The notes beneath the pieces were generated by a model. That model did not search any database. It was not told the origin of the DNA and saw only the letters and a program-made list of their open reading frames with translations. This document shows positions 1 through 64,000 of a stretch of 64,000 bases of DNA, piece after piece. Positions within the stretch are counted from its first letter, which is position 1, and every line of letters begins with the position of its first letter. The stretch is taken from positions 61,301 through 125,300 of the forward strand of contig JACRQF010000011.1 in the NCBI GenBank assembly GCA_016222825.1. The letters run 5' to 3'. A program made the position numbers and the translations under genes. This DNA comes from Verrucomicrobiota bacterium. GTDB lineage: Bacteria; Verrucomicrobiota; Verrucomicrobiia; CAIQCK01.

Positions 1-295
1 TGGCCTGCGACGTGCCGGCGTTGTTGACGAGAATGTCGAGCCGGCCGAAATGCTCCAGCGTCGCCTGAAACATCCGCTTCACGTCGGCGGCTGCGCTGGC
101 GTCGGCCTTCACCGCCAACACGCGCCGTCCCATCTTCGTGATTTGCGCGACGACCTCCTGCGCCTGCGTCTTGGCCGACACGTAGTTCACCACCACGTTC
201 GCGCCCTGCTCGGCGCGCACCAGCGCGATGCCGCGTCCCAGCCCGCGCGACGCGCCGGTCACGATGGCTACTTGTCCGTTCAACGGATTCATCAT
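1..295 (-). CDS. SDR-family NAD(P)-dependent oxidoreductase (partial, runs off window start)
   Basis: Manual translation MMNPLNGQVAIVTGASRGLGRGIA...GRLDILVNNAG shows the TGxxxGxG and NNAG motifs. ATG overlaps the stop of the upstream gene (ATGA). Confidence 0.9.
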   Translation of the reverse strand, partial: MMNPLNGQVAIVTGASRGLGRGIALVRAEQGANVVVNYVSAKTQAQEVVAQITKMGRRVLAVKADASAAADVKRMFQATLEHFGRLDILVNNAGTSQA

Positions 296-3200
296 TTTGT
301 CTCCAGTGTAAACCGCATCTTCTCGCCGAACCATGCACGGCCTTCGGCGGTCATCTGTAATTCGACTTTGGTGTCTGAGGCGATGCCTTCGGTCAGCGTG
401 AACGATTCTCCGAACCCTGCGTCTTCCAGGCGGGGCGTATCCTTCGCGATGGGTTGCTTGAGCTTCAGCGTGGAGTTGGCGGTCGAGGCGAGATAGACCG
501 CGCCGGGTTTGCTCGCGCAGCTTGGGGGAGTCAGCCATGTTGCGTCCTGCAGGTTGCCCACGGAGGCTGCGGCAAGGATGGGCTTGTTGCGTGGCATGCG
601 GATGCGCGCGTCGTCGCGGACTTCGATCCAATTGCCGCCGGCGGTTTTGATCTTGAACCAGTTGAACTCGGCGTCGAGATACTTGGGTGGGTTGCGGCCG
701 CTGTATTTCGTGTTGCCGACGGCCACAAGCGGCGTGTCGGCGGAGGTAGTGCCTGTGCCGGGCGTGCGGATGCCGAGTTGGCGGCCCTGCGCGGCGGCGG
801 CTCCGAACGCCTCAGCGCCTTCGTTGAAGGCAATACGCCAGTGAGCGCCGTTGTGCGCGTCGCGGTCCATCGTGAACCACGCGTCCGGCTTCGGGTAGCT
901 GCGCGGCGTCTTGAACTTCGCGGCGTATTGTTGCAGCAACGCGCCGCTCGGCCGCAGCGTGCCGTCGGGGTTGAGGATGCCGTAGTCGCTCTTCTCGCTG
1001 ATGCGATAGCCACCCGCGAGCCACCACGGCGCTGCGCCGTTCGCGCCGGTCTCGAATGCGGCGCGGTAGATTAGTTCATGGCACTGTTCTTGGTAGGTGA
1101 TTTCTTTCTCGCCGGGCTGCATGGCGGCGCGGTCCCACGCGCTGGCGCCGAACTCCACCCAGAGATACGGCTTTCCCTTCGTCGCGAAATGGATGTAGCG
1201 GTTGATGAAGCCCGCGGCGTTGGTTCCCTTCGCGTCGGGTTTGAAGCCGTAGCCTTCCATCGCGAAGAAATCCACGTGCTTTGGCGTCGCGGTGAGCGTG
1301 AAGTCCCACGGCGGCAGGTTGCCCTGACGGAAGCTGACGAGATGGTTCGGGTCGAGCCGGCGCAACGTGCGCGTCACGTCGTTCCATTTCCGGCTCATCA
1401 GGTTGTCCATGAAGCGCCGGTAGGCGGCTACCATCACACGCGACGGGCCGTCTTCCTTGAACTGTTCGTTCGTCGGCGAAGTGACTCGGCCGTCCAGCCG
1501 CGGCGCGGGCAGGCCCCAGTCGGCCTCGGCGTTGGTGAGGCTGCCGTAACGCTCGTCAATCCAACGCGCCCAATCGGCGTCCCAACGCTGGCGAAAGGGA
1601 GCGGTCTCGGTCCATCCGAAACTGTTATACTTGCCGCCGAAGAGCCAGCCCGCCGGTTCCCAGATGAGGTCCCAGCCCATGAGCGTCGGATTCTCCGCGA
1701 GTCGCGTCGCGCGGACGAACTCCGCCACATTGTTCGCCTGGAAATGATGCGGCATCATCAGCCCTTGGAAATAATGCGGATCGTCGGTGATGACGTGCGA
1801 GGCGACGAAGACGAACACGCGGATGCCGTGGTTGCGGCAGCGGCGGAGGAAATCGAGCAGCGTGCGGCGGTCGTTCTGGTGATGCGCGCGAATGGCGACG
1901 AAGTTCGCGCCGAGCGACTCCAACTGACGCAGGTCGCGCTCGACCTCTTCAGGGTTGTAGAAACCGGGCGAGAGCCAGTGGAAGGTGTAGTCCTCCTGCT
2001 CCAGCGCGATGGCGTAGCGCGGCCAGTAATTGACGCCGACTGGATACCACTTCCGCCCTTCGAGCCAGAAATCGCCGTCCCGCACCGTCACGAACGCGTC
2101 GCGCGGGGCTTTCTCCGTCGAGAGCACGCCAATCTCGTGCGAGATGACATCAATCACCTTGCCGTCGCGCAGCAGTTCCGTTGTGACAACATAGTTCTGG
2201 CTGGTGAACTGTTTCGGCACCCACAGGAATGACGCCGTTGCCCTCGACGAGCGGCCCGGTTTGATCGTGAGTTTTGCCTCCCTTTGGAACGCCGGATTCC
2301 TGTCGCCCTCCGCGCAGACGCGAATGCGAACGGTGACGTCCGCCCGCTGTGCGCCATGATTGACCACCACCGCGCCGAGCCGGACCTTCTCGCCCGGCCA
2401 GTAGGAGAACTCTTGAGAGCCGGCGTGCGAGAGAAACACGCCATCAAAAATCCGCCGCGCCATGTCTCCGAAGAAACCGGCGCGAGCCATTTCCTTTAAC
2501 GCAGTGGGATCGCTGATAGCGCAGGCAGCCACCACCGAGCCTTCCGCTGCAACGGGAATGCTCGCTATGTTCGCGCCGACGAGCCGTCGCACCGCATCCG
2601 CGAACGCCGGTCCCTCCGACAGCGGCGCTTGGTGCAGCAACATCCACGCCACCGTGCCGCGCTCGACACCGTCCTTGTCGAAGCCTCGCACCAGCGGAAT
2701 CCAGCGCCATTTGTAGCCGCGCTCGAAACCTTTCCCTTCAGGCCGCGCATAGCATGACGCCGCTGTCGCAACGGCCGGCAGCTTCATCGTCTCGTCCCCG
2801 GCGGCCTTCAGCGAGGCGATGTTCGTCAGCGGATACGTCTTGTAAGCCGGCGACACCGTCTCGATCAGCGGGAGCGGATTCTTTTCCACTTCGCCGACGC
2901 CGGGGAACGGGTGAGTCGCGGTGCCGATCTGGTCCACCCAGACCGTATGTTTGCCGTCGGCCACGTAGGGGGTGATGTCGCGGTTCACCAACTTAAATGA
3001 GAGGCGGCGCGCCTTAAACGGATCGGCGTGACCCAGGACGCAGAAATCCTCCGCGCGGAGCACGTGATAGGTCCAGTTCCTGTTGATCGAAATGACGGCG
3101 ATGCCGCGTTGGAGTGGCTCGGTCTCCTCGATCAACCGCACGGCCAGCCGGGCGGTCTGCCCGTCGCCCTTGACCCAGAAGCACAACAGGCCGCCGGACG

Positions 3201-3837
3201 CAGCGTTCGCCAGAGGTTTACTGGACGCGCCCATGCCGGTCGGGAAACCGCTCTCGTAATCAAAGGCGATCTTCAGGCAACCCCGCGATCCTTCCACGCC
3301 GCCCGGCACGATTTCGGCGGCGGTGTGTTTTCGATAGGCGCCGCTTTGCGCCCAATCGGCGGCTTTGCCCGGCGCTTCTTTGTCGAAATCGTAGAGCATC
3401 CGAGTCGGCTTCAGGTTCTTCATCGCGTTGCGGATGAACGCGGCGTCCACCCAGCGGCCTTCGTGTTTCCAAACCGGATTTCCGAACGGCGTCATGCCGA
3501 GCACCATCAAGCTGCCCTTGCCGCCGAGATAGCGGGCCAGCGCATCAGCCCCTGCCGCGGGATAAGCCGTCGCGTTCGGGATTACATAGAGGAAGCGCTT
3601 TTTCGGTGAGAGCATTGCCTCATCGCACGCCGCCTCCGCCGACAGTAACTCGATCTCAAACTTCTCGCGTCGCAACGCCTCCGCGACCGCATCCGCCGTC
3701 GCCGCGTCTATCCCCACCGCTGCATCCTTGAGGATCGCCACGTGCCGCCGCAGTCCAGCCTCTTCGCCGGTCACGGATGTGCACGTAGTCAAAGCGACAG
3801 CAAGAACGGCCATAACATTGAATATGAGCTTCATCAT
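292..3837 (-). CDS. Large secreted multidomain glycoside hydrolase-like protein (clan GH-A-like catalytic region)
   Basis: Signal peptide MMKLIFNVMAVLAVA. Region GVNYWP...WDLIWEP...LWVEFG resembles GH-A acid/base and nucleophile glutamate motifs. Start chosen at the ATGA overlap. Confidence 0.65.
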   Translation of the reverse strand: MMKLIFNVMAVLAVALTTCTSVTGEEAGLRRHVAILKDAAVGIDAATADAVAEALRREKFEIELLSAEAACDEAMLSPKKRFLYVIPNATAYPAAGADALARYLGGKGSLMVLGMTPFGNPVWKHEGRWVDAAFIRNAMKNLKPTRMLYDFDKEAPGKAADWAQSGAYRKHTAAEIVPGGVEGSRGCLKIAFDYESGFPTGMGASSKPLANAASGGLLCFWVKGDGQTARLAVRLIEETEPLQRGIAVISINRNWTYHVLRAEDFCVLGHADPFKARRLSFKLVNRDITPYVADGKHTVWVDQIGTATHPFPGVGEVEKNPLPLIETVSPAYKTYPLTNIASLKAAGDETMKLPAVATAASCYARPEGKGFERGYKWRWIPLVRGFDKDGVERGTVAWMLLHQAPLSEGPAFADAVRRLVGANIASIPVAAEGSVVAACAISDPTALKEMARAGFFGDMARRIFDGVFLSHAGSQEFSYWPGEKVRLGAVVVNHGAQRADVTVRIRVCAEGDRNPAFQREAKLTIKPGRSSRATASFLWVPKQFTSQNYVVTTELLRDGKVIDVISHEIGVLSTEKAPRDAFVTVRDGDFWLEGRKWYPVGVNYWPRYAIALEQEDYTFHWLSPGFYNPEEVERDLRQLESLGANFVAIRAHHQNDRRTLLDFLRRCRNHGIRVFVFVASHVITDDPHYFQGLMMPHHFQANNVAEFVRATRLAENPTLMGWDLIWEPAGWLFGGKYNSFGWTETAPFRQRWDADWARWIDERYGSLTNAEADWGLPAPRLDGRVTSPTNEQFKEDGPSRVMVAAYRRFMDNLMSRKWNDVTRTLRRLDPNHLVSFRQGNLPPWDFTLTATPKHVDFFAMEGYGFKPDAKGTNAAGFINRYIHFATKGKPYLWVEFGASAWDRAAMQPGEKEITYQEQCHELIYRAAFETGANGAAPWWLAGGYRISEKSDYGILNPDGTLRPSGALLQQYAAKFKTPRSYPKPDAWFTMDRDAHNGAHWRIAFNEGAEAFGAAAAQGRQLGIRTPGTGTTSADTPLVAVGNTKYSGRNPPKYLDAEFNWFKIKTAGGNWIEVRDDARIRMPRNKPILAAASVGNLQDATWLTPPSCASKPGAVYLASTANSTLKLKQPIAKDTPRLEDAGFGESFTLTEGIASDTKVELQMTAEGRAWFGEKMRFTLETK

Positions 3838-6800
3838 TTGAGCACTCCTTGCCGCACAGCGCGCCAATAGACGGCCTGTGTGTAGTAGTGGCCGTAGAAG
3901 ATGACCTTGTCGTAGTCCACCTGCGCAATCATCCGTTTCGTCAGCGCGAGTTGATCCGGTGTAAGGGAACGCTGCGGACAGAGAAGCTGCACCAGCGCCG
4001 CCTCGGCAGGCTCACGGATCGTGCGGTCCTCGGTGATGAGTGCGTCGGGACGCGTGGGGACTTGGTAGATGGATGACTTGCGGAGCGGCCATGTCCGCCA
4101 GTCGAACCAGAATGGTTTGCCTGACGGTGGATGGTATTTGAGACATTTGGTGAAGAATACCTGCGCGCGGTCCGCCGCCAATTGCATCGCCTCAAGCCAT
4201 TGCCGCTTCAGTTCGGGAGACTCTTCGAGTTGGTGGAGAACCTCCAACGAGACCTGCTCTTGCAGCAACGCGTAAGGAATCTTCGTGGATTCCTCCTTCG
4301 ACTTCGCGGCGGCTTCGGGACTGTAGCGGCGGGCGAGTTCCTTCCAGTGATTGTCACCGGTCACATCCGCGCCAATAGCGTAGATCATCGGCAGGCGCGC
4401 GATTTCGTGCGCCATGTTCTCCCACATTTTATCCACGATGCCATCGAACGTGCCCGTGTCCTTGCCGATGCTGTAGTTCTTCGCGGGGACGATGTTCCTC
4501 TCCATGCGCCGGCAGATAGCGGTGATGAGTTTTCGTATCGTCGCCTTTTCCTCCGGCTGCGAGAGCGGGCTGTGGTAGTAGCGCCACAGGCCATAGACGT
4601 GCCACGTGTATTGGTCGCGGGAACTCTCGGAGTAATGCGAGCGGCGGTCGCTCGGACAGATGCCGCGACTGACGAAGCCCTCAGTCGCGCTCACGGTGAC
4701 CAGCGACGCAAGACCGGCGAAGACTTTCGCGGCGAGCGGGCGCAACGCGGCATCGTTGGTGGCCGCGAAGCGGTCGCAGATCATGGACAGCATCAATCCG
4801 CCGCTGATGGCGCAGTCTTCCATGCCGGTGCCCCAGCCGTTGGGGTTGGGGTATTGGCGGCGGGCTTCCTTTGGCGACGGCAGGGCAGCGAGGCGCTTCG
4901 CTGGCTCGTAGCTGCAAACGTAGTCGTAGAAGAGATGCGTGCGGTCGTCGTAAAAGCGGTCCCACGCGGCGCGCCATGCTTCCTCGGCTTTCGCGCGCAG
5001 TTGCTGATCGGTCACGGCAAACGCAGTATCGGCTTTCTCGTAAACGAGAACCGCGAGACCGTGTTGTCCAAGACGCACCGACTGGCTGCCATCAGGCGCG
5101 GCATCCACTTTGGCCTCACCGAGGCAGCTTGATTCCTGAAACGCGTAGCCCGGCACGCGAATGCACGCCGTCGCCGGTGTTGGTGAAGTCTGCGTTGCCA
5201 CGACCGCCATGCGATTGCCGTTGATGAAACAGCGCGCGTTGACCTTCGGGTTATCGTTCACGAAGCCCTCGGTGTCCTTGTAGGTGCCCAGCAGCAACAG
5301 GTCGCAATACTTCTCCTTGAGCCGGTTGACTTGTGCCAGATAGCGCTGGTAGTTCGGCGCCTTGTCTATCAGGTCGCGGCAGCGGTAGATCTCGATGTCG
5401 TTGCGCAGGCCCTTGAGCAGGGCGTGATTCACGCGGCGCGGCACGTCGGTGTCGTCGCGGATTTCGCGGTCGGACAGGATGACCTCCGGAAACGTGAAGC
5501 GAATCCACTCGGTGAAATCTGTCGGGCCGGTCGCGCCGGTGATGTTGTGGATGTAGTCCACATGCTGCGCCGTCACGTCGGTGAAATGCTCCGTGCCGAG
5601 CGCGAAGTCGGGGCTGGCCTTCGCGTCCAGATAATCGTGGATCATCTTCAACGTCTCCGCCTTGTCGGCGATGACGCGCGTGTTCGGCACCGGAAACTCG
5701 CCGCTGAGGTCCCAGTTCGAGTTGGCTTCCGCGTAGCCCAACTGGTCGTAGAACACGCTGTCTACGTCGAAGCGGATCGCGCGGTCGGCCATCCGCAGGA
5801 GCTGCTTGCGCCACTCGTCGCGGCGCGTGTCGGCCACCACGAACGTCCGGGCATTGTAGTGGCCGGTGAACGTGCCGAGTCCCTTGAAGCGGTATTGCTC
5901 CGTGTAGTGCGCGCCAGTGTTGTCCTGAAAGCAAACATTCTTGCCGTCGCCGTTGCGGTAGAACGCGCTCGCGGTATCAATCAGCTTCCCGTTGAAGTAG
6001 AGCATCAACCGGCCGCCCTGCTTGCGGGAATCGGCGATGGCCTGCGCCCACGCCTTGTCGCCGCCTTGCGCCGCGTCGGTCACCCAATACGAGTCCGGAT
6101 AACCGTTGTCCATGCCGGCCTTCCACCAACCGAACGCCAGCACGTTCTCGCAGCCGACGCTCTGGCCGGCCTTGCGGATGCGGTCGCTCAGGTCGCTGAA
6201 CGAGAAAAACTGCTCGCCATACTGGTGAACAAAGATCAGCCGCTGCCAGCCTTTCATCTTGCGCACCCAGAGCGGCACTTCGCGCTGGTGCCACCAGGTG
6301 TCCGCCCATTTCCGGTAGAACTTCGACGTCTGGTGCCATCTGCCGGAGTAGGGCGCGATCACGTTCGCGTCGCACGACCACGACTTCCCTTTCACGCAGT
6401 TCGGATATTTGTAGAGGCCGGTCTCCAGTGCGGTCCACGCGCCCGCCGCATCGGGATACACGCGCAGCCCGTGCCACGTGTCCTGGAACGCCGGGTCGTG
6501 GCTGGCGAGATATAACCCCTGCGCCGCGCCCACGAGCGCGAAGCAGTTCGCCGACGTGTGTCCCGGATACTTCAGGTCCATCTGGCGGTAGAACTGTGAC
6601 GGCGCCATGTAGGGCGGACTGTTGCCAACACCGAGAATGTGGGCCGCCGGGTTTGCGATGAGTTGGCCGCCGCGCTGCGTCGTCAGCAACTTGCAGTCGG
6701 CCGGCAACCGGCAACCGCCGACCAGTGGATAGTGCAACTCGCGGATGATCGTGTGCGGCTCGTCGTTTGAAACCTCCGAGCCGAAACGAACCAGCCCGTC

Positions 6801-7145
6801 CTCCAGCCGGATGCTCAGCACCAGCTTCATCCGGAGGTTCGCGCCGCGAGCCTTCAGCGAATCGTAGCGGAGCACGATGCGATTGTCCTGCCGCTCAATC
6901 GCGGGCTGGTTTTCTGGCGCGACAACCTCGTTCTCCTTTTGCCCGTCCTTGCGGTCGAAATATAGCCGCCACAGCGGCCGGCCACCGGCGTAGTCGTGTT
7001 TGGTTTGCGGATTCTTCAGCGAAACCAGGTTGCCTTTCTCGTCAATCGCCACCTCGACCTGCTGGTCTTTCAGCGTGTAAACCTCCGCTTGGGCGGCGAC
7101 GAGAACCGACCACAGCGCCAGACCGCAAATCATCATGGATTTCAT
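3834..7145 (-). CDS. Secreted DUF6259-like putative glycoside hydrolase fused to a C-terminal helical domain
   Basis: Signal peptide MKSMMICGLALWSVLVAAQA. The GWW..GMDNGYPD, LYFNG and FYDQLG pattern recalls DUF6259-type proteins. A second domain begins near residue 700. ATGA overlap. Confidence 0.55.
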   Translation of the reverse strand: MKSMMICGLALWSVLVAAQAEVYTLKDQQVEVAIDEKGNLVSLKNPQTKHDYAGGRPLWRLYFDRKDGQKENEVVAPENQPAIERQDNRIVLRYDSLKARGANLRMKLVLSIRLEDGLVRFGSEVSNDEPHTIIRELHYPLVGGCRLPADCKLLTTQRGGQLIANPAAHILGVGNSPPYMAPSQFYRQMDLKYPGHTSANCFALVGAAQGLYLASHDPAFQDTWHGLRVYPDAAGAWTALETGLYKYPNCVKGKSWSCDANVIAPYSGRWHQTSKFYRKWADTWWHQREVPLWVRKMKGWQRLIFVHQYGEQFFSFSDLSDRIRKAGQSVGCENVLAFGWWKAGMDNGYPDSYWVTDAAQGGDKAWAQAIADSRKQGGRLMLYFNGKLIDTASAFYRNGDGKNVCFQDNTGAHYTEQYRFKGLGTFTGHYNARTFVVADTRRDEWRKQLLRMADRAIRFDVDSVFYDQLGYAEANSNWDLSGEFPVPNTRVIADKAETLKMIHDYLDAKASPDFALGTEHFTDVTAQHVDYIHNITGATGPTDFTEWIRFTFPEVILSDREIRDDTDVPRRVNHALLKGLRNDIEIYRCRDLIDKAPNYQRYLAQVNRLKEKYCDLLLLGTYKDTEGFVNDNPKVNARCFINGNRMAVVATQTSPTPATACIRVPGYAFQESSCLGEAKVDAAPDGSQSVRLGQHGLAVLVYEKADTAFAVTDQQLRAKAEEAWRAAWDRFYDDRTHLFYDYVCSYEPAKRLAALPSPKEARRQYPNPNGWGTGMEDCAISGGLMLSMICDRFAATNDAALRPLAAKVFAGLASLVTVSATEGFVSRGICPSDRRSHYSESSRDQYTWHVYGLWRYYHSPLSQPEEKATIRKLITAICRRMERNIVPAKNYSIGKDTGTFDGIVDKMWENMAHEIARLPMIYAIGADVTGDNHWKELARRYSPEAAAKSKEESTKIPYALLQEQVSLEVLHQLEESPELKRQWLEAMQLAADRAQVFFTKCLKYHPPSGKPFWFDWRTWPLRKSSIYQVPTRPDALITEDRTIREPAEAALVQLLCPQRSLTPDQLALTKRMIAQVDYDKVIFYGHYYTQAVYWRAVRQGVLK

Positions 7146-9436
7146 TTCGTGTCTCCGATCAAGTTCGTTGGCCCTTTGAATTCGACATTGATGAGCGAGT
7201 TGCTTCCCTTGCCTGTTGTGCCCTTGATGGCCGGGTTGTTGAGCGAGCCTTTGCTGACCAGGCTTGATGGAAGAACCAGCGTTCGCCGGTGCGTGGTATT
7301 GGCGTCGTTCGGCAGGAGCATCAGCTTCGCAAGCCGCCCGTTTTTTACCACGACCTCCACCGCGAGATTGCCGTGGCACGCAAGCTTGAACGAGAAGTCC
7401 TTCCACGCATCGGGAACGGCGGGTGCGACCCGGATTTGATCACCGCGGCTCTGCACGAGCATTTGGTTCAGCGCATAAACGACGTTGCCCGACGCAGTCG
7501 AGAACCACGGATGCATCGCGACCTTCGCCTCGTTGATCTCGAACATCTCCGCGAAGCAGCCTGCACCTGCCGCTGCCTCGTCGAGCAATTTGATTGGCTC
7601 AGTCTTGTCGCCCAGCGCGGCCAGTGCGGCGGCCATCCAGCCCGCATACCACGCGCAGACCGAATTGCCCACCGGATACATGTTGCCGGATGCCCGGCCG
7701 TTGGCGACAAAATGATAGACGGCATTCCGCTGGCGCGCGTCCGTCTCGTAGAACAGCGGGTAGGGGAAGAGTCCGCCGAGCGACGCCACGCTCTCCTCCT
7801 TGCAGCCAGGGTAGGGGGCATAGCGATCGCCGTTGTGCGGGAGCGACTCGCGCAGCTTCGAGGCCGCATGTTTCCACGCTACAGCCTCGGCGTTGTAGGT
7901 CTTGAGCAATGCCGCCGCCTGCGCCGCCGCTTCCAGCGTGTAGATCGCGCCGCAGGAGGTCATGAACGGATTCAGCCGCGCCGGCCCTAGTCGCTCCAAG
8001 TCGGTGCATTTGCCGATGAACATGCCGCCGTCGGGCGCTTCATAGACCATGTTCGCGAGGAAGAACCGCGCGCACTCCTTGATGACCGGATAGCCGGTGT
8101 TCTTCAGATAAGCCGCGTCGTCGGTGTAGAGGTGCTGGAACCACGCCGAGAGCGCGATGTTCGACATGTGGAAAACGTGTTCCATCCAGAAACCGGGCGG
8201 CGCCCCTTCGGTGCCGTCTTCGAGCGCCTCCCACGGAAACCGCGCGCCATACGTCCCTGGTTTGCCGTAGTGACTCGCGCGGTAGATCGCCTTCTGCAGC
8301 CCCGCAAACCTGAACTCCGGGCAACGCCGCGCGATGTCGCGATGGTTGCTGCTGATCAGCGCCTGGTAGCAGAACATCTCGTCCCAACCGAAAAACTTTC
8401 CCGCCCAGTGCGTGGGGAAGATGCCGACCGGAAACGACCACCTTGTCGCGTTCGCGCGCAGATGATATTGAGCGGTGCAATAAACTCTTTCCAGTTGCTC
8501 GTCCGGAATGCGCACATACGACTCGTCCCAATACTTGCTCCACTCCTGCCGATGCGACGCCAGCACGCCATCGAAGCCTTTTTGCCGCACCCGCGCTCGC
8601 AACTGTGTCGCGCGCTCCAGATAGTCCTTCCCGTCCAGCGAATCCGCGAACAGCAGATAGAACGTCACCTCCACCGGCCGCGCAGCATCAAGCGCGACAT
8701 CCGACGACAACGCGACCACTTGCTTGTCAATCGTCGTGGTTACCGGCTTGTCCGAGAATATTGAGATGATGCCGCCACACGAACGATGCCCGTCCAACTG
8801 ATACCGGAAATCCGCGCTCTGCGTCGTCTTGTTCCACTCCGACGCACACACCATGCGCCGCGGAACACGGTTCTCCTTGCCCGGCGGTGTGAACTGATAC
8901 TTGAACGTCAACTTGGCCGACCGCGCGTTTGGATTCTTCGCCGACAATCGCTTCTTCACCACAATCAGATCGTGGGCGAGATGTGTGAACACAACCGTCT
9001 CAACCGTCAGCGCATTCTCATACTCATTCCGGCAAGTCACGGTCGCTGTCTTCGTGTTTAGTGTTTGCGTCCAGCTTGTGGGTGTCGCGCAGTTCTTTCC
9101 ATCAACCTCAAGTGCCTGCTCGAAATGGCCGAAAGGAACCATGTCACCGTGCCCTGGTCCGTATCGTCGCCCCGCCCACCAGATGGTCGGCGTCATGCGG
9201 CAATAGGCGCGCTGAGACAGGCCACCCATGTAGTCCACCAGCATCGAAAGGCTCCCGTTGCTCACCAAAGGAGGGACATAGCTTGGCGGCACCGACTTCG
9301 CGGTCCCGCTTGCAGTTGTCTGGTGGGGCGAATCCTTTTCAGTAGAGGCGGCGACCACCAATCCCGGCAACGCAATGATTGCTGCAAGCACCAGCGTGAT
9401 AGTTCGTCCAATCTTGCCGCCAAGTTGATTGTTCAT
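7142..9436 (-). CDS. Secreted GH65/GH95-like (alpha/alpha)6-barrel glycoside hydrolase
   Basis: Motifs HRQEWSKYW, WAGKFFGWDE, GARFPWE, YPVIKECARFF and PAVPDAWKD are typical of GH65/GH95-like enzymes. Signal peptide present. Confidence 0.7.
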   Translation of the reverse strand: MNNQLGGKIGRTITLVLAAIIALPGLVVAASTEKDSPHQTTASGTAKSVPPSYVPPLVSNGSLSMLVDYMGGLSQRAYCRMTPTIWWAGRRYGPGHGDMVPFGHFEQALEVDGKNCATPTSWTQTLNTKTATVTCRNEYENALTVETVVFTHLAHDLIVVKKRLSAKNPNARSAKLTFKYQFTPPGKENRVPRRMVCASEWNKTTQSADFRYQLDGHRSCGGIISIFSDKPVTTTIDKQVVALSSDVALDAARPVEVTFYLLFADSLDGKDYLERATQLRARVRQKGFDGVLASHRQEWSKYWDESYVRIPDEQLERVYCTAQYHLRANATRWSFPVGIFPTHWAGKFFGWDEMFCYQALISSNHRDIARRCPEFRFAGLQKAIYRASHYGKPGTYGARFPWEALEDGTEGAPPGFWMEHVFHMSNIALSAWFQHLYTDDAAYLKNTGYPVIKECARFFLANMVYEAPDGGMFIGKCTDLERLGPARLNPFMTSCGAIYTLEAAAQAAALLKTYNAEAVAWKHAASKLRESLPHNGDRYAPYPGCKEESVASLGGLFPYPLFYETDARQRNAVYHFVANGRASGNMYPVGNSVCAWYAGWMAAALAALGDKTEPIKLLDEAAAGAGCFAEMFEINEAKVAMHPWFSTASGNVVYALNQMLVQSRGDQIRVAPAVPDAWKDFSFKLACHGNLAVEVVVKNGRLAKLMLLPNDANTTHRRTLVLPSSLVSKGSLNNPAIKGTTGKGSNSLINVEFKGPTNLIGDTK

Positions 9437-9515
9437 CGCGCGGCCATTGTGGCGCACCAGTGCCCGCCGGTAAATGGACAAGAATCGCGTCTCGGTGGAT
9501 GCGGTTAGCGGGAGA

Positions 9516-12500
9516 TTATTTCGCCAAAGTCCGGATGCTCAACTCGCACGGCGTTTGCGGCGGCAACTCGAAGCGGATTCGGGTTCGCGGGCCTTTGGCG
9601 GTGAACGTGCCGGTGGCCAGCGGTCTGGCTGCGCCGGGCGCGGTCAGGTTGAAGCGATAGTCGCCGGGCTGGAGCAGATAAAGTTCGGCAGACATGGAGC
9701 GGGGCGACTTGCCGAAGTGGAACAGTTCGGCGGTGAAACGGTCGGGGCCGCTGGCGGTGACGAGCGCGGCGAGGTCGCGCGGGGGCGTCAGCCAGCGCAC
9801 GGCGTTGAGCGGGAAATAAAGCGCGTCGCCGGGATCGCCGGTGACGGTGCGGTAGAGCAGTTCAGTGTCGGGCTTTTGAAAGCTCGCGATGGGTTTCTCG
9901 AACATGCCGTTCTTGCCGAATAGCGTGGGGAAGCGCAGGACGCGGTCGGTGTAGCGCACTTCGCTGGTGTAGCCTTCAAAGTTGGTCGCCAGCGCGGCGG
10001 CGGTTTCGCGGAGCGCGTTGGTGAGCGAGCCGCTTTCGACGGCCAGCAGCGGGTCGAACTCGGTGCTGCCGGTGAGGTGTTTGTATTTCGCCAAGACGCT
10101 GGAGAGGTTGATGCGCGAGGCGCACCACGCTTCGCTGCCGGGCGGGGCGTCCTTGGCGGGCGAACGCAATTGTTTCAAACGCGCGGCGGCCATCGATCGG
10201 ATCGGGGCGAGATAGTTGGTGTTGCCGGTCATGCGCCACGTCAACAAGAGCGTGTGCGTCATCTGACTCATCGCGCTGGGGAAGCTGTAGAGCGTGTGCT
10301 CGCCGTGGTTCTGCGGGTCCCACCAATCGGGGCTGAGTCCGCCGATGCCGCCGTCGGGCCAGTGGATCGCCGTGGGGATGATGCCTGCGGGTTTGCCCCG
10401 CTCGGCGCGCGCGGCGGCGTCCACCCATGTGTCCATCCACGCGCTGAAGAGCTTGGTCAGGCGCGCGTCGCCGGTGCGTTGCCAGTAGAGCAGGGCGGGC
10501 TGCACGGCGCGCGGATGATAGACAGTGTCGCAGGCGCGGTGTGGCTTCGGGTCCACGCGGTCGGCGGCAAAATAGGTGCTCTTGAATTGCAGCAGGCCGC
10601 GCTCGTTGCCGCCGGTCCAGAGCGTCTCCATCAGTTCCGCCAGCCGCAGCACGCGGTCGCGCCAGGATGGATTGTCGGGGTCGAGGTGCATCATCGGCGT
10701 GAGCGTGTCGGCAAGGTCCTCCGCGCTGTGCTCCACATCGGTGAGGATGCTGCTGTAACCTTTCTGCATGTGCGGCAGGTTTAGCAGTGCCTTGGAGAAA
10801 CGCGCCTGTGCCTTCGTGATCTTCGGGCTGTCGAAGCCAATGAGCACCGGCACCCACCAGCGCCACATCTCGCAATCGTCGCCCCAGCCGCCGCCGTATT
10901 GGCCGTCGGGCTGTGTGCGGTGGTCAATCCACCACTCGATGATGTCCGCGAGCCGCTCGATGGCTTCGCGCTGATGGACGGCCCACGCTGGCGCGTTGGA
11001 GGGGGCGGTGTATTTCTTGGGCGCGGGAAACTGCTTGCCGAGATACATCGCGGCGATGCGGTTCTCCGGGAACGCCTTCGCGGCCTGTTCGAAGGACTGT
11101 CGCGCCTTGTCGAGCAACGCGCGGCGCTGCTGGTGGTTGCTCCAGAAGCCACCGGACTCCAGCGTGATCCAGGTCAGCATCCTGCCGCGGTAGAACGCGG
11201 CGAGCGGCTGGAGCGGTGAGTCGGGCGCGAGGCCGAAATCGCAGTCGAGCGATTTTTTGAAGCGTTTGGCGAAGTAGTCGAGTTGCTTGTCGTGCGCGTA
11301 GCGGTCCACCTCGGCGATCATCTTGTCGAGGTCGTCGGCGAGACGTGGGTCGAGGTCGGGAAGCTGGCGCGCCTGCTTCAGAGAGGCAAGTCGTTCCTTT
11401 TCGGTGTTCGCGTTGCCCGCCTGCTGAATGAGGCGGAGCGGTGAAGCCTCAGCGCTTGGCTGCCGGCCCACGCCGCGGGTCATCATCGTCTTCAGTTCCT
11501 CAAGGTGGCGTTCATAGACGCCGCGCGGCAACGTATCGTGCTGTTTGCAGAGCGCAGCGGCCATGCCGAGCACTTCGCCCATCATGCCGGTGGTGCGCTG
11601 CACGCGAATGGTGCCGAGCGCAACGTGGGTCACGCTGATGTTGCGGCCTGCCATCATGAGGTTGGGGACGTTGCGGCTGTAGAGGCAACGGAACGGAATT
11701 GGGTAGGGCTTGACCTTCGTGTGCCGTGCGATGGACCGAAACTCCTCGCCGGGAAAGAGGCGCGTGTTCTCCGGGTGCGGATAGTGCAGATCAATGCTCC
11801 ACGTCGTCGTCACGCTCGCGTCGGGGAACGGCCGCTGACCGACGATGTCCTGTTCCTGCAAGATCACATCGCCGAGGAGGCGGCGGCTTTCGCGCTTGCC
11901 GCCGATGCAGGCGACCCACACGAGCCGATGCTTCGCAATCTTCTCCTTCATGTCGCTGTGGTTCTTCAGGAACGCCCAGTTGCCGAAGGTGACGCGCAGG
12001 GCGTGGTCGCGGATGCGCTCGATCTCGGTGACTTGGTCAAGGTTCATGCCCGTCTCCCAATCCCAATCGCCCTTCGTGAGCTTCTGGCATGTCTCGGCGG
12101 TGAACTGCATGGCCCACGGGCAGTCGGGGAACGGCGCGGGTTTGGCCTCCTCCTCCGCATACCACTGGACCGAAGTGCCCATCACCAACTTGTCGGCTTT
12201 CTCCGGCGCGCGCGATTCGCCCGTCTCGCTCTGTGCCTCGCGGCCAACGCGGAAATCCGCGCCTGCGAGGAAGCCGAGGGTTCCGTCGCCGGTGCAATCG
12301 GTGAAGAGACGACCACGGAAGCGCGTCTCGCGGCTGGAGATGATGCTCTTGCCGATAACAGCCACGATGCGGCCGTCTTTCTTCTCGGCGCGAACGACGT
12401 GGGTGTTCAAGAACAGCCGCACGTTCTTCTCAGCTTCGACGACGCGCTGCTTCCGGTCGTCCTCGTAGTTGGAGGCGGGGCCGGCGTTGTGAATCTTCTT

Positions 12501-13397
12501 CTCCGGATGCTGCTCGATGACGGCGAGGATCTGCTTGCTGCGCGGCGACTCCGGGTCGCGTTTGGCTTCGTAGAGCGGCCAGTGGCCGACCGGGCCAATC
12601 TCGTCCACGAGGTCGCCGAGGCGAGGATAGGGCTGCTGGTGGATCAAACCGGACAAACCGACGCGCACCTCGGAACTGTTGTTGCCACCCAGCACGGGGC
12701 GGTCCTGGATAAGCGCTACCCTGCAACCGAGTCGCGCGGCACTCACGGCGGTGCAGCACCCAGCCATGCCGCCACCGACCACGACTAGATCGAACTCGCC
12801 CGCGTCCTCCGGCTCGTCCGGCAAGCCGAGCATCTTGCGCCGGAACTCCGCCATTGCGGGATCGTTGTTTGGTGGACGGAAGTTCTTGTCGCTGGAGAAG
12901 ACAATCGCATCGCATCGTCCGTCGAAGCCAGTCAGGTCGTGAAGCGCGAGCTTCGCTTTCCCGGCGACGAGTTTCACGCTGCCGCCGTCCTGCCAATGCC
13001 ACGCCGCACCTTCGGTGCCGAACGTCGTTTTCAGCGGCTTGCCATTCACGAGCAGTTGGAACCTACCCGGCGCGCCGGGCGCTTTCCATGGCGCCACCCA
13101 ATCGCGTGTGCGGACCCAGACGCGGTATTCGCCGCCACTGGCGACGTTCATCTTCGTTACAGCGTCGGCGACGGGCGTGCCAAGTCCGTGTGCGAGCAAA
13201 TACGGCGACCCCATCACGTCCATCGCCTGCTGGTCCACGGTCCAGCTGCCGTGGTCTGTGAAACCTTCCGCTTCGACGAGGATGGTTTGCGTTGGCCGTT
13301 CGGCGCCGATAACGGCTGAGAAAGCCAGACTCAGCACGAGCACCAAGCGCGTCACGAGTCGGGCAGGGGATGGAGGATGCGAATAATGTGTTTTCAT
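9516..13397 (-). CDS. Secreted FAD-dependent oxidoreductase fused to a large C-terminal domain of unknown function
   Basis: DLVVVGGGMAG, LGGNNSSE, DCTGDG, RESRRLLGD and PFRCLYSRNVPNLMMAGRNIS motifs, followed by about 640 extra C-terminal residues. Confidence 0.85.
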   Translation of the reverse strand: MKTHYSHPPSPARLVTRLVLVLSLAFSAVIGAERPTQTILVEAEGFTDHGSWTVDQQAMDVMGSPYLLAHGLGTPVADAVTKMNVASGGEYRVWVRTRDWVAPWKAPGAPGRFQLLVNGKPLKTTFGTEGAAWHWQDGGSVKLVAGKAKLALHDLTGFDGRCDAIVFSSDKNFRPPNNDPAMAEFRRKMLGLPDEPEDAGEFDLVVVGGGMAGCCTAVSAARLGCRVALIQDRPVLGGNNSSEVRVGLSGLIHQQPYPRLGDLVDEIGPVGHWPLYEAKRDPESPRSKQILAVIEQHPEKKIHNAGPASNYEDDRKQRVVEAEKNVRLFLNTHVVRAEKKDGRIVAVIGKSIISSRETRFRGRLFTDCTGDGTLGFLAGADFRVGREAQSETGESRAPEKADKLVMGTSVQWYAEEEAKPAPFPDCPWAMQFTAETCQKLTKGDWDWETGMNLDQVTEIERIRDHALRVTFGNWAFLKNHSDMKEKIAKHRLVWVACIGGKRESRRLLGDVILQEQDIVGQRPFPDASVTTTWSIDLHYPHPENTRLFPGEEFRSIARHTKVKPYPIPFRCLYSRNVPNLMMAGRNISVTHVALGTIRVQRTTGMMGEVLGMAAALCKQHDTLPRGVYERHLEELKTMMTRGVGRQPSAEASPLRLIQQAGNANTEKERLASLKQARQLPDLDPRLADDLDKMIAEVDRYAHDKQLDYFAKRFKKSLDCDFGLAPDSPLQPLAAFYRGRMLTWITLESGGFWSNHQQRRALLDKARQSFEQAAKAFPENRIAAMYLGKQFPAPKKYTAPSNAPAWAVHQREAIERLADIIEWWIDHRTQPDGQYGGGWGDDCEMWRWWVPVLIGFDSPKITKAQARFSKALLNLPHMQKGYSSILTDVEHSAEDLADTLTPMMHLDPDNPSWRDRVLRLAELMETLWTGGNERGLLQFKSTYFAADRVDPKPHRACDTVYHPRAVQPALLYWQRTGDARLTKLFSAWMDTWVDAAARAERGKPAGIIPTAIHWPDGGIGGLSPDWWDPQNHGEHTLYSFPSAMSQMTHTLLLTWRMTGNTNYLAPIRSMAAARLKQLRSPAKDAPPGSEAWCASRINLSSVLAKYKHLTGSTEFDPLLAVESGSLTNALRETAAALATNFEGYTSEVRYTDRVLRFPTLFGKNGMFEKPIASFQKPDTELLYRTVTGDPGDALYFPLNAVRWLTPPRDLAALVTASGPDRFTAELFHFGKSPRSMSAELYLLQPGDYRFNLTAPGAARPLATGTFTAKGPRTRIRFELPPQTPCELSIRTLAK

Positions 13398-15637
13398 GGC
13401 TTTGGGAGAATGGGTTGTTCTTGAACGCTACAGACAATGCAGGCTACGTCGTCATGGAGCGCGGGCAGCGTCAGTTCTAGTTCGCCGTGAGAAGCCGCCT
13501 GCTGTTCCGTCTTCGTCACCACGCCGCGGCGGGTGTCCCACCACTCAATGCGATGGAGGCCGGCACGCATGTTGGGAAGACATGCCTTCGCGCCGGCAAT
13601 CAGCGCAGGCTTGAAGCCGGTCGTGGCGTAGTTCCACGCGTTCAGACGGTGATGAAACCACAACGCAACCGTCCGACCGGAACGCAGGCCATAGACATTC
13701 ATATCGGGGTGGCGGACAGTGTCGCGGTAATTGGAGAGCAGCAGATGAGTCAGATGAGCCCAATCGCTGCCGCGATTGTGCAGCGTGATCTCGTGACGCC
13801 CGGCAGGCACGGCGATGGTGAGGTCTTTGCGGAAATACTTTCGTGAGACATTGAAGTCGGCGTCTCGCAGCGCCGGCTGGCGGTCGAGAACGACCTCGAC
13901 GATGGCATGCGAGGCTTCGTTCACTTGAACGGTAAACTCTCCGTCCACGGGATAGTTCACCTCAAACGTCGGCGGGTTGGCCCAACTGGCGCGGCCCTTG
14001 CCGTAGAGCGCACAACTGAAATCCTGCGCATGCTCCAGCGTGCCGTCGGGTAACACTATGAAGCGATTGCGCGGCGCTTTGCGGCCGGTCTGGCCGAGCG
14101 GCACGACTACGACGGGTGAGTAACGCGCCTTCGCCGCCGGCGCACTCAGCTTCACGGCGTCCGCAGCAAGCGGAACGAACGTTTCTTCGCGCCACGGCAG
14201 CGCACCCAGGAATTTCGCCACAGCGGTGTAGTGGTAGAAAAGATTCCTCGGCTCGATCCGCTCGCGCCACCACCAGGGCAGCGTCGGTCCCGCTGCGCCG
14301 CTCATCACGGAAGCCCAGAGCGCGTTATGAATCTCGATGCCATCCGGGTCGGCGTTGGCGGACTCCGGCCCGCCGCCTTCGCCGACGATGTGCGGCTTCG
14401 GACTCAACGCGCGCATCCGTCCGATGCGGGCGCGGGCCGTTTCCGCGCCGTGGTAGATGTGCGATTGCGTAAAGTCCATTTCCTGGATGCTCCACGTGCG
14501 CGCATTGCTCTCAGAGTTCGCGCCCCAGTGGCTGGTCGTGATGAGATGACGGTTTGGGTCAAGCGAGCGCAGTAAGGCCGCCATCTCCGTCTGCCACGCT
14601 ACCTGTGCATCGGTCTCCGCGCCGAGTTCGTTCCATAACTCCCACGCCCACACAGCGGTGCTGTAGCCGTAGCGCGCGACGATGTATCGCAGCCGCTGCC
14701 GGTAAAGCTGCCGCGCGCGCGGGTCGGTCCAGAAGTCAGTCGCCTTCGCGCACGGGCCGCCGTTGGCCGCGTTGCAGGGATGGCCGCCCCAGTCGCCGTA
14801 GCTGTCGGGCTTGCTCAACTCGCCGCTGTTGCCGAGACAGAGCATCACGCGCAGTCCGTCACGCTCCCAACCGTCGAGACAATGGTCGGCGATCCACGCG
14901 ATGCGCTGGTTATAGACGCCCGCACCGCCGTAGCTGCGCATGTAGTGGCCGGGCCTCGGCCATTTCAGCTTGGGATTGTGTGTCCACTCCAGCCACGTCC
15001 AGTGGCAGAACGTCCAAGCGCGCGCGGCGTTGCAGCCCGCCTCGGCCAAGAGACGCGAGTGGCGCCATGTATGCCAATCGTTCTGCAAGTTCTGGCCAAC
15101 CGGAATGAATGGCGCGCCGTCGTCGAACTCGAAGTATCGCGGCGAGCGCGGATTGACGCGAACAAAACCGTGCCGCTCTGTTGGAACGCTTTCGAACTCC
15201 ATCGGTGCTGACTCCACCCGACCGGAGCGGTCCCGTGCCGCGACGCGGCAGCGATACGGGCCCGTTTCGATCGGCGTGAACCGGACCTTCCAAAGCGGTG
15301 GGCCGTCGGATTCCAGCAACGGCGCGGCCGTTTCCTTCTCTTCTCCCAAGACCCGATATGGTTGGTAGAAGAAGCCTGGCACCTTCACATGCGCGCCGCC
15401 CGGCGTGGTGAAAGTGGCCGTGACTTCGATTTGTTCCGGGTCGAATGGATTCTCGAACGTCGCACTCAGGCGGAGCGCCAGTTCTAACTTCTCGTATCGC
15501 CCGACGCGTGTTGCGCTTGGTTGCACGGATTCGATTGCGAGTTTTCCAGACGACTTCAGTGGCGGCAACTCCGGCTGGATGTCGGCGGCGACGCAAGAGC
15601 AAGCGGCGAAGATGAACGCGAGAAATCTGGGGTTCAT
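13394..15637 (-). CDS. Secreted DUF5060-domain / GH5-like glycoside hydrolase
   Basis: N-terminal NPFDPEQIEV.ATF..P.G...VPGFF and WKVRFTP (DUF5060-like), plus AWELWNE and IVGEGG GH-A-like motifs. Confidence 0.75.
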   Translation of the reverse strand: MNPRFLAFIFAACSCVAADIQPELPPLKSSGKLAIESVQPSATRVGRYEKLELALRLSATFENPFDPEQIEVTATFTTPGGAHVKVPGFFYQPYRVLGEEKETAAPLLESDGPPLWKVRFTPIETGPYRCRVAARDRSGRVESAPMEFESVPTERHGFVRVNPRSPRYFEFDDGAPFIPVGQNLQNDWHTWRHSRLLAEAGCNAARAWTFCHWTWLEWTHNPKLKWPRPGHYMRSYGGAGVYNQRIAWIADHCLDGWERDGLRVMLCLGNSGELSKPDSYGDWGGHPCNAANGGPCAKATDFWTDPRARQLYRQRLRYIVARYGYSTAVWAWELWNELGAETDAQVAWQTEMAALLRSLDPNRHLITTSHWGANSESNARTWSIQEMDFTQSHIYHGAETARARIGRMRALSPKPHIVGEGGGPESANADPDGIEIHNALWASVMSGAAGPTLPWWWRERIEPRNLFYHYTAVAKFLGALPWREETFVPLAADAVKLSAPAAKARYSPVVVVPLGQTGRKAPRNRFIVLPDGTLEHAQDFSCALYGKGRASWANPPTFEVNYPVDGEFTVQVNEASHAIVEVVLDRQPALRDADFNVSRKYFRKDLTIAVPAGRHEITLHNRGSDWAHLTHLLLSNYRDTVRHPDMNVYGLRSGRTVALWFHHRLNAWNYATTGFKPALIAGAKACLPNMRAGLHRIEWWDTRRGVVTKTEQQAASHGELELTLPALHDDVACIVCSVQEQPILPKP

Positions 15638-15646
15638 TGCTGCAAA

Positions 15647-16624
15647 TCAACTGCCACGCGGCGCGATGGTGAAGAACGGTCCGCGCACTTGAAGCGAATC
15701 GGCTTGGGCGAGGCGGATTTGGGCCGCGCCGTCCATGCTGAGCACGGCGCGGCGAAAATCGGTGGGCGTGATGCCTTCCAGTTTGTGGAAGACGCGCGTG
15801 AAGTGGTGCTGGTCCTCAAAGCCGGCGGCGAGCGCGGCCTCCTTGACGGTAGAGCCTTCGTGCCAGAGCACGCCCTTGGCGACCCGCAGCCGCAAGCGCA
15901 CGAGGAATCGCAACGGCGTGACGCCAACAGCGCGGTGAAAGACGCGGCAGAAGTGCTGTTTGCTGAGGTGGGCTGCGCGCGCGATTTCGGCAAGTGTCAG
16001 CGGCTTGGCGACGTTGGTTTCCATGAACGCCAGCGCGCGGCGGATTGGCTCAGGGTGCGACTGCAGCGAGCCGCTCTGTTCCTTCCAGCCGCAACTGCGC
16101 CGGTGGACGATGGCCAGAAGTTCCATCAGACCGGCCCGCACCATCAACTCGTAGCCCGGTGCCTTCGTTTCCGCTTCGTGTATAACGCGGTCGAATATCA
16201 ACGCCACTCGCGGGTCGTCGGCGATGTTGATCTTGCGCGGCAGTTTCAGTCCCGGCGGTGCGGCGGGCGTGCGCCAGCGGTAGCGCCGCGAAGCGGGGGT
16301 GAGCGAGTCCATCGGCCGCTGTTCGTAGTCGCCGACGAAATCGTAATCAAAGCGCATGAACCGAAACCACATCGGTTCGCGATCGCCGGTTCGCATCATC
16401 GTGGGCGTGCCGGCCGGGATGAGCAGCAAGTCGCCCGCGCCGATGTGAACCCATTTGCCGCGAATCTGGAATTCGCCCCAGCCGCTGAGCACATAGACAA
16501 GAATCTGGTCGAAGATGTAGCGGCGTTTGCGAAAGTAACCGGTGGGCACGCGGACCTCACCCGTCCAGCGGACAAAGGGCGCGATGCGATGGAGAGGCCA
16601 GTCTTTCTTCATGGGCGTGGTCAT
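15647..16624 (-). CDS. AraC-family transcriptional regulator
   Basis: Cupin-like N-terminus and C-terminal LTLAEIARAAHLSKQHFCRVF...AALAAGFEDQHHFTRVFHKLEGITP. Start at the ATGA overlap. Confidence 0.93.
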   Translation of the reverse strand: MTTPMKKDWPLHRIAPFVRWTGEVRVPTGYFRKRRYIFDQILVYVLSGWGEFQIRGKWVHIGAGDLLLIPAGTPTMMRTGDREPMWFRFMRFDYDFVGDYEQRPMDSLTPASRRYRWRTPAAPPGLKLPRKINIADDPRVALIFDRVIHEAETKAPGYELMVRAGLMELLAIVHRRSCGWKEQSGSLQSHPEPIRRALAFMETNVAKPLTLAEIARAAHLSKQHFCRVFHRAVGVTPLRFLVRLRLRVAKGVLWHEGSTVKEAALAAGFEDQHHFTRVFHKLEGITPTDFRRAVLSMDGAAQIRLAQADSLQVRGPFFTIAPRGS

Positions 16625-19035
16625 GGGGCAGGGGAGGTTTCGGCACGGAGGTTGGTGAGAGGCGTGCCATCGGGTTTGACGATGCGGACACAAAACTCCC
16701 AGCCCATGTTGTTCTGGGTGATCTTCAGCAGCAATGCGTTCCAGCCTTGCTTGAGTGTGACCGCGGCTTTGTCCGATCCCGGCGTGATGGGGCGGGCGGT
16801 GTTGTTGGCATGAACCACGGCTCCGTTCAACCAGACCTTCACGCCATCGTCGGAGCCGATGTCGAGCCGGGCGGCTTGCGGCTTGTCGGAGTGGATGCGA
16901 GTGCGGATGTAAGCGACGCATTGTTCGCCGCCGTGGAACCTGAGCAGGTCGAGCAGCCACGGCTTGTCCGGGTGTGTGCCGGCGGGCAGCGCGCGCCATT
17001 CAACTTGTCGGGCGGCGGGCTGCTCTGGTGGGAAAGGAATATCGAACAACGAGCGATGGTTCTTGCCGACTTCGGCGTAAGGCCCGGCCACCTGCCACGC
17101 GGTGATGTAGCCGGCGCCGGGTTCAATCTGGTTCAGCGCGGTTTCGGCGGCGTCGCGCACGAGAGAGTCGAGAGAATGTGACAGCAGCCGGGTCAGTGCG
17201 GCCTTGGCGGCGTTGCGGTTTGTGGCTGAGATTTCGCGCGAGATTTGGACGACTGCCATGCCGGCTTCTGCGCGGACGGCTTCGTCAGCAAGGAACGGTT
17301 CGGCCATCTTGATTGCGTTGGCGTCAGGAATCCTTGCCAGTTCGATGAGACCGAGTTTCTTCTCCTCAGGTCGCTGCGAGGCAGCGAATCCCGTCTCGCA
17401 CATCTTCAGGCGCTCGGCGTTCGGCTGTTTCTCGGCAAGAGCGACGGCGCGCCAATAGCCGCGCAACGCGATGACGCGGTGAGGCAGGGTGGGGGCGTCT
17501 TTGGCGAGGGCGAGGAGGTCGGGCATGGCATCAAGTCGGCCGGCGTCGGCTAGGGAGCGGATGGCGGCGTCTTGGATGGCCGCATCCTTGTCGCGAGTGG
17601 CAGCGCGGAGCGCATGGAGCGAGTCGTTGCCCCCGATGCGGCCGAGGACGCGGAGCAGGGCGCATCGCGCGGGAGTCGCGGCGCTCCTGGCGGCTTTCAA
17701 CACCGGCGCTGCGCAGACTTCGCAGCCCTTGCTGCGGGTGCAGATGGATAACAAGGTTTGTTCGACCGCATCGCGCTCTGCATCGGTGCGGGCATTTGTT
17801 AGGAGAAGGGTGAGGTTGGCTGCGGAGTTCTCGTCTGCTGTCAGGGCAAGCGATTGGAGTGAAGCGGCGCAGCAGGAGTCGTTGCCGCGTTTCGCGAGAT
17901 TCAGAAGCGCAGGAACGGCCGACGTTTCCCGGCGCCGGCCCAACGCGAGGATCAGTTCTTTCTGAACTTCCGGTGACGCTTTCGCGCTGTGCGCCAGCAT
18001 GGCGTTGACGATGTTCTTGCCGCGAATCCGATCGAGCGCGTCTCGCGCCGCTTCTTGTTCGGCACCTTTCGCGGTGGCAGCGGCTCCTGCCAGTGTGGAA
18101 ACCACCGAGGCATTGCCCAGCACCCCGAGCGCGTGTAGCGCGGCGACACGCGCGGCCTCCGGCGAGGCTTTGGTCATTTGGACAAGCGCGGGAACGGCAG
18201 CGGCATCTCCACGGCGTTCCAATGCGGAGATCATCGCAACTTGGATGGCCGATGGCAACGAGGACAAAGCTTCCGCAAAAGTCTTGGTCGCGGCTGTGCC
18301 TGGAATTTGGGCAACCGATTGCAACGCGGCGACACCTGCGGCGGAGTCATCTCCGATGAGCGCCTTGAGTGCCAGCGGCGCTGCGTCTTTGCCGGCAGAG
18401 AGAATCAAGCCGCGCCACGCAGCAGTTCGGAAGCGCGGCTCTTTGGAGTCGAGGGATTGCTTGTAGATCGTCGCGGCAGACTTCGCGTCGCGTTCGGCCA
18501 GCATCCCGTCAGCGCAGCGGAGCATAGCGTCCGTCAATGCAGGCTGGAGTTCGGCTGGTGCGGCCGAACGAGCGGCTGTCAACGTCACAACAGTCGCCGA
18601 GCCGCCAATCTTTCCCAACGCTACAGCAGCGGCAGAGGCAACGTGCAGATTGTTATCGCGCACGAGTTTCGCCAGCACTGGCAGCGCGGCGGTTTCGCGG
18701 CGGTTGCCGAGGGAGTGAATGATGCCGACCTTGATCAATCCGGTGGTCTTGCTCAGCGCATCAGCGAGCGCGTGCCCCGCTTCGGTCAGTGGCATGGATT
18801 CCAGCGCGTAGCGGGCGGAGTGAGAGAGTTGCTCATCGGCGAGCAACGCAGCAAGAACAGGCACCGAGCGCGTGGTGCCGATGCGCTTGAGTTGGGCGCA
18901 CGCGGCGTCTTTCTCCTGCAACGAGGCGGTTGATTGGAGGACGGTTATCTGCTGTTCCTCGGTAGTATCTGCGGCGGCTAGAGGCAACGCCAAGGCCGCG
19001 ATGATGGCAGGGATGAGGAGGAAGAGTTTCATCAT
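16621..19035 (-). CDS. Secreted HEAT-repeat protein with C-terminal beta-domain
   Basis: Signal peptide, repeated AA.ALG.IG helical repeats, C-terminal GSDDGVKVWLNG...LKQGWNALLLK. GAGGAG RBS before the start. Confidence 0.85.
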   Translation of the reverse strand: MMKLFLLIPAIIAALALPLAAADTTEEQQITVLQSTASLQEKDAACAQLKRIGTTRSVPVLAALLADEQLSHSARYALESMPLTEAGHALADALSKTTGLIKVGIIHSLGNRRETAALPVLAKLVRDNNLHVASAAAVALGKIGGSATVVTLTAARSAAPAELQPALTDAMLRCADGMLAERDAKSAATIYKQSLDSKEPRFRTAAWRGLILSAGKDAAPLALKALIGDDSAAGVAALQSVAQIPGTAATKTFAEALSSLPSAIQVAMISALERRGDAAAVPALVQMTKASPEAARVAALHALGVLGNASVVSTLAGAAATAKGAEQEAARDALDRIRGKNIVNAMLAHSAKASPEVQKELILALGRRRETSAVPALLNLAKRGNDSCCAASLQSLALTADENSAANLTLLLTNARTDAERDAVEQTLLSICTRSKGCEVCAAPVLKAARSAATPARCALLRVLGRIGGNDSLHALRAATRDKDAAIQDAAIRSLADAGRLDAMPDLLALAKDAPTLPHRVIALRGYWRAVALAEKQPNAERLKMCETGFAASQRPEEKKLGLIELARIPDANAIKMAEPFLADEAVRAEAGMAVVQISREISATNRNAAKAALTRLLSHSLDSLVRDAAETALNQIEPGAGYITAWQVAGPYAEVGKNHRSLFDIPFPPEQPAARQVEWRALPAGTHPDKPWLLDLLRFHGGEQCVAYIRTRIHSDKPQAARLDIGSDDGVKVWLNGAVVHANNTARPITPGSDKAAVTLKQGWNALLLKITQNNMGWEFCVRIVKPDGTPLTNLRAETSPAP

Positions 19036-19039
19036 CTCC

Positions 19040-20329
19040 TCAGATGTGCCACGGCGGACGCTGGGCGATGGAGAGGAGGCGGTTGGCCTCATCGTCGCCG
19101 ACGAACTGCTCACATTGCGGGTTCCACTTCAATGGACGCTGCAACTGCTTCTCGATGCCGCCGAGCAGCAACGCGCTCGCCGAGCGATGGGCGATGTCCT
19201 CGTGGCAGATGGTGCGCTGGCGCGTGCGGATGCATTCGAGGAAATTGCCGGAGTGGCTGTCGCCGCGGTAGAGGTGCGTTTCGTTCGGACGGAGCGGCTC
19301 GCGCACGATGTCGGGAGGATCGGAGATGAGGTTGTCGCGATCCACGGCGATGCGGCCGTTCGTGCCGACGAAACACGCGCCACCATTGCCGCCGACTTTC
19401 TCGCCGGGATACGGTTTGCCGAAGACCGTCACGTTGTTGGCGTAGCGGTAGGCGGTGCGGCCTTCATCCATGAAAAACTCCACCGGGCCGGTTTCATCGG
19501 CGTCGGCGGCCCATTGGACGATGTCGTAGTGATGCTGGCCCCAGTTGAGTTCGCCGATGTCGAAGCGGTGCGCGCCGGTGTTGCCGTCGTAGGGAATCCA
19601 CGGCGCGGGACCGAGATAGAGGTCCCAGTCCACATCGTCTGGCACTGGCCGGCTGGTGCCGAACCGGGTCGGCCACTTGATCGCGCCGCCGTCGCGGTAT
19701 GCGTAAACCTCCCTGAGCCGCCCAATGCGCCCGCTGCGGACAAACTCACATGCGCGGCGGAACTTGCCGCCATACTCGCTGCGCTGCTGAGTGCCGGCTT
19801 GGTAAACGCGCCCGTAGCGCCGCACTGCGGCGGCGACTGCCTGCGCCTCGTGGATGGTGCAGGCGGTGGGTTTCTCGCAATAGATGTCCTTGCCGGCTTC
19901 CGCCGCCATGATCGCCATGATGGCGTGCCAGTGGGCAGGCGTGGCGATGAGCACGGCATCAATGTCGTTGCGCTCCAGCACGCGGCGGAAATCCACATAG
20001 GCTTCGCACGGCTTGCTTCCGCGGCCCGGCATCTGCGCATAGTTCTCGTTCACGCGTTGGGCGCCGCGTTCGCGGCGTTCGCGGCGGATGTCGCAGACGG
20101 CGAGCACTTGCACGTCGGACCGCGCGCTGTATCCGCCGGGGATGTAAGTCCACGCGCCGCCGAGCAAATGGCCGCCACCCTGGCCGCCGACGCCGATGAA
20201 ACCCATTGTGATCCGCTCGCTGGGCGGCGCAACGTTACCGAGACCGAGAACGGATGCGGGGATGACGAAGGGAAGCCCGAGCGTAGTGCCCGTGCCTTTC
20301 AGAAAACTTCGCCGTGAGATGGGTCTCAT
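19040..20329 (-). CDS. Tat-exported Gfo/Idh/MocA oxidoreductase
   Basis: SRRSFLK Tat motif, GFIGVGGQG, IATPAHWH and YCEKP. Confidence 0.93.
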   Translation of the reverse strand: MRPISRRSFLKGTGTTLGLPFVIPASVLGLGNVAPPSERITMGFIGVGGQGGGHLLGGAWTYIPGGYSARSDVQVLAVCDIRRERRERGAQRVNENYAQMPGRGSKPCEAYVDFRRVLERNDIDAVLIATPAHWHAIMAIMAAEAGKDIYCEKPTACTIHEAQAVAAAVRRYGRVYQAGTQQRSEYGGKFRRACEFVRSGRIGRLREVYAYRDGGAIKWPTRFGTSRPVPDDVDWDLYLGPAPWIPYDGNTGAHRFDIGELNWGQHHYDIVQWAADADETGPVEFFMDEGRTAYRYANNVTVFGKPYPGEKVGGNGGACFVGTNGRIAVDRDNLISDPPDIVREPLRPNETHLYRGDSHSGNFLECIRTRQRTICHEDIAHRSASALLLGGIEKQLQRPLKWNPQCEQFVGDDEANRLLSIAQRPPWHI

Positions 20330-21714
20330 GCCGCGTCGAGTGACCAGCCGTTGTGATAAGCCTCGCTCACGAGAGCGTTGGCGGCATCGTCGTTGGTGAA
20401 CTTCATCGCAGCGGCGTCCCAGGCGAGCGGCTTGCCGGCGCGGATGGCGATGTTACCGAGTTGCACGGCTTCCGTGAGCGGGCCGGCCCAGTTGAAGTCG
20501 CAGCCGGCTGGTTCGCCACCTTTGCAGGCTTCGAACCACTCCACCCACGTCCCGCCGCGCCGCGGAAGCGTCTTCGGCACGCTTTCGAACTTCGGCGCGG
20601 GCGAGGCCGGCAGCACGGTTGCTCCGAGCATCTTGCCTTCGTCGCCGATGTAGAGCGCGCCGCCGTCGGGCGGCTTGCCCTCGAACTCCGCGAGCGCGGG
20701 CGGCTTCAAACCACCGTCATACCAGATCACGCGCACTGGCGGCAGACTGCCGCGCGCGGGGAAATCATACGTCACCACCGCGGCCAGCGGCGCGGTTTCG
20801 GTGAAGACCTTTGTCGAACTGGCCTGCACGCGCGTCGGGTGCGTGAGCTTCAGCGCGCGGAAGGGCGTGTTCAAGTAGTGGCAGCCCATGTCGCCGAGCG
20901 CGCCGGTGCCAAAGTCCCACCAGCCGCGGAAGTTCCACGGATGATAGACGCCCTTGCTGTGCGGGCCGTTTTTGCCGGCGGCTTTCACTTGTTCCAGCGC
21001 GTAGCTGCCTTCGGGCCACTTGTCCTTGAACGGCCGCTGCGGTGCGGGGCCGAGCCAGAGTTTCCAATCGAACGTCGCCGGCACCGGGTCTTCGCCGGGC
21101 GGGCGGGTCATGCCTTGCGGCCAGAGCGGGCGGTTGGACCAGACGTGGACCTCGCGCACCGCGCCGATCGCGCCGGCGGCGATCAACTCGCACGTGCGGC
21201 AGGCGGTATCGCTGGTGTTGGCCTGCGCGGTCACCTGCGTGGCGACACCGGCCTTGCGCGCCGTCTCCACGACCACGCGGCTCTCGTGGATGGTGCGGGT
21301 CAGCGGTTTCACGCAACAGACGTGCTTCTTCCGGCGGAGCGCCGCGAGCGTGATGATGGCGTGCGTATGGTCCGGCGTGCCGCAATAGACGGCGTCCACC
21401 TTGTCATCCTCGGCGCGGAGCATCTCGCGGAAGTCGCGGTAACGGCGCGCCTGCGGCCACTTCTCGAAAGCCTTCTTCGCATACACGTCGTCCACGTCGC
21501 AGAGAGCCGCGATGCTGAAGCCGGCCTTCTCGCAGTCCCGAAGCTGGGGGAAACCGACGCCGCCGATGCCGACGCCCGCGAGATTGAGCCGGCTGTTCGC
21601 GCCGAAGACGCGCGCGGGGACGATGTGCGCGGTGAGGCACGCCGCGCCGGCCGCGCGCAGGAACCGCCGGCGTGAGAGGAAACGAGGTTGGGGAGGGGAG
21701 ATATGGTCTTTCAT
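20326..21714 (-). CDS. Tat-exported Gfo/Idh/MocA oxidoreductase
   Basis: SRRRFLR Tat motif, GVGIGGVG, TPDHTH, CVKPL and GALGDMGCH. Confidence 0.93.
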   Translation of the reverse strand: MKDHISPPQPRFLSRRRFLRAAGAACLTAHIVPARVFGANSRLNLAGVGIGGVGFPQLRDCEKAGFSIAALCDVDDVYAKKAFEKWPQARRYRDFREMLRAEDDKVDAVYCGTPDHTHAIITLAALRRKKHVCCVKPLTRTIHESRVVVETARKAGVATQVTAQANTSDTACRTCELIAAGAIGAVREVHVWSNRPLWPQGMTRPPGEDPVPATFDWKLWLGPAPQRPFKDKWPEGSYALEQVKAAGKNGPHSKGVYHPWNFRGWWDFGTGALGDMGCHYLNTPFRALKLTHPTRVQASSTKVFTETAPLAAVVTYDFPARGSLPPVRVIWYDGGLKPPALAEFEGKPPDGGALYIGDEGKMLGATVLPASPAPKFESVPKTLPRRGGTWVEWFEACKGGEPAGCDFNWAGPLTEAVQLGNIAIRAGKPLAWDAAAMKFTNDDAANALVSEAYHNGWSLDAA

Positions 21715-21836
21715 GCTGAGTTAGTTTCGATGCCGTGGGCATTATTTCGCCGAAGCGGCGGTAAATTCCAGAGCAAAGACGCTCCGACTATGGTAGGATG
21801 CGCGCAGTCGTGAGCGGCTCACAAGGCAAGGAGACC

Positions 21837-22742
21837 ATGATGACAACGAAACTTCTGTTGGCAGTGTTGGGCACGGGACTGGTTGCGGCGTCGCCGCTCT
21901 TCGGCGCGGAGAGCGTCATCGCCCCCGGCGCGAAGGTGATGAAACTCGCGGGCTACTTCAAGTTCACCGAGGGGCCGACCTGCGACGCCACGGGAAACGT
22001 CTTCTTCACCGACCAGCCCAACAACCGCATCATGAAGTGGAGCGTGGACGGCAAACTCTCGCCGTTCATGCAGCCCGCCGGACGCGCGAACGGCATGTGC
22101 TTCGACGCCCAAGGCCGCCTCATCGCCTGTGCCGACGAGAAGAACGAACTCTGGTCCATCGCACCGAGCGGCGCTGTGACCGTGCTTGCGGCGGGCTACC
22201 AGAGCAAATCGCTCAACGGCCCCAACGACGTGTGGGTGCATCCCGGCGGGGGCATGTATTTCACCGACCCGTTCTACAAACGGCCGTGGTGGAGTCACGA
22301 CACGATGCCGCAGGATGGGCAGCAGGTTTACTTCCTTGCGCCGGACCGCCAGAAACTCCGCCGCGTCACCACCGACCTCGTCCAGCCCAACGGCATCATC
22401 GGCACCCCCGACGGCAAGACCCTCTACGTCGCCGACATCCGCGACAAGAAGACCTACCGCTTCGACATCCAGCCCGACGGCTCGCTGGCGAACAAAACCC
22501 TCATCTTCGCTACCGGCTCCGACGGCATGACCCTCGATGAGGAAGGCAACATCTACATCACCGGCAAAGGTGTTACCGTCTTCGACCGCGCGGGCCGGCA
22601 GATCGAGCAGATTGACGTGCCGGAGAAATGGACCGCCAACGTCTGCTTCGGCGGCAAGGACAAACGCACGCTCTTTATCACCGCGAGCAAGGGACTGTAT
22701 GCGATACGGATGCGGGTGAAAGGGGCGAATCAAGCGAAGTAG
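21837..22742 (+). CDS. SMP-30/gluconolactonase family protein (secreted)
   Basis: FTEGP, LNGPND, QPNGI, SDGMTLD and TANVCFGG motifs. AAGGAG RBS. Confidence 0.93.
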   Translation: MMTTKLLLAVLGTGLVAASPLFGAESVIAPGAKVMKLAGYFKFTEGPTCDATGNVFFTDQPNNRIMKWSVDGKLSPFMQPAGRANGMCFDAQGRLIACADEKNELWSIAPSGAVTVLAAGYQSKSLNGPNDVWVHPGGGMYFTDPFYKRPWWSHDTMPQDGQQVYFLAPDRQKLRRVTTDLVQPNGIIGTPDGKTLYVADIRDKKTYRFDIQPDGSLANKTLIFATGSDGMTLDEEGNIYITGKGVTVFDRAGRQIEQIDVPEKWTANVCFGGKDKRTLFITASKGLYAIRMRVKGANQAK

Positions 22743-22750
22743 AACGCGGA

Positions 22751-22802
22751 GGGCAAAACCATCGTGGGCAAAATCATGATTTTGCCTGCCATGATTTTGC
22801 CC
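22751..22802. repeat. Palindromic GGGCAAAA(T/C)CAT...ATGATTTTGCCC element between convergent genes (REP-like or bidirectional terminator)
   Basis: Two direct units followed by two inverted units. Confidence 0.6.
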
Positions 22803-22813
22803 TCATCCGCTGC

Positions 22814-23233
22814 CTATACCACGTCGGCGTCATACAACATCACGCTCTCCTGCTCGTTCGGGTCGTTGCGCGCCACGACGGCATGCACCGGCTCCGTCAT
22901 GCTCATGTTCACCGGTTGATGCGGGACATCGGGTGGGATGAAGATGAAATCGCCCGCTTGGTGGATGGTGAACTTGCGCAGTCCCGGCCCATAACGGGTC
23001 TTTACCCGCCCGCGCAGGATGTAGATGGCGGTCTCGTAGCCACGGTGCGTATGTGGAGTGGCCGCGCCGCCGGGCGGGATGACCACCAAGTTCATGGACA
23101 AATGCCGCGAGCCGGACGTCGCGCCGGAGATGCCCACGAAGTTGGGCAACTGTTGCTTGGTCATCGTGGTGGTCTCAGGGCGGATGGTGACGATCTCTGT
23201 GGAGGGAAAAGGGATGACAACTTCTGTTTTCAC
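22814..23233 (-). CDS. Cupin domain protein
   Basis: PHTH..YETAIY and GDFIFIPPDVPHQP cupin motifs. Start uncertain (GTG 23233 or ATG 23164). Confidence 0.85.
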   Translation of the reverse strand: MKTEVVIPFPSTEIVTIRPETTTMTKQQLPNFVGISGATSGSRHLSMNLVVIPPGGAATPHTHRGYETAIYILRGRVKTRYGPGLRKFTIHQAGDFIFIPPDVPHQPVNMSMTEPVHAVVARNDPNEQESVMLYDADVV

Positions 23234-23348
23234 AATCAAATGTCGAACTGCCACCGGGGTGTGTCAACCGCCCCGAGCAGGATCGTAGCCAGCCATTCCG
23301 TGGCGGGACATGTGATCTCAATCTCGCGACGGAGTCGCGGGCTACGGT

Positions 23349-25136
23349 TCATTTTCCGATCTGCATCACGCCCCATGCCATCAGAACCATCGCGCCCACT
23401 GTTAGCCACGCCAGGCCGAAGCCGAGGAGGTCTTCGCGGTAACGGCTTGGGAAGCCGCGCCAGCGCGCGGCGGTGAACCACGAGCCGACATCGAACAGGA
23501 GCAGTTCCTCGCCACGGTCGGCGGCGAGCGGCTTGGGCTGGCCGGTCGGCACGGTTTCCAGGTCGGTGGAGCGGCGCATCCGGTCGAAGAACGCGTCCAT
23601 GCGGGCGGGATCCTCGGGTCGGGTGAGGAGGCTGACGATGATGAGGGTGGAGAAGCTCAGGAGCATGGCGCAGCCGAAGGGGCCGGGCATCCATTTATAG
23701 ACGAGCATCCACTGGCCCGTTTGGAGGTGGGCGCGGAGGTTGTCGCTGGAGGCGAGGGCGGCGAAGGCGGTGGAGAGGTCGGCGGGTTTGGCGGCGGTGC
23801 CCGGCGCGCAGGTGGTGAGGTAGAGGGCGCCGTAGTAGGTGGCGAAGGCGACGAGGGTGGCCGCCGCGGCTCCGGCGCGGTTGGCGCGACGCCAGAGGAT
23901 GCCGCCGAGGAACATGACGCCGAAGAGGGCGGCGACGGTTTCGGTGAACAGGAAGGCGTGGAGGACGTTGCCGACGGTGAGGGCGAAGAGGATGGCGGAA
24001 CTGGTCAGGAGCAGTCCGCTGAGGCGGCCGACGCGGAGCAACTGGCGGTCGTTGGCGGAGGGGTTGATGTAGGTGAGCCAGACGTTGCGGGTGAAGGTGG
24101 CGCCGCTGTTGACCATGAGGTTGGAGCAGGCGGACATGTTGGCGGCGAGGACGCAGGCCACCATGAGTCCGACGAGGCCGGGGCCGAGGAGTTCGCGGCA
24201 GGCGTAACCGAAGGCGTGCTCCGCGTCGGGCAGGTGAGCGCCGTGTTTGAGCACGAGGGCGGCGGCGATGAGGCCGGTGAGCGCCCAGCCGATGGTGCAG
24301 AAGCGCTTGGTCATCGCGCCGTAGGTGTGGCCGACGCGGCCGGCCCGCTCGGTGGAGCCGGTGGCGCACAGGGAGAGGACGTGGGGTTGCGCGGTGATGC
24401 CGACGAAGCCGTTGAGGGCGAGCATGAGGATGGTGAAGACGCTCATGCCGCTCGCGCTGCTGTAGAGGTCGAAGAAATGTTCCGGCAGCGCCTTGTGGAG
24501 TCCGCTGAAGCCGCCCACTTCGAGCAGGCCGAGCGGGATGAGCATGAAGGAGAGGGTGATGATGAGGAAGCTCTGGACAAAGTCCGTGTAGGCCGAGGCG
24601 ATCAAGCCGCCGAAGAAGCTGTAGAGGATGACCGCCGCGGTCATGGCGATAACGACGCCGTTGGCGGAGATCATCTCGCCGCCGGTGGCCACGGAGATGA
24701 CCTTGCCGGCGCCCTTGAGCATCACGCCCTGGCTGCACACGAAGAACGCGATGGCAAAGAGGGTGTAGGCGAACGCGAGCTTGCGGCCGTAGCGGTCCTC
24801 GATGATCTCTGCGACGGTGGTGCGCTCGCTGCGGCGATACCACGGGGCCATCAACCAGTAGAGCGGGGTGATGAGCATGTTCTTCCACTGGAACCAAATC
24901 GTCGCGAAGCCCAGCCCGAACGTCGCGCCGGCTTGCGCCACCGGCTGTTCCGCGTGCGTGCCGGTGCCGAACGCCTGGCCGATCATGATCCACCACGGCA
25001 GTTTGCGCTCGCCGAGGAAGTAGCCGCTGCTGCTGCGGGTCTTGCGGGATATCCAGAGGCCGAAGACGGTGATTCCGACGAAGTAGGCGATGAGCACCGC
25101 CCAGTCCAACGTCCCGAAGCTCGTGACAGCCAGCAT
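23349..25136 (-). CDS. Sodium:solute symporter family transporter
   Basis: YFLGERKLPWW, GGLIASAYTDFVQ and LAANMS motifs, many TM helices. Confidence 0.93.
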   Translation of the reverse strand: MLAVTSFGTLDWAVLIAYFVGITVFGLWISRKTRSSSGYFLGERKLPWWIMIGQAFGTGTHAEQPVAQAGATFGLGFATIWFQWKNMLITPLYWLMAPWYRRSERTTVAEIIEDRYGRKLAFAYTLFAIAFFVCSQGVMLKGAGKVISVATGGEMISANGVVIAMTAAVILYSFFGGLIASAYTDFVQSFLIITLSFMLIPLGLLEVGGFSGLHKALPEHFFDLYSSASGMSVFTILMLALNGFVGITAQPHVLSLCATGSTERAGRVGHTYGAMTKRFCTIGWALTGLIAAALVLKHGAHLPDAEHAFGYACRELLGPGLVGLMVACVLAANMSACSNLMVNSGATFTRNVWLTYINPSANDRQLLRVGRLSGLLLTSSAILFALTVGNVLHAFLFTETVAALFGVMFLGGILWRRANRAGAAAATLVAFATYYGALYLTTCAPGTAAKPADLSTAFAALASSDNLRAHLQTGQWMLVYKWMPGPFGCAMLLSFSTLIIVSLLTRPEDPARMDAFFDRMRRSTDLETVPTGQPKPLAADRGEELLLFDVGSWFTAARWRGFPSRYREDLLGFGLAWLTVGAMVLMAWGVMQIGK

Positions 25137-25248
25137 AGCGCGTTCTCCTTAGATTGCGCCGCCAGCATACACAGTTCCGCCGCCGAGGCAAGGATGCCGG
25201 CGCGACGGATCCCGCTGAGCGCCGTTTCGGGTCGCACCCCGCGCGCGG

Positions 25249-25725
25249 CTACTTGAGCCGCTTGACGAACACCTCTTCCTTGTCGCCTTCCACCTTCATC
25301 TTCCAGCCGCCGGCAACGCGGTAGATGACCACTTTCGGGTGAAAGGCGTAGTAGTGGTGATTGTCCCGCGAGGTCTGCTGCCAGACCTGGCCGTTGTCCA
25401 TCTCCCACGTGGTCCCGCCCTGCCATCCTTCAAAGTCGCCCACGATGCGCGTCTCCACCGCCATGTCCGCGTTGCCGAACACCCGGCTGGAGAAATCAAG
25501 CGCCGACTTGGTGAGCTGCGCCGTGTATCGGTGCAGCCACTCGTCCAGCGCCGCGATCTCGCCGTCCGTCAACCGGTCAAGGCCGGTCCGGTCGAGGTCT
25601 TTCGCGGACATCAACTCACGGATGCTCGGCATGCCCGTGGGCGTCTGGACCGCCACCTGTGAAAAGGCGGCCGCCTGCACCAGGGCAGCAACCGCCAACA
25701 AGAGAAACTTCTGATGAGTCTTCAT
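25249..25725 (-). CDS. Secreted hypothetical protein
   Basis: Signal peptide MKTHQKFLLLAVAALVQAAAFS and a compact domain GDFEGWQGGT..EMDNGQVWQQ. Confidence 0.75.
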   Translation of the reverse strand: MKTHQKFLLLAVAALVQAAAFSQVAVQTPTGMPSIRELMSAKDLDRTGLDRLTDGEIAALDEWLHRYTAQLTKSALDFSSRVFGNADMAVETRIVGDFEGWQGGTTWEMDNGQVWQQTSRDNHHYYAFHPKVVIYRVAGGWKMKVEGDKEEVFVKRLK

Positions 25726-25916
25726 GAACGTAAAAGAAAGTGGCACGGCCTCTCCCATCGCTGCGTTCCCTCCCGGCCGTGCCTGACTGCTTCATGGTGA
25801 AATATCGGCCCGCGTTGCCGGTTGTCCAGAGTCCAAAGCGCGTGGCGAAAAACTTCGCATTTGCGTCGGTGGGAGATTCGCGTAATTTCCGCCGAGCGCA
25901 AACAAACCGAGGAACC

Positions 25917-26384
25917 ATGCCAATCGAATCGAAAACCGCCGAAGCCCTGCGCGGACCCAAAGTGCGCCACTTCTCCGTCTTCCTGCCCAACCGCGTCGGC
26001 ATGTTGATGGAGCTGACCAAGGCGCTCGGCGACGCCAACGTCCACATCTGCGGACTCGACGTCATCAACACCGCCGACTCCGCCATCCTGCGCATGGTGG
26101 TGGACGACCCCGGCCGTTGCCGCGACGTGCTGGCGCGCAAAGGCTTCGCCTCCGCCGAGAGCGAGGCCATCGCCGTCGAGCTCCCGCAGGGGCCGGAGAA
26201 ACTCGCCGCCGTCCTCGGCATCCTCCTCACCGCCGAGATCAACATCGAGTTCACCTACTCCCTCATGGTCCGCCCGCGCGACAAAGCCGTCCTCCTGCTG
26301 CACGTGGATGACGAGGAGTTCGCCTGCGACGTGTTGGCCAAGGCCGGCGTCGCCGTCCTCGGCCAGGCCGACATCTCGCGATGA
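25917..26384 (+). CDS. Tandem ACT-domain protein
   Basis: FSVFLPNRVGML...LGDANVHI and LAAVLGILLTAEINIEFTY ACT repeats. GAGGA RBS. Confidence 0.88.
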   Translation: MPIESKTAEALRGPKVRHFSVFLPNRVGMLMELTKALGDANVHICGLDVINTADSAILRMVVDDPGRCRDVLARKGFASAESEAIAVELPQGPEKLAAVLGILLTAEINIEFTYSLMVRPRDKAVLLLHVDDEEFACDVLAKAGVAVLGQADISR

Positions 26385-26456
26385 GCATCTTCGTAGCGGG
26401 AGATTCGTCGGTGCATCCTCATACCTTGCGCATTGCGTTTTACGTCTTACCCCGCC

Positions 26457-26575
26457 TATTTCACACGCTGCACGAAACGCCGATAGGCTGTAGCCGCCGA
26501 CGTAAGGAGGCGGACGCGTTGCCAGCCACAGCCTTTCCGCCTCCTTACGTCGGCGGCTACGAAACGTGTGAAATA
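26457..26575. repeat. 119-bp REPIN/MITE-like element, copy 1 (GTAGCCGCCGACGTAAGGAGGCGG inverted pair inside TATTTCACACG terminal IRs)
   Basis: Perfect 24-bp inner inverted repeat and outer IR. A close copy lies at 41293-41411. Confidence 0.85.
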
Positions 26576-26634
26576 TCCGGGTTGCGTCCCCCGTCCTTGA
26601 CTTGAAGCTGCGGTTTGGCAAGCTGACGCTACCG

Positions 26635-27855
26635 ATGAAGCGCGTTTTCCAAATAGCGATGCTGTGGCTGCTGGCCGCAACCGCCACGCCGCTCTGCCGG
26701 CTCGCAGCGCAGGAGGCCGACGAGGCTGCGGCGGCGAAGGCGGCGTCGGATCGGGCGTGGCTGGAGCGCGAGGTGGAGCAGGGGAGGGGACTGAAGTTTT
26801 TGCAGCCGGTGCAGTATCGCTCGATGAAGAGCGCGGAGTTCCGGGACTTCCTGAAGAAGAAGATTCGCGGCGAATACACGCCGCAGGAGGTGCGCGACTA
26901 CTCGCGGGCGCTGGGGATGATCGGGCTGGTGCCGGAGGGGGTGGACTTTGAGGCGAAGGTGATGGAGGTGATGGACGAGCAGGTGGCGGCGTTCTATGAC
27001 CAGGACGCGGGGCTGCTCTACACGTTCGCGGACTCGCCGCTGCAAGGGAACCTGAACCTGATGATCCTGGCGCATGAACTGACGCACGTGTTGCAGGACC
27101 AGCATTTTCACCTGAAGCAATGGCCGTTGAAGCGCAAGGACAACGACGACCTCGTGACAGCGCACATGGCGGTGCTGGAGGGCGACGCGACGATGGTGAT
27201 GGAGAAGGTGTATAAGCGGGTGTCGAAGTTGCGGACGACGCTGACCGATCTCGGCAACGCGCTGGCGCAGGACACGGGGAAGCTCCAGCGCGCGCCGCGC
27301 TACTTCCGCGACATGCTTCTGTTTCCGTATCAGGAGGGGAGGGCGTTCGTCGAGGAACTGGAGCGGATGGGCGGGCCGGAACTGGTGAACAGCGCGTTCC
27401 GCAAGCCGCCGGTGACGACGGCGCAGGTGTTGCACCCGAAGAAGTTTCATCCGAAGCGCGAGCCGCCCGCGCCGTGCGCGCCCGACACGACGGCGGAGCC
27501 GGGCTGGCGGCGGTTGTCCGCGAACACGGTGGGCGAGTTTGGCGTGATTGTGTTGCTGCGGCAGTTTGACCACGAGTCGGACGCGGCGGCGGTGGCGGCC
27601 GGCTGGCGCGGGGACGGTTATGCGGCGTTCGAGACGGGCGGCGGCAACGGTTTGCTGCGCTGGCGCAGCGAGTGGACATCGGCCGCCGCGGCAAAGCGAT
27701 TTGCGAACGCCTACCGGGATGTGGTAACGAAGAGGAACGCGCATCGGCAGCCGGCGTTGGCGCTGGAGCTGAAGGAGAGCGGTTCGCGCGTGGACGTGAC
27801 GCTGCGGGCGCCGGCGACCGCCGGTGATCCATCGGGCGGCGTCGGCACGAAATAA
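26635..27855 (+). CDS. Secreted putative zinc metallopeptidase (HExxH)
   Basis: Signal peptide, AAFYD, ILAHELTHVLQDQHF, AVLEGDA and FPYQEG. Confidence 0.75.
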   Translation: MKRVFQIAMLWLLAATATPLCRLAAQEADEAAAAKAASDRAWLEREVEQGRGLKFLQPVQYRSMKSAEFRDFLKKKIRGEYTPQEVRDYSRALGMIGLVPEGVDFEAKVMEVMDEQVAAFYDQDAGLLYTFADSPLQGNLNLMILAHELTHVLQDQHFHLKQWPLKRKDNDDLVTAHMAVLEGDATMVMEKVYKRVSKLRTTLTDLGNALAQDTGKLQRAPRYFRDMLLFPYQEGRAFVEELERMGGPELVNSAFRKPPVTTAQVLHPKKFHPKREPPAPCAPDTTAEPGWRRLSANTVGEFGVIVLLRQFDHESDAAAVAAGWRGDGYAAFETGGGNGLLRWRSEWTSAAAAKRFANAYRDVVTKRNAHRQPALALELKESGSRVDVTLRAPATAGDPSGGVGTK

Positions 27856-29289
27856 ATGAGAATCATCATTGTCGGCAGTGAAATGACGCCGTTCGTCAAG
27901 ACCGGCGGTTTGGCGGACGTCATCGGCGCGTTGTCGCGCGAGTTGGCGGCGCTCGGCCACGAGGTGGTGACGTTCCTGCCGTTGTATCGCGTGTTGAAGG
28001 ACAAGGTCGCCGCCGCGCAATGCGTGTCGAACAACATCCGCGTGCCGCTCGGCGGCCGGAGCATGGTCGGCGCGATCTACGAACTGCAACTGGCGGAGCG
28101 TCAGCGCGTGGTGTTCGTGCGGCAGGACGAACTGTTTGACCGCGCGGGGCTTTACGGCGAGGCGGACCGCGACTACCCGGACAACGCCGCGCGCTACCTG
28201 TTTTTCTCGAAGGCCATCGTGGCGAGCATCCCGGCGCTGCGGTTCGTGCCGGACGTGCTGCACGCGCACGACTGGCAGGCGGCGTTCGTGCCGCTGTGGT
28301 GGTCGCGCACGCTCGCGCCGGCGTGGCGGCTGCGGACGGTGTTCACGATTCACAACCTCGCGTATCAGGGCGTGTTCCCGCGCGAGCAGTTTGAGTTGAC
28401 GAACTTGCCGGCGGATTATTTCGGCGTGAAGGGGCTGGAGTTTCACGGCGCGCTCAACCTGCTGAAGGCGGGGTTGCTCTACAGCGACGTGCTGACGACG
28501 GTGAGCCAGCATTACGCCGGGGAAATCCAGACCAAGGAATACGGCTGCGGCCTCGAAGGGTTGCTGAAGTCGCATCGCGCCAAGCTGCACGGCGTGCTCA
28601 ACGGCGCGGACTACGAGGCGTGGAACCCGCGCACCGACCGCCACATTATCGCGAACTACGACAGCCACAGTCTTGCCAACAAAGTCACCTGCAAGCGCGC
28701 TTTGCTGGAAACATTGAAGCTGCCCGTCGAGCGCGCGTGGGCGCCGGTGATCGGCATGGTGTCGCGCATCGTCGAGCAGAAGGGTTACGACCTCGTGGCG
28801 GAGGCGATTCCGCAGATCGTGACGATGGGCGCAACCCTCGCCATGCTCGGCCAGGGCGATGGGAAGCTGGAACGCAAATTACAGAAGCTCGCGGATCGCC
28901 ATGCCGGACGAATGAGCCTCAAGCTGTCCTTCGACGAAGCGCTGGCGCACCAGATCGAGGCGGGCGCGGACATGTTCCTGATGCCGTCGCGGTTCGAGCC
29001 GTGCGGGTTGAACCAGATGTATTCGCTGCGCTACGGCACCGTGCCGATCGTGCGCGCCACGGGCGGCCTGGCCGACACGGTGGAGCAATACAATCCCGGC
29101 ACGCAGACGGGCAACGGGTTTTCGTTTGAGGCCTGCACGACCGCGGCGATGCTGGCGGCGGTGGCGCGGGCGCTGGAAACCTACCGCCAGCGGCAGCATT
29201 GGGTCCGCGTCATCCAGAACGCGATGGCGTGCGATTTCTCTTGGCGCAAAAGTGCGCTACACTATCTGAATCTGTATCAAATGCATTAA
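27856..29289 (+). CDS. glgA: Glycogen synthase
   Basis: KTGGLADV, HAHDWQ, TIHNLAYQG and MPSRFEPCGLNQMY. Confidence 0.96.
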   Translation: MRIIIVGSEMTPFVKTGGLADVIGALSRELAALGHEVVTFLPLYRVLKDKVAAAQCVSNNIRVPLGGRSMVGAIYELQLAERQRVVFVRQDELFDRAGLYGEADRDYPDNAARYLFFSKAIVASIPALRFVPDVLHAHDWQAAFVPLWWSRTLAPAWRLRTVFTIHNLAYQGVFPREQFELTNLPADYFGVKGLEFHGALNLLKAGLLYSDVLTTVSQHYAGEIQTKEYGCGLEGLLKSHRAKLHGVLNGADYEAWNPRTDRHIIANYDSHSLANKVTCKRALLETLKLPVERAWAPVIGMVSRIVEQKGYDLVAEAIPQIVTMGATLAMLGQGDGKLERKLQKLADRHAGRMSLKLSFDEALAHQIEAGADMFLMPSRFEPCGLNQMYSLRYGTVPIVRATGGLADTVEQYNPGTQTGNGFSFEACTTAAMLAAVARALETYRQRQHWVRVIQNAMACDFSWRKSALHYLNLYQMH

Positions 29290-29301
29290 CGGAGAACAGC
29301 C

Positions 29302-30321
29302 ATGCCTGAGCTACGCCAAGACCTCATCACGGAACGCTGGGTGATCATTGCCACCGAGCGCGCGCGCCGGCCAACCGAGACCCCCTGTCCGCCTACAAAA
29401 GCCGACGAAGCAAACTGCCCGTTCTGCGCCGGCCGCGAGAAAAGCACGCCGCCGGAAATCTGGGTCGCGCGCGGCAGCGGCGGCGCGAACCAGCCCGGCT
29501 GGAAGGTGCGCGTCGTGCCGAACAAGTTCCCCGCGCTGCGCGTCGAGGGCATGCTCGACCGCGAAGGCGACGGCATCTACGACCGCATGAACGGCATCGG
29601 CGCTCACGAGGTCATCATCGAAACGCCGGACCACAAGATGGAGTTGGAAGACCAGTCCCTTGAGGGCATCGCCACCGTGCTGACGGCCTGCAAGGAGCGG
29701 ATGCTGGACCTGATGCGCGATGAACGGCTGCGCTACATCCTCGTGTTCAAGAACGTCGGCCGTCAGGCGGGCGCGTCGCTCAGCCATCCGCACAGCCAGC
29801 TTATCGCGACGCCGATCACGCCCTCGCGCGTGAAGCGGAAGCTTGAAGGCGCGCGCGAGTATTACCGCCGCAAGGAGCGCTGCGTCTTCCACGACATCCT
29901 CCGGCAGGAACAGCGCGACGGCCGGCGCGTGGTCTATGAAAACGGCGGCTTCCTTTCCTTCTGTCCCTACGCGTCGCGGTTTCCGTTCGAGTTGTGCATC
30001 CTCCCGAAGCGGCAGGCTGCCGACTACCAGACCATCAGCACGGAAGAGATTGCGCAACTGGCTGACTCGCTGAAGGTGACGCTCAAGAAGCTGACGCTCG
30101 CGTTGAACCACCCGCAATACAACCTCATCCTCCACACCGCGCCCGCGCGCCGCGCCCGGCGGCGCGACTACTGGGACACGCTCGACCAGGACTTCCGCTG
30201 GCACATCGAGATCCTCCCGCGCCTGTCGGAACCCGCCGGCTTCGAGTGGGGCACGGGTTTCTACATCAACCCGACGCCGCCGGAGGAAAGCGCGCAGTAT
30301 TTGCGCGAGCTGACGATCTGA
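29302..30321 (+). CDS. galT: GalT-family hexose-1-phosphate nucleotidyltransferase
   Basis: ELRQD, RARRP, CPFC, NKFPAL and GASLSHPHSQ (HxHxQ). Confidence 0.9.
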   Translation: MPELRQDLITERWVIIATERARRPTETPCPPTKADEANCPFCAGREKSTPPEIWVARGSGGANQPGWKVRVVPNKFPALRVEGMLDREGDGIYDRMNGIGAHEVIIETPDHKMELEDQSLEGIATVLTACKERMLDLMRDERLRYILVFKNVGRQAGASLSHPHSQLIATPITPSRVKRKLEGAREYYRRKERCVFHDILRQEQRDGRRVVYENGGFLSFCPYASRFPFELCILPKRQAADYQTISTEEIAQLADSLKVTLKKLTLALNHPQYNLILHTAPARRARRRDYWDTLDQDFRWHIEILPRLSEPAGFEWGTGFYINPTPPEESAQYLRELTI

Positions 30322-30535
30322 CCTTCGCGTTCAAGCGCGCGAAAGTGGCATGCGAACTCACCCGCTGCAGACGACGGCGATGATATCGCTGGGCTGGCCA
30401 TATTCCTTGTCGTGGCGGACGAACACGGCCATGTAGTCACGGCGTTCGGACTTGCCGGGCTGCGGCGTGGGATAATGCTTGCAGAAAGATCCTGAAAGGC
30501 ATAAGACAGTCGGCGCCGAGTAGAAAGCGCAAGGA

Positions 30536-30985
30536 TTGAATACATCAGCCCAAGATGTTGCCCCAGCTCCCCTGAATCCACAGACGCCGCACATCCTCGT
30601 CGTGGATGACGAGACCTCCATCTTCGATGTCTTCGCGCTCATGTTTCCAGCGCCCGGCCACGTGGTCGCCGTGGCCGAGAATGGGGCGCGCGCGTTGCAG
30701 TTGGCCGCGGAGGCGCGTTTCGATGTCGCGTTTGTGGATTGTTTTTTGGGGATCGAGAGCGGCCCTGAAGTGGCGGAAAAGCTGCATGCCGTGCAGCCGA
30801 AACTGCATGTCGTGCTGATGAGCGGTTATCTTCAGGAAGAACGGGCTGCGGCGATGGAGAAAGCCGACGCGCGCGCGTTCCTGATGAAGCCGTTCAGTTT
30901 TGAAACGGCGCAGACCCTCGTTCGCCGGCTCTTTGGCACGAAGAAGCCAGTCGCCAAAGCCAAGGCGGCTTCGGAAGCCGTGTGA
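30536..30985 (+). CDS. Single-domain response regulator (receiver only)
   Basis: ILVVDDE, AFVD phospho-Asp, LMSGY and FLMKPF. Confidence 0.88.
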   Translation: MNTSAQDVAPAPLNPQTPHILVVDDETSIFDVFALMFPAPGHVVAVAENGARALQLAAEARFDVAFVDCFLGIESGPEVAEKLHAVQPKLHVVLMSGYLQEERAAAMEKADARAFLMKPFSFETAQTLVRRLFGTKKPVAKAKAASEAV

Positions 30986-31020
30986 GCAACGACACGCGGG
31001 GCGCGATGGCGGGCGGCGGA

Positions 31021-31147
31021 TAGGGGGTTTCCCTACGATGTATGTCTCAATCCTTTGTGGGGTTTCTACGCGGAGTGGCGGGTCAGTTTCCTAGGCCGGT
31101 TTGAGGTTCTGGCCGCATTGCGGAGATGCGCGGAGGGGCGCTACGCT
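31021..31147 (+). promoter_or_regulatory. TAGG-N7-CCTA box (31021-31035; degenerate copy 31079-31093) plus sigma70-like promoter
   Basis: TAGGGGGTTTCCCTA and CGGGTCAGTTTCCTA, then TTGCGG-N18-TACGCT. Confidence 0.65.
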
Positions 31148-31172
31148 GGAGAAGATGTCCAGAGTAATAAAC

Positions 31173-31439
31173 ATGAACGAGCAGCTTCCAGAGCCCATGC
31201 TGTTGGGGAATGCGGAATCGGCGGACGGCGGATTGCCGCCGACGATGAAATTGTCGTTGCCCAACCTGGACCGATGCGGCGGCAGGCGCATCGCGGACAG
31301 TGAGTTGGTGGTGTGTCTGGCGATCCCGGACGGGGGCTGTCATTTCGCGCTGCTCTACGGCGACACGCATTATTGCTGTCACTCGCGCCGTCTGGAAATC
31401 GCCGCCCACACCCGCGATCTCAAGCGAGCCAAGGGATAA
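31173..31439 (+). CDS. Small Cys4-His protein, paralog 1
   Basis: LPNLDRC-x12-C-x7-CHF....G....CCHSRRLEIAAH, sharing exact motif spacing with four paralogs. Confidence 0.8.
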   Translation: MNEQLPEPMLLGNAESADGGLPPTMKLSLPNLDRCGGRRIADSELVVCLAIPDGGCHFALLYGDTHYCCHSRRLEIAAHTRDLKRAKG

Positions 31440-31469
31440 GGCCGGCGTCCCGTTATGAGGACGCCGGCC
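31439..31469 (+). terminator. GC-rich hairpin after paralog 1
   Basis: GGCCGGCGTCC...GGACGCCGGCC inverted repeat with no U-tract. Confidence 0.45.
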
Positions 31470-31492
31470 GGGGGGGGGCGGGTCGTTCATCG

Positions 31493-31559
31493 TAGGCTCC
31501 CGCCTTAGGTTGTTTCGAGATTCGTTCCGATTGTTGAACCACAGCGGATGAACGATGGT
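31493..31559 (+). promoter_or_regulatory. TAGG-N7-CTTA box plus promoter of paralog 2
   Basis: TAGGCTCCCGCCTTA, then TTGTTG-N17-GATGGT. Confidence 0.55.
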
Positions 31560-31634
31560 CTGCGGCCGAAGATCGCGGCATGGAGACAGGCGAAGGGCAG
31601 AGGCGCGGAGCCGTTCTTAATGCGGAACGTCATC

Positions 31635-31922
31635 ATGAACAAGTCGGTTACACTCAAGAAAAGATTGGCGATGTTGGACGCGGAACACGCCGCCCACAGC
31701 ATCCGGGCGGCCCAGCGGGCGCCGCTGCCGGAGGCCACCGCTTGCGCCGGCGCGCAAGTCGTGGACAGTTACATCGTTGTCTGCCACTCGTATCTGGAGC
31801 TGCCGTGTGAATTCGTGCTGCCGTTCGGCGAGGTGTGCTATTGCGGCCACCCGCGCCGGTTGGAAATCGCCGCCCGCACCCGCGAGCTCGAGCGCGCGCG
31901 GCGACAAAGCGCCATCGGCTAG
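31635..31922 (+). CDS. Small Cys4-His protein, paralog 2
   Basis: LPEATAC-x12-C-x7-CEF....G....CGHPRRLEIAART. Confidence 0.8.
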   Translation: MNKSVTLKKRLAMLDAEHAAHSIRAAQRAPLPEATACAGAQVVDSYIVVCHSYLELPCEFVLPFGEVCYCGHPRRLEIAARTRELERARRQSAIG

Positions 31923-31997
31923 GATGGGGGCCGCTGGCCGTTGCGGGACCAGCCACGCGGAACGGAGACGCGCACGCGAACAGGAACCGGCCGGACC

Positions 31998-32035
31998 TAG
32001 GCCCCGTTCCCAAACCGCCATAGTGGTAAAACCTA
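31998..32035 (+). promoter_or_regulatory. Two near-consensus TAGG-N7-CCTA boxes 23 bp apart, upstream of paralog 3
   Basis: TAGGCCCCGTTCCCA (31998) and TAGTGGTAAAACCTA (32021). A downstream promoter was not clearly resolved. Confidence 0.5.
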
Positions 32036-32154
32036 AGCTTGATTCCGATACTGCATGGAGACTCTCCCCTAATGACGCCAAGCGCGATGCGAGCGATATT
32101 CTCACATGCTTGAGGCACCCGTTATGAAGAAGAGCTGACAGAAACGGAGAGATT

Positions 32155-32466
32155 ATGAAGAATCTACAGAGGCGGATGGAGGATGATGTGCCGCCCCACA
32201 GGGTCGGTCGGTGGCCCGTGATGAAGCAACCGTTGCCGCAGGAGGCCAAGTGCGTCGGCATGCGGGTCTTGGACAGCGAGTTGGTCGTATGCCTGGCGAA
32301 CCCGGCCGGCGGCTGCGGGTTCTCGATGACGTTCGGCAGCAAGCGGTTTTGTTGCCATCGGCAGCATTTGAAATTCGCCGCGCGCGCCAAGGCATCGCCC
32401 CTGGCAGCGGCGGGGCGCGGACATTGCTGCGGGATGCTTTGTAACGCGGAGTATCGGCACGACTGA
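32155..32466 (+). CDS. Small Cys4-His protein, paralog 3
   Basis: LPQEAKC-x12-C-x7-CGF....G....CCHRQHLKFAAR. GGAGA RBS. Confidence 0.8.
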   Translation: MKNLQRRMEDDVPPHRVGRWPVMKQPLPQEAKCVGMRVLDSELVVCLANPAGGCGFSMTFGSKRFCCHRQHLKFAARAKASPLAAAGRGHCCGMLCNAEYRHD

Positions 32467-32529
32467 GCCGCTCCTTCTTCAACGCGCATAAAGCGCCGCC
32501 TCGCGGCATCGCAATAAGGGGGAAGTCCT

Positions 32530-32597
32530 CAGGCGTTTTCCCTAGGCCATTTTCAGGTTCTGCCCGTATTGCTGATACGCCGGCCGCGTGGGACAGT
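32530..32597 (+). promoter_or_regulatory. CAGG-N7-CCTA box plus promoter of paralog 4
   Basis: CAGGCGTTTTCCCTA, then TTGCTG-N17-GACAGT. Confidence 0.6.
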
Positions 32598-32620
32598 GCG
32601 GGCGGTCGTTCTTGGCTACC

Positions 32621-32953
32621 ATGGATCCGGAAGGCACACAAGGCAGGATGTTGATCGAGGTCGAGAGGGAGTTGACTGTCGCCACCGCTCACAGAATCGT
32701 GAGGGAGTGTTTGCCGGACGAAACGCGGTGCGCGGGCCGGCAGATTGCGCGGAGTGACATGGTAGTCTGCATGGCGGGGGCTGACCACCCATGTGAATTC
32801 TCCGTGGAGTTGGGCTGCCGCCTTCTGTGCTTTCATCCTCGCCGGCTGGAGATCGCCGCGCGCCAGCGCGCGCTGGCCCGCGAGCAAACGCAGGCGCTTC
32901 GACAAAAACCTACCACCCGCATCGCCTCCAAACGCACGCAGCGAAATCACTAG
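32621..32953 (+). CDS. Small Cys4-His protein, paralog 4
   Basis: LPDETRC-x12-C-x7-CEF....G....CFHPRRLEIAAR. Start uncertain (32621 or 32648). Confidence 0.8.
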   Translation: MDPEGTQGRMLIEVERELTVATAHRIVRECLPDETRCAGRQIARSDMVVCMAGADHPCEFSVELGCRLLCFHPRRLEIAARQRALAREQTQALRQKPTTRIASKRTQRNH

Positions 32954-33018
32954 GCTCTCTCCCTAGGCCCGCTTCGGCTTCTGCCCGGTTTGTCAATGCA
33001 CGGGCCGCGAACCATAGT
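32951..33018 (+). promoter_or_regulatory. TAGG-N7-CCTA box plus bfr promoter
   Basis: TAGGCTCTCTCCCTA, then TTGTCA-N17-CATAGT. Confidence 0.7.
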
Positions 33019-33179
33019 GCTCCGCAGATCGAAAGCACGGATTTTGGACGAGAAGGTGGTCTCACTTGCTTTCGTTCCGTCGCGTGACTAGAGTGCGCAC
33101 GCTGGCGCGGTTTCAAGGATTCAGAACAACGGTCAAGACCACCGCAGAAACGCTGTCAACCCATGAAGGAGATTCTCGA

Positions 33180-33650
33180 ATGAAAGGTAATGCAAAGGTC
33201 ATCGCCACACTCAACATGCTGCTGGCCGAGGAGCTGACGGCGATCAACGAGTATATGGTGCATTCGGAGATGTGCGCGAACTGGGGCTTCGAGCGCCTGC
33301 ACAAGGTCATTGAGAAACGCGCCATTGACGAGATGAAGCACGCGGAGAAACTAATCGCCAGGATTCTCTTCCTCGAAGGCACGCCCGTCGTCAGCAAGCT
33401 CAATCCGATGCATATCGGCGCGGATGTCGTGGCGCAACTGAAGAACGACCACGGCGCGGAGGCGACGGCTGTGAAGTTGTATAACGAGGCCATCCCGCAG
33501 GCGGCCGAACAAGGCGACAACGGCACCCGCGAGATGCTCGAAGACATCCTTGAGGACGAGGAGACGCACATTGACTGGATCGAATCACAACTCGATCAGA
33601 TCAAGCAGATGGGTGCGCAGAACTACCTGGCCGAACAAACGCGGGCGTAA
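33180..33650 (+). CDS. bfr: Bacterioferritin
   Basis: MKGNAKVI..LN.LLAEELTAINEY, DEMKHAEKLIARILFLEG and EETHIDWIE ferroxidase/heme-Met motifs. Confidence 0.96.
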   Translation: MKGNAKVIATLNMLLAEELTAINEYMVHSEMCANWGFERLHKVIEKRAIDEMKHAEKLIARILFLEGTPVVSKLNPMHIGADVVAQLKNDHGAEATAVKLYNEAIPQAAEQGDNGTREMLEDILEDEETHIDWIESQLDQIKQMGAQNYLAEQTRA

Positions 33651-33746
33651 GCAAACGGAGAAGGCACGGCAGGGGAACGAGCGCGGAGGATTCGCGTCTG
33701 CCGACGCTGGACTTTCGCGACGCACCCGCTAACATTCGCGCACGCT

Positions 33747-35924
33747 ATGGCACTGAACGTCGCTTTCTACTGGCACATGCACCAGCCGGATTACGTGGAT
33801 CCGGACCGGAAGGTGGCGATGCTGCCGTGGGTTCGCCTGCACGCCGCCAAGGGCTACTACGACATGGTGCGCTTGGTGAAGGAATTTCCCACCGTGCCGA
33901 TCACGTTCAACATGACGCCGGTGCTGGTGAAGCAGATGCTGGAGCTGCAACGCGGCGAGGTGCAGGACGCATGGCTGGAATTGTCGCGGACGCCGGCGGA
34001 CCGGTTGACGGCGGCGCAGCAGCAGGAGGTGTTGCGGCACTTCTTCAGCCTTTCGCATCAGAACATGGTGCGGCCGTATCCGCGCTACGACGAGCTGCTG
34101 CGAATGCGCGGGTCAGAGACGCGGCCGGCGGCGTTGGAGGAGGCGGCGCGGCATTTTCTCGCGGGCGATTGGCGGGACTTGCAGGTGTGGTTCAACCTCG
34201 CGTGGTGCGGCTACTTCGCAGTGCGCGACATGCCGGAACTGGCGGCGCTGCGGAAGAAGGGGCGGAATTTCACCGAAGCTGACAAGAAGGTCGTGCTGGA
34301 CGCGCATCTGGAGTTGGTGCGGCGCTCGCTGGCGGAGTATCGCGAGTTGAACATCGCCGGGCGGATCGAGGTGACGGCGAGTCCTTTTTATCATCCGATC
34401 ATGCCGCTGGTGTATAACACCGACTTCACGCGGCGCTGTATGCCGGGCGTGCCGCTGCCAACGACGTTTTCGTATGCGGAGGACGTGCGCGAACATTTGG
34501 AGCGCGCGGCGCGGTTTCACGAGGAGGTTTTTGGGCGGCGGCCAACGGGATTGTGGCCGTCGGAAGGCTCGGTTTGCCCGGAACTGGTGCCGCTGGTGCG
34601 CGCGGCGGGCTTCGAGTGGATGGCGACGGACGAGGAGATTCTGTTCCGGTCGCTCCAGATGATGCGCGGCAACCACACGAATGTGCAGCACGAGGAGTTG
34701 TTCCGGGCATACAGGCTAACCCACGGCGGCGCGAGCGTTGGGATGTGTTTTCGCGACCGCGGGCTGTCGGATTTCATCGGGTTCACCGCTGCGCGGCAAA
34801 AACCCGAGGACGCGGCGAAGTTCCTGATGGACGCGCTCGGCACGATCGCGACACAGGCGCGGGAGCCGGACGCCTTGGCGCTGGTTTTGCTCGACGGTGA
34901 GAACGCCTGGGAGTCGTTCGCGGACGGCGGCGAGACGTTCTTGCGGAAGGTCTATGGCGCGCTGGCCAGCGACGGGCGGTTCAAACCAGTGACACTGACG
35001 AATTACTTCCGCCAGCACGCACCGAAGCGTGATCTGACCACGATCCATACCGGCTCGTGGATTTACGCGAATTTCGACATCTGGATCGGCGACCAGGAGG
35101 AAAATCGCGCGTGGGAACTGCTGCGGGAGGCGCGTTACTTGTTTTCGCAGGTTCGGGACTCGCTGTCCGAGGATGCGCGGAGGTCGGCGATGCAATCGTT
35201 GCTGGCGGCGGAAGGCAGCGATTGGTTCTGGTGGTATGGTCCGGAGTTCCAGATTGAGGACAAGCCGCTGTTTGACGACCTGTTCCGGCGCCATGTGCGC
35301 TGCGCCTACCGCGCAATGGGCCGCCAATGGCCGGCAGCCGTGGATCGCTCGTTGCTGACGGTCGGGCCGGTTTATGCCTACCAGCAACCGCGCGAACTAA
35401 TCACGCCGGTCATAGATGGCCTGCGAACATCGTATTACGAATGGCTTGGCGCGGGCGTCTATCGTGGCGGCGTGGGCCAGCACGCGATGGCGAAGTCGGC
35501 GGACTTGGTAAAGGAGATTCTGTTCGGCTTCGACAGGGAGAATTTCTATTTGGGGCTACAGTGGACAGGCAGCCCGCCGCTTCCGGGGGGCGACGCGGTG
35601 CGGCTGAGGTTCTCAGCGCCGCGAAACGCAGAGCTATGGCTTGGAGGGCTTCGGGAGAAGGCCAAGGGACCAGTCAAGCGCGAGCTGAGAGGGGATTGGG
35701 CATGTCAACAGACGGCCAGCGGCAGAACCGTGGTTGCGGCGCACGACCGAATGTTTGAGGTGGCAATTCCATTGGAGCTTTTTGGACAGGCGGCCGGACA
35801 GAAGTTGAGCTTTGTGGTGAGCGTAGAGAGCGGAGGTCAGATGCAGGAGCAACATCCCGGCGAAGGCGAGGTTTGCCTTGCAGTGCCGAGCAAGGCGGAT
35901 GGGAACGAGGACTGGCTAGTTTAG
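33747..35924 (+). CDS. Glycoside hydrolase family 57 (amylopullulanase-like)
   Basis: WHMHQP, PFYHPIMPL, GLWPSEG, LDGENAWE and AEGSDWFWWYG. Confidence 0.93.
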   Translation: MALNVAFYWHMHQPDYVDPDRKVAMLPWVRLHAAKGYYDMVRLVKEFPTVPITFNMTPVLVKQMLELQRGEVQDAWLELSRTPADRLTAAQQQEVLRHFFSLSHQNMVRPYPRYDELLRMRGSETRPAALEEAARHFLAGDWRDLQVWFNLAWCGYFAVRDMPELAALRKKGRNFTEADKKVVLDAHLELVRRSLAEYRELNIAGRIEVTASPFYHPIMPLVYNTDFTRRCMPGVPLPTTFSYAEDVREHLERAARFHEEVFGRRPTGLWPSEGSVCPELVPLVRAAGFEWMATDEEILFRSLQMMRGNHTNVQHEELFRAYRLTHGGASVGMCFRDRGLSDFIGFTAARQKPEDAAKFLMDALGTIATQAREPDALALVLLDGENAWESFADGGETFLRKVYGALASDGRFKPVTLTNYFRQHAPKRDLTTIHTGSWIYANFDIWIGDQEENRAWELLREARYLFSQVRDSLSEDARRSAMQSLLAAEGSDWFWWYGPEFQIEDKPLFDDLFRRHVRCAYRAMGRQWPAAVDRSLLTVGPVYAYQQPRELITPVIDGLRTSYYEWLGAGVYRGGVGQHAMAKSADLVKEILFGFDRENFYLGLQWTGSPPLPGGDAVRLRFSAPRNAELWLGGLREKAKGPVKRELRGDWACQQTASGRTVVAAHDRMFEVAIPLELFGQAAGQKLSFVVSVESGGQMQEQHPGEGEVCLAVPSKADGNEDWLV

Positions 35925-35985
35925 AGGGGGTAAGGCTGGTTTTGTGGGGTTTCCATGTTTAGACGCGAGCCTTCCGACTCTTTAT

Positions 35986-36013
35986 GTGTATCATAATACA
36001 TATTGTGCGACGT
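35986..36013 (-). other. Putative dif (XerCD) site
   Basis: Minus strand ACGTCGCACAA-TATGTA-TTATGATACAC (11-6-11). XerD-like arm matches E. coli TTATGTTAAAT at 8/11. Lies in an AT-rich convergent intergenic gap with a local G-to-C skew switch. Confidence 0.65.
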
Positions 36014-36075
36014 AATTATTGCGGCACAAAAAACTGCCTTACACAATTGCATGAAACAAACCACCCGACAGGTTC

Positions 36076-37220
36076 TTAGTTTGTCAGCCCAAACCTTCGC
36101 GTAAACGGCCAGTAAAGTAGCATTGCCCGCCCAACCAGATTCGCGTGCGGAACCATCCCAAAGTAGCGGCTGTCGGCACTGTTCCGGCTGTTGTCGCCCA
36201 ATGCGAAGTAATTAGCCCTCTCCACAACGAACTTATCATCGGCGTCCTTTAGATATGGCGCATCAAACGACTGTGGGTTTGAATACCCGCTGTAGCCATT
36301 CTTGAGGCTCATCACTCGCACAAACCCATTCTCACTGGCCAAACTGCCATTCACGAACAACTGCGGCTCCTTGATCTGCAAGACATCCCCGCCAACGCCC
36401 GCCAACCGCTTGATATAAAACTCCCCGCGCGTTTTCGGGATGTCCCGCGTCTCAAACACGAAAACCTCGCCTCGACGTGGTAGTCGAAAGTTATAGCTGA
36501 CTTTGTCCACGAAGATATGGTCGCCGCTGCTTACTGTGCATCGGACGATCGGCTCGCCGCGGCGAAATGTTCTGCCTCGCGTTAGATTCAACGATTGCAG
36601 TGCCTTCTCGAAACTCTCCGGGTCAACATCCAATCGATACTCGCGCCCACCAACGGCCACCACGGTTTTGGGAAACTCAAGCGGCCCCAGTTGCACTTTT
36701 GTGCCAAACACCGGCAACATCAACTCACCATCTTCCTCGCAGATTGCCTCCACATAGCTCCGGCCAAACAGCGCCTTCTCCAACACCCGCACCGGCAATA
36801 TCGGAACCTTCTCGTCTGGTCGCATTGGCTCGACATGAACGCCATAAAGCGTCGGCTGCATTGAACCGGTGGGAATCCTGAACGGTTGCAAAAAGAATGT
36901 CCGGATGCCGCCCCAGGCAACCACCGCTGCCACCAAACCGATTTCTATCGCCTCCCGCCATTGCGGATGCTTCGGCGCAGGAAAAAGCCTCGCACACGCA
37001 TGGTCGAGTTGGTCCATCCCCTGTCCAATTTCCTCAATTGTGCCGCGCCGGACGCCATCGAACGCCGCGATAGCCTTCTCGACTGCCGCGACCTTGTCCG
37101 ACTCCATGATGTCGCGATGCGTCGCCAGCAGCCGTCGGACGTGCTTCGAAACCTCGCGGGCGCGCTTGCGGGCGCGGTGCTGACGCCACCAACTGAACGG
37201 CGGGACTTCGAGTATGGCCA

Positions 37221-37224
<4 letters not shown>
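36076..37224 (-). CDS. lepB: Signal peptidase I
   Basis: [13 protein letters not shown] (Ser), YIKR (Lys) and [14 protein letters not shown]. Lies downstream of lepA. Confidence 0.95.
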
Positions 37225-39017
<1,793 letters not shown>

Positions 39018-39112
39018 ACGAAAAAAGTCGCGAGACGATAGCCTCCGCACGCAACGCGACGCAAGAGGTGTTTTCAAAAAGCGCCCCTGCCCTGCCGGCT
39101 GCGGCGCCGGCC

Positions 39113-39180
39113 TAGGGTTTCTTCTTAGCCGGTTTTCGAGAACTTCCCGCATGGCGCGGTCCGGCTTCCCCGCGTAGGTT
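39113..39180 (+). promoter_or_regulatory. TAGG-N7-CTTA box plus promoter
   Basis: TAGGGTTTCTTCTTA, then TGGCGC-N17-TAGGTT. Confidence 0.55.
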
Positions 39181-39202
39181 CCCGGTAACGAAACGAGAGT
39201 TT

Positions 39203-39397
39203 ATGAACACGAACAAATCACGAACGCGCGTCCTTTTCGTGAACGATCATCCGGCTTCGGAGGACGCGGCGGAATCTTCGGTGGTCGAGCCGGGCGCTTT
39301 GGAGCGCGTGTTTCTGTCGGCGGCGCTGATCTTCGCGATCTTCTTCCTGGTGGCGGTCGCGGTGTTTGGGGCGCCGGCGTCCTGGGGCGCGCGGTAG
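39203..39397 (+). CDS. Small single-TM membrane protein
   Basis: 64 aa with a hydrophobic stretch VFLSAALIFAIFFLVAVAVF. Has its own box-containing promoter. Confidence 0.6.
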   Translation: MNTNKSRTRVLFVNDHPASEDAAESSVVEPGALERVFLSAALIFAIFFLVAVAVFGAPASWGAR

Positions 39398-39398
39398 G

Positions 39399-39851
39399 CT
39401 ACTTGTCCTCCGGCGGCTCCGGCGGCAACATCGCCCGGCCGTCCGAGATCCGTCCCACCAACTCCTGCGGGAGCGGCAGCTCGCCCAGGTCGCTGGCCGG
39501 GTTGATCATCACGTCCATTCCTCGCGTCCCCAGCTCGAAGAAAAGCCACCGGCCCTTCATCTCACACACGCAGAACTTCTCCTTGAACGGCGCTTTCTTG
39601 AACAGTTCCTCCACGCGCTGATGCGACGTGAACAGCGGGATGAACTGTCCCTGCGGCGCGGTGAACGCAACGAACGGGATCTTCTCTCCCGCCTTCGGGG
39701 TGACTTCGCTGCCGGCCAGGCCGGGCTTGTCCGGTTGCAGGAAGAACAGCGACTGTTGCATGAGCAGCCGGAAGAACGCCGGCTGCGTGTCCGGCTCCGC
39801 CAGTGCTTTGCAAAACGCTGTCTCGAACTCGTTCAGTTGTTTCTTTTCCAT
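39399..39851 (-). CDS. SseB-family protein
   Basis: AFFRLL...FIPLFTS...DVMINP pattern of the SseB N-terminal domain. Confidence 0.75.
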   Translation of the reverse strand: MEKKQLNEFETAFCKALAEPDTQPAFFRLLMQQSLFFLQPDKPGLAGSEVTPKAGEKIPFVAFTAPQGQFIPLFTSHQRVEELFKKAPFKEKFCVCEMKGRWLFFELGTRGMDVMINPASDLGELPLPQELVGRISDGRAMLPPEPPEDK

Positions 39852-39929
39852 GTGTGTGTTCCGCTGGGCGACGGAAACTTGTAGCACATCCCGCGACGGA
39901 TTTCACGCGCGGCGTTTCAGACATGGCTC

Positions 39930-40038
39930 TGTAGCGGCGGTCTCTGACCGCCGAATCTTTGGCGAGAACCGACGGCGGTCAGAGACCGCCGCTACAGGTG
40001 GGTGCGGGAACCGACGGCGGTCAGAGACCGCCGCTACA
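39930..40038. repeat. GTAG-type REP cluster (TGTAGCGGCGGTCTCTGACCGCCG x3)
   Basis: One forward and two reverse copies at 39930, 39973 and 40015. Confidence 0.85.
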
Positions 40039-40067
40039 GGTCGGCAGCACCACTCGCGGCGTCCGCG

Positions 40068-40100
40068 AATCCAAAATCCAAAATCTAAAATCCAAAATCG
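40068..40100. repeat. Heptamer tandem repeat (AATCCAA)n
   Basis: AATCCAA AATCCAA AATCTAA AATCCAA AATCG. Confidence 0.85.
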
Positions 40101-40108
40101 CGCCGCCG

Positions 40109-41203
40109 CTACACGATTGGCGGCTGGAGCGTGATCGTTCTGGGGGCGGTGCTTCGCGTGCCGGCGCTGTTGCTCACCTCCGTGATGATCTTCACCACCT
40201 GCCCGACCTCGAACGGCCCCAGCGCGTTGCCGCTGGCGTCCAGCGGGGCGCTGTGCGCGAACCCTTCGTCCACGCCCACCACCTGCCACTTGACCAGCTT
40301 CGTCGTGGCGTGGTCGCCGCCGCCGGGGACGTAGGCCACCAGCACTTGCAGGCCCTCTTCGCCGCCTTGGGTGACGCTCGCGATCTCAATGGTGTCGGGC
40401 GCGGGCGTGCCGCCTTCGGCGGGAATGCCCCCGAGCGCCTCGTAAGCGTCGCTGCCCACATCGAACGTTGCCTTCGCGGCCTTATACCAACGCTTGTTCG
40501 CCTGGTCCACCGTCCGGTCCAGCGCGCGCAACGCCGCCCGCTTGGTGTCGAGCGCCTCCTGCGTGTCGCACATGTCCTTCACGAGGTCCGTGTAACCATC
40601 GAGCAGCCCCTTCAGCATCGCCGCCGTGAACGGCGTCCCCGCCACCGACCGCGTGATCGCCGGCTGCGGGGGCGTCATCGCCGCCAGCAGCGCGTTGGCC
40701 CGCACCCACAAGGGATACAAGCCCCGCGCGCGCGCCAGGATCGTCCCCTCCGTGCGCGGCACGCTCCGGTAAAGGTCGTCCATGTCCGCCATGAGCGCCT
40801 CGTTCTCGTCGAGCATCGCCTCGATGATCGCGGGCACCTTCGTGCCCAGCAGCTTCATCTTCAGCAACGCGTCCTGCACGACGCGATACGACGCGTCGGC
40901 CGTGTCCTGCGCCGTCGTGCGCTCCTGCACCAGCGGCTCGAACGCCGCGATGTAACCTTCCAGTTCCGTCGTGCCCGTCGAGCCGATCTTCAGCGTCGGG
41001 GTGTATTGCGTCCAGACCGGCAGCGTGAGCTGCGCCCGTTGTTTGGTGACTTCCCAGTATTCCATGTTGGCCTCCGAGTTCAGGGTGATGGGTTGCTGCG
41101 GCACTAAAAGCGGCTGCGGCGTCGCATGAGGCGGCTCATCGAACCGGTGGCCTTCATCCAGCCTCCAACCTTCATCGAGTCGAATGATACCTCCGCCGGG
41201 CAT
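40109..41203 (-). CDS. Hypothetical protein: helical region plus C-terminal beta-sandwich (FN3-like)
   Basis: Long ORF with typical codon usage. Alternative start at 41065 (MEYW) has a GGAGG RBS. Fold assignment is inference from residue pattern. Confidence 0.75.
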   Translation of the reverse strand: MPGGGIIRLDEGWRLDEGHRFDEPPHATPQPLLVPQQPITLNSEANMEYWEVTKQRAQLTLPVWTQYTPTLKIGSTGTTELEGYIAAFEPLVQERTTAQDTADASYRVVQDALLKMKLLGTKVPAIIEAMLDENEALMADMDDLYRSVPRTEGTILARARGLYPLWVRANALLAAMTPPQPAITRSVAGTPFTAAMLKGLLDGYTDLVKDMCDTQEALDTKRAALRALDRTVDQANKRWYKAAKATFDVGSDAYEALGGIPAEGGTPAPDTIEIASVTQGGEEGLQVLVAYVPGGGDHATTKLVKWQVVGVDEGFAHSAPLDASGNALGPFEVGQVVKIITEVSNSAGTRSTAPRTITLQPPIV

Positions 41204-41248
41204 AACAATGTCTTTCGTTGAAACATCTGCTGACACCTCTGCTTGACC

Positions 41249-41481
41249 TGTGGCGGCCGTCTCCGACCGCCGTCTGTCGCTGCAAACCCACATGTTTCAC
41301 ACGCTGCACGAAATGGCGATAAGCTGTAGCCGCCGACGTAAGGAGGCGGACGCCTTGCCATCCACAACCTTCCCGCCTCCTCACGTCGGCGGCTACGAAA
41401 CATGTGAAATAACCAAGCTAACAACGTTTCCGGTCGCCGGCCGTTATCGCAACCACTCGGCGGTCAGAGACCACCGCTACA
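41249..41481. repeat. Nested REP structure: 119-bp REPIN copy 2 (41293-41411) inside an inverted pair of GTAGCGGCGGTC-type REPs
   Basis: Arms at 41249-41272 and 41458-41481. The inner element is closely similar to 26457-26575. Confidence 0.8.
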
Positions 41482-41497
41482 GTGATTTCTACAGCAT

Positions 41498-41850
41498 CAA
41501 CGTCGAATACTGTAGCATCTTTTCACACTTCTGCAATGTCTTTTTTTGACCATCTAAAATCTTATCCGATTACATCCGGTCAATCTTCATCACTACGCTC
41601 TCAGTTTAACATCATGTAATACCAGTTTGCGCCACTGTAACCATTACAGCCATGCAAACTGACGCTACAGTATGACAACCTGATGTTACATATGGTCAAA
41701 CCGGTGAAACATCCTATCACGCCGGGATTACAGCACCATGCGCGGACGATACAGCAAAGCATACTGACCATACATCGTATCAAACCGGCAGATCATCACC
41801 GCATACTGACCCGATAGTATGGCTCCCGGACCTTAGAACTTCTCTCAAGG
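41498..41850. repeat. Degenerate 21-bp periodic array, inverted about an axis at ~41642
   Basis: About 10 units from 41641 (e.g. ccattacagccatgcaaactg, acgctacagtatgacaacctg, atgttacatatggtcaaaccg) and reverse-complement units to the left. Confidence 0.7.
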
Positions 41851-41877
41851 ACGTGACCATTTCATATCCCGCCGTTT

Positions 41878-42870
41878 TCATTTCGCCATCAGAGATTTCT
41901 CCAGCTCATCAAGCAGCCTCTGCGTCTTCTTCGTCTTTGGATGATCCTCGCCCAGCGACTTGCGCCTGCCATCCAGCGCCCGCCGCGCAAAGACCAGCGC
42001 CTCCGCTTCCCTATTCTGGTTCTTCACACATAGCGCCAGATTAAAACAGGACTCAAACAAGTCGGGATGCTCCGGCCCCAAGACGCGCTCGCGGCCAGCC
42101 AGGACGGCGCGGTGCTCCCGCTCGGCCTCGCCGTGCTTGCCTTGGGCTTGTAGTGCAGTAGCCAAGTTGTTGCGGCTGATCAGAGTCCTGGAATCCTCCG
42201 CCCCCAAGACGCGCTCGAAGATGGCCAGGACAGCGCGGTGTTCCTTCTCGGCCACGCCGTGCTCGCCTTGAGCATTCAGCGCAAGGGCCAAGCCCATGCG
42301 GCTGTCCAGCGTGTCGGGATGCTCCGGCCCCAGGACGCGCTCCTGCATCTTTGCGTTATTGCGATATTCTTCTTCGGCTTCCTTATGCTTCCCTTGGACA
42401 AATAGCACAGAGGCCAAGGTGATGCGGCTGCTCAGCGTGCTGGGATGTTCCGGGCCAAAGATGCGTTCCTTGATGGCCAAGACGGCGCGGCTCTCCCGCT
42501 CGGCCTCGACGTGCTTCTCTTGGGCTTTCAGCGCGTTGACCAGGTTGTTGCGGATGGCCAGCGTGCTAGGATGCTCCGGACCAACGATGCGTTGGTAGGC
42601 GTCTGTGATGGCGCGAAACTCCATCTCGGCCTGCGCATACTTGCCTTGGCCATATAACTTCTTCGCCCCATCGTTCCGAGTCTTCAGCGCGGCCAACTCC
42701 TCCTCCTGCGCGGCGCTGAGTTTGCTCTCTTGGGTGCGCGGCCTTTCCGCATCGCGACATCCGCTCCACAAGCCGGCGGAGAGCGCGAAGAGAAAGCAAA
42801 GAGAGAGCGTCGCGCGGAGGAAAACAAACCGCGTCGAGTGCGAGCCGCCATTCCCACAGATGCCGCTCAT
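41878..42870 (-). CDS. TPR-repeat (kinesin-light-chain type) putative lipoprotein
   Basis: Repeated 42-aa units ERVLGPEHPDTL.SR.NLA.AL..QGKH.EAE and a LWSGC lipobox-like motif. Confidence 0.88.
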   Translation of the reverse strand: MSGICGNGGSHSTRFVFLRATLSLCFLFALSAGLWSGCRDAERPRTQESKLSAAQEEELAALKTRNDGAKKLYGQGKYAQAEMEFRAITDAYQRIVGPEHPSTLAIRNNLVNALKAQEKHVEAERESRAVLAIKERIFGPEHPSTLSSRITLASVLFVQGKHKEAEEEYRNNAKMQERVLGPEHPDTLDSRMGLALALNAQGEHGVAEKEHRAVLAIFERVLGAEDSRTLISRNNLATALQAQGKHGEAEREHRAVLAGRERVLGPEHPDLFESCFNLALCVKNQNREAEALVFARRALDGRRKSLGEDHPKTKKTQRLLDELEKSLMAK

Positions 42871-42959
42871 GACCGCGCCGGTATAGCGCGTTCGCCGGCC
42901 GCGGCGCAAGCGCGAAAAGAATCGGCGGCGTGGTGGGGGCGCAACCGGGCACACGCACC

Positions 42960-43074
42960 GTAGCGCAGATTTCCAATCTGCTGTGTCGCCGACTTCCAGT
43001 CGGCAGACCGTTGGAGTTGCGCAGCGCCAGCGGGTTGGAAACCCGCGATACAGCAGACTGGAAGTCTGCGCTAC
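42960..43074. repeat. GTAGCGCAGA...TCTGCGCTAC REP/REPIN element
   Basis: Inverted arms GTAGCGCAGATTTCCAATCTGCTGT and ACAGCAGACTGGAAGTCTGCGCTAC with internal hairpins. Confidence 0.8.
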
Positions 43075-43478
43075 CGCGCTGGCCGTCCGCTACGGTGCGT
43101 GTGTCGAGTTGCGGCGGCGCGGTGGCGCGGCGGCGGTTGCGGGACTATGTTGGGCCGATGAAGACAGGATGCAGTTCCTGGGAAAGGTGACGCGATGAAT
43201 GAGCTACCACTGCAAGGAACCTGGCGGGGACCGAAACTGGAAATGTCGGGGGCGCCGGCCCTCTTGGCCGGCAAGCAGCCAGTCCGGCGCGGTCGCGGGG
43301 GGATGCCGCGCCGGGCGCGGGCCGGCTGGGGGCTGCGGGCGGGCCGGCTGGCGTTGTTGCGGAGGCTGGCCGCCTCGGCCCGGAGGCGGCACGGGTTGAA
43401 CCCGTTGCTGGATTGGGGCGGAAGGATCGGGGATTGACGGGAGCGGGCGCGAGTCGCGCGCGAGTCGCGATCTGTAAC

Positions 43479-43536
43479 GCGTAATGCGTAAGAGACACTG
43501 GCTGTCTTTCTACTTGCGCATTACGCAATTTTTTTG
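43479..43536 (+). terminator. Hairpin with T-tract (possibly bidirectional terminator)
   Basis: GCGTAATGCGTAAG...CTTGCGCATTACGC followed by AATTTTTTG. Confidence 0.5.
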
Positions 43537-43606
43537 CCTTGTAGCCGGAGATCCCGCGCTGACGCGCGCAGCGCCGCTCCTCCCCCGCCCCGCCGTTGCC
43601 GCGCCG

Positions 43607-43882
43607 TCACCCGACGGCGCGGCGTTCAATAGAGGGCAATCGGGGAGCAGGTCTTTTGGTTTGCTTGGTGCGCGCGACGATCTGTTCGCGCTGCGGGTGG
43701 CGGCAGAGCCGGTGAACGCCGAAGGCAACTTGGTAGCGGCAGCGCGCAGGGCCGGCGACGAGGCACCACGCCGCGTCGCCGCAGCTCCGCCCCTTGGCCC
43801 GGCAGATGTCCGGGTCTGGCAGGGATTGTATCGGGTGGAAGGATTGTAGTTGAACGCCGGACTGCCATGTCTTCGTGTTCAT
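43607..43882 (-). CDS. Small Cys4-His protein, paralog 5 (dispersed copy)
   Basis: LPDPDIC-x12-C-x7-CRY....G....CRHPQREQIVART, the same spacing as the 31-33 kb paralogs. Confidence 0.8.
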   Translation of the reverse strand: MNTKTWQSGVQLQSFHPIQSLPDPDICRAKGRSCGDAAWCLVAGPARCRYQVAFGVHRLCRHPQREQIVARTKQTKRPAPRLPSIERRAVG

Positions 43883-43915
43883 TGTTGGCTCGGTTCGCTG
43901 GAAAGATTTGCCAGC

Positions 43916-43982
43916 ACTGTAGGCCGGCGATACGCGGCTGTCTTGAGGGATTATTCTAATTTTCGCCTAGGTGTTCCGCCTA
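43916..43982 (-). promoter_or_regulatory. TAGG-N7-CCTA box plus promoter of paralog 5
   Basis: TAGGTGTTCCGCCTA (43968-43982), then minus-strand AAGACA-N17-TACAGT. Confidence 0.7.
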
Positions 43983-44075
43983 AGCGCCGGCGCGGATTTC
44001 AACCGCCCCGCCGCGCAAGCGGAAACATCCGGGGAGGCATTTGACTGCGGAGGCGGGAAGCCTAGCTTTGGAGCG

Positions 44076-44154
44076 AGGGGGCGCTGGCTTCCGGGCCGCG
44101 TCATCTCGGTCTAACCACTGTCAACGGGTTCCGGGGCCAGCTAGTGCCGGCGCC
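44076..44154 (+). ncRNA. Candidate small RNA 1 (of a tandem pair)
   Basis: TTGACT-N16-TAGCTT promoter, then AGGGGGCGCTGGCTTC...GGGGCCAG hairpin. Confidence 0.35.
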
Positions 44155-44216
44155 GGAATGCGCGGGCGCGAAGGAGACGCCTTGACCGCGGGGCCGGGCG
44201 TTCTAGGTTTGAAACA

Positions 44217-44291
44217 AGGGGGTGCTGGCTTCGGAGCCGCGAAACCTGTCAGACTCGTAGGAAGCGGCTCCGGAACCAGGAATGATTCACC
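44217..44291 (+). ncRNA. Candidate small RNA 2 (of a tandem pair)
   Basis: TTGACC-N16-TAGGTT promoter, then a 15/16-bp stem 44225-44240 / 44264-44279. Confidence 0.4.
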
Positions 44292-44309
44292 AGCAAAGGC
44301 CGGCGCGGC

Positions 44310-45263
44310 TCAGAATCTCCAGGCGATGGAGGCGCGCACGCGGAGGTCGGGCACGAGCGTGTCGCCGGTGCTGTGGATGTGGGCGGGCACGTCCACGGCG
44401 CCCAGGGCGCTGAGGCGGTTGTTGAAGGTGTAGGTGAGTTGCGGACCGAGGAAGACGATGGTTTCGGCGGTGTGGCCCATTTCCATGACGGCGCCGGGAG
44501 GCATCACCATGTCGCCCATCTGGTCCTGCCCCTTGGTTTCGCCGGAGCAGATGAGCTGCAAGGCCAGCGTGTGGTTCTCGTTGAGGAGCAGATAGTAGCC
44601 GGGGCCGGCCTGCCAGGAGAGGTCGTTGGCGAAGCGGTAGCCGAAGGCGCCCTCGGTGCGGATGCCGTATTGCGCGCTGGCGGTGCCCATGAAGCGATGC
44701 CAGCGTCCATAGACGCCCGTGCCGATGATGCCGTCAAAGGAGCCGGAGCCGAGCGCCAGGTCGTGGCCGCTGATGCCGGTGGCGAAGTCCGGCTCCTCGG
44801 GATTGAGATGGGCGGGGTCGCCGGTGGGGAACTTCACGCCGCCGATGAGGTTCCATCGGAAGGTGGAGTCCTCGTCGGCTTTCTCGAAGAGGAGATAGTT
44901 GCCCAGCAAGCAGATGTCGCCGAGGCCGCTCTCGTGCGCGGAGCCAGCGGCGTCGGAGCCGAAGTCCTTGTAGAGGTAGGGCACGTTGAGTTGGACGCCG
45001 ACGCGGCGGTTGAAGCGGTAGGCGGCGTAGAACTGGGTGTTGTAGCTGTGGAGATACTCGCCGTCGTTGGGCACGGTGCGGTTCTCGGCCTGGAGGGTGT
45101 TGAAGTAGGTGTATTGCTCGGCGACGCCCGCGTAGAAGCCGCGGTCGCCCGCCCCCTGCGCCTCGGAGGCGATGTAGATGGCGCAGAGATCGCAGGTCCG
45201 CGCGGGACCGGCAAGAAGCAAACTGACAAGGCACGCCACGACGCCGACGGTTCTTGTTTTCAT
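44310..45263 (-). CDS. Putative outer-membrane beta-barrel (MetA-pathway/transporter-like) with N-terminal CxxC
   Basis: Signal peptide then CDLC, GLGDI, GVKFPTG, LGSGSFD and C-terminal WRF. Confidence 0.75.
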   Translation of the reverse strand: MKTRTVGVVACLVSLLLAGPARTCDLCAIYIASEAQGAGDRGFYAGVAEQYTYFNTLQAENRTVPNDGEYLHSYNTQFYAAYRFNRRVGVQLNVPYLYKDFGSDAAGSAHESGLGDICLLGNYLLFEKADEDSTFRWNLIGGVKFPTGDPAHLNPEEPDFATGISGHDLALGSGSFDGIIGTGVYGRWHRFMGTASAQYGIRTEGAFGYRFANDLSWQAGPGYYLLLNENHTLALQLICSGETKGQDQMGDMVMPPGAVMEMGHTAETIVFLGPQLTYTFNNRLSALGAVDVPAHIHSTGDTLVPDLRVRASIAWRF

Positions 45264-45290
45264 CCAGAAGTCCTTTCGAGCACGGACGGC

Positions 45291-45358
45291 ATAATCCCCC
45301 GCGGCGCGGGCGGATTCAATAGAGGCAAAGTCTGAACGCGGCTTAGGAAAGACGCCTA
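45291..45358 (-). promoter_or_regulatory. TAGG-N7-CCTA box plus promoter of the OM barrel gene
   Basis: TAGGAAAGACGCCTA (45344-45358), then minus-strand TTGAAT-N17-GATTAT. Confidence 0.7.
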
Positions 45359-45401
45359 CGCGTCCGTCGCGGAAACTCCCCTCCCCTGCCCCGCCGCGCC
45401 T

Positions 45402-46829
45402 TCAGACGTTCGAGGCCAGTTGCCGACCGAGACGGACAAGCGCGTTGGCGCGCGACTGTTCGCCGGCCTCGGCATAGACGCGCAACACCGGCTCCGTGCC
45501 GCTGCCGCGCCACATGAGCCAGGCGCCGTCGCGGGCAATCATCTTCACGCCGTCAAAATCGCGAACCTCGCTCAGCGGCGAGCCGAGCAGGTCTTGCGCC
45601 GGATGTTGCCGGAGCCACTCCATCAGCGGCGCGCGCTTCTCCAGCGGATAGCGCACGTCCTCGCGGGCGTAGCAGCTCGCCCCAAACTCGGCGTCCATCT
45701 CCGCCATGATCTGCCGGACCGGCTTGCGTTCGCACGCGAGGAACTCCAGGAGCAGCAGCCCCGCCAAAATGCCGTCGCGCTCCGGAATCCAGCCCTTGAA
45801 GCCCAGCCCGCCGCTCTCTTCGCCGCCCATCAAGACGTCGCACTCGCGCATTTTTTGGGCGGCCCACTTGAACCCGACGGGCGTCTCGTGCAGCGCGAGG
45901 CCGTATTTCGCGCAAATGCGGTCCACCATGACGGTGGTGTTGAGCGCCTTCACGACGCAGCCGCTTTGCTTGCGATGCCGGATCAAATGCAGCAGCAACA
46001 TCGCGAAACAATAATGCGTGCTGATGAACTCGCCCTGCGGGTCCATCGCTGCAATGCGGTCGGCGTCGCCGTCCGTCACAAGCGCGATGTCGCTGCGGTG
46101 CCCGCGGAGATAATCGGACAGCGACGAGAGGTTCGCCACAATCGGCTCCGGGTTCACGCCGCCGAAAAGCGGGTCCGGCTCCGCCCGCAACGTCGTCACC
46201 GCCGTCCCCCGCCGCGTCGCAAGTATCTTCTCAATCTCCCGCCGCCCGCACCCGTGCATCGAGTCCACCACAAGATTCAGCTTTGCCCCCGCAATCCGCT
46301 CCAAATCCACAAACCGCCCCACCGCCTCCCGATGCGGCCCGCGCACGTCCTCAACGAGAATCCTCCCCTCCCCCCGCGCCTGCTCGAAGGGAACTGTTTT
46401 CGGCGGCTCGCGGTCCAGCAGCCGCTCGATCTCGTCCGTCATCGCCGTATCGGCGGAACCGGCGAAGTCGGCCTTGATCTTGAAGCCGTTGAACGCGGGA
46501 GGATTGTGGCTGGCGGTGATCATGACACCGCCGATGAGACCGCGAGCCTTCACAGCGTAGCTCACCGCCGGTGTCGGCGCGGGCTGGAGCGCGCAGATCG
46601 TGGTGATGTCGTTGCCGGCGAGAACTTCGGACGCCGCGACGGCGAACTGGTCTGATTGACGGCGCGTGTCGCAGCCCACCACCGCGCGCGGGACGATGCC
46701 TTTTCGCGCCGCGGCCTCGCGCCAGTAGATGGCGACGGCTTGCGTGACCCGCCGGACATTCTCAAAGGTGAATTCTCCCGACATCAGCGCCCGCCAGCCG
46801 TCGGTGCCGAATCGGATGGGCGTTGGCAT
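45402..46829 (-). CDS. Phosphoglucomutase/phosphomannomutase family protein
   Basis: FGTDGWR, TASHNP, DGDADR, GGEESGG and RGSGTEP. Confidence 0.95.
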   Translation of the reverse strand: MPTPIRFGTDGWRALMSGEFTFENVRRVTQAVAIYWREAAARKGIVPRAVVGCDTRRQSDQFAVAASEVLAGNDITTICALQPAPTPAVSYAVKARGLIGGVMITASHNPPAFNGFKIKADFAGSADTAMTDEIERLLDREPPKTVPFEQARGEGRILVEDVRGPHREAVGRFVDLERIAGAKLNLVVDSMHGCGRREIEKILATRRGTAVTTLRAEPDPLFGGVNPEPIVANLSSLSDYLRGHRSDIALVTDGDADRIAAMDPQGEFISTHYCFAMLLLHLIRHRKQSGCVVKALNTTVMVDRICAKYGLALHETPVGFKWAAQKMRECDVLMGGEESGGLGFKGWIPERDGILAGLLLLEFLACERKPVRQIMAEMDAEFGASCYAREDVRYPLEKRAPLMEWLRQHPAQDLLGSPLSEVRDFDGVKMIARDGAWLMWRGSGTEPVLRVYAEAGEQSRANALVRLGRQLASNV

Positions 46830-46843
46830 GGGATGCCGGGTGA

Positions 46844-47512
46844 TTAAGCTGGATTACAAGCGCGCCGCAATGCGGCGATGGCCTCCGCCATGTCTTGCGC
46901 GCGGAACAACGCCACGCCCGCCACCATCACATTCGCCCCCGCTGCCGCGCATTTGCCGACGGTGTTCTCCGATACGCCGCCGTCCACCTGGATGTCGAAG
47001 TCCAGGTTCTTCTCGTCGCGTAGCGCGGCCAGTTGCGAAATCTTCTCCAGAACAGGATCCATGAACGCCTGCCCGCCGAAACCGGGATTCACCGTCATCA
47101 TCAGCACGAGTTTCACCCGGTCGAGATGCGGCTGGATGGCTTTGAGCGGCGTGCCAGGATTGAGGACGATACCCGGCGATCTCCCGGCCGCGCGGATCGC
47201 CTCCAATGTGGCCGCGACGTTGCAGGGGCTTTCGATGTGGATGCTCACGCGGTCGGCACCCGCCTCGATGAATGCCGGCGCGAACTTGTCCGGGCGATCC
47301 ACCATCAGATGCACGTCGAGCGGCAGACTCGTGGCACGCCGCAGCGCACGCACCACATCCGGCCCAACGGTGAGATTCGGCACGAAGTGGCCGTCCATTA
47401 CGTCCACGTGGAGCCAGTCGCCACCCTCTGCTTCAGCGCGTGCGGCCTCGTCCGCCAGCCGGCCGAAGTCGGCTGCGAGGATGGACGGTGCGATGATCAA
47501 TGGACGCCGCAT
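46844..47512 (-). CDS. rpe: Ribulose-phosphate 3-epimerase
   Basis: IAPSILAADF, HVDVMDGHFVPN, MTVNPGFGGQ and VDGG. Confidence 0.97.
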   Translation of the reverse strand: MRRPLIIAPSILAADFGRLADEAARAEAEGGDWLHVDVMDGHFVPNLTVGPDVVRALRRATSLPLDVHLMVDRPDKFAPAFIEAGADRVSIHIESPCNVAATLEAIRAAGRSPGIVLNPGTPLKAIQPHLDRVKLVLMMTVNPGFGGQAFMDPVLEKISQLAALRDEKNLDFDIQVDGGVSENTVGKCAAAGANVMVAGVALFRAQDMAEAIAALRRACNPA

Positions 47513-47585
47513 ACGATGCGCCCACTCTAGCGGCGCAGAGCAAGCTCACGCAAGTAGATTGAAACCAGCCTTCCTCTTGTGAGGG

Positions 47586-47804
47586 TTACTTCCAGAAGTT
47601 TGCGGGCAGGAAACCTGCGACCGGCACACGAATCCGGTTCTCGGACTTGCGGGCTGCGACCCGCCCTCTGACCGTGGAACACACTTGGCAGCAGCCACTG
47701 ACCCGCAACGCACGATTGGCTTCGAGCAACCGCACACCGCAACGCTTACAGAAACGGTTTATTTCAGGACGTTCAATTCTATTCATTTGTGACCGATTGT
47801 TCAT
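47586..47804 (-). CDS. Candidate small zinc-ribbon protein
   Basis: FCKRCG...CCQVC (two CxxC). TTGACA hexamers upstream. Fills the gap between the VOC gene and rpe. Confidence 0.45.
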   Translation of the reverse strand: MNNRSQMNRIERPEINRFCKRCGVRLLEANRALRVSGCCQVCSTVRGRVAARKSENRIRVPVAGFLPANFWK

Positions 47805-47872
47805 TGTGGAGCACCCTTCACCGGAATTGGCGATTTGTCAAATTTTGCTGTCAAACTTCACCGCGTTTGACA

Positions 47873-48259
47873 TCATCGCCCCTTCGGCTGTTGAATCAAT
47901 TCAATCTCGTAACCCTCTGGCGCGTCAATGAAAGCAATCACGCCTCCATCATTTCCGCGGTGCGGACCGTCGCTGACAGGCACTCCAAGCTTCTTCAGGT
48001 GCGCCTCGAAGGCGTCCCAGTTCTCCACCTCAAACGCCAGATGTGTCAGGTCCGGCTGGACCTGCACCGGGCCGCTCGCCGGGAAGTGGCAAATCTCGAT
48101 CAATTCCTCGCTGCCGGGCGTCTTCAGGAACACCAACTCCGAGCCGCGGCCGCTCTTGCTGCGGCGCTGTTCTTCCAGTCCGAGCACGTCCTTGTAGAAC
48201 CGAATCGTCCTTTCCAGATCGTTCACGCGGTAGCGCGTGTGCAGCAACTTCGTGATCAT
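47873..48259 (-). CDS. VOC family protein (lactoylglutathione lyase-like)
   Basis: LLHTRYRVNDLE..IRFY..VLGL, HLAFEV and FIDAPEGYEIELIQ. Confidence 0.9.
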   Translation of the reverse strand: MITKLLHTRYRVNDLERTIRFYKDVLGLEEQRRSKSGRGSELVFLKTPGSEELIEICHFPASGPVQVQPDLTHLAFEVENWDAFEAHLKKLGVPVSDGPHRGNDGGVIAFIDAPEGYEIELIQQPKGR

Positions 48260-48409
48260 GGCGGCCAACGTAAACCACACCCGCGGGCGGCGCAAGTTGT
48301 GCCAGCCCTGATTTCACCGTTGATTTAGCGGTGGCAGCGGGCTAGTAATACCGGCCCGACGCCGGCCCTGTGTTGCCGGCGTCGTTCGTTGTAGAGAGCG
48401 ACTAACGAC

Positions 48410-50251
48410 ATGAGCAAGAAAACCGATACAAAGAAGATGCGCGCCACGCAGCCGACCACCGCGACTGCCGCTGCCCCGCCCTGCCCCACCGACCCCCAGC
48501 CGATGAAAGGCGCCGATATCCTCGTCGCCTGCCTGGAGCGCGAGGGCGTCGAGGTCATCTTCGCTTATCCCGGCGGCGCTTCGATGGAGATCCATCAGTC
48601 GCTGACCCGCTCGAAGCAGATCCGCACCATCCTCTGCCGGCACGAACAAGGCGGCGCGTTCATGGCGGGCGGCTACGGCCGGGCGACCGGCAAGGCCGGC
48701 GTCTGCATGAGCACCAGCGGCCCCGGCGCGACCAACCTCGTCAGCGGCATCGCCGACGCCTACATGGATTCGACTCCGCTCGTTGCGATCACCGGCCAAG
48801 TGGCGCAAAGCATGATCGGCAAGACGGCGTTCCAGGAAACGGACGTGTTCGGCATGACACTGCCGATCGTCAAGCACAGCTACCTCATCACCGACATCAA
48901 CGACCTTCCCCGCATCATCAAGGAAGCGTTTCACGTTGCGCAAAGCGGCCGGCCCGGCCCGGTGGTCATTGATATTCCCAAGAGCATCCAGCAGGCGACG
49001 GTGGTGCCGGTGTTCCCCGACAAGGTGAACCTGCCCGGCTACACCGCCACGCCGGTGGACGACGACCTCGACGAGAAGCTCGCGAAACTCGCCGCGCTCA
49101 TCGCCAAGAGCGAGCGCCCCCTCATCTACTGCGGCGGCGGCATCATCAGCTCCGGCGCGCACAAGGAACTGCTGGAGTTCGCCGAGAAGACGCAGATTCC
49201 CGTGACGACGACGCTCATGGGCTGCGGCGGTTTCCCGGAGACGCATCCGCTTTCGCTGAAGTGGCTCGGCATGCACGGCACCGTCTATGCCAACTGGGCC
49301 GCGGACAACTCGGACCTGCTCATCGCGCTGGGCGTGCGCTTCGACGACCGCGTGACCAGCAAGGTGAGCGAGTTCTGCAAGCACGCGACCATCGTCCACA
49401 TTGATATTGACCCGAGCGAGATCAACAAGAACAAGCCGGCAAACCTCTCGGCGGTGGCCGACGTGCGGCTGGCGCTGGAGAAACTGAACAAGATCGCGAA
49501 GTCGCCCGCGCACAAGTTCAAGTCGTGGCGCGCGAAGATCGCCGAGCAGAAGGCGAAGTATCCCCTCGCCTACAAATTCACCGACGAGGTGCTGCGCAGC
49601 AAATACGCCCACGACTTCCTCAAGGGCGACGCCTCGCAGATCATCATGCCGCAGTTCGTCATCCAGCAACTCTGCGAGCTGACGCAAGGCGAAGCCATCA
49701 TCGCCACCGGCGTGGGCCAGCACCAGATGTGGAGCGGGCAGTATTACACCTTCACGCATCCGCGCACCTTCCTGACCAGCGGCGGCCTCGGCGCGATGGG
49801 TTTCGGCTGGCCCGCGGCCATCGGCGCAAAGGTGGCGCATCCGGACAAACCGGTCATTGACATTGACGGCGACGGCAGCTTCCTGATGAACGTGCAGGAG
49901 ATGGCCACCGCGCACATCGAGCGCATCGCGGCCAAGGCCATCATCCTCAACAACCAGCACCTCGGCATGGTGGTGCAGTGGGAGGACCGCTTCTACAAGA
50001 GCAACCGCGGCCACACCTACCTCGGCGACCCGCGCAACCCGCACGTCATCTATCCCGACTACGTGAAGATGGCGCAAAGCTTCAACGTCCCCGCCGAGCG
50101 AGTGCTCTACAAAAAGGACGTGCGGCCCGCGCTGGAGCGGATGCTGGCGAGCAAGGAGCCTTACGTGCTCGACATGATCACGCCCTACACCGAGCACGTG
50201 TTGCCGATGATTCCCGCCAACACCTCGTTCAAGAGCATCATCATCGAATAG
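48410..50251 (+). CDS. ilvB: Acetolactate synthase large subunit
   Basis: [36 protein letters not shown] and GDGSF..N. Confidence 0.96.
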
Positions 50252-50315
50252 CGGCCGCCGCCTTGGAGCCGGCCCCGATGGCGAACCCGCCGCGCAGCGC
50301 GTGTGCTGGCCTCTC

Positions 50316-50353
50316 TAGGTGTTTTCCCTAACCATCGCTGCGGTTTGTTCCTA
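50316..50353 (+). promoter_or_regulatory. TAGG-N7-CCTA box (plus a degenerate second box 23 bp downstream) upstream of kaiC
   Basis: TAGGTGTTTTCCCTA (50316-50330) and TGCGGTTTGTTCCTA (50339-50353). Confidence 0.6.
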
Positions 50354-50431
50354 GGGCTTTTGCCTTGAATTCAAGGGGAAGTGGGAATAAAAGAGTGGCC
50401 GTTGAAACCGAACCAACGGAGATTGATTTTC

Positions 50432-52153
50432 ATGAAAGCAAAGGCTGCGGGGTTCACTGTGGGAAAAACCAATTCGACACTGCCCAAATCCCCCACGGGC
50501 ATCCAGGGTCTGGACGAGATCACCGGCGGCGGCCTGCCCAAAGGCCGGCCCACGCTCATCGCGGGCGCGGCCGGTTGCGGTAAGACGCTGCTGGGGATGG
50601 AGTTCCTCGTGCGCGGCGCCACGGAGTTTGGCGAGCCGGGCGTGTTCATGGCGTTCGAGGAGACGGGCAAGGAGCTGGTCGCCAACGTCCGCTCGCTCGG
50701 CTTCGACCTCAACAAGCTCGTGGCGCAAAAGAAGATCGCGCTCGACCACGTGCGCGTCGAGCGCAGCGAGATCGAGGAGACCGGCGAGTATGATCTGGAG
50801 GGGCTGTTCATCCGCCTCGAACACGCCGTCAAGAGCGTCGGCGCCAAGCGCGTCGTGCTGGACACGGTGGAGACGCTCTTCGCCGGGCTGCCCAACCAGC
50901 TCATCATCCGCGCCGAGCTGCGGCGGCTCTTCGCGTGGCTCAAGGAGCGCGGCCTCACGGCCATCATCACCGGCGAGCGTGGCGGTGCCGAGGGCACGCT
51001 GACGCGGCACGGGCTGGAGGAATACGTCGCCGACTGCGTCATCGTGCTCGACCACCGCGTGGACGAACAGATGTCCACGCGCCGGCTGCGGGTGGTGAAG
51101 TATCGCGGTTCGATGCACGGCACCAACGAGTATCCGTTCCTCATCGGCGAGCACGGCATCTCGGTGATGCCCGTGACCTCGATGAAGCTGGACCACGAGG
51201 TGACCTCGCAGCGCATTTCGTCGGGCATCGCGCGGCTGGACGAGATGCTCGGCGGCAAGGGATTTTATCGCGGCAGCAGCGTGCTGGTCTCCGGCTCGCC
51301 GGGCTGCGGCAAGACCAGCGTGGCGGCGCATTTCGCCGACGCGACCTGCCGGCGCGGCGAGCGCTGCCTGATGTTCGCCTACGAGGAGTCCCCCAGCCAG
51401 GTGTTGCGCAACATGCGCTCCATCGGCATTGACCTCGAACAATGGGTGCGCAAGGGCCTGTTGCAAATCCACGCCACGCGCCCCACGCTCTACGGGCTGG
51501 AGATGCATTTGGTGACCATGCACGACCTGGTGGTGAAGTTCCGTCCCACGGTCGTCATCGTGGACCCGATCAGCAACCTCACCGTCCGCAATGACGAGAC
51601 GGAGCTGAAGCCGACGTTGATGCGGCTGATAGATTCCCTGAAGACGCGGCACGTCACGGCGCTGTTCACCAGCCTGACCACCGGCGGCTCCAGCCTGGAG
51701 GAATCGCAGGTCGGCGTCTCCTCGCTCATGGACACCTGGCTGTTGTTGCGCAACATGGAGAACAATGGCGAGAAGACCCGCACGTTCTACATCCTCAAGA
51801 GCCGCGGCATGGCTCACTCCAACCAGGTGCGCGAGTTCGTCATGACCGGCAAGGGCGTGGACCTGCTGGATGTCTATGTCGGCGCCAACGCCGTGCTCAC
51901 CGGCACCGCGCGTGTGGCGCAGGAAGGCCGCGAGCGCGCCGAGGCCGCCCTGCGCCAGCGCGAGCACACGCGCAAGCTGCGCCAGCTCTCCCGCAAACGC
52001 AAGGCCATCGAGGCGCAGATCGCTGCGCTCCAGGCTGACGTGGAGGCCGAGGAGGATGAGATCAAGTCCTCGGTGTCCGAGGATTCGTTGCAGCAGAAGG
52101 CCGTCGCCGCCGATCGCCGCCAGATGACCCAACTGCGCGGCGGCGCCCGCTAA
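50432..52153 (+). CDS. kaiC: Double-domain KaiC ATPase/autokinase
   Basis: Two Walker A motifs (GAAGCGKT, GSPGCGKT), FEE/YEE, KYRGS.H and KSRG..HS. Phospho-site equivalent VSSLMD. C-terminal coiled coil. Confidence 0.95.
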   Translation: MKAKAAGFTVGKTNSTLPKSPTGIQGLDEITGGGLPKGRPTLIAGAAGCGKTLLGMEFLVRGATEFGEPGVFMAFEETGKELVANVRSLGFDLNKLVAQKKIALDHVRVERSEIEETGEYDLEGLFIRLEHAVKSVGAKRVVLDTVETLFAGLPNQLIIRAELRRLFAWLKERGLTAIITGERGGAEGTLTRHGLEEYVADCVIVLDHRVDEQMSTRRLRVVKYRGSMHGTNEYPFLIGEHGISVMPVTSMKLDHEVTSQRISSGIARLDEMLGGKGFYRGSSVLVSGSPGCGKTSVAAHFADATCRRGERCLMFAYEESPSQVLRNMRSIGIDLEQWVRKGLLQIHATRPTLYGLEMHLVTMHDLVVKFRPTVVIVDPISNLTVRNDETELKPTLMRLIDSLKTRHVTALFTSLTTGGSSLEESQVGVSSLMDTWLLLRNMENNGEKTRTFYILKSRGMAHSNQVREFVMTGKGVDLLDVYVGANAVLTGTARVAQEGRERAEAALRQREHTRKLRQLSRKRKAIEAQIAALQADVEAEEDEIKSSVSEDSLQQKAVAADRRQMTQLRGGAR

Positions 52154-52174
52154 GTTTGACCGGAGAAGAACGCG

Positions 52175-52465
52175 ATGAAGAAGACCGGAGAAAAAACCTG
52201 GCAGTTGCGCCTCTACGTGGCCGGGCAGACCGCCAAGTCCATCACGGCCCTGGCCAACCTCAAGAAGATCTGCGAGACGCATCTGGCGGGCCAATACGAG
52301 ATCGAGGTGATTGACTTGGTGCAGAACCCCAAGCTGGCCGCGGGCGACCAGATTCTGGCCATCCCGACGCTTGTGCGCCGGCTGCCCTCGCCAATCAAGA
52401 AGATCATCGGCGACCTCAGCAACGAAACGCGCGTGCTGGTCGGCCTCGACCTGCGCCAGGGCTAA
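52175..52465 (+). CDS. kaiB: KaiB-family protein
   Basis: [24 protein letters not shown] and IIGDLS. Confidence 0.95.
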
Positions 52466-52490
52466 GATGAAAGAGGTTCTTGCAAAACCC

Positions 52491-52519
52491 TGTAGCGGCG
52501 GTCATAGACCGCCGCTACA
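52491..52519. repeat. Perfect REP palindrome between the kaiB genes
   Basis: TGTAGCGGCGGTC-ATA-GACCGCCGCTACA. Confidence 0.85.
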
Positions 52520-52553
52520 GTAGAGGCAAGAGGATCGAGAGAAAGAAGTTCTC

Positions 52554-52898
52554 ATGGCAAAGGTATCAACCAAGACCGGGTTGGAAGCGCTGGAAGAAGC
52601 GGCGGCCAAGCAGGGGACGGAGCGCTACGTGCTCCGCCTCTACATCACGGGCATGACGCCGCGCTCCACGCTGGCGGTCGAGAACATCCGGAAAATTTGC
52701 GAGGAGCATCTCCAGGGGCGCTACGACCTGGAGGTGGTGGACATCTACAAGCAGCCGACGCTGGCCGAGGGCGAGCAGATCATCGCCGCGCCGACGCTCA
52801 TCAGGAAACTGCCGCTGCCGCTGCGTCGTTTCATCGGCGACATGAGCAACACCGACCGCATCCTGCTGGGATTGGATTTGCGAACGAAGGCCAAGTAA
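52554..52898 (+). CDS. kaiB: Second KaiB-family protein
   Basis: YVLRLYITGMTPRS, IIAAPTL and FIGDMS. Confidence 0.93.
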   Translation: MAKVSTKTGLEALEEAAAKQGTERYVLRLYITGMTPRSTLAVENIRKICEEHLQGRYDLEVVDIYKQPTLAEGEQIIAAPTLIRKLPLPLRRFIGDMSNTDRILLGLDLRTKAK

Positions 52899-53603
52899 AT
52901 GGAAACGATGACCGAAGAAGATCTGCTTAAAGAGAACGCCGAACTGCGCGCGCGGCTGGAGGAAGCCGAGGAGACGCTTCGCGCCATCCGCGCCGGCGAG
53001 GTGGACGCGGTGATGGTGGGCGCACAGGTCTTCACCCTCAAGAGCGCCGAGACGCCCTACCGGATCCTCGTGGAGGCCATGAACGAGGCCGCCATCACGC
53101 TCACGCCCGACGGCACCGTCCTCTACTGCAATGGCCGGTTGGCCGAACTGTTCCGCGTGCCGCATGAGGCCGTCGTCGGCGCCACGCTGCGGCAGTTCGT
53201 GGCGCCCGCCGACCAGCCGAAGTTTGACGCGCTGTTCGCCGAGAGCCTGAGATGCTCCAGCAAGGGTGAAATCGGCCTCGGACGCAAGGGCGGCCCGCCC
53301 GTTCCCGTGCAGCTTTCCCTCAGCCTCATGAAGCTGGACGACGGCACTCGCGGCCTCTGCGCGGTCATCACCGACCTCAGCGAGCGCAAGCGCGTCGAAA
53401 TTGCCCTCAAGCAACTCACCGAGGACTTGGAAGCCCGCGTGGCCAGCCGCACATTGGATCTGCAGGCCAAGAACGAGGAGTTGAAGAAATCCAACAGAAT
53501 GATGGTCGGCCGCGAGTTGCGCATGATCGAGTTGAAGAAAGAAATGAACGCCCTCTGCGCGAAGTTTGGCCAGCCACCGAAGTATCCGAACGCCGTCGAG
53601 TAG
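52899..53603 (+). CDS. PAS-domain protein without a kinase domain
   Basis: N-terminal coiled coil LEEAEETLRAIRAGEVDA, PAS (YRILVEAMNE...VITDLSERKR) and C-terminal MVGRELRMIELKKE coiled coil. Confidence 0.88.
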   Translation: METMTEEDLLKENAELRARLEEAEETLRAIRAGEVDAVMVGAQVFTLKSAETPYRILVEAMNEAAITLTPDGTVLYCNGRLAELFRVPHEAVVGATLRQFVAPADQPKFDALFAESLRCSSKGEIGLGRKGGPPVPVQLSLSLMKLDDGTRGLCAVITDLSERKRVEIALKQLTEDLEARVASRTLDLQAKNEELKKSNRMMVGRELRMIELKKEMNALCAKFGQPPKYPNAVE

Positions 53604-53621
53604 CAGCGATCCCTTCACTCC

Positions 53622-53645
53622 TGTGGCGGCGGTCCATGACCGCCG
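53622..53645. repeat. REP copy (TGTGGCGGCGGTCCATGACCGCCG)
   Basis: Same family as 39930, 41249 and 52491. Confidence 0.7.
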
Positions 53646-53716
53646 ATTATCAATCACTCGTCACTCGTTCGGCGAGGATTCCAGCTCTGGAGGCTGTTTT
53701 TGATCTAACTTGCGTT

Positions 53717-53855
53717 TGGAGCGTGTTTTGTGACGTTGAACGGGCGTTTTCTGGCTGTTTTTGACCACTTTCTCAGGCTCAGGACGCGCTTTTTTCGCTT
53801 GGAGCGCGCTTTTTTTGGCTGGAGCGCGCTTTGTCGGAGGAAAAGCACGCTCCAA
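53717..53855. repeat. Degenerate 20-21-bp tandem repeats (TGGAGCGCGCTTTT...) ending in an inverted unit
   Basis: Units at ~53717, 53737, 53759, 53780, 53800 and 53820, then AAAGCACGCTCCA inverted. Confidence 0.6.
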
Positions 53856-54019
53856 GAGGCTTGGAGCGGACGGTTATCGGTTGAAAGGCCGTCATGGGCG
53901 CGGGGTTGGAGTCACCGGTGCTGCAATCGGCCAGCAGCCTGCGGAGGCGGGTGGCTTCCTTGGCGGCGGGCCGACCCGCGTGCGGCGCAATCTCAGCCGT
54001 AGCCATGAAGTTGCGAGCA

Positions 54020-54209
54020 AGCCCGAAGGGCGTGGACATGAATAGCCGTGGGTGAAACCCACGGACAACCAAGCAAGGCCGGTCGAACCCCGTGAGGGGT
54101 TCAATCGTAGCGGTGGGACATGGATCAGTGACCAAGCGGCTGCTTGAACCCCGTTGGGGTTCAGGCCGCTCTTCGTTCAAACATTCCTCGTGTTTCAGCC
54201 CTTCGGGCT
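54020..54209. repeat. AGCCCGAAGGGC...GCCCTTCGGGCT palindromic REP-like element
   Basis: Terminal IR with nested hairpins CCGTGGGTGAAACCCACGG and GAACCCC...GGGGTTC. Confidence 0.7.
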
Positions 54210-54357
54210 GAAGTTGAACTGCATGGTTGCGGCTCAGGCCAGAGCCGGTTTGGCGCGCCGCCCAAGCCGCTCCTGAAACGAAACCCACGCCCCTTCGCCC
54301 GGGGCGCAACCTGCCTCTTGCGCGGCGGCGGGGCTTTGGCTATTGTCGCCGCACTTT

Positions 54358-55461
54358 ATGAACAGAGATCACGTCAAACTTTTCATTCCGGGACCGATTG
54401 AAGTCAGCGAGAAGACCTTTCGGGCGATGGGCAAGCCGATGATCGGCCATCGCGGCCAGGGCTTTCAGGACCTCTACGCGGCCATGCAGCCGAAGCTCCA
54501 GCAATTGCTCTACACGAAGAATCCCGTGTTCCTCAGCACTTCCAGCGCGTGGGGCGTGATGGAAGCCGCCGTGCGCAACCTCTCGGTCAAGCGCGTGCTG
54601 AACTGCTGCTGCGGGGCGTTCAGCGACAAGTGGAACGATGTCTCGCTGCGTTGCGGCAAGGAGGCCGACGCGTTGAAGGTGGCGTGGGGCGATCCGATCC
54701 TGCCGGAGATGATCCGCGAGAAGCTCGCCATGGGCCGTTACGACGCGATGACGCTCATCCACAACGAAACCTCGACCGGCGTGATGAACCCGCTGTCGTC
54801 CATTGCCGAGGTGATGAAGCAGTTCCCGGACGTGATGTTCATCGTGGACAGCGTCAGCTCGATGAGCGGCGTGAAGATCGAGATGGACGCGCTGGGCATT
54901 GACGTGCTGCTGGCGGGGATGCAGAAGGCGTTCGCGCTGCCGCCGGGCTTGGCGGTGTTCGGCGTGAGCGCGCGGGCGCTCAAGCGCGCGGAGTCGGTGC
55001 CGGGCCGCGGCTATTATTTCGATTTCCTGGAGTTCAAGGCGAACCACGACAAGAACATGACGCCGAGCACGCCGGTGATCCCGCTCATCTACGCGCTGGC
55101 GGCCAAGCTCGATGACATCTTTGCGGAAGGACTCGACGCGCGTTTCGCTCGTCACCAGAAGCTCGCCGGGATGGTGCGCGGCTGGGGCGCACGCAACGGC
55201 ATCGAGCTGCTGCCCGCGCCGGCGTATCAGTCCATCACACTGAGCTGCTTCGACAACGGCGCGCGCGCCAGCGGCAAGGGCCGGAAGATTGACGTGGCGA
55301 AGTTCCAGAAGACGCTCAAGGAGCGGCACAAGATTTTGATTGATGGCGGCTACGGCAAGATCAAGGGCCTGAGCTTCCGCGTCGCTCACATGGGCGACGA
55401 GACGGTGGAGACGATCAACGAATTGATCGGCGCGCTGGACGACAGCCTCAAGGGGCTGTAA
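54358..55461 (+). CDS. Class V PLP aminotransferase (alanine-glyoxylate/serine-pyruvate family)
   Basis: LFIPGP, IGHRG, HNETSTG, VDSVSS, GMQKAFALPPG and FRVAHMG. Confidence 0.93.
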   Translation: MNRDHVKLFIPGPIEVSEKTFRAMGKPMIGHRGQGFQDLYAAMQPKLQQLLYTKNPVFLSTSSAWGVMEAAVRNLSVKRVLNCCCGAFSDKWNDVSLRCGKEADALKVAWGDPILPEMIREKLAMGRYDAMTLIHNETSTGVMNPLSSIAEVMKQFPDVMFIVDSVSSMSGVKIEMDALGIDVLLAGMQKAFALPPGLAVFGVSARALKRAESVPGRGYYFDFLEFKANHDKNMTPSTPVIPLIYALAAKLDDIFAEGLDARFARHQKLAGMVRGWGARNGIELLPAPAYQSITLSCFDNGARASGKGRKIDVAKFQKTLKERHKILIDGGYGKIKGLSFRVAHMGDETVETINELIGALDDSLKGL

Positions 55462-55554
55462 TCCTTCTCGACAGCCATAAGCGGGTGTTTTAGACTGCGG
55501 GCCGGTTTGGAGCGGCCGGCAGCGGCAACACGCAGCGCAACACCTAAGGAACTT

Positions 55555-55881
55555 ATGGTTAATCTCTCTGACATTGTAACCTTTGTTTACGGCGTCGTTG
55601 GATTCGCCATCGGCTGGTTGTGGGGGCGGCACCGCAGCAACGCGGCCAGTTTCATGGCGTCGGTGATTGTCGGGGCCGCGGGCTTCGCGGTGGGCAAAGG
55701 CTTGGAATGGGTCCAGATCCTGACGGAGTCGTGGATTGACAAGCTCGGCCAGAGCTACAAGTTCCTCGGCACGTCGGCCAACGTGCTGGCCAACGTCATT
55801 TGGTGCGCCGTCATCATCGCGATCCCGGCAATCGCGATCGCCGCTTTCAGAAAGACAGACCGTCGCCCCGCCGCCGAGTAG
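55555..55881 (+). CDS. Small membrane protein (about 3 TM)
   Basis: Three hydrophobic segments. AAGGA RBS. Confidence 0.7.
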   Translation: MVNLSDIVTFVYGVVGFAIGWLWGRHRSNAASFMASVIVGAAGFAVGKGLEWVQILTESWIDKLGQSYKFLGTSANVLANVIWCAVIIAIPAIAIAAFRKTDRRPAAE

Positions 55882-55932
55882 GAGCCGTCCCGGCGTCCTG
55901 CCACCATCCGCGCTGTCCCCCTCCCCTCGTCG

Positions 55933-56000
55933 TAAGAAAATCTCCTAGGCCACAATCAGTTTTGCTCCGAGTGTTCCAACGGGGGCGGATGTGCCAGAGT
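55933..56000 (+). promoter_or_regulatory. TAAG-N7-CCTA box plus promoter of the NarL-type regulator
   Basis: TAAGAAAATCTCCTA, with -10-like CAGAGT 48 nt downstream. Confidence 0.6.
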
Positions 56001-56049
56001 TGCAGCGCTTGCAGCCGCTGCGTTTCTGCAAGGCGTGAGAGACATCTTT

Positions 56050-56727
56050 ATGAAGACTGCAACGACGGCATCCGCCGGTATCAAGCGTGCGCGCGTGCTG
56101 GTGGTCGAGGACCATCCAATGCTGCGCAAGGGATTGGTCCAGTGCATCAACGACGAACCCGACCTCGTCGTTTGTGGCGAGGCCGGCACCATCGCGCAGG
56201 CCATGAAGCTGGCGCCCTCGTTGAAGCCCGAAGCCGCCGTCGTGGACATCGGTCTTCCCGACGGTCACGGCCTGGAACTGGTCAAGAGCCTCAAGTCCCT
56301 GCTGCATCAGGTAAAGATCCTGGTGCTGTCCATGCACGAGGAATCGGTCTATGCGGCGCGGGCATTGCAGGCCGGCGCGCACGGCTACATCATGAAGAAA
56401 GAAACGCCGGAGCAGGTGATCGCCGCCCTTCGCCAGGTGATCAAAGGCGAGATCTCCCTCAGCGGGGCGGCGACGGGCAAGTTGCTGACGCGAGCGGTCA
56501 GTCGCAGCCCGGAGGCGCCCCTGACGCCGGAGGAACGGCTCAGCGACCGCGAGTTGGAGGTCTTCGAGTTGATCGGCCAGGGCAAGAGCGCCAAGGCCAT
56601 CGCCGAGCAATTGCGCCTGAGTCCCAAGACCATCTCCGCTTACCGCGAGAACATGAAACTCAAGCTCGGCCTGCGCGACAGCAGTTCGCTGGCCCACCAA
56701 GCCTTTAGCTGGGTGCAGGAGCACTGA
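56050..56727 (+). CDS. NarL/FixJ-family DNA-binding response regulator
   Basis: VLVVEDHP, VVDIGL, VLSMH, YIMK and LuxR HTH LSDRELEVFELIGQG...IAEQL.LSPKT. Confidence 0.95.
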   Translation: MKTATTASAGIKRARVLVVEDHPMLRKGLVQCINDEPDLVVCGEAGTIAQAMKLAPSLKPEAAVVDIGLPDGHGLELVKSLKSLLHQVKILVLSMHEESVYAARALQAGAHGYIMKKETPEQVIAALRQVIKGEISLSGAATGKLLTRAVSRSPEAPLTPEERLSDRELEVFELIGQGKSAKAIAEQLRLSPKTISAYRENMKLKLGLRDSSSLAHQAFSWVQEH

Positions 56728-56798
56728 TCCCAAGGCAAGACGGCCGCCCGCCGCGCCGTCCAAGGCCGCAGATCGGGTTTCAACGCCCTCCCCCGCGC

Positions 56799-56866
56799 TA
56801 GGGATACTCCCTACCTCACAAACGGGTTTGCCCCGATTGTCACGCCGCGGCCGGGCGTGCCAACAT
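56799..56866 (+). promoter_or_regulatory. TAGG-N7-CCTA box plus promoter
   Basis: TAGGGATACTCCCTA, then TTGTCA and -10-like CAACAT. Confidence 0.65.
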
Positions 56867-56940
56867 CCGCGTGACGTAAAACGAGGTGACGCAAACCCGA
56901 CATGAAAACTGCGCGGCCTGACCGGCAAAGGAGAACGACG

Positions 56941-57180
56941 ATGAAGACGCAAACATTGGGACAGACCGATGTTCAAACGACGCCCGCCTACCCCTATCTG
57001 GTCTGGGACAATGACGGCCGCACTCACGGACTCGACGTCACCTACCGGCCGGAGGCGTGGGCGATGTTCTTCGCTGATGATGTCCGCGGTGGCGCGCTCG
57101 CGATCCTCACCGCGCGCGAAACATGGCCGCAATCACCTTGCGGGCCAAACGCTGATTGCCAGAAGCCCGAAGCGTCGTGA
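56941..57180 (+). CDS. Small hypothetical protein
   Basis: AAGGAG RBS before ATG 56941, and a box-containing promoter. Confidence 0.55.
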   Translation: MKTQTLGQTDVQTTPAYPYLVWDNDGRTHGLDVTYRPEAWAMFFADDVRGGALAILTARETWPQSPCGPNADCQKPEAS

Positions 57181-57322
57181 AGGCGCGGCGGCAAGCCGAA
57201 CTCCGGCTTCTTCTCCCCCACAACGCAACCGCCCCCATCGCGCGCCGCGCTCGCAAGGGTGGGCTCCCCAAGTTTACGACGAGCCTTTCTACCAACTGCG
57301 CCGGCCCCCCTCTTCCCGATCG

Positions 57323-58201
57323 CTATTGGAGCGTTGTCTTTGACAGCGCACTGGACCACGCCGTGGGTCCATCGTCATTCAACGCCTGCACCCGGTAGAG
57401 GTATTTGGTCCCCGGAGTCAAACCGGAGTCCTGAACCGCGGTCGCGCTGCCCGGAGTTTGCACAATCTGCGTCCAAGTCGCGCCGCCGTCGGAACTCCGT
57501 TGCACGCGGAATCCCTGGCTGGCGCCATTGAAGCTCCAAGCGATGCTGATGGATGTGCGCTGCGTCGTTGCAGCCCTCAGGTTGGTCGGCACGGTGGCAG
57601 TAGCCCGAACCGCTGGCGGCGCACTGGAACCGACCGAACCCGCTGCCCGGCCAAGGGAAGCCACCTGCATGGGGCGTCCCGCAGCGGGGAGCCGCGCCCG
57701 CAAAGCCGCGGCGTCCCCGGCATTCTGAAACGCTGCCGGCCCGGCAACCCCCGCCCGAACCGCCGCCGGCTTGGGGGAGGCCGCCCGCACGGGCCGTCCA
57801 GCGGCGGCTGGCGATTCCCGCAAGGCGGTCGCATCTCCATTGTTCTGGACCGCCGCCGGCGCGGCAGGACCGGCCGGACTCGCCGCCGGCATGAAGAAGG
57901 TGGCTTTAACGGGTTGTCCAGCGGCGGCCATCCGCGCGTGCCGGGCGGCGGCGGCCTCCAGCGCCGCCGCTCCCTCGGCGTCAATCTGCGCCTGACCCTG
58001 ATCTGCCCCCCAAAGGAGGACGGCCGCGATGGCGCCCAAGAAGACAACGCCTCTCTGCGTGTCCGCGTTTTTCTTTTGGCCGACACCATTCTCTGCTGCC
58101 GCGGACTGCGGGTCGGCGCCTGAACATTCTCTCATCGCAGCAACCACCCGGATTCTCGGCTTGATTGACGTATTGTTGGTTTGTGACTTTTGTTCGCTCA
58201 T
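57323..58201 (-). CDS. Membrane-anchored or secreted protein with Pro/Ala-rich linker and C-terminal fibronectin type III domain
   Basis: PTNLRA...SISIAW...GFRVQRS.DGG..W...DSGLTPGTKYLYRVQALN. Hydrophobic segment near the N-terminus. Confidence 0.8.
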   Translation of the reverse strand: MSEQKSQTNNTSIKPRIRVVAAMRECSGADPQSAAAENGVGQKKNADTQRGVVFLGAIAAVLLWGADQGQAQIDAEGAAALEAAAARHARMAAAGQPVKATFFMPAASPAGPAAPAAVQNNGDATALRESPAAAGRPVRAASPKPAAVRAGVAGPAAFQNAGDAAALRARLPAAGRPMQVASLGRAAGSVGSSAPPAVRATATVPTNLRAATTQRTSISIAWSFNGASQGFRVQRSSDGGATWTQIVQTPGSATAVQDSGLTPGTKYLYRVQALNDDGPTAWSSALSKTTLQ

Positions 58202-58209
58202 GACGCCCT

Positions 58210-58426
58210 ACTCTCCGCGCGCATCCAGCGCCCCGCAATGGGGCAATCTCCCCAACAACGTCTAAGGAACATTCCCTAGGGAGGATTCGAGCGCGGGCCA
58301 AGGAGATATGCCTGCACTCGTCTCCCGCCGCCGCCACCAGAGAAATCTCCGATGCGGTTAGGGACCGTTCCTAGGATCGTTTCGGCATTAGCCCGTCTGT
58401 TGCGCCGCGGCCTTTGCGCGTAATCT
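58210..58426. promoter_or_regulatory. Divergent promoter pair, each with a box
   Basis: TAAGGAACATTCCCTA (58263-58278) with minus-strand TTGCGG-N17-GAGAGT. TAGGGACCGTTCCTA (58359-58373) with TAATCT 48 nt downstream. Confidence 0.65.
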
Positions 58427-58459
58427 CTCAGGCACGGTCATGCAGAACCAGGAACACTC

Positions 58460-58948
58460 ATGAAAATTCAAACTGAAGACATTGGCTGGAACCTGAAGCG
58501 GCAGTGCAACGCCGTCATCATCCACGAGGATGCGGCAGCCGAAAGCCGCGCCCGGGTTCTGTGGCAAGCCATCTTCAACGACATGGGGCCGGACATCCCG
58601 TGCGTCGTCACGTATATGACGACCGCGCAGATGGGGAGCATGCTGGTGTGCGAGGGAGCCGGCCAGATTGATATCGTGATCATCTCCGTGCATGATGCCG
58701 TCCGTTGCCTCGCTGGCGGCGCTTGGTGGCTCACCGATTGGCTGAATGCCCAGTCTCGCATGCCGCGCGCGTTGTTCCTGCTCCACGACGGCGACGATGA
58801 CTCCGATGTGGTGCGGGGACTGAGCGCGCTCGCCGAGGGCGCGGGCGTGACCATGTTCAGCCGTGGCCACAGCGAAGTGCCTGGTTTTCCCGCCACCCAC
58901 TCGGTGCCCGATCACATGCCAGCGGAGCAATTCGCCGGCGTGTCATAA
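58460..58948 (+). CDS. Hypothetical alpha/beta protein (possible degenerate receiver fold)
   Basis: AVIIHED, IDIVIISVH and RALFLL strand pattern. Fold is inference. Confidence 0.65.
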   Translation: MKIQTEDIGWNLKRQCNAVIIHEDAAAESRARVLWQAIFNDMGPDIPCVVTYMTTAQMGSMLVCEGAGQIDIVIISVHDAVRCLAGGAWWLTDWLNAQSRMPRALFLLHDGDDDSDVVRGLSALAEGAGVTMFSRGHSEVPGFPATHSVPDHMPAEQFAGVS

Positions 58949-59000
58949 CGAGCAACACCCGCCTGACAACGCCATTTCTTATCGAAACCTGGAACACCCC

Positions 59001-59456
59001 ATGAAAGCCACCGAAGTCTTGGTCAGCCACCACTCTTTTCTTCGCGCACTGTTCGATGAAATCGAGCGTGCAATGCGTGACGTGGACACCTCGGCGGAGA
59101 TCAGCACGTTCGCCTGCATGGTTGAAGCTCTGATGCTTGATCACGCCGAAGCGGAAGAAACCCTTTTGTTTGCCCCCTTGGACAACATGCTCATGGAGAA
59201 AGGCCAGCTTATGCAGCTTTACTCCAACCACCGCGAATGTCTCAGTCTCTTGCAGAAGGCGCAGGAGGCGCGGCCCGTCACAGAAGCCAAAAGCCTCCTG
59301 TTGGTTGCGATGCGCATGCTGCGCGATCACTTCCGCGACGAAGAGCGGAAGATCATCCTGCTGGCCGAAACCACGTTTCAACCCAAGTCGCTCCAGAAAC
59401 TCGGCGACTTGTGGGTGGAGCGGCACGCGCCTTCAGACGAGCAGCTTGCGCGATAA
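59001..59456 (+). CDS. Hemerythrin/HHE domain protein
   Basis: H..L...E, HAEAEETLLF, NH and HFRDEE di-iron ligand pattern. Confidence 0.85.
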   Translation: MKATEVLVSHHSFLRALFDEIERAMRDVDTSAEISTFACMVEALMLDHAEAEETLLFAPLDNMLMEKGQLMQLYSNHRECLSLLQKAQEARPVTEAKSLLLVAMRMLRDHFRDEERKIILLAETTFQPKSLQKLGDLWVERHAPSDEQLAR

Positions 59457-59532
59457 CCCGGCGCCGTTCCGCCGGGGCTGGCAGGGCGCGCCTCTACGCC
59501 GATTCAAGAGAGGCTCGTCGTCGCCGCGTCAG

Positions 59533-60564
59533 TCAGCGGCTGTTGGCATTCCTTCTCGCTCCGAAGTATTGCAGCGCCGTTACCACGCCCAGCACGCCCA
59601 GCGTCTGCGCTACCACCAGCGCCGCGACCCACGCCGGCGCCCACAACAACACCACCGCCCCAAAGCCCAACACCAACGTCAACGAATAGAGCACCATCAC
59701 CGCCGCCACCGGTGACAAGCCCAGCCGCACGAACCGGTGCGAAATGTGGCTCGTGTCGCCGATATACACCGGCGCGCCGCGGCGCCACCGCTGCCACATC
59801 ACCGCCACCAAGTCGAACAGCGGCAGCGCCAGCACGATCAGCGGAATGAGCACTGGCAGCAGCGTCGGACTCGGATCGCGGTGCTGGTAGTAGCTCGGCA
59901 GCAACGCCAATGCGCCCAGAAGAAAACCGGTCAAGTGGCTGCCGCCGTCACCCAGGAATATCTTCGCGCGCGGAAAATTCCACGGCAGGAAGCCGAGCAA
60001 CCCGCCCGCCGTCGCCGCCGCCAGCGTGGCCGCCAGCAACTGATCGTGCGCCATCGCGATGCCGCCGAAAATCAGCGCGCAAATCGCCCCGACGCCGGGA
60101 CAAAGACCGTCCATGTTATCCATGAAGTTCAGCGCGTTCATCACCGTCACCAGCCAGAGCACCGTCAACAACCATTGGATCGCTGGCACGGGAATAAACA
60201 GCGTCACGCGCAACCCGCCGGCAACCGCCACCAACGCGATCAAGAACTGCCCCGCAAGCTTCGGCCCCGCCTTCAGGTCGCGCCGGTCGTCCACCAAACC
60301 CAGCGCCAGCGCCAGCGCCGCGCCGCCAAGAATGCCCGCCAGATGCCGTCCGTCTTCTACCACTACAGCCGGTCCGGCTGCCAACACACCAACCACAACC
60401 GCAGCAAATACCGCCACGCCGCCCAGCAACGGCATCGGCTCAGCATGAATCTTCCGATGCCCCGGATCGTCAAGGAAACCGAACCGGCGCGACACGATCC
60501 GCGCCAGGGGTGTCAAAGCCAACGCCGCGACAGCCGCTATGATAAAACTCAACCACGGTTGCAT
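59533..60564 (-). CDS. MraY/WecA/TagO-family polyprenyl-phosphate sugar-1-phosphate transferase
   Basis: RKIH..PMPLLGG, GLVDD, NALNFMDNMDGL, FLGDGGS and HISHR. Confidence 0.93.
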   Translation of the reverse strand: MQPWLSFIIAAVAALALTPLARIVSRRFGFLDDPGHRKIHAEPMPLLGGVAVFAAVVVGVLAAGPAVVVEDGRHLAGILGGAALALALGLVDDRRDLKAGPKLAGQFLIALVAVAGGLRVTLFIPVPAIQWLLTVLWLVTVMNALNFMDNMDGLCPGVGAICALIFGGIAMAHDQLLAATLAAATAGGLLGFLPWNFPRAKIFLGDGGSHLTGFLLGALALLPSYYQHRDPSPTLLPVLIPLIVLALPLFDLVAVMWQRWRRGAPVYIGDTSHISHRFVRLGLSPVAAVMVLYSLTLVLGFGAVVLLWAPAWVAALVVAQTLGVLGVVTALQYFGARRNANSR

Positions 60565-61706
60565 GTTGGAATCAGTGAACGATACAACTCATCAAGACGG
60601 CGCACCATCGTTTCCACGCCAAACTCCTTCAACGCGCGCGCCTGTCCACAGCGGCCCATGCTGGATGCCAGTGCCGGGTCGCGCAACAACCGCCGCACCC
60701 GCTCCGTCAACGCCGCGCCATCTCCCGCCGGTATCAGGAAGCCGCTCTCGCCGTCAACAACAACTTCCGGCGTGCCGTCGAGCGGGTGTGCCACCACCGG
60801 TTTTCCGGCAGCGAGCGCCTGCACCACCGCGCGCGGCAACCCTTCGCGCAACGAGAGATGAACAAGCGCGTCCATGCTCGCCACCCATCGCGGGACTTCC
60901 GCCGGCGGCACCAAGCCCGCGAAGTGAACGCGCCCGCGCAAGCCCGGCTCCGCGGCCCACGCTTCCAGCTTCGCGCGCCACGGCCCGTCGCCGACGAGCA
61001 GGAACTTCGCCTCCGGCAATGCACGCGCCATCTCGAAGAAACTCTCCCATCCCTTCAGTTCAAACAACCGCGCCATCTGCCCGACTATCGGCCCGCCGCC
61101 AAGCCTGGCGCGAAACTCCACATCAGGCGTCGCGCGCGCAAACGCGTCCACGTCAAAGCCGCTTCGGATCGTGACGTAATCCTCCGCGCGCCCGATGCCG
61201 GCGTCCAGATAGAGCCGGCTCATCGCGTCGGCGACCGACACGAAGCGCGTCGTCACCCGCCCGGCGATCTGTTCGGCAAGTCGGAGCGCGGCGTTTGCCA
61301 TCGCGCCTTGAAACGGACCGAACGACGGCCCGTGGATCGTGTGGACAACGACCGGCACGCCAACGGCGCGCGCCGCGAGTCGTCCCAGGAAACCCGCCTT
61401 GCCGCTGTGCGTGTGGACAACGTCGTAACATCCCCGGCGCAACAACCGCGTCAGTTCAACAAACGCCCGCGCGTCGTGACTCGGATTGATCGAGCGGCGG
61501 AGCGCCTTCAGCCAGATCGGCTCCACGCCAGCCTGGCGTGCTTGCTCCAGCAACGAACCCTCCGCCCCCGCCTCCGCTCCGCTGATAAGGTCCACGCACT
61601 CATAGCCGGGCAGCCGTCGCAGGCCGACGACGCTGGCCAGGGTGTTTTCCTGCGCTCCACCAACAATCAACCGGGTGATGACATGACAAACGCGCATTTT
61701 TCGCAT
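60549..61706 (-). CDS. GT4-family glycosyltransferase
   Basis: VGGAQ, VHTHSGKAG, HTIHG and EGLPRAVVQALAAGKPVV. Confidence 0.93.
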   Translation of the reverse strand: MRKMRVCHVITRLIVGGAQENTLASVVGLRRLPGYECVDLISGAEAGAEGSLLEQARQAGVEPIWLKALRRSINPSHDARAFVELTRLLRRGCYDVVHTHSGKAGFLGRLAARAVGVPVVVHTIHGPSFGPFQGAMANAALRLAEQIAGRVTTRFVSVADAMSRLYLDAGIGRAEDYVTIRSGFDVDAFARATPDVEFRARLGGGPIVGQMARLFELKGWESFFEMARALPEAKFLLVGDGPWRAKLEAWAAEPGLRGRVHFAGLVPPAEVPRWVASMDALVHLSLREGLPRAVVQALAAGKPVVAHPLDGTPEVVVDGESGFLIPAGDGAALTERVRRLLRDPALASSMGRCGQARALKEFGVETMVRRLDELYRSLIPTCNRG

Positions 61707-61771
61707 GGTAGCCGGCCCCGCTGGTTTCGTATAGCAGGAACACGGGCCGCGGCTATACTCTGCCGCGCGCC

Positions 61772-62641
61772 ATGAAGATCATCTACTCGCCCGAATGCGC
61801 CGGCTACAGCTCCCCCGGCCATCCGGAGTCCCCCCGCCGCGCGCTCGGCTGCGCGGAGTTGCTCCGTCAGAATCCGCGGCACGAGTTCATCGCGCCGCAA
61901 CCTTGCGAGGAGGCGGACATCCTGCGAGTCCACACACCGCGGTTGTTGGAGCAGGTCCGCCGCGGCGAATCCCACGACCCCGACACGCCGGCCATCGCGG
62001 GCATCTTCGAGCACGCGCTGCGTTCCGCCGGGGCGGCAATCCAAGCCGCTATGCTGGCGTGGCGTGGCACACCGGCGTTTTCGCTGATGCGTCCGCCGGG
62101 TCATCACGCGTGCCGCGACCGCGTGATGGGCTTCTGTTACTTCAACAACGCCGCCATCGCACTGACACGGTTGCTCGCGGAGCGGGGTGGGCCGCGCCGC
62201 GTCGCGATCGTTGACTTCGACTGCCATCACTGCAACGGGACGGAGGAGATCTTCCTCGGCTCAAAGGAAGTGCTCTGCGTCTCGCTGCACCAAAGTCCAT
62301 GTTACCCTGGCACCGGCCTCCGTTCCGAAGACAACGCGCTGAACTTCCCACTGCCTCCCGAAACCGACGGCCCGCAATATCTGGAGGTCTTCGCGCGCGC
62401 GCTGGAAGCGGTGCGTAGTTTCGCGCCGGAGTTGGTTGTTGCGGAGGCCGGCTTCGACGCCTACAAACGCGATCCGATCACCGAGATGGGGCTGGAGATC
62501 GAGACCTTCGGCGAGATCGGACGGCAGTTGGCGGCGCTGCGGTTGCCGATGTTCGCGTTGCTGGAAGGCGGCTATTCGTCGCAGTTGCCCAAGTGCGTTG
62601 CCTCCTTCCTGGACGGCTGGGAACGCGCCGACGGCGTGTAA
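61772..62641 (+). CDS. Histone deacetylase family protein
   Basis: HPESP.R, RPPGHHA, GFCYFNN, DFDCHHCNGT, AGFDA..DP and LEGGY. Confidence 0.95.
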   Translation: MKIIYSPECAGYSSPGHPESPRRALGCAELLRQNPRHEFIAPQPCEEADILRVHTPRLLEQVRRGESHDPDTPAIAGIFEHALRSAGAAIQAAMLAWRGTPAFSLMRPPGHHACRDRVMGFCYFNNAAIALTRLLAERGGPRRVAIVDFDCHHCNGTEEIFLGSKEVLCVSLHQSPCYPGTGLRSEDNALNFPLPPETDGPQYLEVFARALEAVRSFAPELVVAEAGFDAYKRDPITEMGLEIETFGEIGRQLAALRLPMFALLEGGYSSQLPKCVASFLDGWERADGV

Positions 62642-62776
62642 GAAGCCGGTATTCAGTCAGTCACGCCGGCTAAACGATTGATGCTTTTTCGCGCCGGTCG
62701 TGGTAGGGTTTGTGCCGCAAAGGAGAGACATCGGAGTCGCTTTAACTGGATGCCCCAAACGTCAAAGGAGAACGGT

Positions 62777-63394
62777 ATGAAGAAATGGTTTGCTGTCACG
62801 ATCACGGCCCTCGTTTCAACTCTCGGCCTCGCCGCCAACGGCTGGGTCGCGGGTGAACTGAAGGAAGCCTCAACGCAACTCGACCAGCGGCAGTTCGCGC
62901 AGGCGTTTGAGATATGCCACAACCTGCTTCTCATCCATCGCGCCGCGCCGCTTGGCCGCGATGCAGCCGATGAGGCGAGGCTTCTTCTCGGCACGGCAGG
63001 CCGGAAGGTGAAGGCGGACAACCCGAAAGTGTTCAGCGACGAGTTCCTTGCCCGCGCCAAGCGCCTGAACTTCGTTCGGGCCGGTTGCGCGTGGATGCCG
63101 GCCGAAGCCAAGGCGCAATTGTCGGCTGATGCCGCTGCGAAACTGGATAAACAGGCGCAATCCAAGCTCTGCTCCCAGTGCAAAGGCGCCTGCGTCAGCG
63201 ACTGTCCCAACTGCCAGGGTGGGAAAGCCAGGTGCATCGCCTGCAACGGCACTGGACGCGCCACCGGCGGCGGGACGTTCGCGCGCACGACATGCCCGGT
63301 CTGCACCGGCAAAGGAAAAGCTGAATGCACGTTCTGCCGTGGTGGCGGTGTCGTGGCGTGTCCGAAGTGCGGCGGCGGCGGTCTCGGCGACTGA
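62777..63394 (+). CDS. Secreted protein with DnaJ-type CxxCxGxG zinc-finger repeats
   Basis: Signal peptide MKKWFAVTITALVSTLGLA, six CxxC(xGxG) motifs, AAGGAG RBS. Confidence 0.8.
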   Translation: MKKWFAVTITALVSTLGLAANGWVAGELKEASTQLDQRQFAQAFEICHNLLLIHRAAPLGRDAADEARLLLGTAGRKVKADNPKVFSDEFLARAKRLNFVRAGCAWMPAEAKAQLSADAAAKLDKQAQSKLCSQCKGACVSDCPNCQGGKARCIACNGTGRATGGGTFARTTCPVCTGKGKAECTFCRGGGVVACPKCGGGGLGD

Positions 63395-63722
63395 CAACGC
63401 GTTGCCGGCTTTACAAACCGAACGGCCCCAGTCTTTCGACTGAGGCCGTGGTGCGCCGCCGGGGGGAAGCGGCGCGCAGACCGGCGGGGAGCCGGCCCGC
63501 TTAAAGTGTCTCCTAAAGAACCCGGTTGCCTTCTCCCAGCAACCGGCGCGGATTCTAGCCCTTCGCCCAAATCTGTCAAGTTTTGAAACAGGTATTTGGG
63601 GAGTCGCGGATTCCTCGGATTGCGGCAGCCAGCCACGTTCTCAACCGTGATTTTCTGTTTGACGCTCCGAAACATCGGCGTAGGCTGCGCGGCGCTGGGT
63701 CTGAATCTCTGTCCTGACAACC

Positions 63723-64000
63723 ATGAAAACTGCTCATCTTCTCCTTGTCGCTCTGCTCGCCGGTTTCGCCGCTCATGCCCCCGGCCAGACGCCGCCCAAA
63801 CTGTCGCCGCAGTCGGTTGCAGTCCTGCGCGGCGTGGCGCAGGAAGCCGAGCGCAATTGCGTCACCTTCTATGACAAGCTTCGCTGGGTCCAGATGCGCA
63901 CCGCGGACCAGAGCAAGGCGTTGGGCGCGGCGCTCCGTCTACGCGACGCGGCCAGGAAGTTCGCTGGCGCGACGACCTCCGAGCGATGGCCGCGGCCGGA
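63723..64000 (+). CDS. Secreted hypothetical protein (partial, runs off window end)
   Basis: MKTAHLLLVALLAGFAAHA signal peptide, open to the window end. Upstream TTGACG-N16-TAGGCT. Confidence 0.7.
   Translation, partial: MKTAHLLLVALLAGFAAHAPGQTPPKLSPQSVAVLRGVAQEAERNCVTFYDKLRWVQMRTADQSKALGAALRLRDAARKFAGATTSERWPRP

Follow-up and report, generated by a model that had tools for sequence, protein, structure and literature searches.

A TAGG-N7-CCTA palindrome forms the distal half of a two-box promoter module with a predicted NarL/FixJ-type regulator in an uncultured Verrucomicrobiota bacterium

The palindrome TAGG-N7-CCTA recurs between genes in a 64-kb stretch of the genome of an uncultured groundwater bacterium (the whole stretch is referred to as the window), raising the question of whether it is a genuine regulatory motif and, if so, which protein reads it. 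Seven perfect copies occur in the window (31021, 32951, 43968, 45344, 50316, 56799, and 58359), each exactly where an earlier sequence-only reading had placed it. The guess of that reading, less than one perfect site by chance in 64 kb, was borne out by dinucleotide shuffles, from which 0.05 perfect boxes are expected; none of 100 shuffles reached seven. Seven of its near-perfect sites have one mismatch (31493, 31998, 32021, 32530, 39113, 55933, and 58264, the last corrected from 58263), but box 31079 has two, yet shows a strong extended motif (27.9 bits). With three further one-mismatch boxes absent from that list (3068, 44050, and 50352), the window holds 17 boxes with at most one mismatch, compared with 4.2 expected.

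In the whole genome (6.61 Mb), the N7 form occurs 38 times, compared with zero to seven times for each of the spacings N0 to N6 and N8 to N15. All 38 perfect boxes lie in the 13.5% of the genome without gene calls, their intergenic status depending on the rough in-house gene caller used for the split. Four of the 38 are T-arms inside tRNA genes (ARAGORN). One-mismatch boxes number 103 in intergenic and 90 in coding DNA (coding fraction, 0.864). RcsB and NarL belong to the FixJ/NarL family and bind as dimers to short inverted repeats, with NarL sites arranged as 7-2-7. The 14-bp RcsAB box, quoted in the sequence-only reading, resembles the box described here in its outer bases (TaAG...CctA) and in its type of regulator (here a candidate), but its spacing, TAAG-N6-CCTA, differs from that of this genome, in which TAGG-N6-CCTA occurs twice and the N7 form 38 times.

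A longer promoter module, oriented and made of two boxes, has the palindrome as its distal half. With the start of box 1 taken as offset 0, the module comprises (i) box 1 (offsets 0 to 14), in which two inverted copies of the heptad tTyCCTA are arranged 7-1-7 (15 bp); (ii) an 8-nt linker, often GGCC-rich; (iii) box 2 (offsets 23 to 37, i.e., 23 nt start to start), a degenerate copy of the form yCRGgwTy...CCga; (iv) a weak -35 element (nTGnnn/TTGnnn; offsets 38 to 44) abutting box 2; and (v) a -10 element (TAnnnT; offsets 61 to 68, first base at 61 to 63). In 31 gaplessly aligned sites, T39 is present in 30, A63 in 21, and T67 in 18, with only T39 and G40 conserved in the -35 region. The columns between the conserved blocks carry approximately 0 bits, which argues for selection on specific positions rather than for copied sequence. 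In G006, another genome of the genus, box 2 appears as a true second copy at C9 25441/25464 and C46 8424/8447, where a pair of perfect boxes is spaced by exactly 23 nt and followed in each case by a -35-like hexamer; boxes 31998 and 32021 of the window are likewise 23 nt apart.

A 45-nt position weight matrix (PWM) was built from the 31 sites. Its training sites and its first search both came from this genome; the controls were the PWM in reverse, the -10 region, which had been left out of training, and genomes other than this one. Above 18 bits it yielded 42 matches in the genome, compared with 1 for the reversed PWM, and 47 of the 49 matches above 15 bits were intergenic. Offsets of 45 and above were excluded from the PWM, making the -10 test independent of it: TANNNT starts at offsets 61 to 63 in 22 of the 42 composite sites (control offsets: mean, 0.375; maximum, 1), and nANNNT does so in 38. 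These results support TAGG-N7-CCTA as a real regulatory motif, intergenic and oriented, that keeps a constant distance to a sigma-70-like promoter, the distance having been proposed from the window. Transcription is expected to start near offset 74, so that the boxes would be centered at about -67 (box 1) and -44 (box 2); the former matches the center suggested previously and follows from the -10 element starting at offsets 61 to 63. The simple class I activator site envisaged with it does not fit, because the second, degenerate box near -44 abuts the -35 element; the architecture is instead of the tandem-dimer (BvgA/DevR-like) type.

Five Cys4-His open reading frames (ORFs) had been named as targets, and all five were confirmed; this expanded family of small proteins has no Pfam match. 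The first (31173-31439) follows a composite promoter at 31079-31147(+), with box 1 at 31079-31093, box 2 at 31102-31116, a -35 element at 31117-31122, and the -10 element TACGCT at 31142-31147; the perfect box at 31021-31035, which lacks its own promoter and starts 58 nt ahead of box 31079, may act as a far-upstream site for it. The second (31620-31922) follows the composite promoter 31493-31559(+) (box 1, 31493-31507; box 2, 31516-31530; 32.5 bits; -35, 31531-31536; -10-like GATGGT, 31554-31559). The third (32155-32466) has a multi-box promoter at 31998-32102(+), with boxes at 31998, 32021, 32034 (17.7 bits), and 32057 ahead of ATGACG (-35, 32072-32077) and TATTCT (-10, 32097-32102). The fourth (32588/32621, ending at 32953) probably starts at ATG 32621 and is preceded by the composite promoter 32530-32597(+) (box 1, 32530-32544; box 2, 32553-32567; 42.0 bits; -35, 32568-32573; -10 GACAGT, 32592-32597). 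Behind it, a composite promoter at 32951-33018(+) (box 1, 32951-32965; box 2, 32974-32988; 38.4 bits) precedes the bacterioferritin gene (33180-33650); its TTGTCA (-35, 32990-32995) and CATAGT (-10, 33013-33018), 17 nt apart, were found by a sigma-70 scan at the predicted place, and of the promoters in 30900-33200 only this one passes the sigma-70 consensus scan. The fifth Cys4-His ORF (43607-43882, minus strand) lies behind a promoter at 43916-43982(-) that scores low (3.4) in the rigid-PWM extension (box 1, 43968-43982; box 2, 43945-43959; -35, 43939-43944; -10 TACAGT, 43916-43921).

A 64-aa ORF (39203-39397) follows the composite promoter 39113-39180(+) (box 1, 39113-39127; box 2, 39136-39150; 37.1 bits; -35, 39151-39156; -10 TAGGTT, 39175-39180), and a 317-aa secreted protein (44310-45263, minus strand) follows 45291-45358(-) (box 1, 45344-45358; box 2, 45321-45335; 27.9 bits; -35 ATTGAA, 45315-45320; -10 GATTAT, 45291-45296). 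The NarL-type regulator gene (56050-56727) is preceded by the composite promoter 55933-56000(+) (box 1, 55933-55947; box 2, 55956-55970; 42.6 bits; -35, 55971-55976; -10 CAGAGT, 55995-56000) and followed, 72 nt past its stop codon, by that of a small ORF (56941-57180) at 56799-56866(+) (box 1, 56799-56813; box 2, 56822-56836; 39.2 bits; -35 TTGTCA, 56837-56842; -10-like CAACAT, 56861-56866). The composite promoter 58359-58426(+) (box 1, 58359-58373; box 2, 58382-58396; 35.6 bits; -35, 58397-58402; -10 TAATCT, 58421-58426) precedes genes for a 162-aa protein (58460-58948) and a hemerythrin (59073-59456). At the non-canonical promoter 50316-50393(+), boxes 50316-50330 and 50352-50366 are 36 nt apart, followed by TTGAAT (-35, 50365-50370) and TAAAAG (-10, 50388-50393), ahead of kaiC (50432-52153), two kaiB genes (52175-52465 and 52554-52898), and a PAS gene (52899-53603), all identified by Pfam. 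Box 58264-58278(-), upstream of an fn3 protein gene (57323-58201, minus strand), has a proximal element shifted by approximately +2 nt and was aligned by eye without a score. Pfam searches upheld the earlier assignments of ferritin/bfr, REC plus GerE, KaiC-KaiB-KaiB-PAS, fn3, and hemerythrin, but gave no match for the presumed outer membrane barrel (44310-45263) or the receiver-like protein (58460-58948), the latter with leads only to a flavodoxin-like fold.

Of the 34 perfect boxes outside tRNA genes, only 17 score above 18 bits under the rigid-spacing model, the remainder being aligned by eye; in the window, boxes 43968, 50316, 58264, and 31021 depart from the rigid spacing. Variant promoters carry additional boxes at +13, +23, or +46, and three-site arrays occur at C1 755017 and C1 757329. 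The predicted regulon spans the genome, with about 42 rigid-spacing composite promoters, 9 of them in the window. Putative targets genome-wide include hemerythrins, bacterioferritin, a multihaem cytochrome, a multicopper oxidase, a TonB receptor, the kaiC-kaiB-kaiB-PAS cluster, a number of PAS/HAMP sensor kinases, and small proteins without known function that belong to expanded families. This content leans to iron, oxygen, and signaling and suggests a redox, oxygen, or iron stress program, in line with the iron/oxygen/stress program proposed earlier, the physiological signal being read from gene content. The palindrome marks predicted switch-controlled promoters before about forty genes.

The predicted regulon adds a new instance to an already known type of control, its promoters being built much like the BvgA promoters of Bordetella. 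BvgA sites are imperfect palindromes with centers 22 bp apart, located in PfhaB at -88.5, -66.5, and -44.5 with the weakest adjoining the -35 element (PMC9708447), and TTTCCTA, an inverted heptamer, serves as their half-site (PMC4314077). The present module shares with them a NarL-family response regulator (here a candidate), an imperfect palindrome of an inverted heptad (tTyCCTA here, a likeness at the level of the heptad sequence), sites about two helical turns apart with the best upstream and the weakest beside a poor -35 element, centers at about -67 and -44, and three-site arrays. It differs in its 15-bp (7-1-7) palindrome and 23-bp period (14 and 22 bp for BvgA), in having variants whose additional box is displaced by 13 nt, in its phylum (Verrucomicrobiota), and in targets unrelated to virulence; the window regulator is not a BvgA ortholog, as no NCBIfam equivalog was reached. 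A second parallel is DevR/DosR of Mycobacterium tuberculosis, a NarL-subfamily regulator that governs about 48 genes of a stress regulon (PMC4973870) and whose promoters have tandem boxes as a hallmark, a conserved box nucleating cooperative binding to poorly conserved neighbors (PMC3177182). The 18-bp Dev box, with G5 and C7 critical (PMC3177182), differs from TAGG-N7-CCTA, as do the target genes.

From the observed motif, geometry, intergenic bias, conservation, and association with regulator genes, we infer how the module may be bound and activated, by which regulator, and in response to which signal. TAGG-N7-CCTA is more likely than not the distal, high-affinity operator of a promoter module that depends on an activator of the NarL/FixJ type. 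Dimers of a phosphorylated response regulator of this family would first occupy box 1, which would help further dimers onto the weak box 2 beside the -35 element in a cooperative manner, and would attract RNA polymerase of the sigma-70 type; BvgA~P acts in this way at PfhaB, and DevR at tandem boxes. The binder is most plausibly of the NarL/LuxR type, and the best candidates are the predicted autoregulated orphan at 56050-56727(+), which has REC (1.3e-24) and GerE helix-turn-helix (2.6e-16) domains and no adjacent kinase, and its 74%-identical paralog (C27:67830-68552), which lies behind its own kinase gene (1,715 aa; REC-PocR-PAS-GAF-HisKA_3). The nearest solved relatives of the former are NarL (4e-31) and DevR (9.3e-31). 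The gene of the window regulator has the motif on both sides. As the specific binder, the window regulator, the C27 paralog, and a genus-wide conserved paralog at C1:756622-757299 are equally eligible. Regulators that have a box close by could not be told from the others by their recognition helices; a scan of 10 kb around the HK-RR operon of the C27 paralog gave no composite match; and the G006 ortholog of the window regulator has none close upstream, the sole match on its contig lying approximately 10.7 kb upstream.

Among the eight genomes of the genus, only G000, the genome studied here (38 perfect and 19 stringent composite copies), and G006 (27 and 6) are rich in the motif, and only these two encode a regulator >70% identical to that of the window. 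Loci around the 27 perfect boxes of G006 contain 16 composite matches above 12 bits, and the two genomes share Cys4-His proteins, small MKKT peptides, DUF2934, and a PAS kinase as regulon members. The same architecture might be read by a different NarL-type paralog, RR-B of the genus-wide conserved HK-RR pair C1:755336-757299, with the window regulator a mere target or later-acting amplifier. Its homologs have a box 40 to 50 nt past the stop codon in G000 (C1 757329), G001 (C36 145176), G004 (L017), and G007 (L011), recognition helices are alike across the paralogs, and G001, whose best match to the window regulator is 48% identical, keeps the module (34.7 bits) upstream of its best Cys4-His ortholog. 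We nonetheless regard this as unlikely, given that perfect N7 boxes are greatly expanded only in the two genomes with a window-type regulator and that the RR-B-adjacent boxes are of the GGGnTTTCCCC type, with TCAGGA-N3-TCCTGA in their place where G003 and G000 have the orthologous promoter; this difference points to a related but separate specificity. In G004 and G005, the Cys4-His ortholog promoter carries the TAGG-N6-CCTA form.

GerE-type proteins can also act as repressors, and weak -35 elements are typical of activator-dependent promoters. Occupancy of box 2 at or over the -35 element could block RNA polymerase and leave the regulon to be de-repressed; box 2 does abut the -35 element, and box 50352-50366 of kaiC overlaps its TTGAAT by 2 nt. 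This is improbable, since the -35 elements are consistently weak, the strongest site is the upstream one at -67, a position from which a repressor would achieve little, and the geometry equals that of the activators BvgA and DevR. We assign a similarly low probability to a transcription factor outside the response regulators, with the nearby NarL-type genes being simply regulon members: many targets are signaling proteins, among which regulator genes could be ordinary, but the half-site and tandem geometry match a published NarL-family member, and the module recurs next to NarL-type genes in distant PVC genomes. The spread of a mobile or duplicated promoter-bearing repeat along with paralogous genes, without a shared regulator, would suit the many paralogous targets (Cys4-His, hemerythrin, 162-aa family, and MKKT peptides) and the four perfect boxes that sit within a four-copy repeat; it is highly improbable, considering that specific columns alone are conserved, that the module precedes >15 unrelated gene families, and that it is kept at orthologous genes in G006 and G001. 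Around homologous NarL-type genes of other genomes (3-kb flanks), composite PWM matches above 14 bits occur at 9 of 80 and 7 of 27 loci (19 matches in total versus 1 for the reversed PWM), and perfect N7 boxes number 12, versus 0, 1, 5, and 1 for N5, N6, N8, and N9. In L095 and L126 the regulator gene is preceded by the module, an arrangement like that at 55933, and in L011, L017, and L161 the module follows 40 to 70 nt past the stop codon of the regulator gene, as at 56799; NarL-type genes with an adjoining module occur in other Verrucomicrobiota and in Planctomycetota.

The TAGG-N7-CCTA palindrome marks a real and well-delimited regulon. The sequence-only reading had reported seven perfect sites in the window (31021, 32951, 43968, 45344, 50316, 56799, and 58359), and all seven are there, with 0.05 expected and none of 100 dinucleotide-preserving shuffles reaching seven. 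With at most one mismatch, the window contains 17 sites, against 4.2 expected. The reading's list of near-perfect sites held up for 31493, 31998, 32021, 32530, 39113, and 55933, each with one mismatch; the site placed at 58263 in fact begins at 58264, 31079 has two mismatches, and further one-mismatch sites lie at 3068, 44050, and 50352. In the window's own genome (G000; 6.61 Mb in 27 contigs, 63.5% G+C), where the window spans C19:61301-125300, TAGG-N7-CCTA occurs 38 times, and each of the spacings from 0 to 6 or 8 to 15 nt occurs 0 to 7 times (N6, twice). The predicted enrichment in intergenic over coding DNA was borne out, as all 38 perfect sites lie outside the genes predicted by our own simple codon-usage gene caller, which defines intergenic status here and leaves 13.5% of the genome without a call. 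Four of the 38 are T-arms of tRNA genes. One-mismatch sites are found 103 times in intergenic and 90 times in coding DNA.

When intergenic sites are oriented by their flanks, a longer and asymmetric module emerges, with the palindrome (box 1; offsets 0 to 14, counted from its first base) at its upstream end. In a gapless alignment of 31 sites, the promoter-proximal half of box 1 reads tTyCCTA, with T in 13/31, T in 22/31, and C in 17/31 or T in 13/31 at its first positions, followed by C (31/31), C (27/31), T (31/31), and A (30/31). GG is frequent at offsets 15 and 16, a w-y-C-R-G-g-w-T-y block occupies offsets 22 to 30, and C34 and C35 are conserved. Conservation of the -35 element is limited to T39 (30/31) and G40 (20/31), and that of the -10 element appears in A63 (21/31) and T67 (18/31). 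Box 1 is high in information content, the second block (box 2) is low in it and only partly conserved, and the columns between the conserved blocks carry about 0 bits. A position weight matrix (PWM) of 45 nt, covering offsets 0 to 44 and thus ending short of the -10 region, found 42 sites above 18 bits in G000, compared with 1 for the reversed matrix; above 15 bits, 47 of 49 sites are intergenic. Box 1 is perfect in 17 of the 42 composite sites, has one mismatch in 20, and has more in 5; nine of the sites are in the window and 10 are on contig C10.

A fixed distance from the box to the -10 element had been proposed, and the composite sites agree with it: TANNNT begins at offsets 61 to 63 in 22/42 sites (in control windows of three offsets, the mean is 0.375 and the highest count 1), and the looser nANNNT begins there in 38/42. 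The proposed position of the box near -67 also stands, provided that transcription starts about 7 nt past the -10 element; on the same assumption, the second block would be centered near -44. A sigma-70 scan recovered TTGTCA-17-CATAGT at 32990-33018, behind the box at 32951; most other promoters fail the sigma-70 consensus because their -35 element is poor.

Box 2 repeats box 1 in degenerate form, 23 nt further on. In G006, another genome of the genus, pairs of perfect boxes with a spacing of exactly 23 nt occur at two loci, each pair directly ahead of a -35-like hexamer, and at many other sites the box 2 position is taken by a box with one or two mismatches. Window boxes 31998 and 32021 are likewise 23 nt apart. 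Variants, aligned by eye and unscored, include an extra box at an offset of 13 nt with a common terminal TA (C2 11258/11271 in G000; 32021/32034 in the window), three-site arrays at 0, 23, and 46 nt (C1 755017 and C1 757329), and the kaiC promoter of the window, in which boxes 50316 and 50352 (36 nt apart) precede TTGAAT (50365-50370) and TAAAAG (50388-50393).

This architecture closely parallels that of promoters activated by BvgA. [quoted passage not shown] An inverted heptamer, TTTCCTA, is accepted as the half-site of high affinity (PMC4314077); tTyCCTA compares directly with it, and in both systems the best site is upstream and the weakest is beside a poor -35 element. The half-site, presumed affinity gradient, and -67/-44 placement are common to both, and the phasing is similar, whereas the palindrome described here is 15 bp long rather than 14 bp (N7 in 38 cases, N6 in 2) and the centers are 23 bp apart in the 31-site alignment and the perfect G006 pairs, and elsewhere also 13, 36, and 46 bp, rather than 22 bp (PMC9708447). 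DevR promoters have at least two tandem boxes, of which a conserved one nucleates cooperative binding to poorly conserved neighbors; the Dev box is an 18-bp motif (18 to 20 bp, each half-site having G5 and C7), in contrast to the 15-bp TAGG-N7-CCTA (PMC3177182). These likenesses, with differences of 1 bp in palindrome length and period, argue that the module would work like a BvgA-type promoter while lying outside the BvgA and DevR regulons.

Other readings of the repeated element fit less well. The GG and GC of the proximal element recall a sigma-54 promoter, but by eye their distance is about 3 nt too short. We rejected a mobile repeat because the columns between the motifs carry about 0 bits. 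An RNA motif finds no support, because positions 30000-60000 of the window match no Rfam family. The promoter grammar departs only slightly from one already known, and the likely mechanism is that tandem NarL-type dimers would activate a weak sigma-70 promoter. The regulon itself is apparently undescribed. A literature search returned no paper with the strings TAGG-N7-CCTA, TAGGN7CCTA, TAGGNNNNNNNCCTA, or TAGGG-N5-CCCTA, and nothing relevant by title or abstract appeared among the matches listed for a response regulator or hemerythrin binding motif in Verrucomicrobia.

Targets proposed for the window do lie behind the module: five Cys4-His open reading frames (ORFs), a bacterioferritin, kaiC-kaiB-kaiB-PAS (50432-53603), an fn3 protein, a hemerythrin preceded by a 162-aa protein, and the NarL-type regulator itself (56050-56727; site 55933, 42.6 bits). 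A 64-aa ORF and a small ORF directly downstream of the regulator have the same arrangement. The supposed outer membrane barrel gene is also behind the module and encodes a 317-aa secreted protein, although this has no Pfam match. The description of the 162-aa protein as receiver-like found no support: it has no Pfam match and aligns poorly (23% identity) with a true REC protein. The kaiC-kaiB-kaiB-PAS operon is found in a groundwater Verrucomicrobiota metagenome-assembled genome (MAG), under a module of two-component type.

The Cys4-His proteins (window 31173-32953 and 43607-43882, the latter on the minus strand) share the pattern LP-x4-C-x12-C-x7-C-x11-C-x-HP-RRLEIAAR, with four invariant cysteines and a nearly invariant His-Pro. 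Each of the eight genus genomes has profile matches (17 in G000, 23 in G006, and 6 to 10 in the others), and the family matches no Pfam or NCBIfam entry. An AlphaFold2 model (pLDDT 79.7 overall, about 90 over residues 40 to 100) confidently predicts a core of two beta-hairpins and a C-terminal helix. Foldseek gave no PDB match to this model at an E value of ≤0.001, and in a wide VIA-align search the best Z score was 3.4, over helices only; this lack of a significant PDB match does not imply a novel fold. The best orthologue in G001 has the full module upstream (34.7 bits), and in G004 and G005 the box takes the form TAGG-N6-CCTA, while the proximal element is unchanged. The 162-aa protein belongs to a second family (144 to 162 aa; window 58460-58948, G000 C10:22280-22768 and C4:215586-216020), whose members are 46 to 62% identical, are always behind the module, and have no Pfam match. 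Its nearest clusters are unnamed Verrucomicrobiota proteins, and structure-atlas leads are flavodoxin-like, with TM scores of 0.5 to 0.55, below the bar of the method.

Beyond the window there are 33 composite sites, for each of which the best-scoring downstream ORF was taken as the target; some short ORFs are doubtful. A Pfam family was assigned to 20/33: four hemerythrins; three PAS-containing sensor proteins, one with HisKA_3 and HATPase_c; a multi-HAMP protein, a multiheme cytochrome, a TonB-dependent receptor, and a multicopper oxidase; an M28 peptidase, a metallophosphoesterase, an RNase H, an fn3 protein, and a 3D-domain protein; and an aminotransferase, a DUF2934 protein, an RbsD/FucU protein, and an FKBP. 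The 13 targets without a family include recurrent peptides of 49 to 57 aa behind the strongest promoters. These promoters (41 to 45 bits, box TAAGCAnnnTCCCTA) precede "MKKT..GELVALAYEV.." ORFs at C9:213028-213177 and C25:166085-166258; the upstream regions at C20:22566, C10:476154, and C10:477589 probably belong here too, and homologs in G006 are likewise behind the module. A second regulon island, C10:12001-32000, has six sites (16294, 20981, 21758, 22805, 26383, and 30020) and encodes two multiheme cytochromes, two FGE-sulfatase-like proteins, two large proteins without assignment, two HisKA kinases, and six single-domain receivers.

The window regulator matches Pfam Response_reg (1.3e-24) and GerE (2.6e-16) and has the acidic pocket and phosphoacceptor aspartate of a receiver: E25, D26, D71, S99, and K121/K122 are invariant in three close paralogues, and we presume their roles from their positions. 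The nearest solved chains are NarL (4e-31) and DevR (9.3e-31). Its best NCBIfam match, NarL, scores 135 bits against a cutoff of 250, and it falls in no named equivalog (NarL, UvrY/GacA, RcsB, FixJ, and others), as the 25 listed of its 81 matches all score below their cutoffs. Pfam searches of the window found no kinase adjacent to the regulator, which is flanked by the module (55933 upstream and 56799, 72 nt downstream). A 74%-identical paralogue (C27:67830-68552) is directly behind a 1,715-aa kinase with REC, PocR, PAS, GAF, HisKA_3, and HATPase_c domains, and the G006 orthologue (71 to 72% identical) is directly behind an 1,823-aa ORF. The helix-turn-helix regions of these three regulators are nearly identical. 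Apart from G006, matches among 40 relatives do not exceed about 49% identity, and a search of related loci, from which the window's own genome was possibly left out, found no close orthologue (best, 51%). The 10 kb around the C27 kinase-regulator operon has no composite hit; the G006 regulator has none close upstream, the single hit on its contig being about 10.7 kb upstream.

Assignment of the module to the window regulator is weakened because the Cys4-His orthologue in G001 keeps the full module, and because another NarL-type gene, C1:756622-757299, which lies behind its own kinase and is conserved across the genus, has a box 40 to 50 nt past its stop codon in G000, G001, G004, and G007. We name three candidate regulators: the window gene, C27:67830-68552, and C1:756622-757299. 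The recognition helices of 107 homologous regulators contain no signature separating those with a nearby box from those without. Our gene caller predicts a single 9,148-aa ORF at C1:726895-754341 (minus strand), adjoining the kinase-regulator pair C1:755336-757299.

Perfect boxes number 38 in G000, 27 in G006, and 4 to 10 in each of the six remaining genus genomes, where they are mostly the four tRNA sites and one conserved site. A stringent composite pattern occurs 19 times in G000, 6 times in G006, and 0 to 4 times elsewhere (39 relatives and 300 further genomes of the phylum, the maximum of 4 in the latter being about the control level); having been derived from G000, it is biased toward that genome and misses true sites such as that at locus L176 of G001. 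A loose pattern, YCRGNWTYNNNCCNNNTG, was uninformative, with 50 to 83 matches per genus genome, mostly in coding DNA. A search for regulators of 42 to 51% identity gave 80 surrounding loci, most of them in MAGs of Planctomycetota and Verrucomicrobiota; 9 of these score above 14 bits with the composite PWM, as do 7 of 27 loci from relatives, and the 107 loci give 19 hits, versus 1 with the reversed matrix. Perfect N7 boxes occur 12 times in the 80 loci plus 29 from relatives (579,265 bases), versus 0 for N5, 1 for N6, 5 for N8, and 1 for N9. The module is upstream of the regulator gene in two of these loci (L095 and L126) and directly past its stop codon in three (L011, L017, and L161). The module and its tie to this subfamily of regulators are therefore ancient and broadly distributed among PVC bacteria; what sets G000 and G006 apart is copy number only.

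Verrucomicrobiota and Planctomycetota are mostly uncultured, and to our knowledge almost nothing is known of their transcriptional control. The four sequencing runs listed for this organism are DNA runs from one groundwater-metagenome study, with no RNA run among them. The analysis yields no new principle of regulation; it does yield a promoter model testable at base resolution (operator, spacing, -35, and -10), a regulon list, a shortlist of three regulators, and evidence of the module across the PVC superphylum. A single switch would tie together KaiC-KaiB in a nonphotosynthetic bacterium, hemerythrins, and an expanded unannotated Cys4-His family, offering a functional handle on each. A broader reading, which we consider speculative and rather doubtful as a whole, is that a narrow groundwater lineage (G000 and G006) multiplied an ancestral PVC-wide BvgA-like module from a handful to about 40 to 60 promoters, with the NarL-type regulator duplicated into kinase-linked and self-activating orphan copies. 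The circuit would join iron storage, five hemerythrins, a KaiC-KaiB module for timing or stress, and the 17- to 23-copy Cys4-His metal-binding miniproteins, which have no recognizable solved fold, in one switch-like, dormancy-type program, an independently arisen functional analogue of the DosR regulon, and the N5, N6, or N7 spacing between AGG and CCT would be a code insulating paralogous regulators. The spacing variants (N5, N6, and N7) and box arrays (+13, +23, and +46) form a natural series that could serve the study of cross talk avoidance among paralogous NarL-type regulators.

Modules of this kind can also begin with a different but related palindrome, TCAGGA-N3-TCCTGA (AGG-N5-CCT), as at C10:51019(-), C11:45480(+), and C10:199787(-) in G000 and at position 2244 of locus L014; TCAGG-N5-CCTGA occurs 13 times in G000. 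The promoter of a 189-aa "MILW..." gene has TCAGGA-N3-TCCTGA in G000 and G003 and TAAGGTTTTCCCCTA in G004 and G007, an apparent turnover of box type between orthologous promoters. Four perfect boxes of G000, TAGGTAAATTCCCTA, belong to a repeat present in four copies, with similarity extending into the flanks (C1:475598, C3:156567, C6:5132, and C10:6287); on the other strand, a CCTGAT...ATCAGGG palindrome comes next, and the -35 and -10 elements are about 13 nt further away than usual. Finally, six of the eight genus genomes conserve TAGGCTCTTACCCTA together with its flanks (G000 C19:37759, outside the window; G001 C50:98205; G003 C25:80531; G004 C2:15503; G005 C436:3880; and G006 C72:14306); this site lacks the usual module extension and may represent a conserved RNA or a different operator.

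Follow-up and report, generated by a model that had tools for sequence, protein, structure and literature searches.

Four tandem genes (g1–g4) in a 64,000-nucleotide stretch of a Verrucomicrobiota genome, hereafter the window, encode small Cys4-His proteins that form a divergent subfamily within a large family not described before. The four fixed Cys residues of the family probably hold a metal. We regard it as an even chance that the family represents a new type of cytoplasmic protein with one metal site, which would work together with signalling and iron proteins as a partner linked to redox state or iron.

The array is flanked by a gene for a receiver-only response regulator and by a bacterioferritin gene, bfr (Table 1). 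ORF calls and the Pfam matches of both flanks confirm the four same-strand ORFs that a sequence-only reading of this DNA had placed there, and the fifth paralogue it claimed was located further along the window. According to the ORF coordinates, the spacers between the array genes measure 154–232 nt, and g4 and bfr are adjacent and co-oriented (g4 stop at 32953, bfr start at 33180). The GC-rich hairpin behind g1 could be a terminator or RNA end, though it has no T run. GC3 is 0.74–0.82 versus a GC2 of 0.49–0.52 in g1–g4, the same pattern as in the window's known genes, and orthologues of g4 show dN/dS values of 0.157–0.386, with all 15 pairs falling below 1. Because of this codon-position GC and these dN/dS values, g1–g4 are real genes under purifying selection. 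The sequencing runs listed for this stretch are four DNA runs from a single groundwater metagenome study.

Table 1. Features of the array, its flanks and the additional family member in the window.
Feature	Position	Strand	Remarks
Receiver-only response regulator, 149 aa, directly 5' of the array	30536-30985	+	PF00072, E 1.1e-18
Box copy 1, ~40 nt before the g1 start	31087-31129	+	Reference copy of the repeat family
g1, 88 aa, Cys4-His domain protein	31173-31439	+	Identical to database protein P0002
11-bp GC-rich hairpin immediately after the g1 stop	31440-31469	+	-34.5 kcal/mol, z -2.48 versus shuffles
g2, 95 aa	31635-31922	+	Start backed by orthologue-like P0112
g3, 103 aa, most divergent copy, extra Cys-rich tail	32155-32466	+	Identical to P0048
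Box copy 2, ~40 nt before the g4 start	32538-32580	+	Exact pattern match
g4, 110 aa, copy with single orthologues genus-wide	32621-32953	+	Orthologues in G001, G002, G003, G004, G007
Box copy 3, immediately 3' of the g4 stop, ~180 nt before bfr	32959-33001	+	Exact pattern match
Promoter-like TTGTCA-17-CATAGT	32990-33018	+	Overlaps the 3' end of box copy 3
Promoter-like TTGCTT-N17-TAGAGT before bfr	33066-33094	+	By eye; consensus scan did not flag it
Bacterioferritin (bfr), 3' of the array	33180-33650	+	PF00210, E 3.7e-38, ferritin-like domain
P0001, fifth family paralogue in the window, 91 aa, canonical LPDPxxCRA type	43607-43882	-	AF2 model pLDDT 76.6

The proteins encoded by g1–g4 share a domain of about 55 residues with four Cys and one His, which aligns without gaps and shows identities to g1 of 39, 38 and 35% for g2, g3 and g4 respectively. 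Since the ungapped alignment contains 18 invariant columns, including L29, P30, C35, C48, C56, F58, G63, C68, H70, A77 and A78, the motif and its spacing hold in all four ORFs exactly as first described. A regular expression covering the motif's C-terminal half, applied to all six frames of the whole window, gave four matches, all within g1–g4. The N-termini had been called unrelated, which is not wholly the case: for both g2 and g4, the N-terminal part is conserved among the protein's own orthologues.

The spacing typical of the family, C-x12/13-C-x7/9-C-x11-C after L-P, is present in g1–g4, which score 55–64 bits against the family HMM (E 4e-14 to 1e-16). This Cys spacing includes no CxxC pair and corresponds to none of the known Zn or Fe-S motifs, which counts against the proposed metal site. 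The family consensus reads L-P-D-x3-C-R-A ... C-L-V-x2-P-x2-C ... F-G-x4-C-x-H-P-x-R-x2-I-x-A-R-T. Among 143 family sequences, the four Cys occur in 143, 143, 142 and 143 members and Pro30 in 140, while the His is found in 125 and replaced by Asn in 14. Conservation of all five residues in homologues, as anticipated from the array, is thus borne out for the Cys, whereas the His is not invariant. A C-x-H at the third Cys is also present in 45 of the 143. Signal-like N-termini, scored as a hydrophobic run of at least 10 residues in the first 35 aa, were found in 0 of the 143 members, confirming the claimed lack of a signal peptide, and the family proteins can be taken from their sequences to be cytoplasmic.

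The array proteins deviate from this consensus at distinct positions. An Arg follows the first Cys in 130 of the 143 members, but g1–g4 carry G, A, V and A there. Likewise, they have V-V-C where canonical members have [DE]-C, and the combination of Arg-Ala with [DE]-C-L-V by which canonical members are recognised is not found in them. In a phylogenetic tree g1–g4 form a separate clade (support 98/94), and it is for these two reasons that we class them as a divergent subfamily. As the near-invariant Arg is absent, the array copies may act differently from canonical members.

The sequence-only reading had considered g1–g4 as the local expansion of a mini-domain family, a view that does not survive. 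We counted 17–18 family copies in this 6.6-Mb genome. Of nine genomes from the order, eight (this one and 7 of 8 others) carry the family, with 2–23 copies each. A library of 1.84 billion proteins yielded 1331 clusters at E≤1e-3, mostly from Verrucomicrobiota MAGs, of which 398 reach E≤1e-10. Members are small, stand-alone proteins of about 75 residues (median 81 aa). A single fused form, P0281 (239 aa, no Pfam domain), was found among longer proteins; 13 of 14 longer library hits are without a Pfam domain and the 14th, P0131, is repetitive with unrelated hits. None of these offers a fusion to a known domain as a functional clue.

Within the array, only g4 is represented by orthologues throughout the genus. 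The g2 protein clusters with P0112 and with copies A and B of the congener G005 (support 96/90), and its type is found in one congener besides this genome. The g3 branch, with a length of 1.8, is placed inside the g4 clade, and g1 is a long branch whose position the tree leaves unresolved; both are divergent extra copies. Because the copies are only 35–39% identical and the g2/g4 split is older than the species of the genus, the array does not reflect a recent burst.

Searches for known relatives gave no Pfam match for g1–g4 (best E 0.14 over 23 members), and the best E values were 0.19 in NCBIfam, 0.3 against PDB sequence profiles and 1.6 in a Foldseek search against PDB folds. That this is an uncharacterised family, as had been supposed, is therefore upheld for Pfam, NCBIfam, PDB sequences and PDB folds. 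A full-text literature search returned no description of the family, although unnamed mentions in supplements remain possible. Two independent AF2 models agree in topology (domain pLDDT of 73–88 and 78–90 by ten-residue block) and depict a small globular domain with no recognised fold, predicted to consist of two β-hairpins followed by a basic helix. In the models, each Cys sits where a hairpin begins or ends and the His lies two residues past the last Cys, so that the four thiols should meet at the hairpins' open ends. This arrangement suggests that a single metal centre, a Zn or an Fe/Fe-S site, would staple the fold.

When comparing the family with known folds and metal proteins, resemblance is limited. 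The PTS EIIB(Glc) domain (PDB 3bp3, PTS_EIIB) shows at most a likeness in shape, with superposition scores far short of a meaningful level and 7–8% identity; its Cys pattern is unrelated, and no PTS genes are found nearby. Rubredoxin, HiPIP and Rieske proteins are likewise small, with four Cys or Cys and His that bind one iron centre, and the family shares with such proteins a C-x-H, here after the last Cys. However, it lacks the CxxC pair of rubredoxin and both the C-x2-C and the C-x-H...C-x2-H patterns of HiPIP and Rieske proteins, and it has neither a Pfam nor a fold match to any of the three.

The genomic neighbours of family members recur but are not obligatory. Among 22 congener loci, 7 have a receiver gene within 1.5 kb of the member, as do 3 of 38 loci from metagenomes, and one lies directly beside the array; the family loci counted for neighbours include related ones and are non-independent samples, and the metagenome loci are biased towards the canonical LPDP[AV][VI]CRA type because a closer alignment was used to gather them. 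In this genome, with its 120 receiver matches, 3 of 13 family loci have a receiver gene within 3 kb, against a rough chance expectation of ~1.4. The receiver protein of the array is 45% identical over 143 aa to one in L018, another Verrucomicrobia MAG, whose gene sits 1.7 kb from a family member; the receiver gene is missing from the corresponding slot in the congener G004. Genes for CheA/CheW, PAS and CheB-CheR, and FHA proteins adjoin family copies in this genome, and metagenome loci contain CheB-CheR (two loci), kinases (two) and a cNMP-binding gene (one).

Iron-related genes form a second group of neighbours. Two of the nine hemerythrin genes in this genome lie with a family member directly downstream, and hemerythrin genes also occur inside the G005 array and in L022 and L153. 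The window itself encodes a hemerythrin-like protein at 58863–59456, with the paralogues C10 and C21. Further neighbours include FeoB, VIT1 and a multihaem cytochrome. At three of the four genus loci that hold this bfr (here, G004 and G005), a family member stands beside it. The association of bfr and hemerythrin with members is not general: of 8 bfr orthologues in other genera, 0 lie within 1.5 kb of a member, and the hemerythrin subfamily has one nearby in 1 of 15 loci across five relatives. Many family loci have unrelated neighbours such as UvrD, DnaE, tRNA synthetase and glycosidase genes.

These recurrent iron and signalling neighbours fit the earlier suggestion of redox or iron sensors or adaptors, and they form part of the case for the reading to which we give an even chance. 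Small metal- or redox-dependent proteins would partner receiver domains, CheA/CheW, CheB-CheR and kinases on the one hand, and hemerythrin-like proteins, bacterioferritin, FeoB and VIT1 on the other, with family copies placed beside the genes they would serve. The array, which occupies a variable slot next to bfr and a GH57 gene, would have grown from g4, at first the only gene there, through tandem duplications, and g1 and g4 would have retained a common upstream box. Both the binding of partners and a role in iron or redox signalling are putative.

A rather unlikely but serious alternative is that the proteins are structural-zinc adaptors or nucleic-acid binders, in which inert Zn stabilises a tiny fold and the basic helix and tail bind DNA, RNA or an acidic protein surface, with no sensing of metal or redox state. 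The C-terminal segment is indeed positively charged, by +4 to +9 net in g1–g4, with a median net charge of +2 over the 143 members, and its helix carries the conserved Arg73, Arg79 and Thr80 (121, 95 and 125 of 143). However, the core is neutral to acidic and the pI exceeds 8 in only 67 of 143 members. The array genes stand alone, separated by the long spacers given above, as would suit such a protein. Multi-copy families of small Zn proteins are common, an example being the C(P)XCG zinc-finger micro-proteins of Haloferax volcanii, which one report presents as very small, with many paralogues and mostly of unknown function (PMC10716476). Like these, family members are tiny stand-alone Cys4 proteins, apparently cytoplasmic, with many paralogues per genome. 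Whereas C(P)XCG proteins bind Zn via two CxxC-type knuckles at hairpin turns, the Cys of the new family are predicted at the open ends of the hairpins. No two domain Cys are closer than 7 residues, CxxC is absent from all four domains and from the family consensus, and there is no zinc-ribbon or zinc-finger Pfam match. An inert zinc site would also leave the recurrent iron and hemerythrin neighbours unexplained.

A far-reaching version of the partner reading, which we consider unlikely, would see a new metal-binding fold whose Cys4(-His) site clamps the open ends of the two hairpins. Family members would then be lineage-specific plug-in modules for sensing iron, oxygen or redox state, each paralogue linking the condition of its metal centre to a protein encoded next to it, be it a receiver, a chemosensory, a hemerythrin-like or an iron-storage protein, and the array, acting via the receiver at its side, would adjust how stores are released (bfr, glycogen genes).

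For the array subfamily, the position of g4 immediately 5' of a co-oriented bfr, repeated in G004 and G005, raises the question of a Bfd analogue: g4 and its duplicates would replace Bfd non-homologously, an Fe-S site passing electrons to the Bfr haem and thereby releasing iron. Close homologues of bfr are named 'bacterioferritin' in their sources, and the protein retains Met52, which we take to be the haem ligand and which is invariant across 109 aligned homologues. No match to Fer2_BFD (PF04324) was found in this 93.8% complete genome, while control genomes matched. Yet we consider this improbable. Orthologues of g4 persist in G001, G002, G003 and G007, where this bfr is absent and only a paralogue of 33–34% identity exists elsewhere, the bfr of G006 has no member alongside, and the pairing is not seen at any of the 8 loci in other genera. 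Moreover, bfr has its own conserved promoter-like element. Bfd has a helical fold and a C-x-C...C-x2-C pattern, whereas the new family has a predicted β-hairpin fold, a different Cys spacing and many copies, mostly away from bfr; g1–g4 have no PF04324 match at E≤1 and no sequence or fold likeness to Bfd. The likeness is that of a small four-Cys protein next to bfr, and Bfd is itself described in one report as a small [2Fe-2S] protein with its cluster-binding Cys on loops contacting Bfr (PMC12363616).

Tandem small Cys-rich ORFs with variable N-termini could also be precursors of peptide natural products or exported disulfide-rich peptides, but this is highly improbable: the conserved part is a folded C-terminal domain rather than a leader, globular in both AF2 models, signal peptides are absent from all 143 members, and neither the array nor the copies examined in this genome have a radical-SAM, cyclase, protease or exporter gene as a neighbour. 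High-GC DNA gives many spurious ORFs, but that g1–g4 are unexpressed chance frames is scarcely conceivable, given dN/dS well under 1 in every pair, a codon-position GC that fits coding sequence, and four Cys conserved over hundreds of homologue clusters.

Small proteins are the least charted portion of bacterial proteomes, and here a well-conserved family of more than 1000 clusters, which reaches 23 copies in a single genome of a Verrucomicrobiota lineage that has received little study, has no name, no Pfam model and neither a solved nor a recognisable fold. If its four Cys bind metal, they would represent a new type of metal site architecture and, if the partner reading is true, a handle on how iron, oxygen or redox state is linked to large two-component and chemosensory networks. 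If it is merely a structural zinc module, the new domain would still deserve a family entry, with modest interest. With 70–110 residues and a sequence that suggests solubility, the proteins should be easily expressed targets.

The regulatory elements of the array are less uniform than had been thought. A 31-nt box occurs in three copies, one ahead of g1, another ahead of g4 and the third in the interval from g4 to bfr, and its pattern of 21 specified bases is matched exactly at these three sites only, genome-wide. The claim that each gene has its own box was wrong, as merely weak resemblance is seen before g2 and g3, and the duplication of promoter plus gene proposed with it fits g1 and g4 and no others. 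Taken overall, the earlier observation on the array is partly confirmed and its interpretation partly supported. The box does not fold better than shuffled sequences (z -0.15, -0.27 and +0.92), and inspection by eye led us to reject a sigma-54 reading, as GG and GC are not correctly spaced. Rfam searches of the array region and box-like loci gave sub-threshold chance rows only. The region of box copy 2 can be aligned with the DNA 5' of the g4 orthologues from five congeners, and the block with the TTGCTT-N17-TAGAGT element is kept in L043, where bfr follows it, as well as in L044, which lacks bfr.

The array region 31173-32953 holds four ORFs, g1 to g4, all on the plus strand (Table). Their C-terminal 55–60 residues align without gaps, with g2, g3 and g4 being 39, 38 and 35% identical to g1. 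The 18 invariant columns of this alignment reproduce the motif and spacing claimed in the sequence-only reading, L-P-x4-C-x12-C-x7-C-x-F-x4-G-x4-C-x-H, and a regular expression covering the motif's second half matched four times among all six reading frames of the window, exactly at g1–g4. Codon-position GC (GC3 0.74–0.82, GC2 0.49–0.52) follows the pattern of the window's known genes. The array is flanked by a receiver-only response regulator and by bfr, which is annotated as bacterioferritin in the sources and keeps Met52. The whole block is embedded in a glycogen gene cluster, in the order glgA, galT-like gene, block and GH57.

Table. Coordinates of the Cys4-His genes, their flanks and associated elements
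Feature	Position	Strand	Description
g1	31173-31439	+	ORF, 88 aa
g2	31635-31922	+	ORF, 95 aa
g3	32155-32466	+	ORF, 103 aa
g4	32621-32953	+	ORF, 110 aa
Fifth window copy	43607-43882	-	profile match
Response regulator	5′ of array		receiver-only; PF00072, E 1.1e-18
bfr	3′ of array		ferritin-like; PF00210, E 3.7e-38
Box copy 1	31087-31129		
Box copy 2	32538-32580		
Box copy 3	32959-33001		
Promoter-like element	33066-33094		TTGCTT-N17-TAGAGT
kai genes	50381-53603		kaiC, two kaiB, PAS protein
Hemerythrin-like gene	58863-59456		
L036	G000:C1:564326-564764	-	tandem canonical pair
L037	G000:C21:80895-81098		family member
L120	G000:C4:223075-223187	-	~110-nt element
L121	G000:C1:543537-543650	+	~110-nt element
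Partial third copy	C1:543749-543838		~110-nt element

The Cys4-His domain defines a genuine, undescribed family. A profile of g1–g4 matched the window's own genome at 17 places and a broader profile at 18, among them the fifth window copy and tandem pairs on C9 and on C1. A word-indexed search retrieved 10 proteins (4 from the own genome). When 1.84 billion representatives were searched exhaustively with a profile, 1331 clusters passed E≤1e-3, of which 398 also passed E≤1e-10. Library members are mostly 65–100 aa long; a few carry two or three tandem domains. Such chains (P0012, P0017, P0018 and P0077) lack an intervening C-terminal ART helix, which indicates that the core domain ends shortly after C-x-H. 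Among 17 aligned paralogues, invariance is limited to one Pro and the four Cys. Across 143 aligned sequences, Cys1 to Cys4 are present in 143, 143, 142 and 143, and His in 125 (Asn instead in 14); 140 have Pro30, and 130 have an Arg following the first Cys. The array proteins lack this Arg and several other residues of the canonical (LPDPxxCRA) type, and form their own clade (support 98/94). At L036, a canonical pair lies directly 5′ of cheA-cheW. Ahead of its motif, the second ORF offers neither ATG nor GTG; the sole candidate start is a TTG at the L of LPDP. As this ORF is in a different frame from the first, its start is uncertain.

Searches for known relatives returned no Pfam match for g1–g4 (best E among 23 members 0.14), and best E-values for the family of 0.19 in NCBIfam and 0.3 in a PDB sequence profile search. 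Members are named only 'hypothetical protein' in the sources, their ESM Atlas neighbours are unnamed clusters, no fusion of the domain to a known domain was found, and a literature search found no account of the family. Among 13 full-length matches in one-genome-per-species contigs, 8 have Verrucomicrobia-type titles; three others come from a single MAG titled 'uncultured bacterium', and the last two bear the labels Bifidobacteriaceae and Terracidiphilus. Within the window's order, the family is present in 8 of 9 genomes at least 80% complete, with 2–23 copies in each of the seven besides the window's own. An even phylum sample gave at least 3 of 301 genomes, a lower bound with 18 candidates scored per genome.

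Comparison across the genus revealed a variable locus. The window reads glgA, galT, response regulator, g1–g4, bfr, GH57, and congener G004 has glgA, galT, one copy, bfr, GH57. In G005 the order is ABC ATPase, ABC-3 permease, copy A, a 131-aa protein, copies B and C, bfr, GH57; G006 has ABC, ABC-3, bfr and GH57 with no family copy, and G001, G002, G003 and G007 have ABC, ABC-3, one copy and GH57 with no bfr. Every copy at the single-copy loci is a g4 orthologue, and dN/dS values of 0.157–0.386 in 15 of 15 pairs indicate purifying selection on these orthologues. g2 clusters with one metagenome protein and two copies from G005; g3 sits on a long branch within the g4 clade, and the placement of g1 is unresolved in the tree. 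Thus, these comparisons mark the array as an old, species-variable expansion at a hot spot beside GH57 and not as a recent burst.

We utilised AlphaFold2 with the 143-sequence alignment to model g1 (mean pLDDT 71.4, domain blocks 73–88) and the canonical window copy P0001 (mean 76.6, domain blocks 78–90). Both models show two hairpins followed by a C-terminal helix. Cys1 and Cys3 lie ahead of strands 1 and 3, respectively, and Cys2 and Cys4 close strands 2 and 4, which places all four at the open ends of the hairpins; we infer that they would meet around one metal. Foldseek gave no match below E 1.6; the fold is either new or modelled too poorly to be recognised. The C-terminal segment is basic, and no member has a signal-like N-terminus, in agreement with the earlier proposal that signal peptides are absent from the array proteins.

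The members' neighbours were surveyed at 10 further loci of the own genome. Near-adjacent signalling genes encode CheA, CheW, two PAS proteins, a CheB-CheR-PAS fusion, an FHA protein, and a receiver with a kinase; a multihaem cytochrome is also encoded near members, but so are UvrD, DnaE and others. Twice, on C10 and C21, a hemerythrin-like gene lies directly 5′ of a member. With 9 hemerythrin matches in the genome, we estimate that these two adjacencies are far above chance (~0.04 expected). The C10, C21 and window hemerythrin-like proteins share 45–49% identity, and the 131-aa protein of the G005 array is 37% identical to that of C10 (E 6e-27). Against such a link, a member lies within 1.5 kb at only 1 of 15 loci of this subfamily in five relatives. 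The hemerythrins adjoining members at L022 and L153 belong to other subfamilies. The window protein (45% identity, E 5e-51 to the C10/C21 subfamily) adjoins no family member. At L037, the member 3′ of the hemerythrin-like gene, near ppk and a CHAD/Ppx-like gene, does not have the HP-x-R...ART helix that usually follows the fourth Cys, and may be truncated or decaying.

Receiver genes lie within 1.5 kb at 7 of 22 congener loci, at L018, L021 and L022, and at 3 of 38 metagenome loci, for which 84 of the 109 candidate ORFs were searched (omitting opposite-strand ORFs overlapping the match, the near-duplicate loci L138 and L146, and a few others). Some receiver adjacency is expected, as the own genome has 120 receiver matches; the array receiver and that of L018 share 45% identity over 143 aa. 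Iron genes near members comprise FeoB (L029, L157) and VIT1 (L127), and glycogen-debranching-type amylase genes recur (L018, L101, L125). Adjacency of bfr to a member is confined to the genus (3 of 4 loci there, 0 of 8 in other genera). The association with signalling and iron/oxygen proteins is loose but repeated, and a partner is never obligatory. Elsewhere in the window, kaiC, two kaiB genes and a PAS gene make up a clock or stress module of the KaiBC type (PF06745, E 5e-113; PF07689 twice), in a genome outside the Cyanobacteria.

The reading with the best support is a small protein of the cytoplasm; one proposed Cys4(-His) metal centre, probably of novel architecture, would hold its fold, and the protein would act through contacts with neighbouring signalling or iron proteins. 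The chief rival is a structural site, and inert Zn versus redox-active Fe or Fe-S is the sole question dividing the two. As a finding, the family is real and of moderate interest; how much it is worth will hinge on simple biochemistry. An attractive alternative would give the array subfamily a role like that of Bfd, the bacterioferritin-associated ferredoxin (Fer2_BFD, PF04324): g4 lies 5′ of bfr and PF04324 is absent from the own genome. However, g4 orthologues are retained in four congeners without bfr of the window type.

The suggestion that each array gene has its own box holds only for g1 and g4, where copies of a 43-nt box found by repeat finding lie ~40 nt upstream; the regions 5′ of g2 and g3 show only a weak similarity to it, and the third copy follows g4, ~180 nt 5′ of bfr. 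In a scan of the 6.6-Mb genome with the box pattern (21 specified bases), no site other than these three matched exactly; two further sites had 3 mismatches and five had 4. The box region can be aligned 5′ of g4 orthologues in five congeners, which points to a regulatory role. The box folds no better than shuffled sequence and matched no Rfam family. Intergenic spacers of 154–232 nt and an 11-bp hairpin directly 3′ of g1 (z -2.48) fit the prediction that the array genes are separate transcription units. A promoter-like TTGTCA-17-CATAGT overlaps box 3; the element at 33066-33094, read by eye, is a better candidate, and is retained in both L043 and L044, of which the latter lacks bfr. The block around it is kept in G002, where bfr is absent and GH57 comes next, suggesting recent bfr loss or an element that also serves GH57.

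A further element of ~110 nt is common to L120 and L121 (nhmmer E 1e-33 to 1e-34) and has no Rfam match. Its first ~35 nt are box-like (3–4 mismatches to the pattern), the remainder is absent from the array, and the nearest downstream ORFs are several hundred nt away. One possibility is a small RNA, or a leader, under the control of the same promoter-type box.

Follow-up and report, generated by a model that had tools for sequence, protein, structure and literature searches.

A conserved two-armed array of 21-bp units upstream of a Verrucomicrobia-wide gene family: a candidate helically phased row of binding sites

The MarA-type marbox is an asymmetric site of about 20 bp in which two conserved blocks lie one helical turn apart. 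Plasmid iterons and the parC/parH-type centromeres comprise runs of about ten phased repeats, which sometimes form two sets flanking a promoter and whose sequence is specific to the replicon. At the BvgA promoters, six dimers occupy a single face of the DNA at intervals of 22 bp, the last of them abutting the -35 element, and many weak BvgA sites act together at the Bordetella promoters Pptx and Pfha (PMC7250471). The motifs of the AraC family have been described as direct repeats of 21-bp periodicity (PMC3870299), and the GGGNATC heptanucleotide repeat arrays of Xanthomonas and Nostoc as intergenic, often present as inverted pairs and variable between loci (PMC4692102). The element described here lies in a window of 64,000 nucleotides (the whole stretch of DNA that was analysed) from a Verrucomicrobiota genome and consists of 21-bp units in two mirror-image arms. 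It is reminiscent of the BvgA promoters in its two-turn spacing (22 bp there and 21 bp here) and of the AraC/XylS operators in that a non-palindromic unit of two blocks is repeated at 21 bp. The limited full-text literature that was searched yielded no description of such 21-bp arrays.

The array and its immediate surroundings

The array lies in a 674-bp spacer between two minus-strand genes (Table 1), in which the GC content drops to 0.40-0.46 versus 0.63 for the genome. The wider context is one of chromosomal housekeeping genes, namely lepA, the signal peptidase gene lepB, Dps, GH57, the phosphoglucomutase gene pgm, rpe and ilvB, and no tRNA or tmRNA was found in the window. Autocorrelation of positions 41498-41850 gave a lag-21 identity of 0.425 (z 7.0) and further peaks at lags 42 (z 4.7) and 63 (z 4.6), to be read against a value of 3.1 for the 95th percentile of the best z in 300 dinucleotide shuffles. 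These were the top three lags; lag 7, the mark of a 7-bp unit, was not among them. The periodicity is strongest in the right arm (41641-41850; lag-21 identity 0.508, z 8.6) and weaker in the left part (41480-41640), with z values of 3.15 for lag 21 and 3.17 for lag 57. Stacking the right-arm units as 21-mers from 41641 yielded the plus-strand consensus ACgtTACAGcatggCAAACtG. A TACA[GT] motif is found six times in this arm, with all six occurrences in one phase, and none of 2000 shuffles placed more than two in phase. On the left side of the axis the units appear as reverse complements (CAGTTTGCGCCACTGTAA, CAGTTTAACATCATGTAA); two of these are clear, and five more, reaching back to about 41494, are faint.

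The two-armed 21-bp array is thus genuine. Both the periodicity claimed in the first-pass annotation, at z 7-8.6 in comparison with shuffled sequence, and the mirror-image layout that it placed around 41635-41649 are borne out. Its ten in-phase right-arm units have the phase and consensus that it described, but the last two are barely recognisable. The minus-strand ORF that it pointed out likewise exists, with a Cys at about every seventh residue, but is not a gene. The heptad peptide that it offered as one reading was rejected: the GC3 of the ORF is 0.56 versus 0.88 in the gene, no conserved peptide was recovered (best tblastn E 0.11), and the corresponding array in a second genome of the same genus (G001) has stops in all six frames. 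TRF recovers just two copies at the array, which indicates that it is old and degenerate. Column conservation within it is not significantly uneven (p = 0.15), and no second copy of the array region was matched in its own genome or in 40 relatives. No insertion or deletion was seen within the array in the contigs of four DNA runs from one groundwater study, three of which provide an individual contig across it (41327-42143, 41327-42200 and 41327-42052).

Table 1. Coordinates of the array, its parts and the adjoining features (window numbering)
Feature	Coordinates	Strand	Remarks
Gene downstream of the array	40109..41203	-	364 aa; Verrucomicrobia-wide family without a Pfam entry (family B)
Region coding for the N-terminal extension	41066..41203	-	residues 1-46, RLDEGW repeats; present wherever the array is present
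Short leader	41204..41247	-	separates the insertion from the ATG at 41203; shared with the same-genus ortholog
REPIN-like insertion	41248..41482	.	outer arms 41248-41272 and 41458-41482
Proximal arm	41494..41640	-	about 7 units of opposite orientation, TTACAG...CAAACTG read towards the gene; the 2 next to the axis clear
Spurious ORF in the array	41601..41783	-	60 aa, Cys at about every 7th residue; a by-product of the repeat
Mirror-symmetry axis CTGTAA-CCA-TTACAG	41635..41649	.	kept in the same-genus ortholog
Distal arm (seen from the gene)	41641..41850	-	ten 21-bp units, the last two degenerate
Upstream neighbour, TPR_10/TPR_12 repeat protein	41878..42954	-	

The left border of the array is formed by an inserted palindromic element and not by unique DNA. 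The arms of this insertion belong to a REPIN-like family (CTGTAGCGGCGGTCTCTGACCGCCG ... CGGCGGTCAGAGACCGCCGCTACAG), an arm of which is present genome-wide in 103 copies at up to three mismatches, with the arms mostly paired about 20 nt apart; the insertion thereby displays the typical REP/REPIN feature of many near-identical dispersed hairpin copies. Nested inside the pair, at about 41289-41406, is a second multicopy palindrome with copies elsewhere in the genome and in relatives, at which the metagenome contig depth is 150-470 versus 5-10 in the flanks. Contig joints that skip 41272-41457 carry other letters between both sides, and are read as other genomic REPIN copies and not as alleles of this locus. 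The whole 235-bp insertion is missing at the orthologous site of G001, in which the array reaches the start codon and both the ATG and the approximately 45 bp before it are conserved. Since the insertion puts 235 bp between the array and the leader, and the A-tract of the unit has decayed to CAAAC in this genome, the element may be partly disabled here.

Other repetitive features are found close by. The REPIN-like family is represented also at 39929-40041, where a hairpin arm, CGGCGGTCAGAGACCGCCG, is flanked by CTACAG; this form usually occurs as inverted pairs and is present in relatives. The sole Rfam hit in 39000-45000 at E<=1, to MIR2629 (39930-40003), is a false positive on this REPIN. 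Just beyond the stop codon of the downstream gene is a 7-bp tandem repeat, AATCCAA, in 4.6 copies (40068-40099). The upstream TPR gene contains 126-bp internal repeats, and its paralogs adjoin other arrays.

The downstream gene family and the wider class of arrays

The downstream gene had been taken for an orphan, a claim refuted by the recovery of at least 249 homologs at E<=0.001. Among the 120 matches listed these are 57-84% identical to it, are labelled Verrucomicrobia where they are named, and fall into two length classes of 316-318 and about 360-369 aa; Atlas likewise returned solely unnamed Verrucomicrobiota clusters for the protein. In the AlphaFold model (mean pLDDT 80.8) residues 1-45 are disordered, long helices form a bundle, and the chain ends in an FN3 domain, which alone was matched in a Foldseek search of the PDB. 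No DNA-binding fold was detected in the protein by the model or by this search, and the locus gave no Pfam, NCBIfam or PHROG Rep hit. The N-terminal extension is composed of Trp/Leu-Asp-x-Gly repeats, which in other genera take the form of WDDGxTx heptads corresponding to 21-nt repeats in the DNA. Three family-B genes of this genome (41066-41203 of the window, C1:564765-565022 and C16:17075-17816) share an approximately 90% identical N-terminal peptide, GGIIRLDEGWRLDEG(H/R)(R/H)FDEPP, and that of the same-genus ortholog differs (RWDTPGAKWDQGLRWD). This suggests either homogenisation within the genome or a shared partner.

The periodic tracts that the first-pass annotation had proposed to look for beside homologous genes are indeed present. 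Immediately before the ortholog in G001 (L022) the lag-21 identity peaks at 0.60, and the tract there has the same axis, with the units GTTACAGCATGGCAAAAAGGT. In 11 of 14 loci from other Verrucomicrobia (named MAGs of Prosthecobacter, Brevifollis, Verrucomicrobiaceae and others), lag 21 scores highest among lags 15-29, and its identity reaches at least 0.53 in seven of the 14. In this sampling L045 was excluded, its gene start being off the contig, L043 contributed only 259 bp of upstream sequence, and L033 duplicates L022 and was counted once. When printed in lines of 21 bp anchored on the ATG, all nine distinct long-form loci (the window, L022, L034-L038, L044 and L046) display two arms, and six of them (L034-L038 and L044) share a common ATG-anchored register. 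Their common plan comprises a distal arm of 5-10 units of the CTTTTTS-N5-CTGYAA type, the axis, and a proximal arm of 4-9 units of the form TTRCAG-N5-SAAAAAG-N3, followed outside this genus by a leader of about 100 bp. In each locus both arms are present in the forms (A)AAAGC-N-TGCA and TTACA..CAAAAAG, and the TGCA/TTRCAG block is conserved across genera. The unit is non-palindromic, with two conserved blocks about 11 bp, or one helical turn, apart. Arm lengths differ between species and the unit counts of the two arms are unequal and variable, with 10 and 7 in the window, 5 and 9 in L022 and ranges of 5-8 and 4-6 in the remaining loci.

The short-form genes are devoid of the N-terminal extension; at six of their seven loci no array is present (L023-L025, L039, L041 and L042), and the seventh (L040) is borderline at 0.48. 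Array and N-terminal extension therefore co-occur across loci. The tract is a conserved partner of the gene, as had been surmised at the outset, and it is found upstream of the gene in all nine long-form loci. Judged by these sequence comparisons, the array is evolutionarily conserved upstream of long-form homologs across several genera. TPR_10/TPR_12 genes precede the array in four distinct other loci as well (L022, L036, L037 and L047), and a divergent LRR-Roc-COR gene is found upstream of it in L034, L035 and L038; both kinds of neighbour are NLR/STAND-like signalling types.

The array is one of a genome-wide class. A scan of the 6.6-Mb genome in 210-bp windows recovered 145 loci with a lag-21 identity of at least 0.46, whereas lags 20 and 22 yielded three loci apiece and lags 15, 18, 24 and 27 yielded 34-53. 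TRF reported 142 arrays of period 21, 37 of 42, 24 of 63, 14 of 84, two of 28 and none of 35, together with 178 of period 7 and 119 of period 14. Defining as strong those arrays in which the lag-21 identity is at least 0.6 in every 63-bp window over at least 147 bp gave about 55, of which 43 of 55 overlap no gene call, in a genome 87% covered by crude calls. Each array locus has its own unit sequence. Palindromic units are not the general rule, since a perfect inverted repeat whose arms are at least 6 nt long is present in just 19 of 56 consensus units, and that of the window's array is not among these. Lag-7 identity within arrays is 0.14-0.42, mostly near background. Column conservation is significantly uneven (p<0.01) in just eight of 56 arrays, and with 48 of 56 failing this threshold it was discarded as a class-wide sign of selection; the columns being mostly even, uniform decay of tandem copies is a possible history for the class.

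Arrays are strongly linked to two gene families. Families B and C together comprise 38 genes, of which 20 have an array within 600 bp upstream, versus 57 of 4436 other genes (Fisher 1e-26). Family B, to which the window gene was assigned by iterative BLAST, unites helical and FN3-like regions and has 21 members, nine of them with an array; family C, which is collagen-like with weak tail-fibre PHROG hits, has 17, of which 11 carry one. At family-C loci in six related genomes a 21-bp array gave the top lag, at an identity of at least 0.55, in seven of 20. Beside one family-C homolog of a related genome (L119, G003:C13) a crisp array of period 22 (identity 0.95) is present at about 733-860 of the locus. 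G001 contains three strong arrays in 393 kb, and G036, from another family, has no strong array in 200 kb. Arrays that precede other genes are labile: G001 has no counterpart of the pckG-upstream array in the pckG-ruvB spacer, and none was found in loci from four other same-genus genomes.

Candidate functions of the array

The reading that we favour, to which we give about even credence by analogy with the multi-site operators, is that the array might be a cis-regulatory row of helically phased binding sites abutting the promoter of the downstream gene. It would offer about 15-17 sites, one per 21 bp and hence per two helical turns, the two arms being oppositely oriented, and a putative sequence-specific DNA-binding protein would coat these sites on one face of the DNA. 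The bound protein would control the promoter that the proximal arm abuts, probably at the level of transcription. The last TTGCAG unit would itself serve as the -35 element of a promoter of the TTGCAG-N16-CAGCAT kind, about 90 bp before the ATG in other genera. A binding scaffold fits best with the two-turn phase, the non-palindromic unit of two blocks, the facing arms and the fixed register relative to the ATG; the unequal and variable arms, too, fit binding sites better than a hairpin.

Inspection by eye of the seven loci outside the genus recovered the TTGCAG or TTGCAA of the last unit, followed after 16 nt by CAGCAT, CAACAT or TAACAT, in five; this -35/-10 pair is missing from L036 and L037. 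A scan with the sigma-70 consensus found nothing in the window or in L038. A sigma-54 interpretation of the TTGCA element was rejected on a hand check, there being no GG at the required spacing.

The search for a binder by adjacency covered the GerE and AraC families, of which the genome encodes 13 and 17 genes respectively, none of them linked to the locus of the window. None of the 17 AraC-type genes lies next to an array, and two of the 13 GerE-type genes have one just downstream. In these two LuxR/GerE-type genes (L012:3553-4136, equivalent to C19:47052-47635 of this genome, and C27:68361-68941) the array starts about 130-150 bp past the HTH domain, and one of the two follows a CHASE3/HisKA_3 kinase; it is possible that they and their arrays are cognate regulator-array pairs. 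At another locus (L009:2456-3382; C9:226455-227381 of this genome) a protein of 308 aa with four tandem helix-turn-helix repeats and a Cys-rich tail is encoded divergently from a family-B gene, and an array separates them.

The two family-B genes whose N-terminal peptide (19-21 residues) is about 90% identical to that of the window gene carry quite different array units. As the units differ even before paralogous genes, either many binders or a reader independent of sequence would be needed. A broader proposal, which we regard as speculative and rather improbable, is that this family of Verrucomicrobia runs a hitherto undescribed control system based on a 21-bp DNA lattice, in which locus-specific, dyad-symmetric arrays would mark and switch dispersed FN3 and collagen-like (tail-fibre-like) genes that share an N-terminus of Trp-Asp-Gly repeats encoded by 21-nt repeats; the reader would be either a large co-evolving set of binders or a single one that recognises the period.

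An alternative to protein binding is that the array is transcribed as a long 5' leader whose arms, being mirror images and hence able to pair, form an imperfect hairpin that controls the stability or translation of the mRNA. The long structured RNA suggested by the first-pass annotation drew some encouragement from the fold of the window (z -3.7), from the minimum-energy structure of L038, in which the arms pair, and from a four-locus consensus fold that pairs the inner four to five units. In four of ten loci a strong -10-like box is present just beyond the distal arm, at its edge around -360; in L022 the sigma-70 scan picked out GTCACA-17-TATAAT, ahead of both arms, so that the array would be part of a transcribed leader. 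A small hairpin was also noticed by eye at about -58 to -40 in L038/L034, L046 and L044, where it retains its shape although the stems differ (GCGCT/GGCGC versus GTGTT/AACAC around a CGAA loop, and CATCAA/TTGATG in L044), and it would place at least the last 60 nt in RNA. However, the fold of L044 is unexceptional (z -1.25, with 25 of 200 shuffles as good) and that of L038 is weakly better (z -2.0), the covariation term is unfavourable (+2.1) with compensatory changes in three of 50 pairs, and the consensus fold pairs the motif blocks only, whereas the linkers are not complementary. Moreover, the outer units have no partner, since the arms are unequal and vary between genomes, and no Rfam family matched the array at E<=1. 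A hairpin leader therefore appears unlikely.

We give a similarly low likelihood to the idea that DNA shape alone is at work, in that units repeated every two turns would together bend or stiffen the DNA and so give order to the promoter region or the nucleoid, with no need of a dedicated sequence-specific binder. This would accommodate a period that is sharply 21 genome-wide though the units differ by locus, the mostly even columns, and the A5-7 tract that recurs in phase in every unit of most orthologs. Yet the best-kept arm here has lost the A-tract and kept TACAG and CAAAC-G, the TGCA/TTRCAG block is the same across genera, and long arrays show no enrichment of the periods 10-11 or 31-32 bp, by which DNA would be curved just as much.

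Slightly less plausible still is an origin of the arrays as functionless, fast-turnover minisatellites, generated by a lineage-specific bias of slippage or repair towards 21-bp steps and tolerated in long intergenic regions. Unequal exchange typically leaves higher-order periods such as those of 42, 63 and 84 bp seen here, many arrays of 7 and 14 bp accompany those of 21 bp, the array upstream of pckG is absent from G001, and 48 of 56 arrays show uniform column decay. Against this, the array of the window keeps its position, layout, register and motif from genus to genus even as gene identity drops to about 60%, it co-occurs with the long form of the gene, and arrays are tied strongly to two gene families both here and in relatives. 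The constancy of its length in the four runs of one study points the same way, as weak evidence, the runs having been seen as contigs.

Two inverted sets of tandem 21-22-bp units call to mind iterons, parC-type centromeres and the end repeats bound by transposases, but a plasmid-type iteron origin, a partition centromere or paired transposon ends are most improbable here, given a chromosomal housekeeping context, neighbours that are a TPR protein and a helical-bundle-plus-FN3 protein with no adjacent gene for Rep, ParR, ParA/ParM, another centromere-binding protein or a transposase, a position fixed at orthologous loci across genera, and dozens of 21-bp arrays per genome of which that of the window is itself single-copy.

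Implications and comparison with described systems

If the binding-site reading is true, the array, with about 15 sites in two arms, would be much larger than the cited multi-site operators with their 3-6 sites, and it would represent a whole class present dozens of times per genome, with a strict two-turn period and a unit of its own at each locus. The array-linked gene families are confined to Verrucomicrobia and highly conserved there, and so offer a handle on regulation in a phylum with little knowledge of promoters and regulators. The array would also allow the dependence of promoter output on helical phasing and on the number of sites to be examined in a natural example, and it flags an uncharacterised protein family that combines a helical bundle, an FN3 domain and an N-terminus of WDDG repeats. 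The expression of family B evidently matters enough for a 350-bp control region to be kept.

In its probable mode of action the array might work like a multi-site, helically phased operator, by analogy with the systems considered at the outset, each of which differs from it in specific respects. The BvgA promoters have 3-6 sites in one orientation, as opposed to the approximately 15-17 units in two mirror arms found here, and the unit of the array is not an inverted heptad. AraC-type operators have 2-4 sites, and no AraC-type gene is found near any array in this genome. Unlike the iterons and the parC/parH centromeres, the array is accompanied by no Rep or Par gene, is chromosomal and orthologously conserved, and is one of dozens. 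The GGGNATC heptanucleotide arrays are distinguished by their repeat, since the array here has a period of 21 with no 7-bp substructure and its units are not G-rich quadruplex formers. REP and REPIN elements are palindromic, intergenic and abundant, whereas the array is single-copy, periodic and conserved in position, and is not a dispersed identical hairpin. As no defining regulator was found, we do not file it under any of these named systems. In conclusion, the array is genuine, conserved and of unusual size, and is a member of a class linked to uncharacterised gene families of Verrucomicrobia; the geometry of multiple phased sites to which its probable mechanism would belong is already known.
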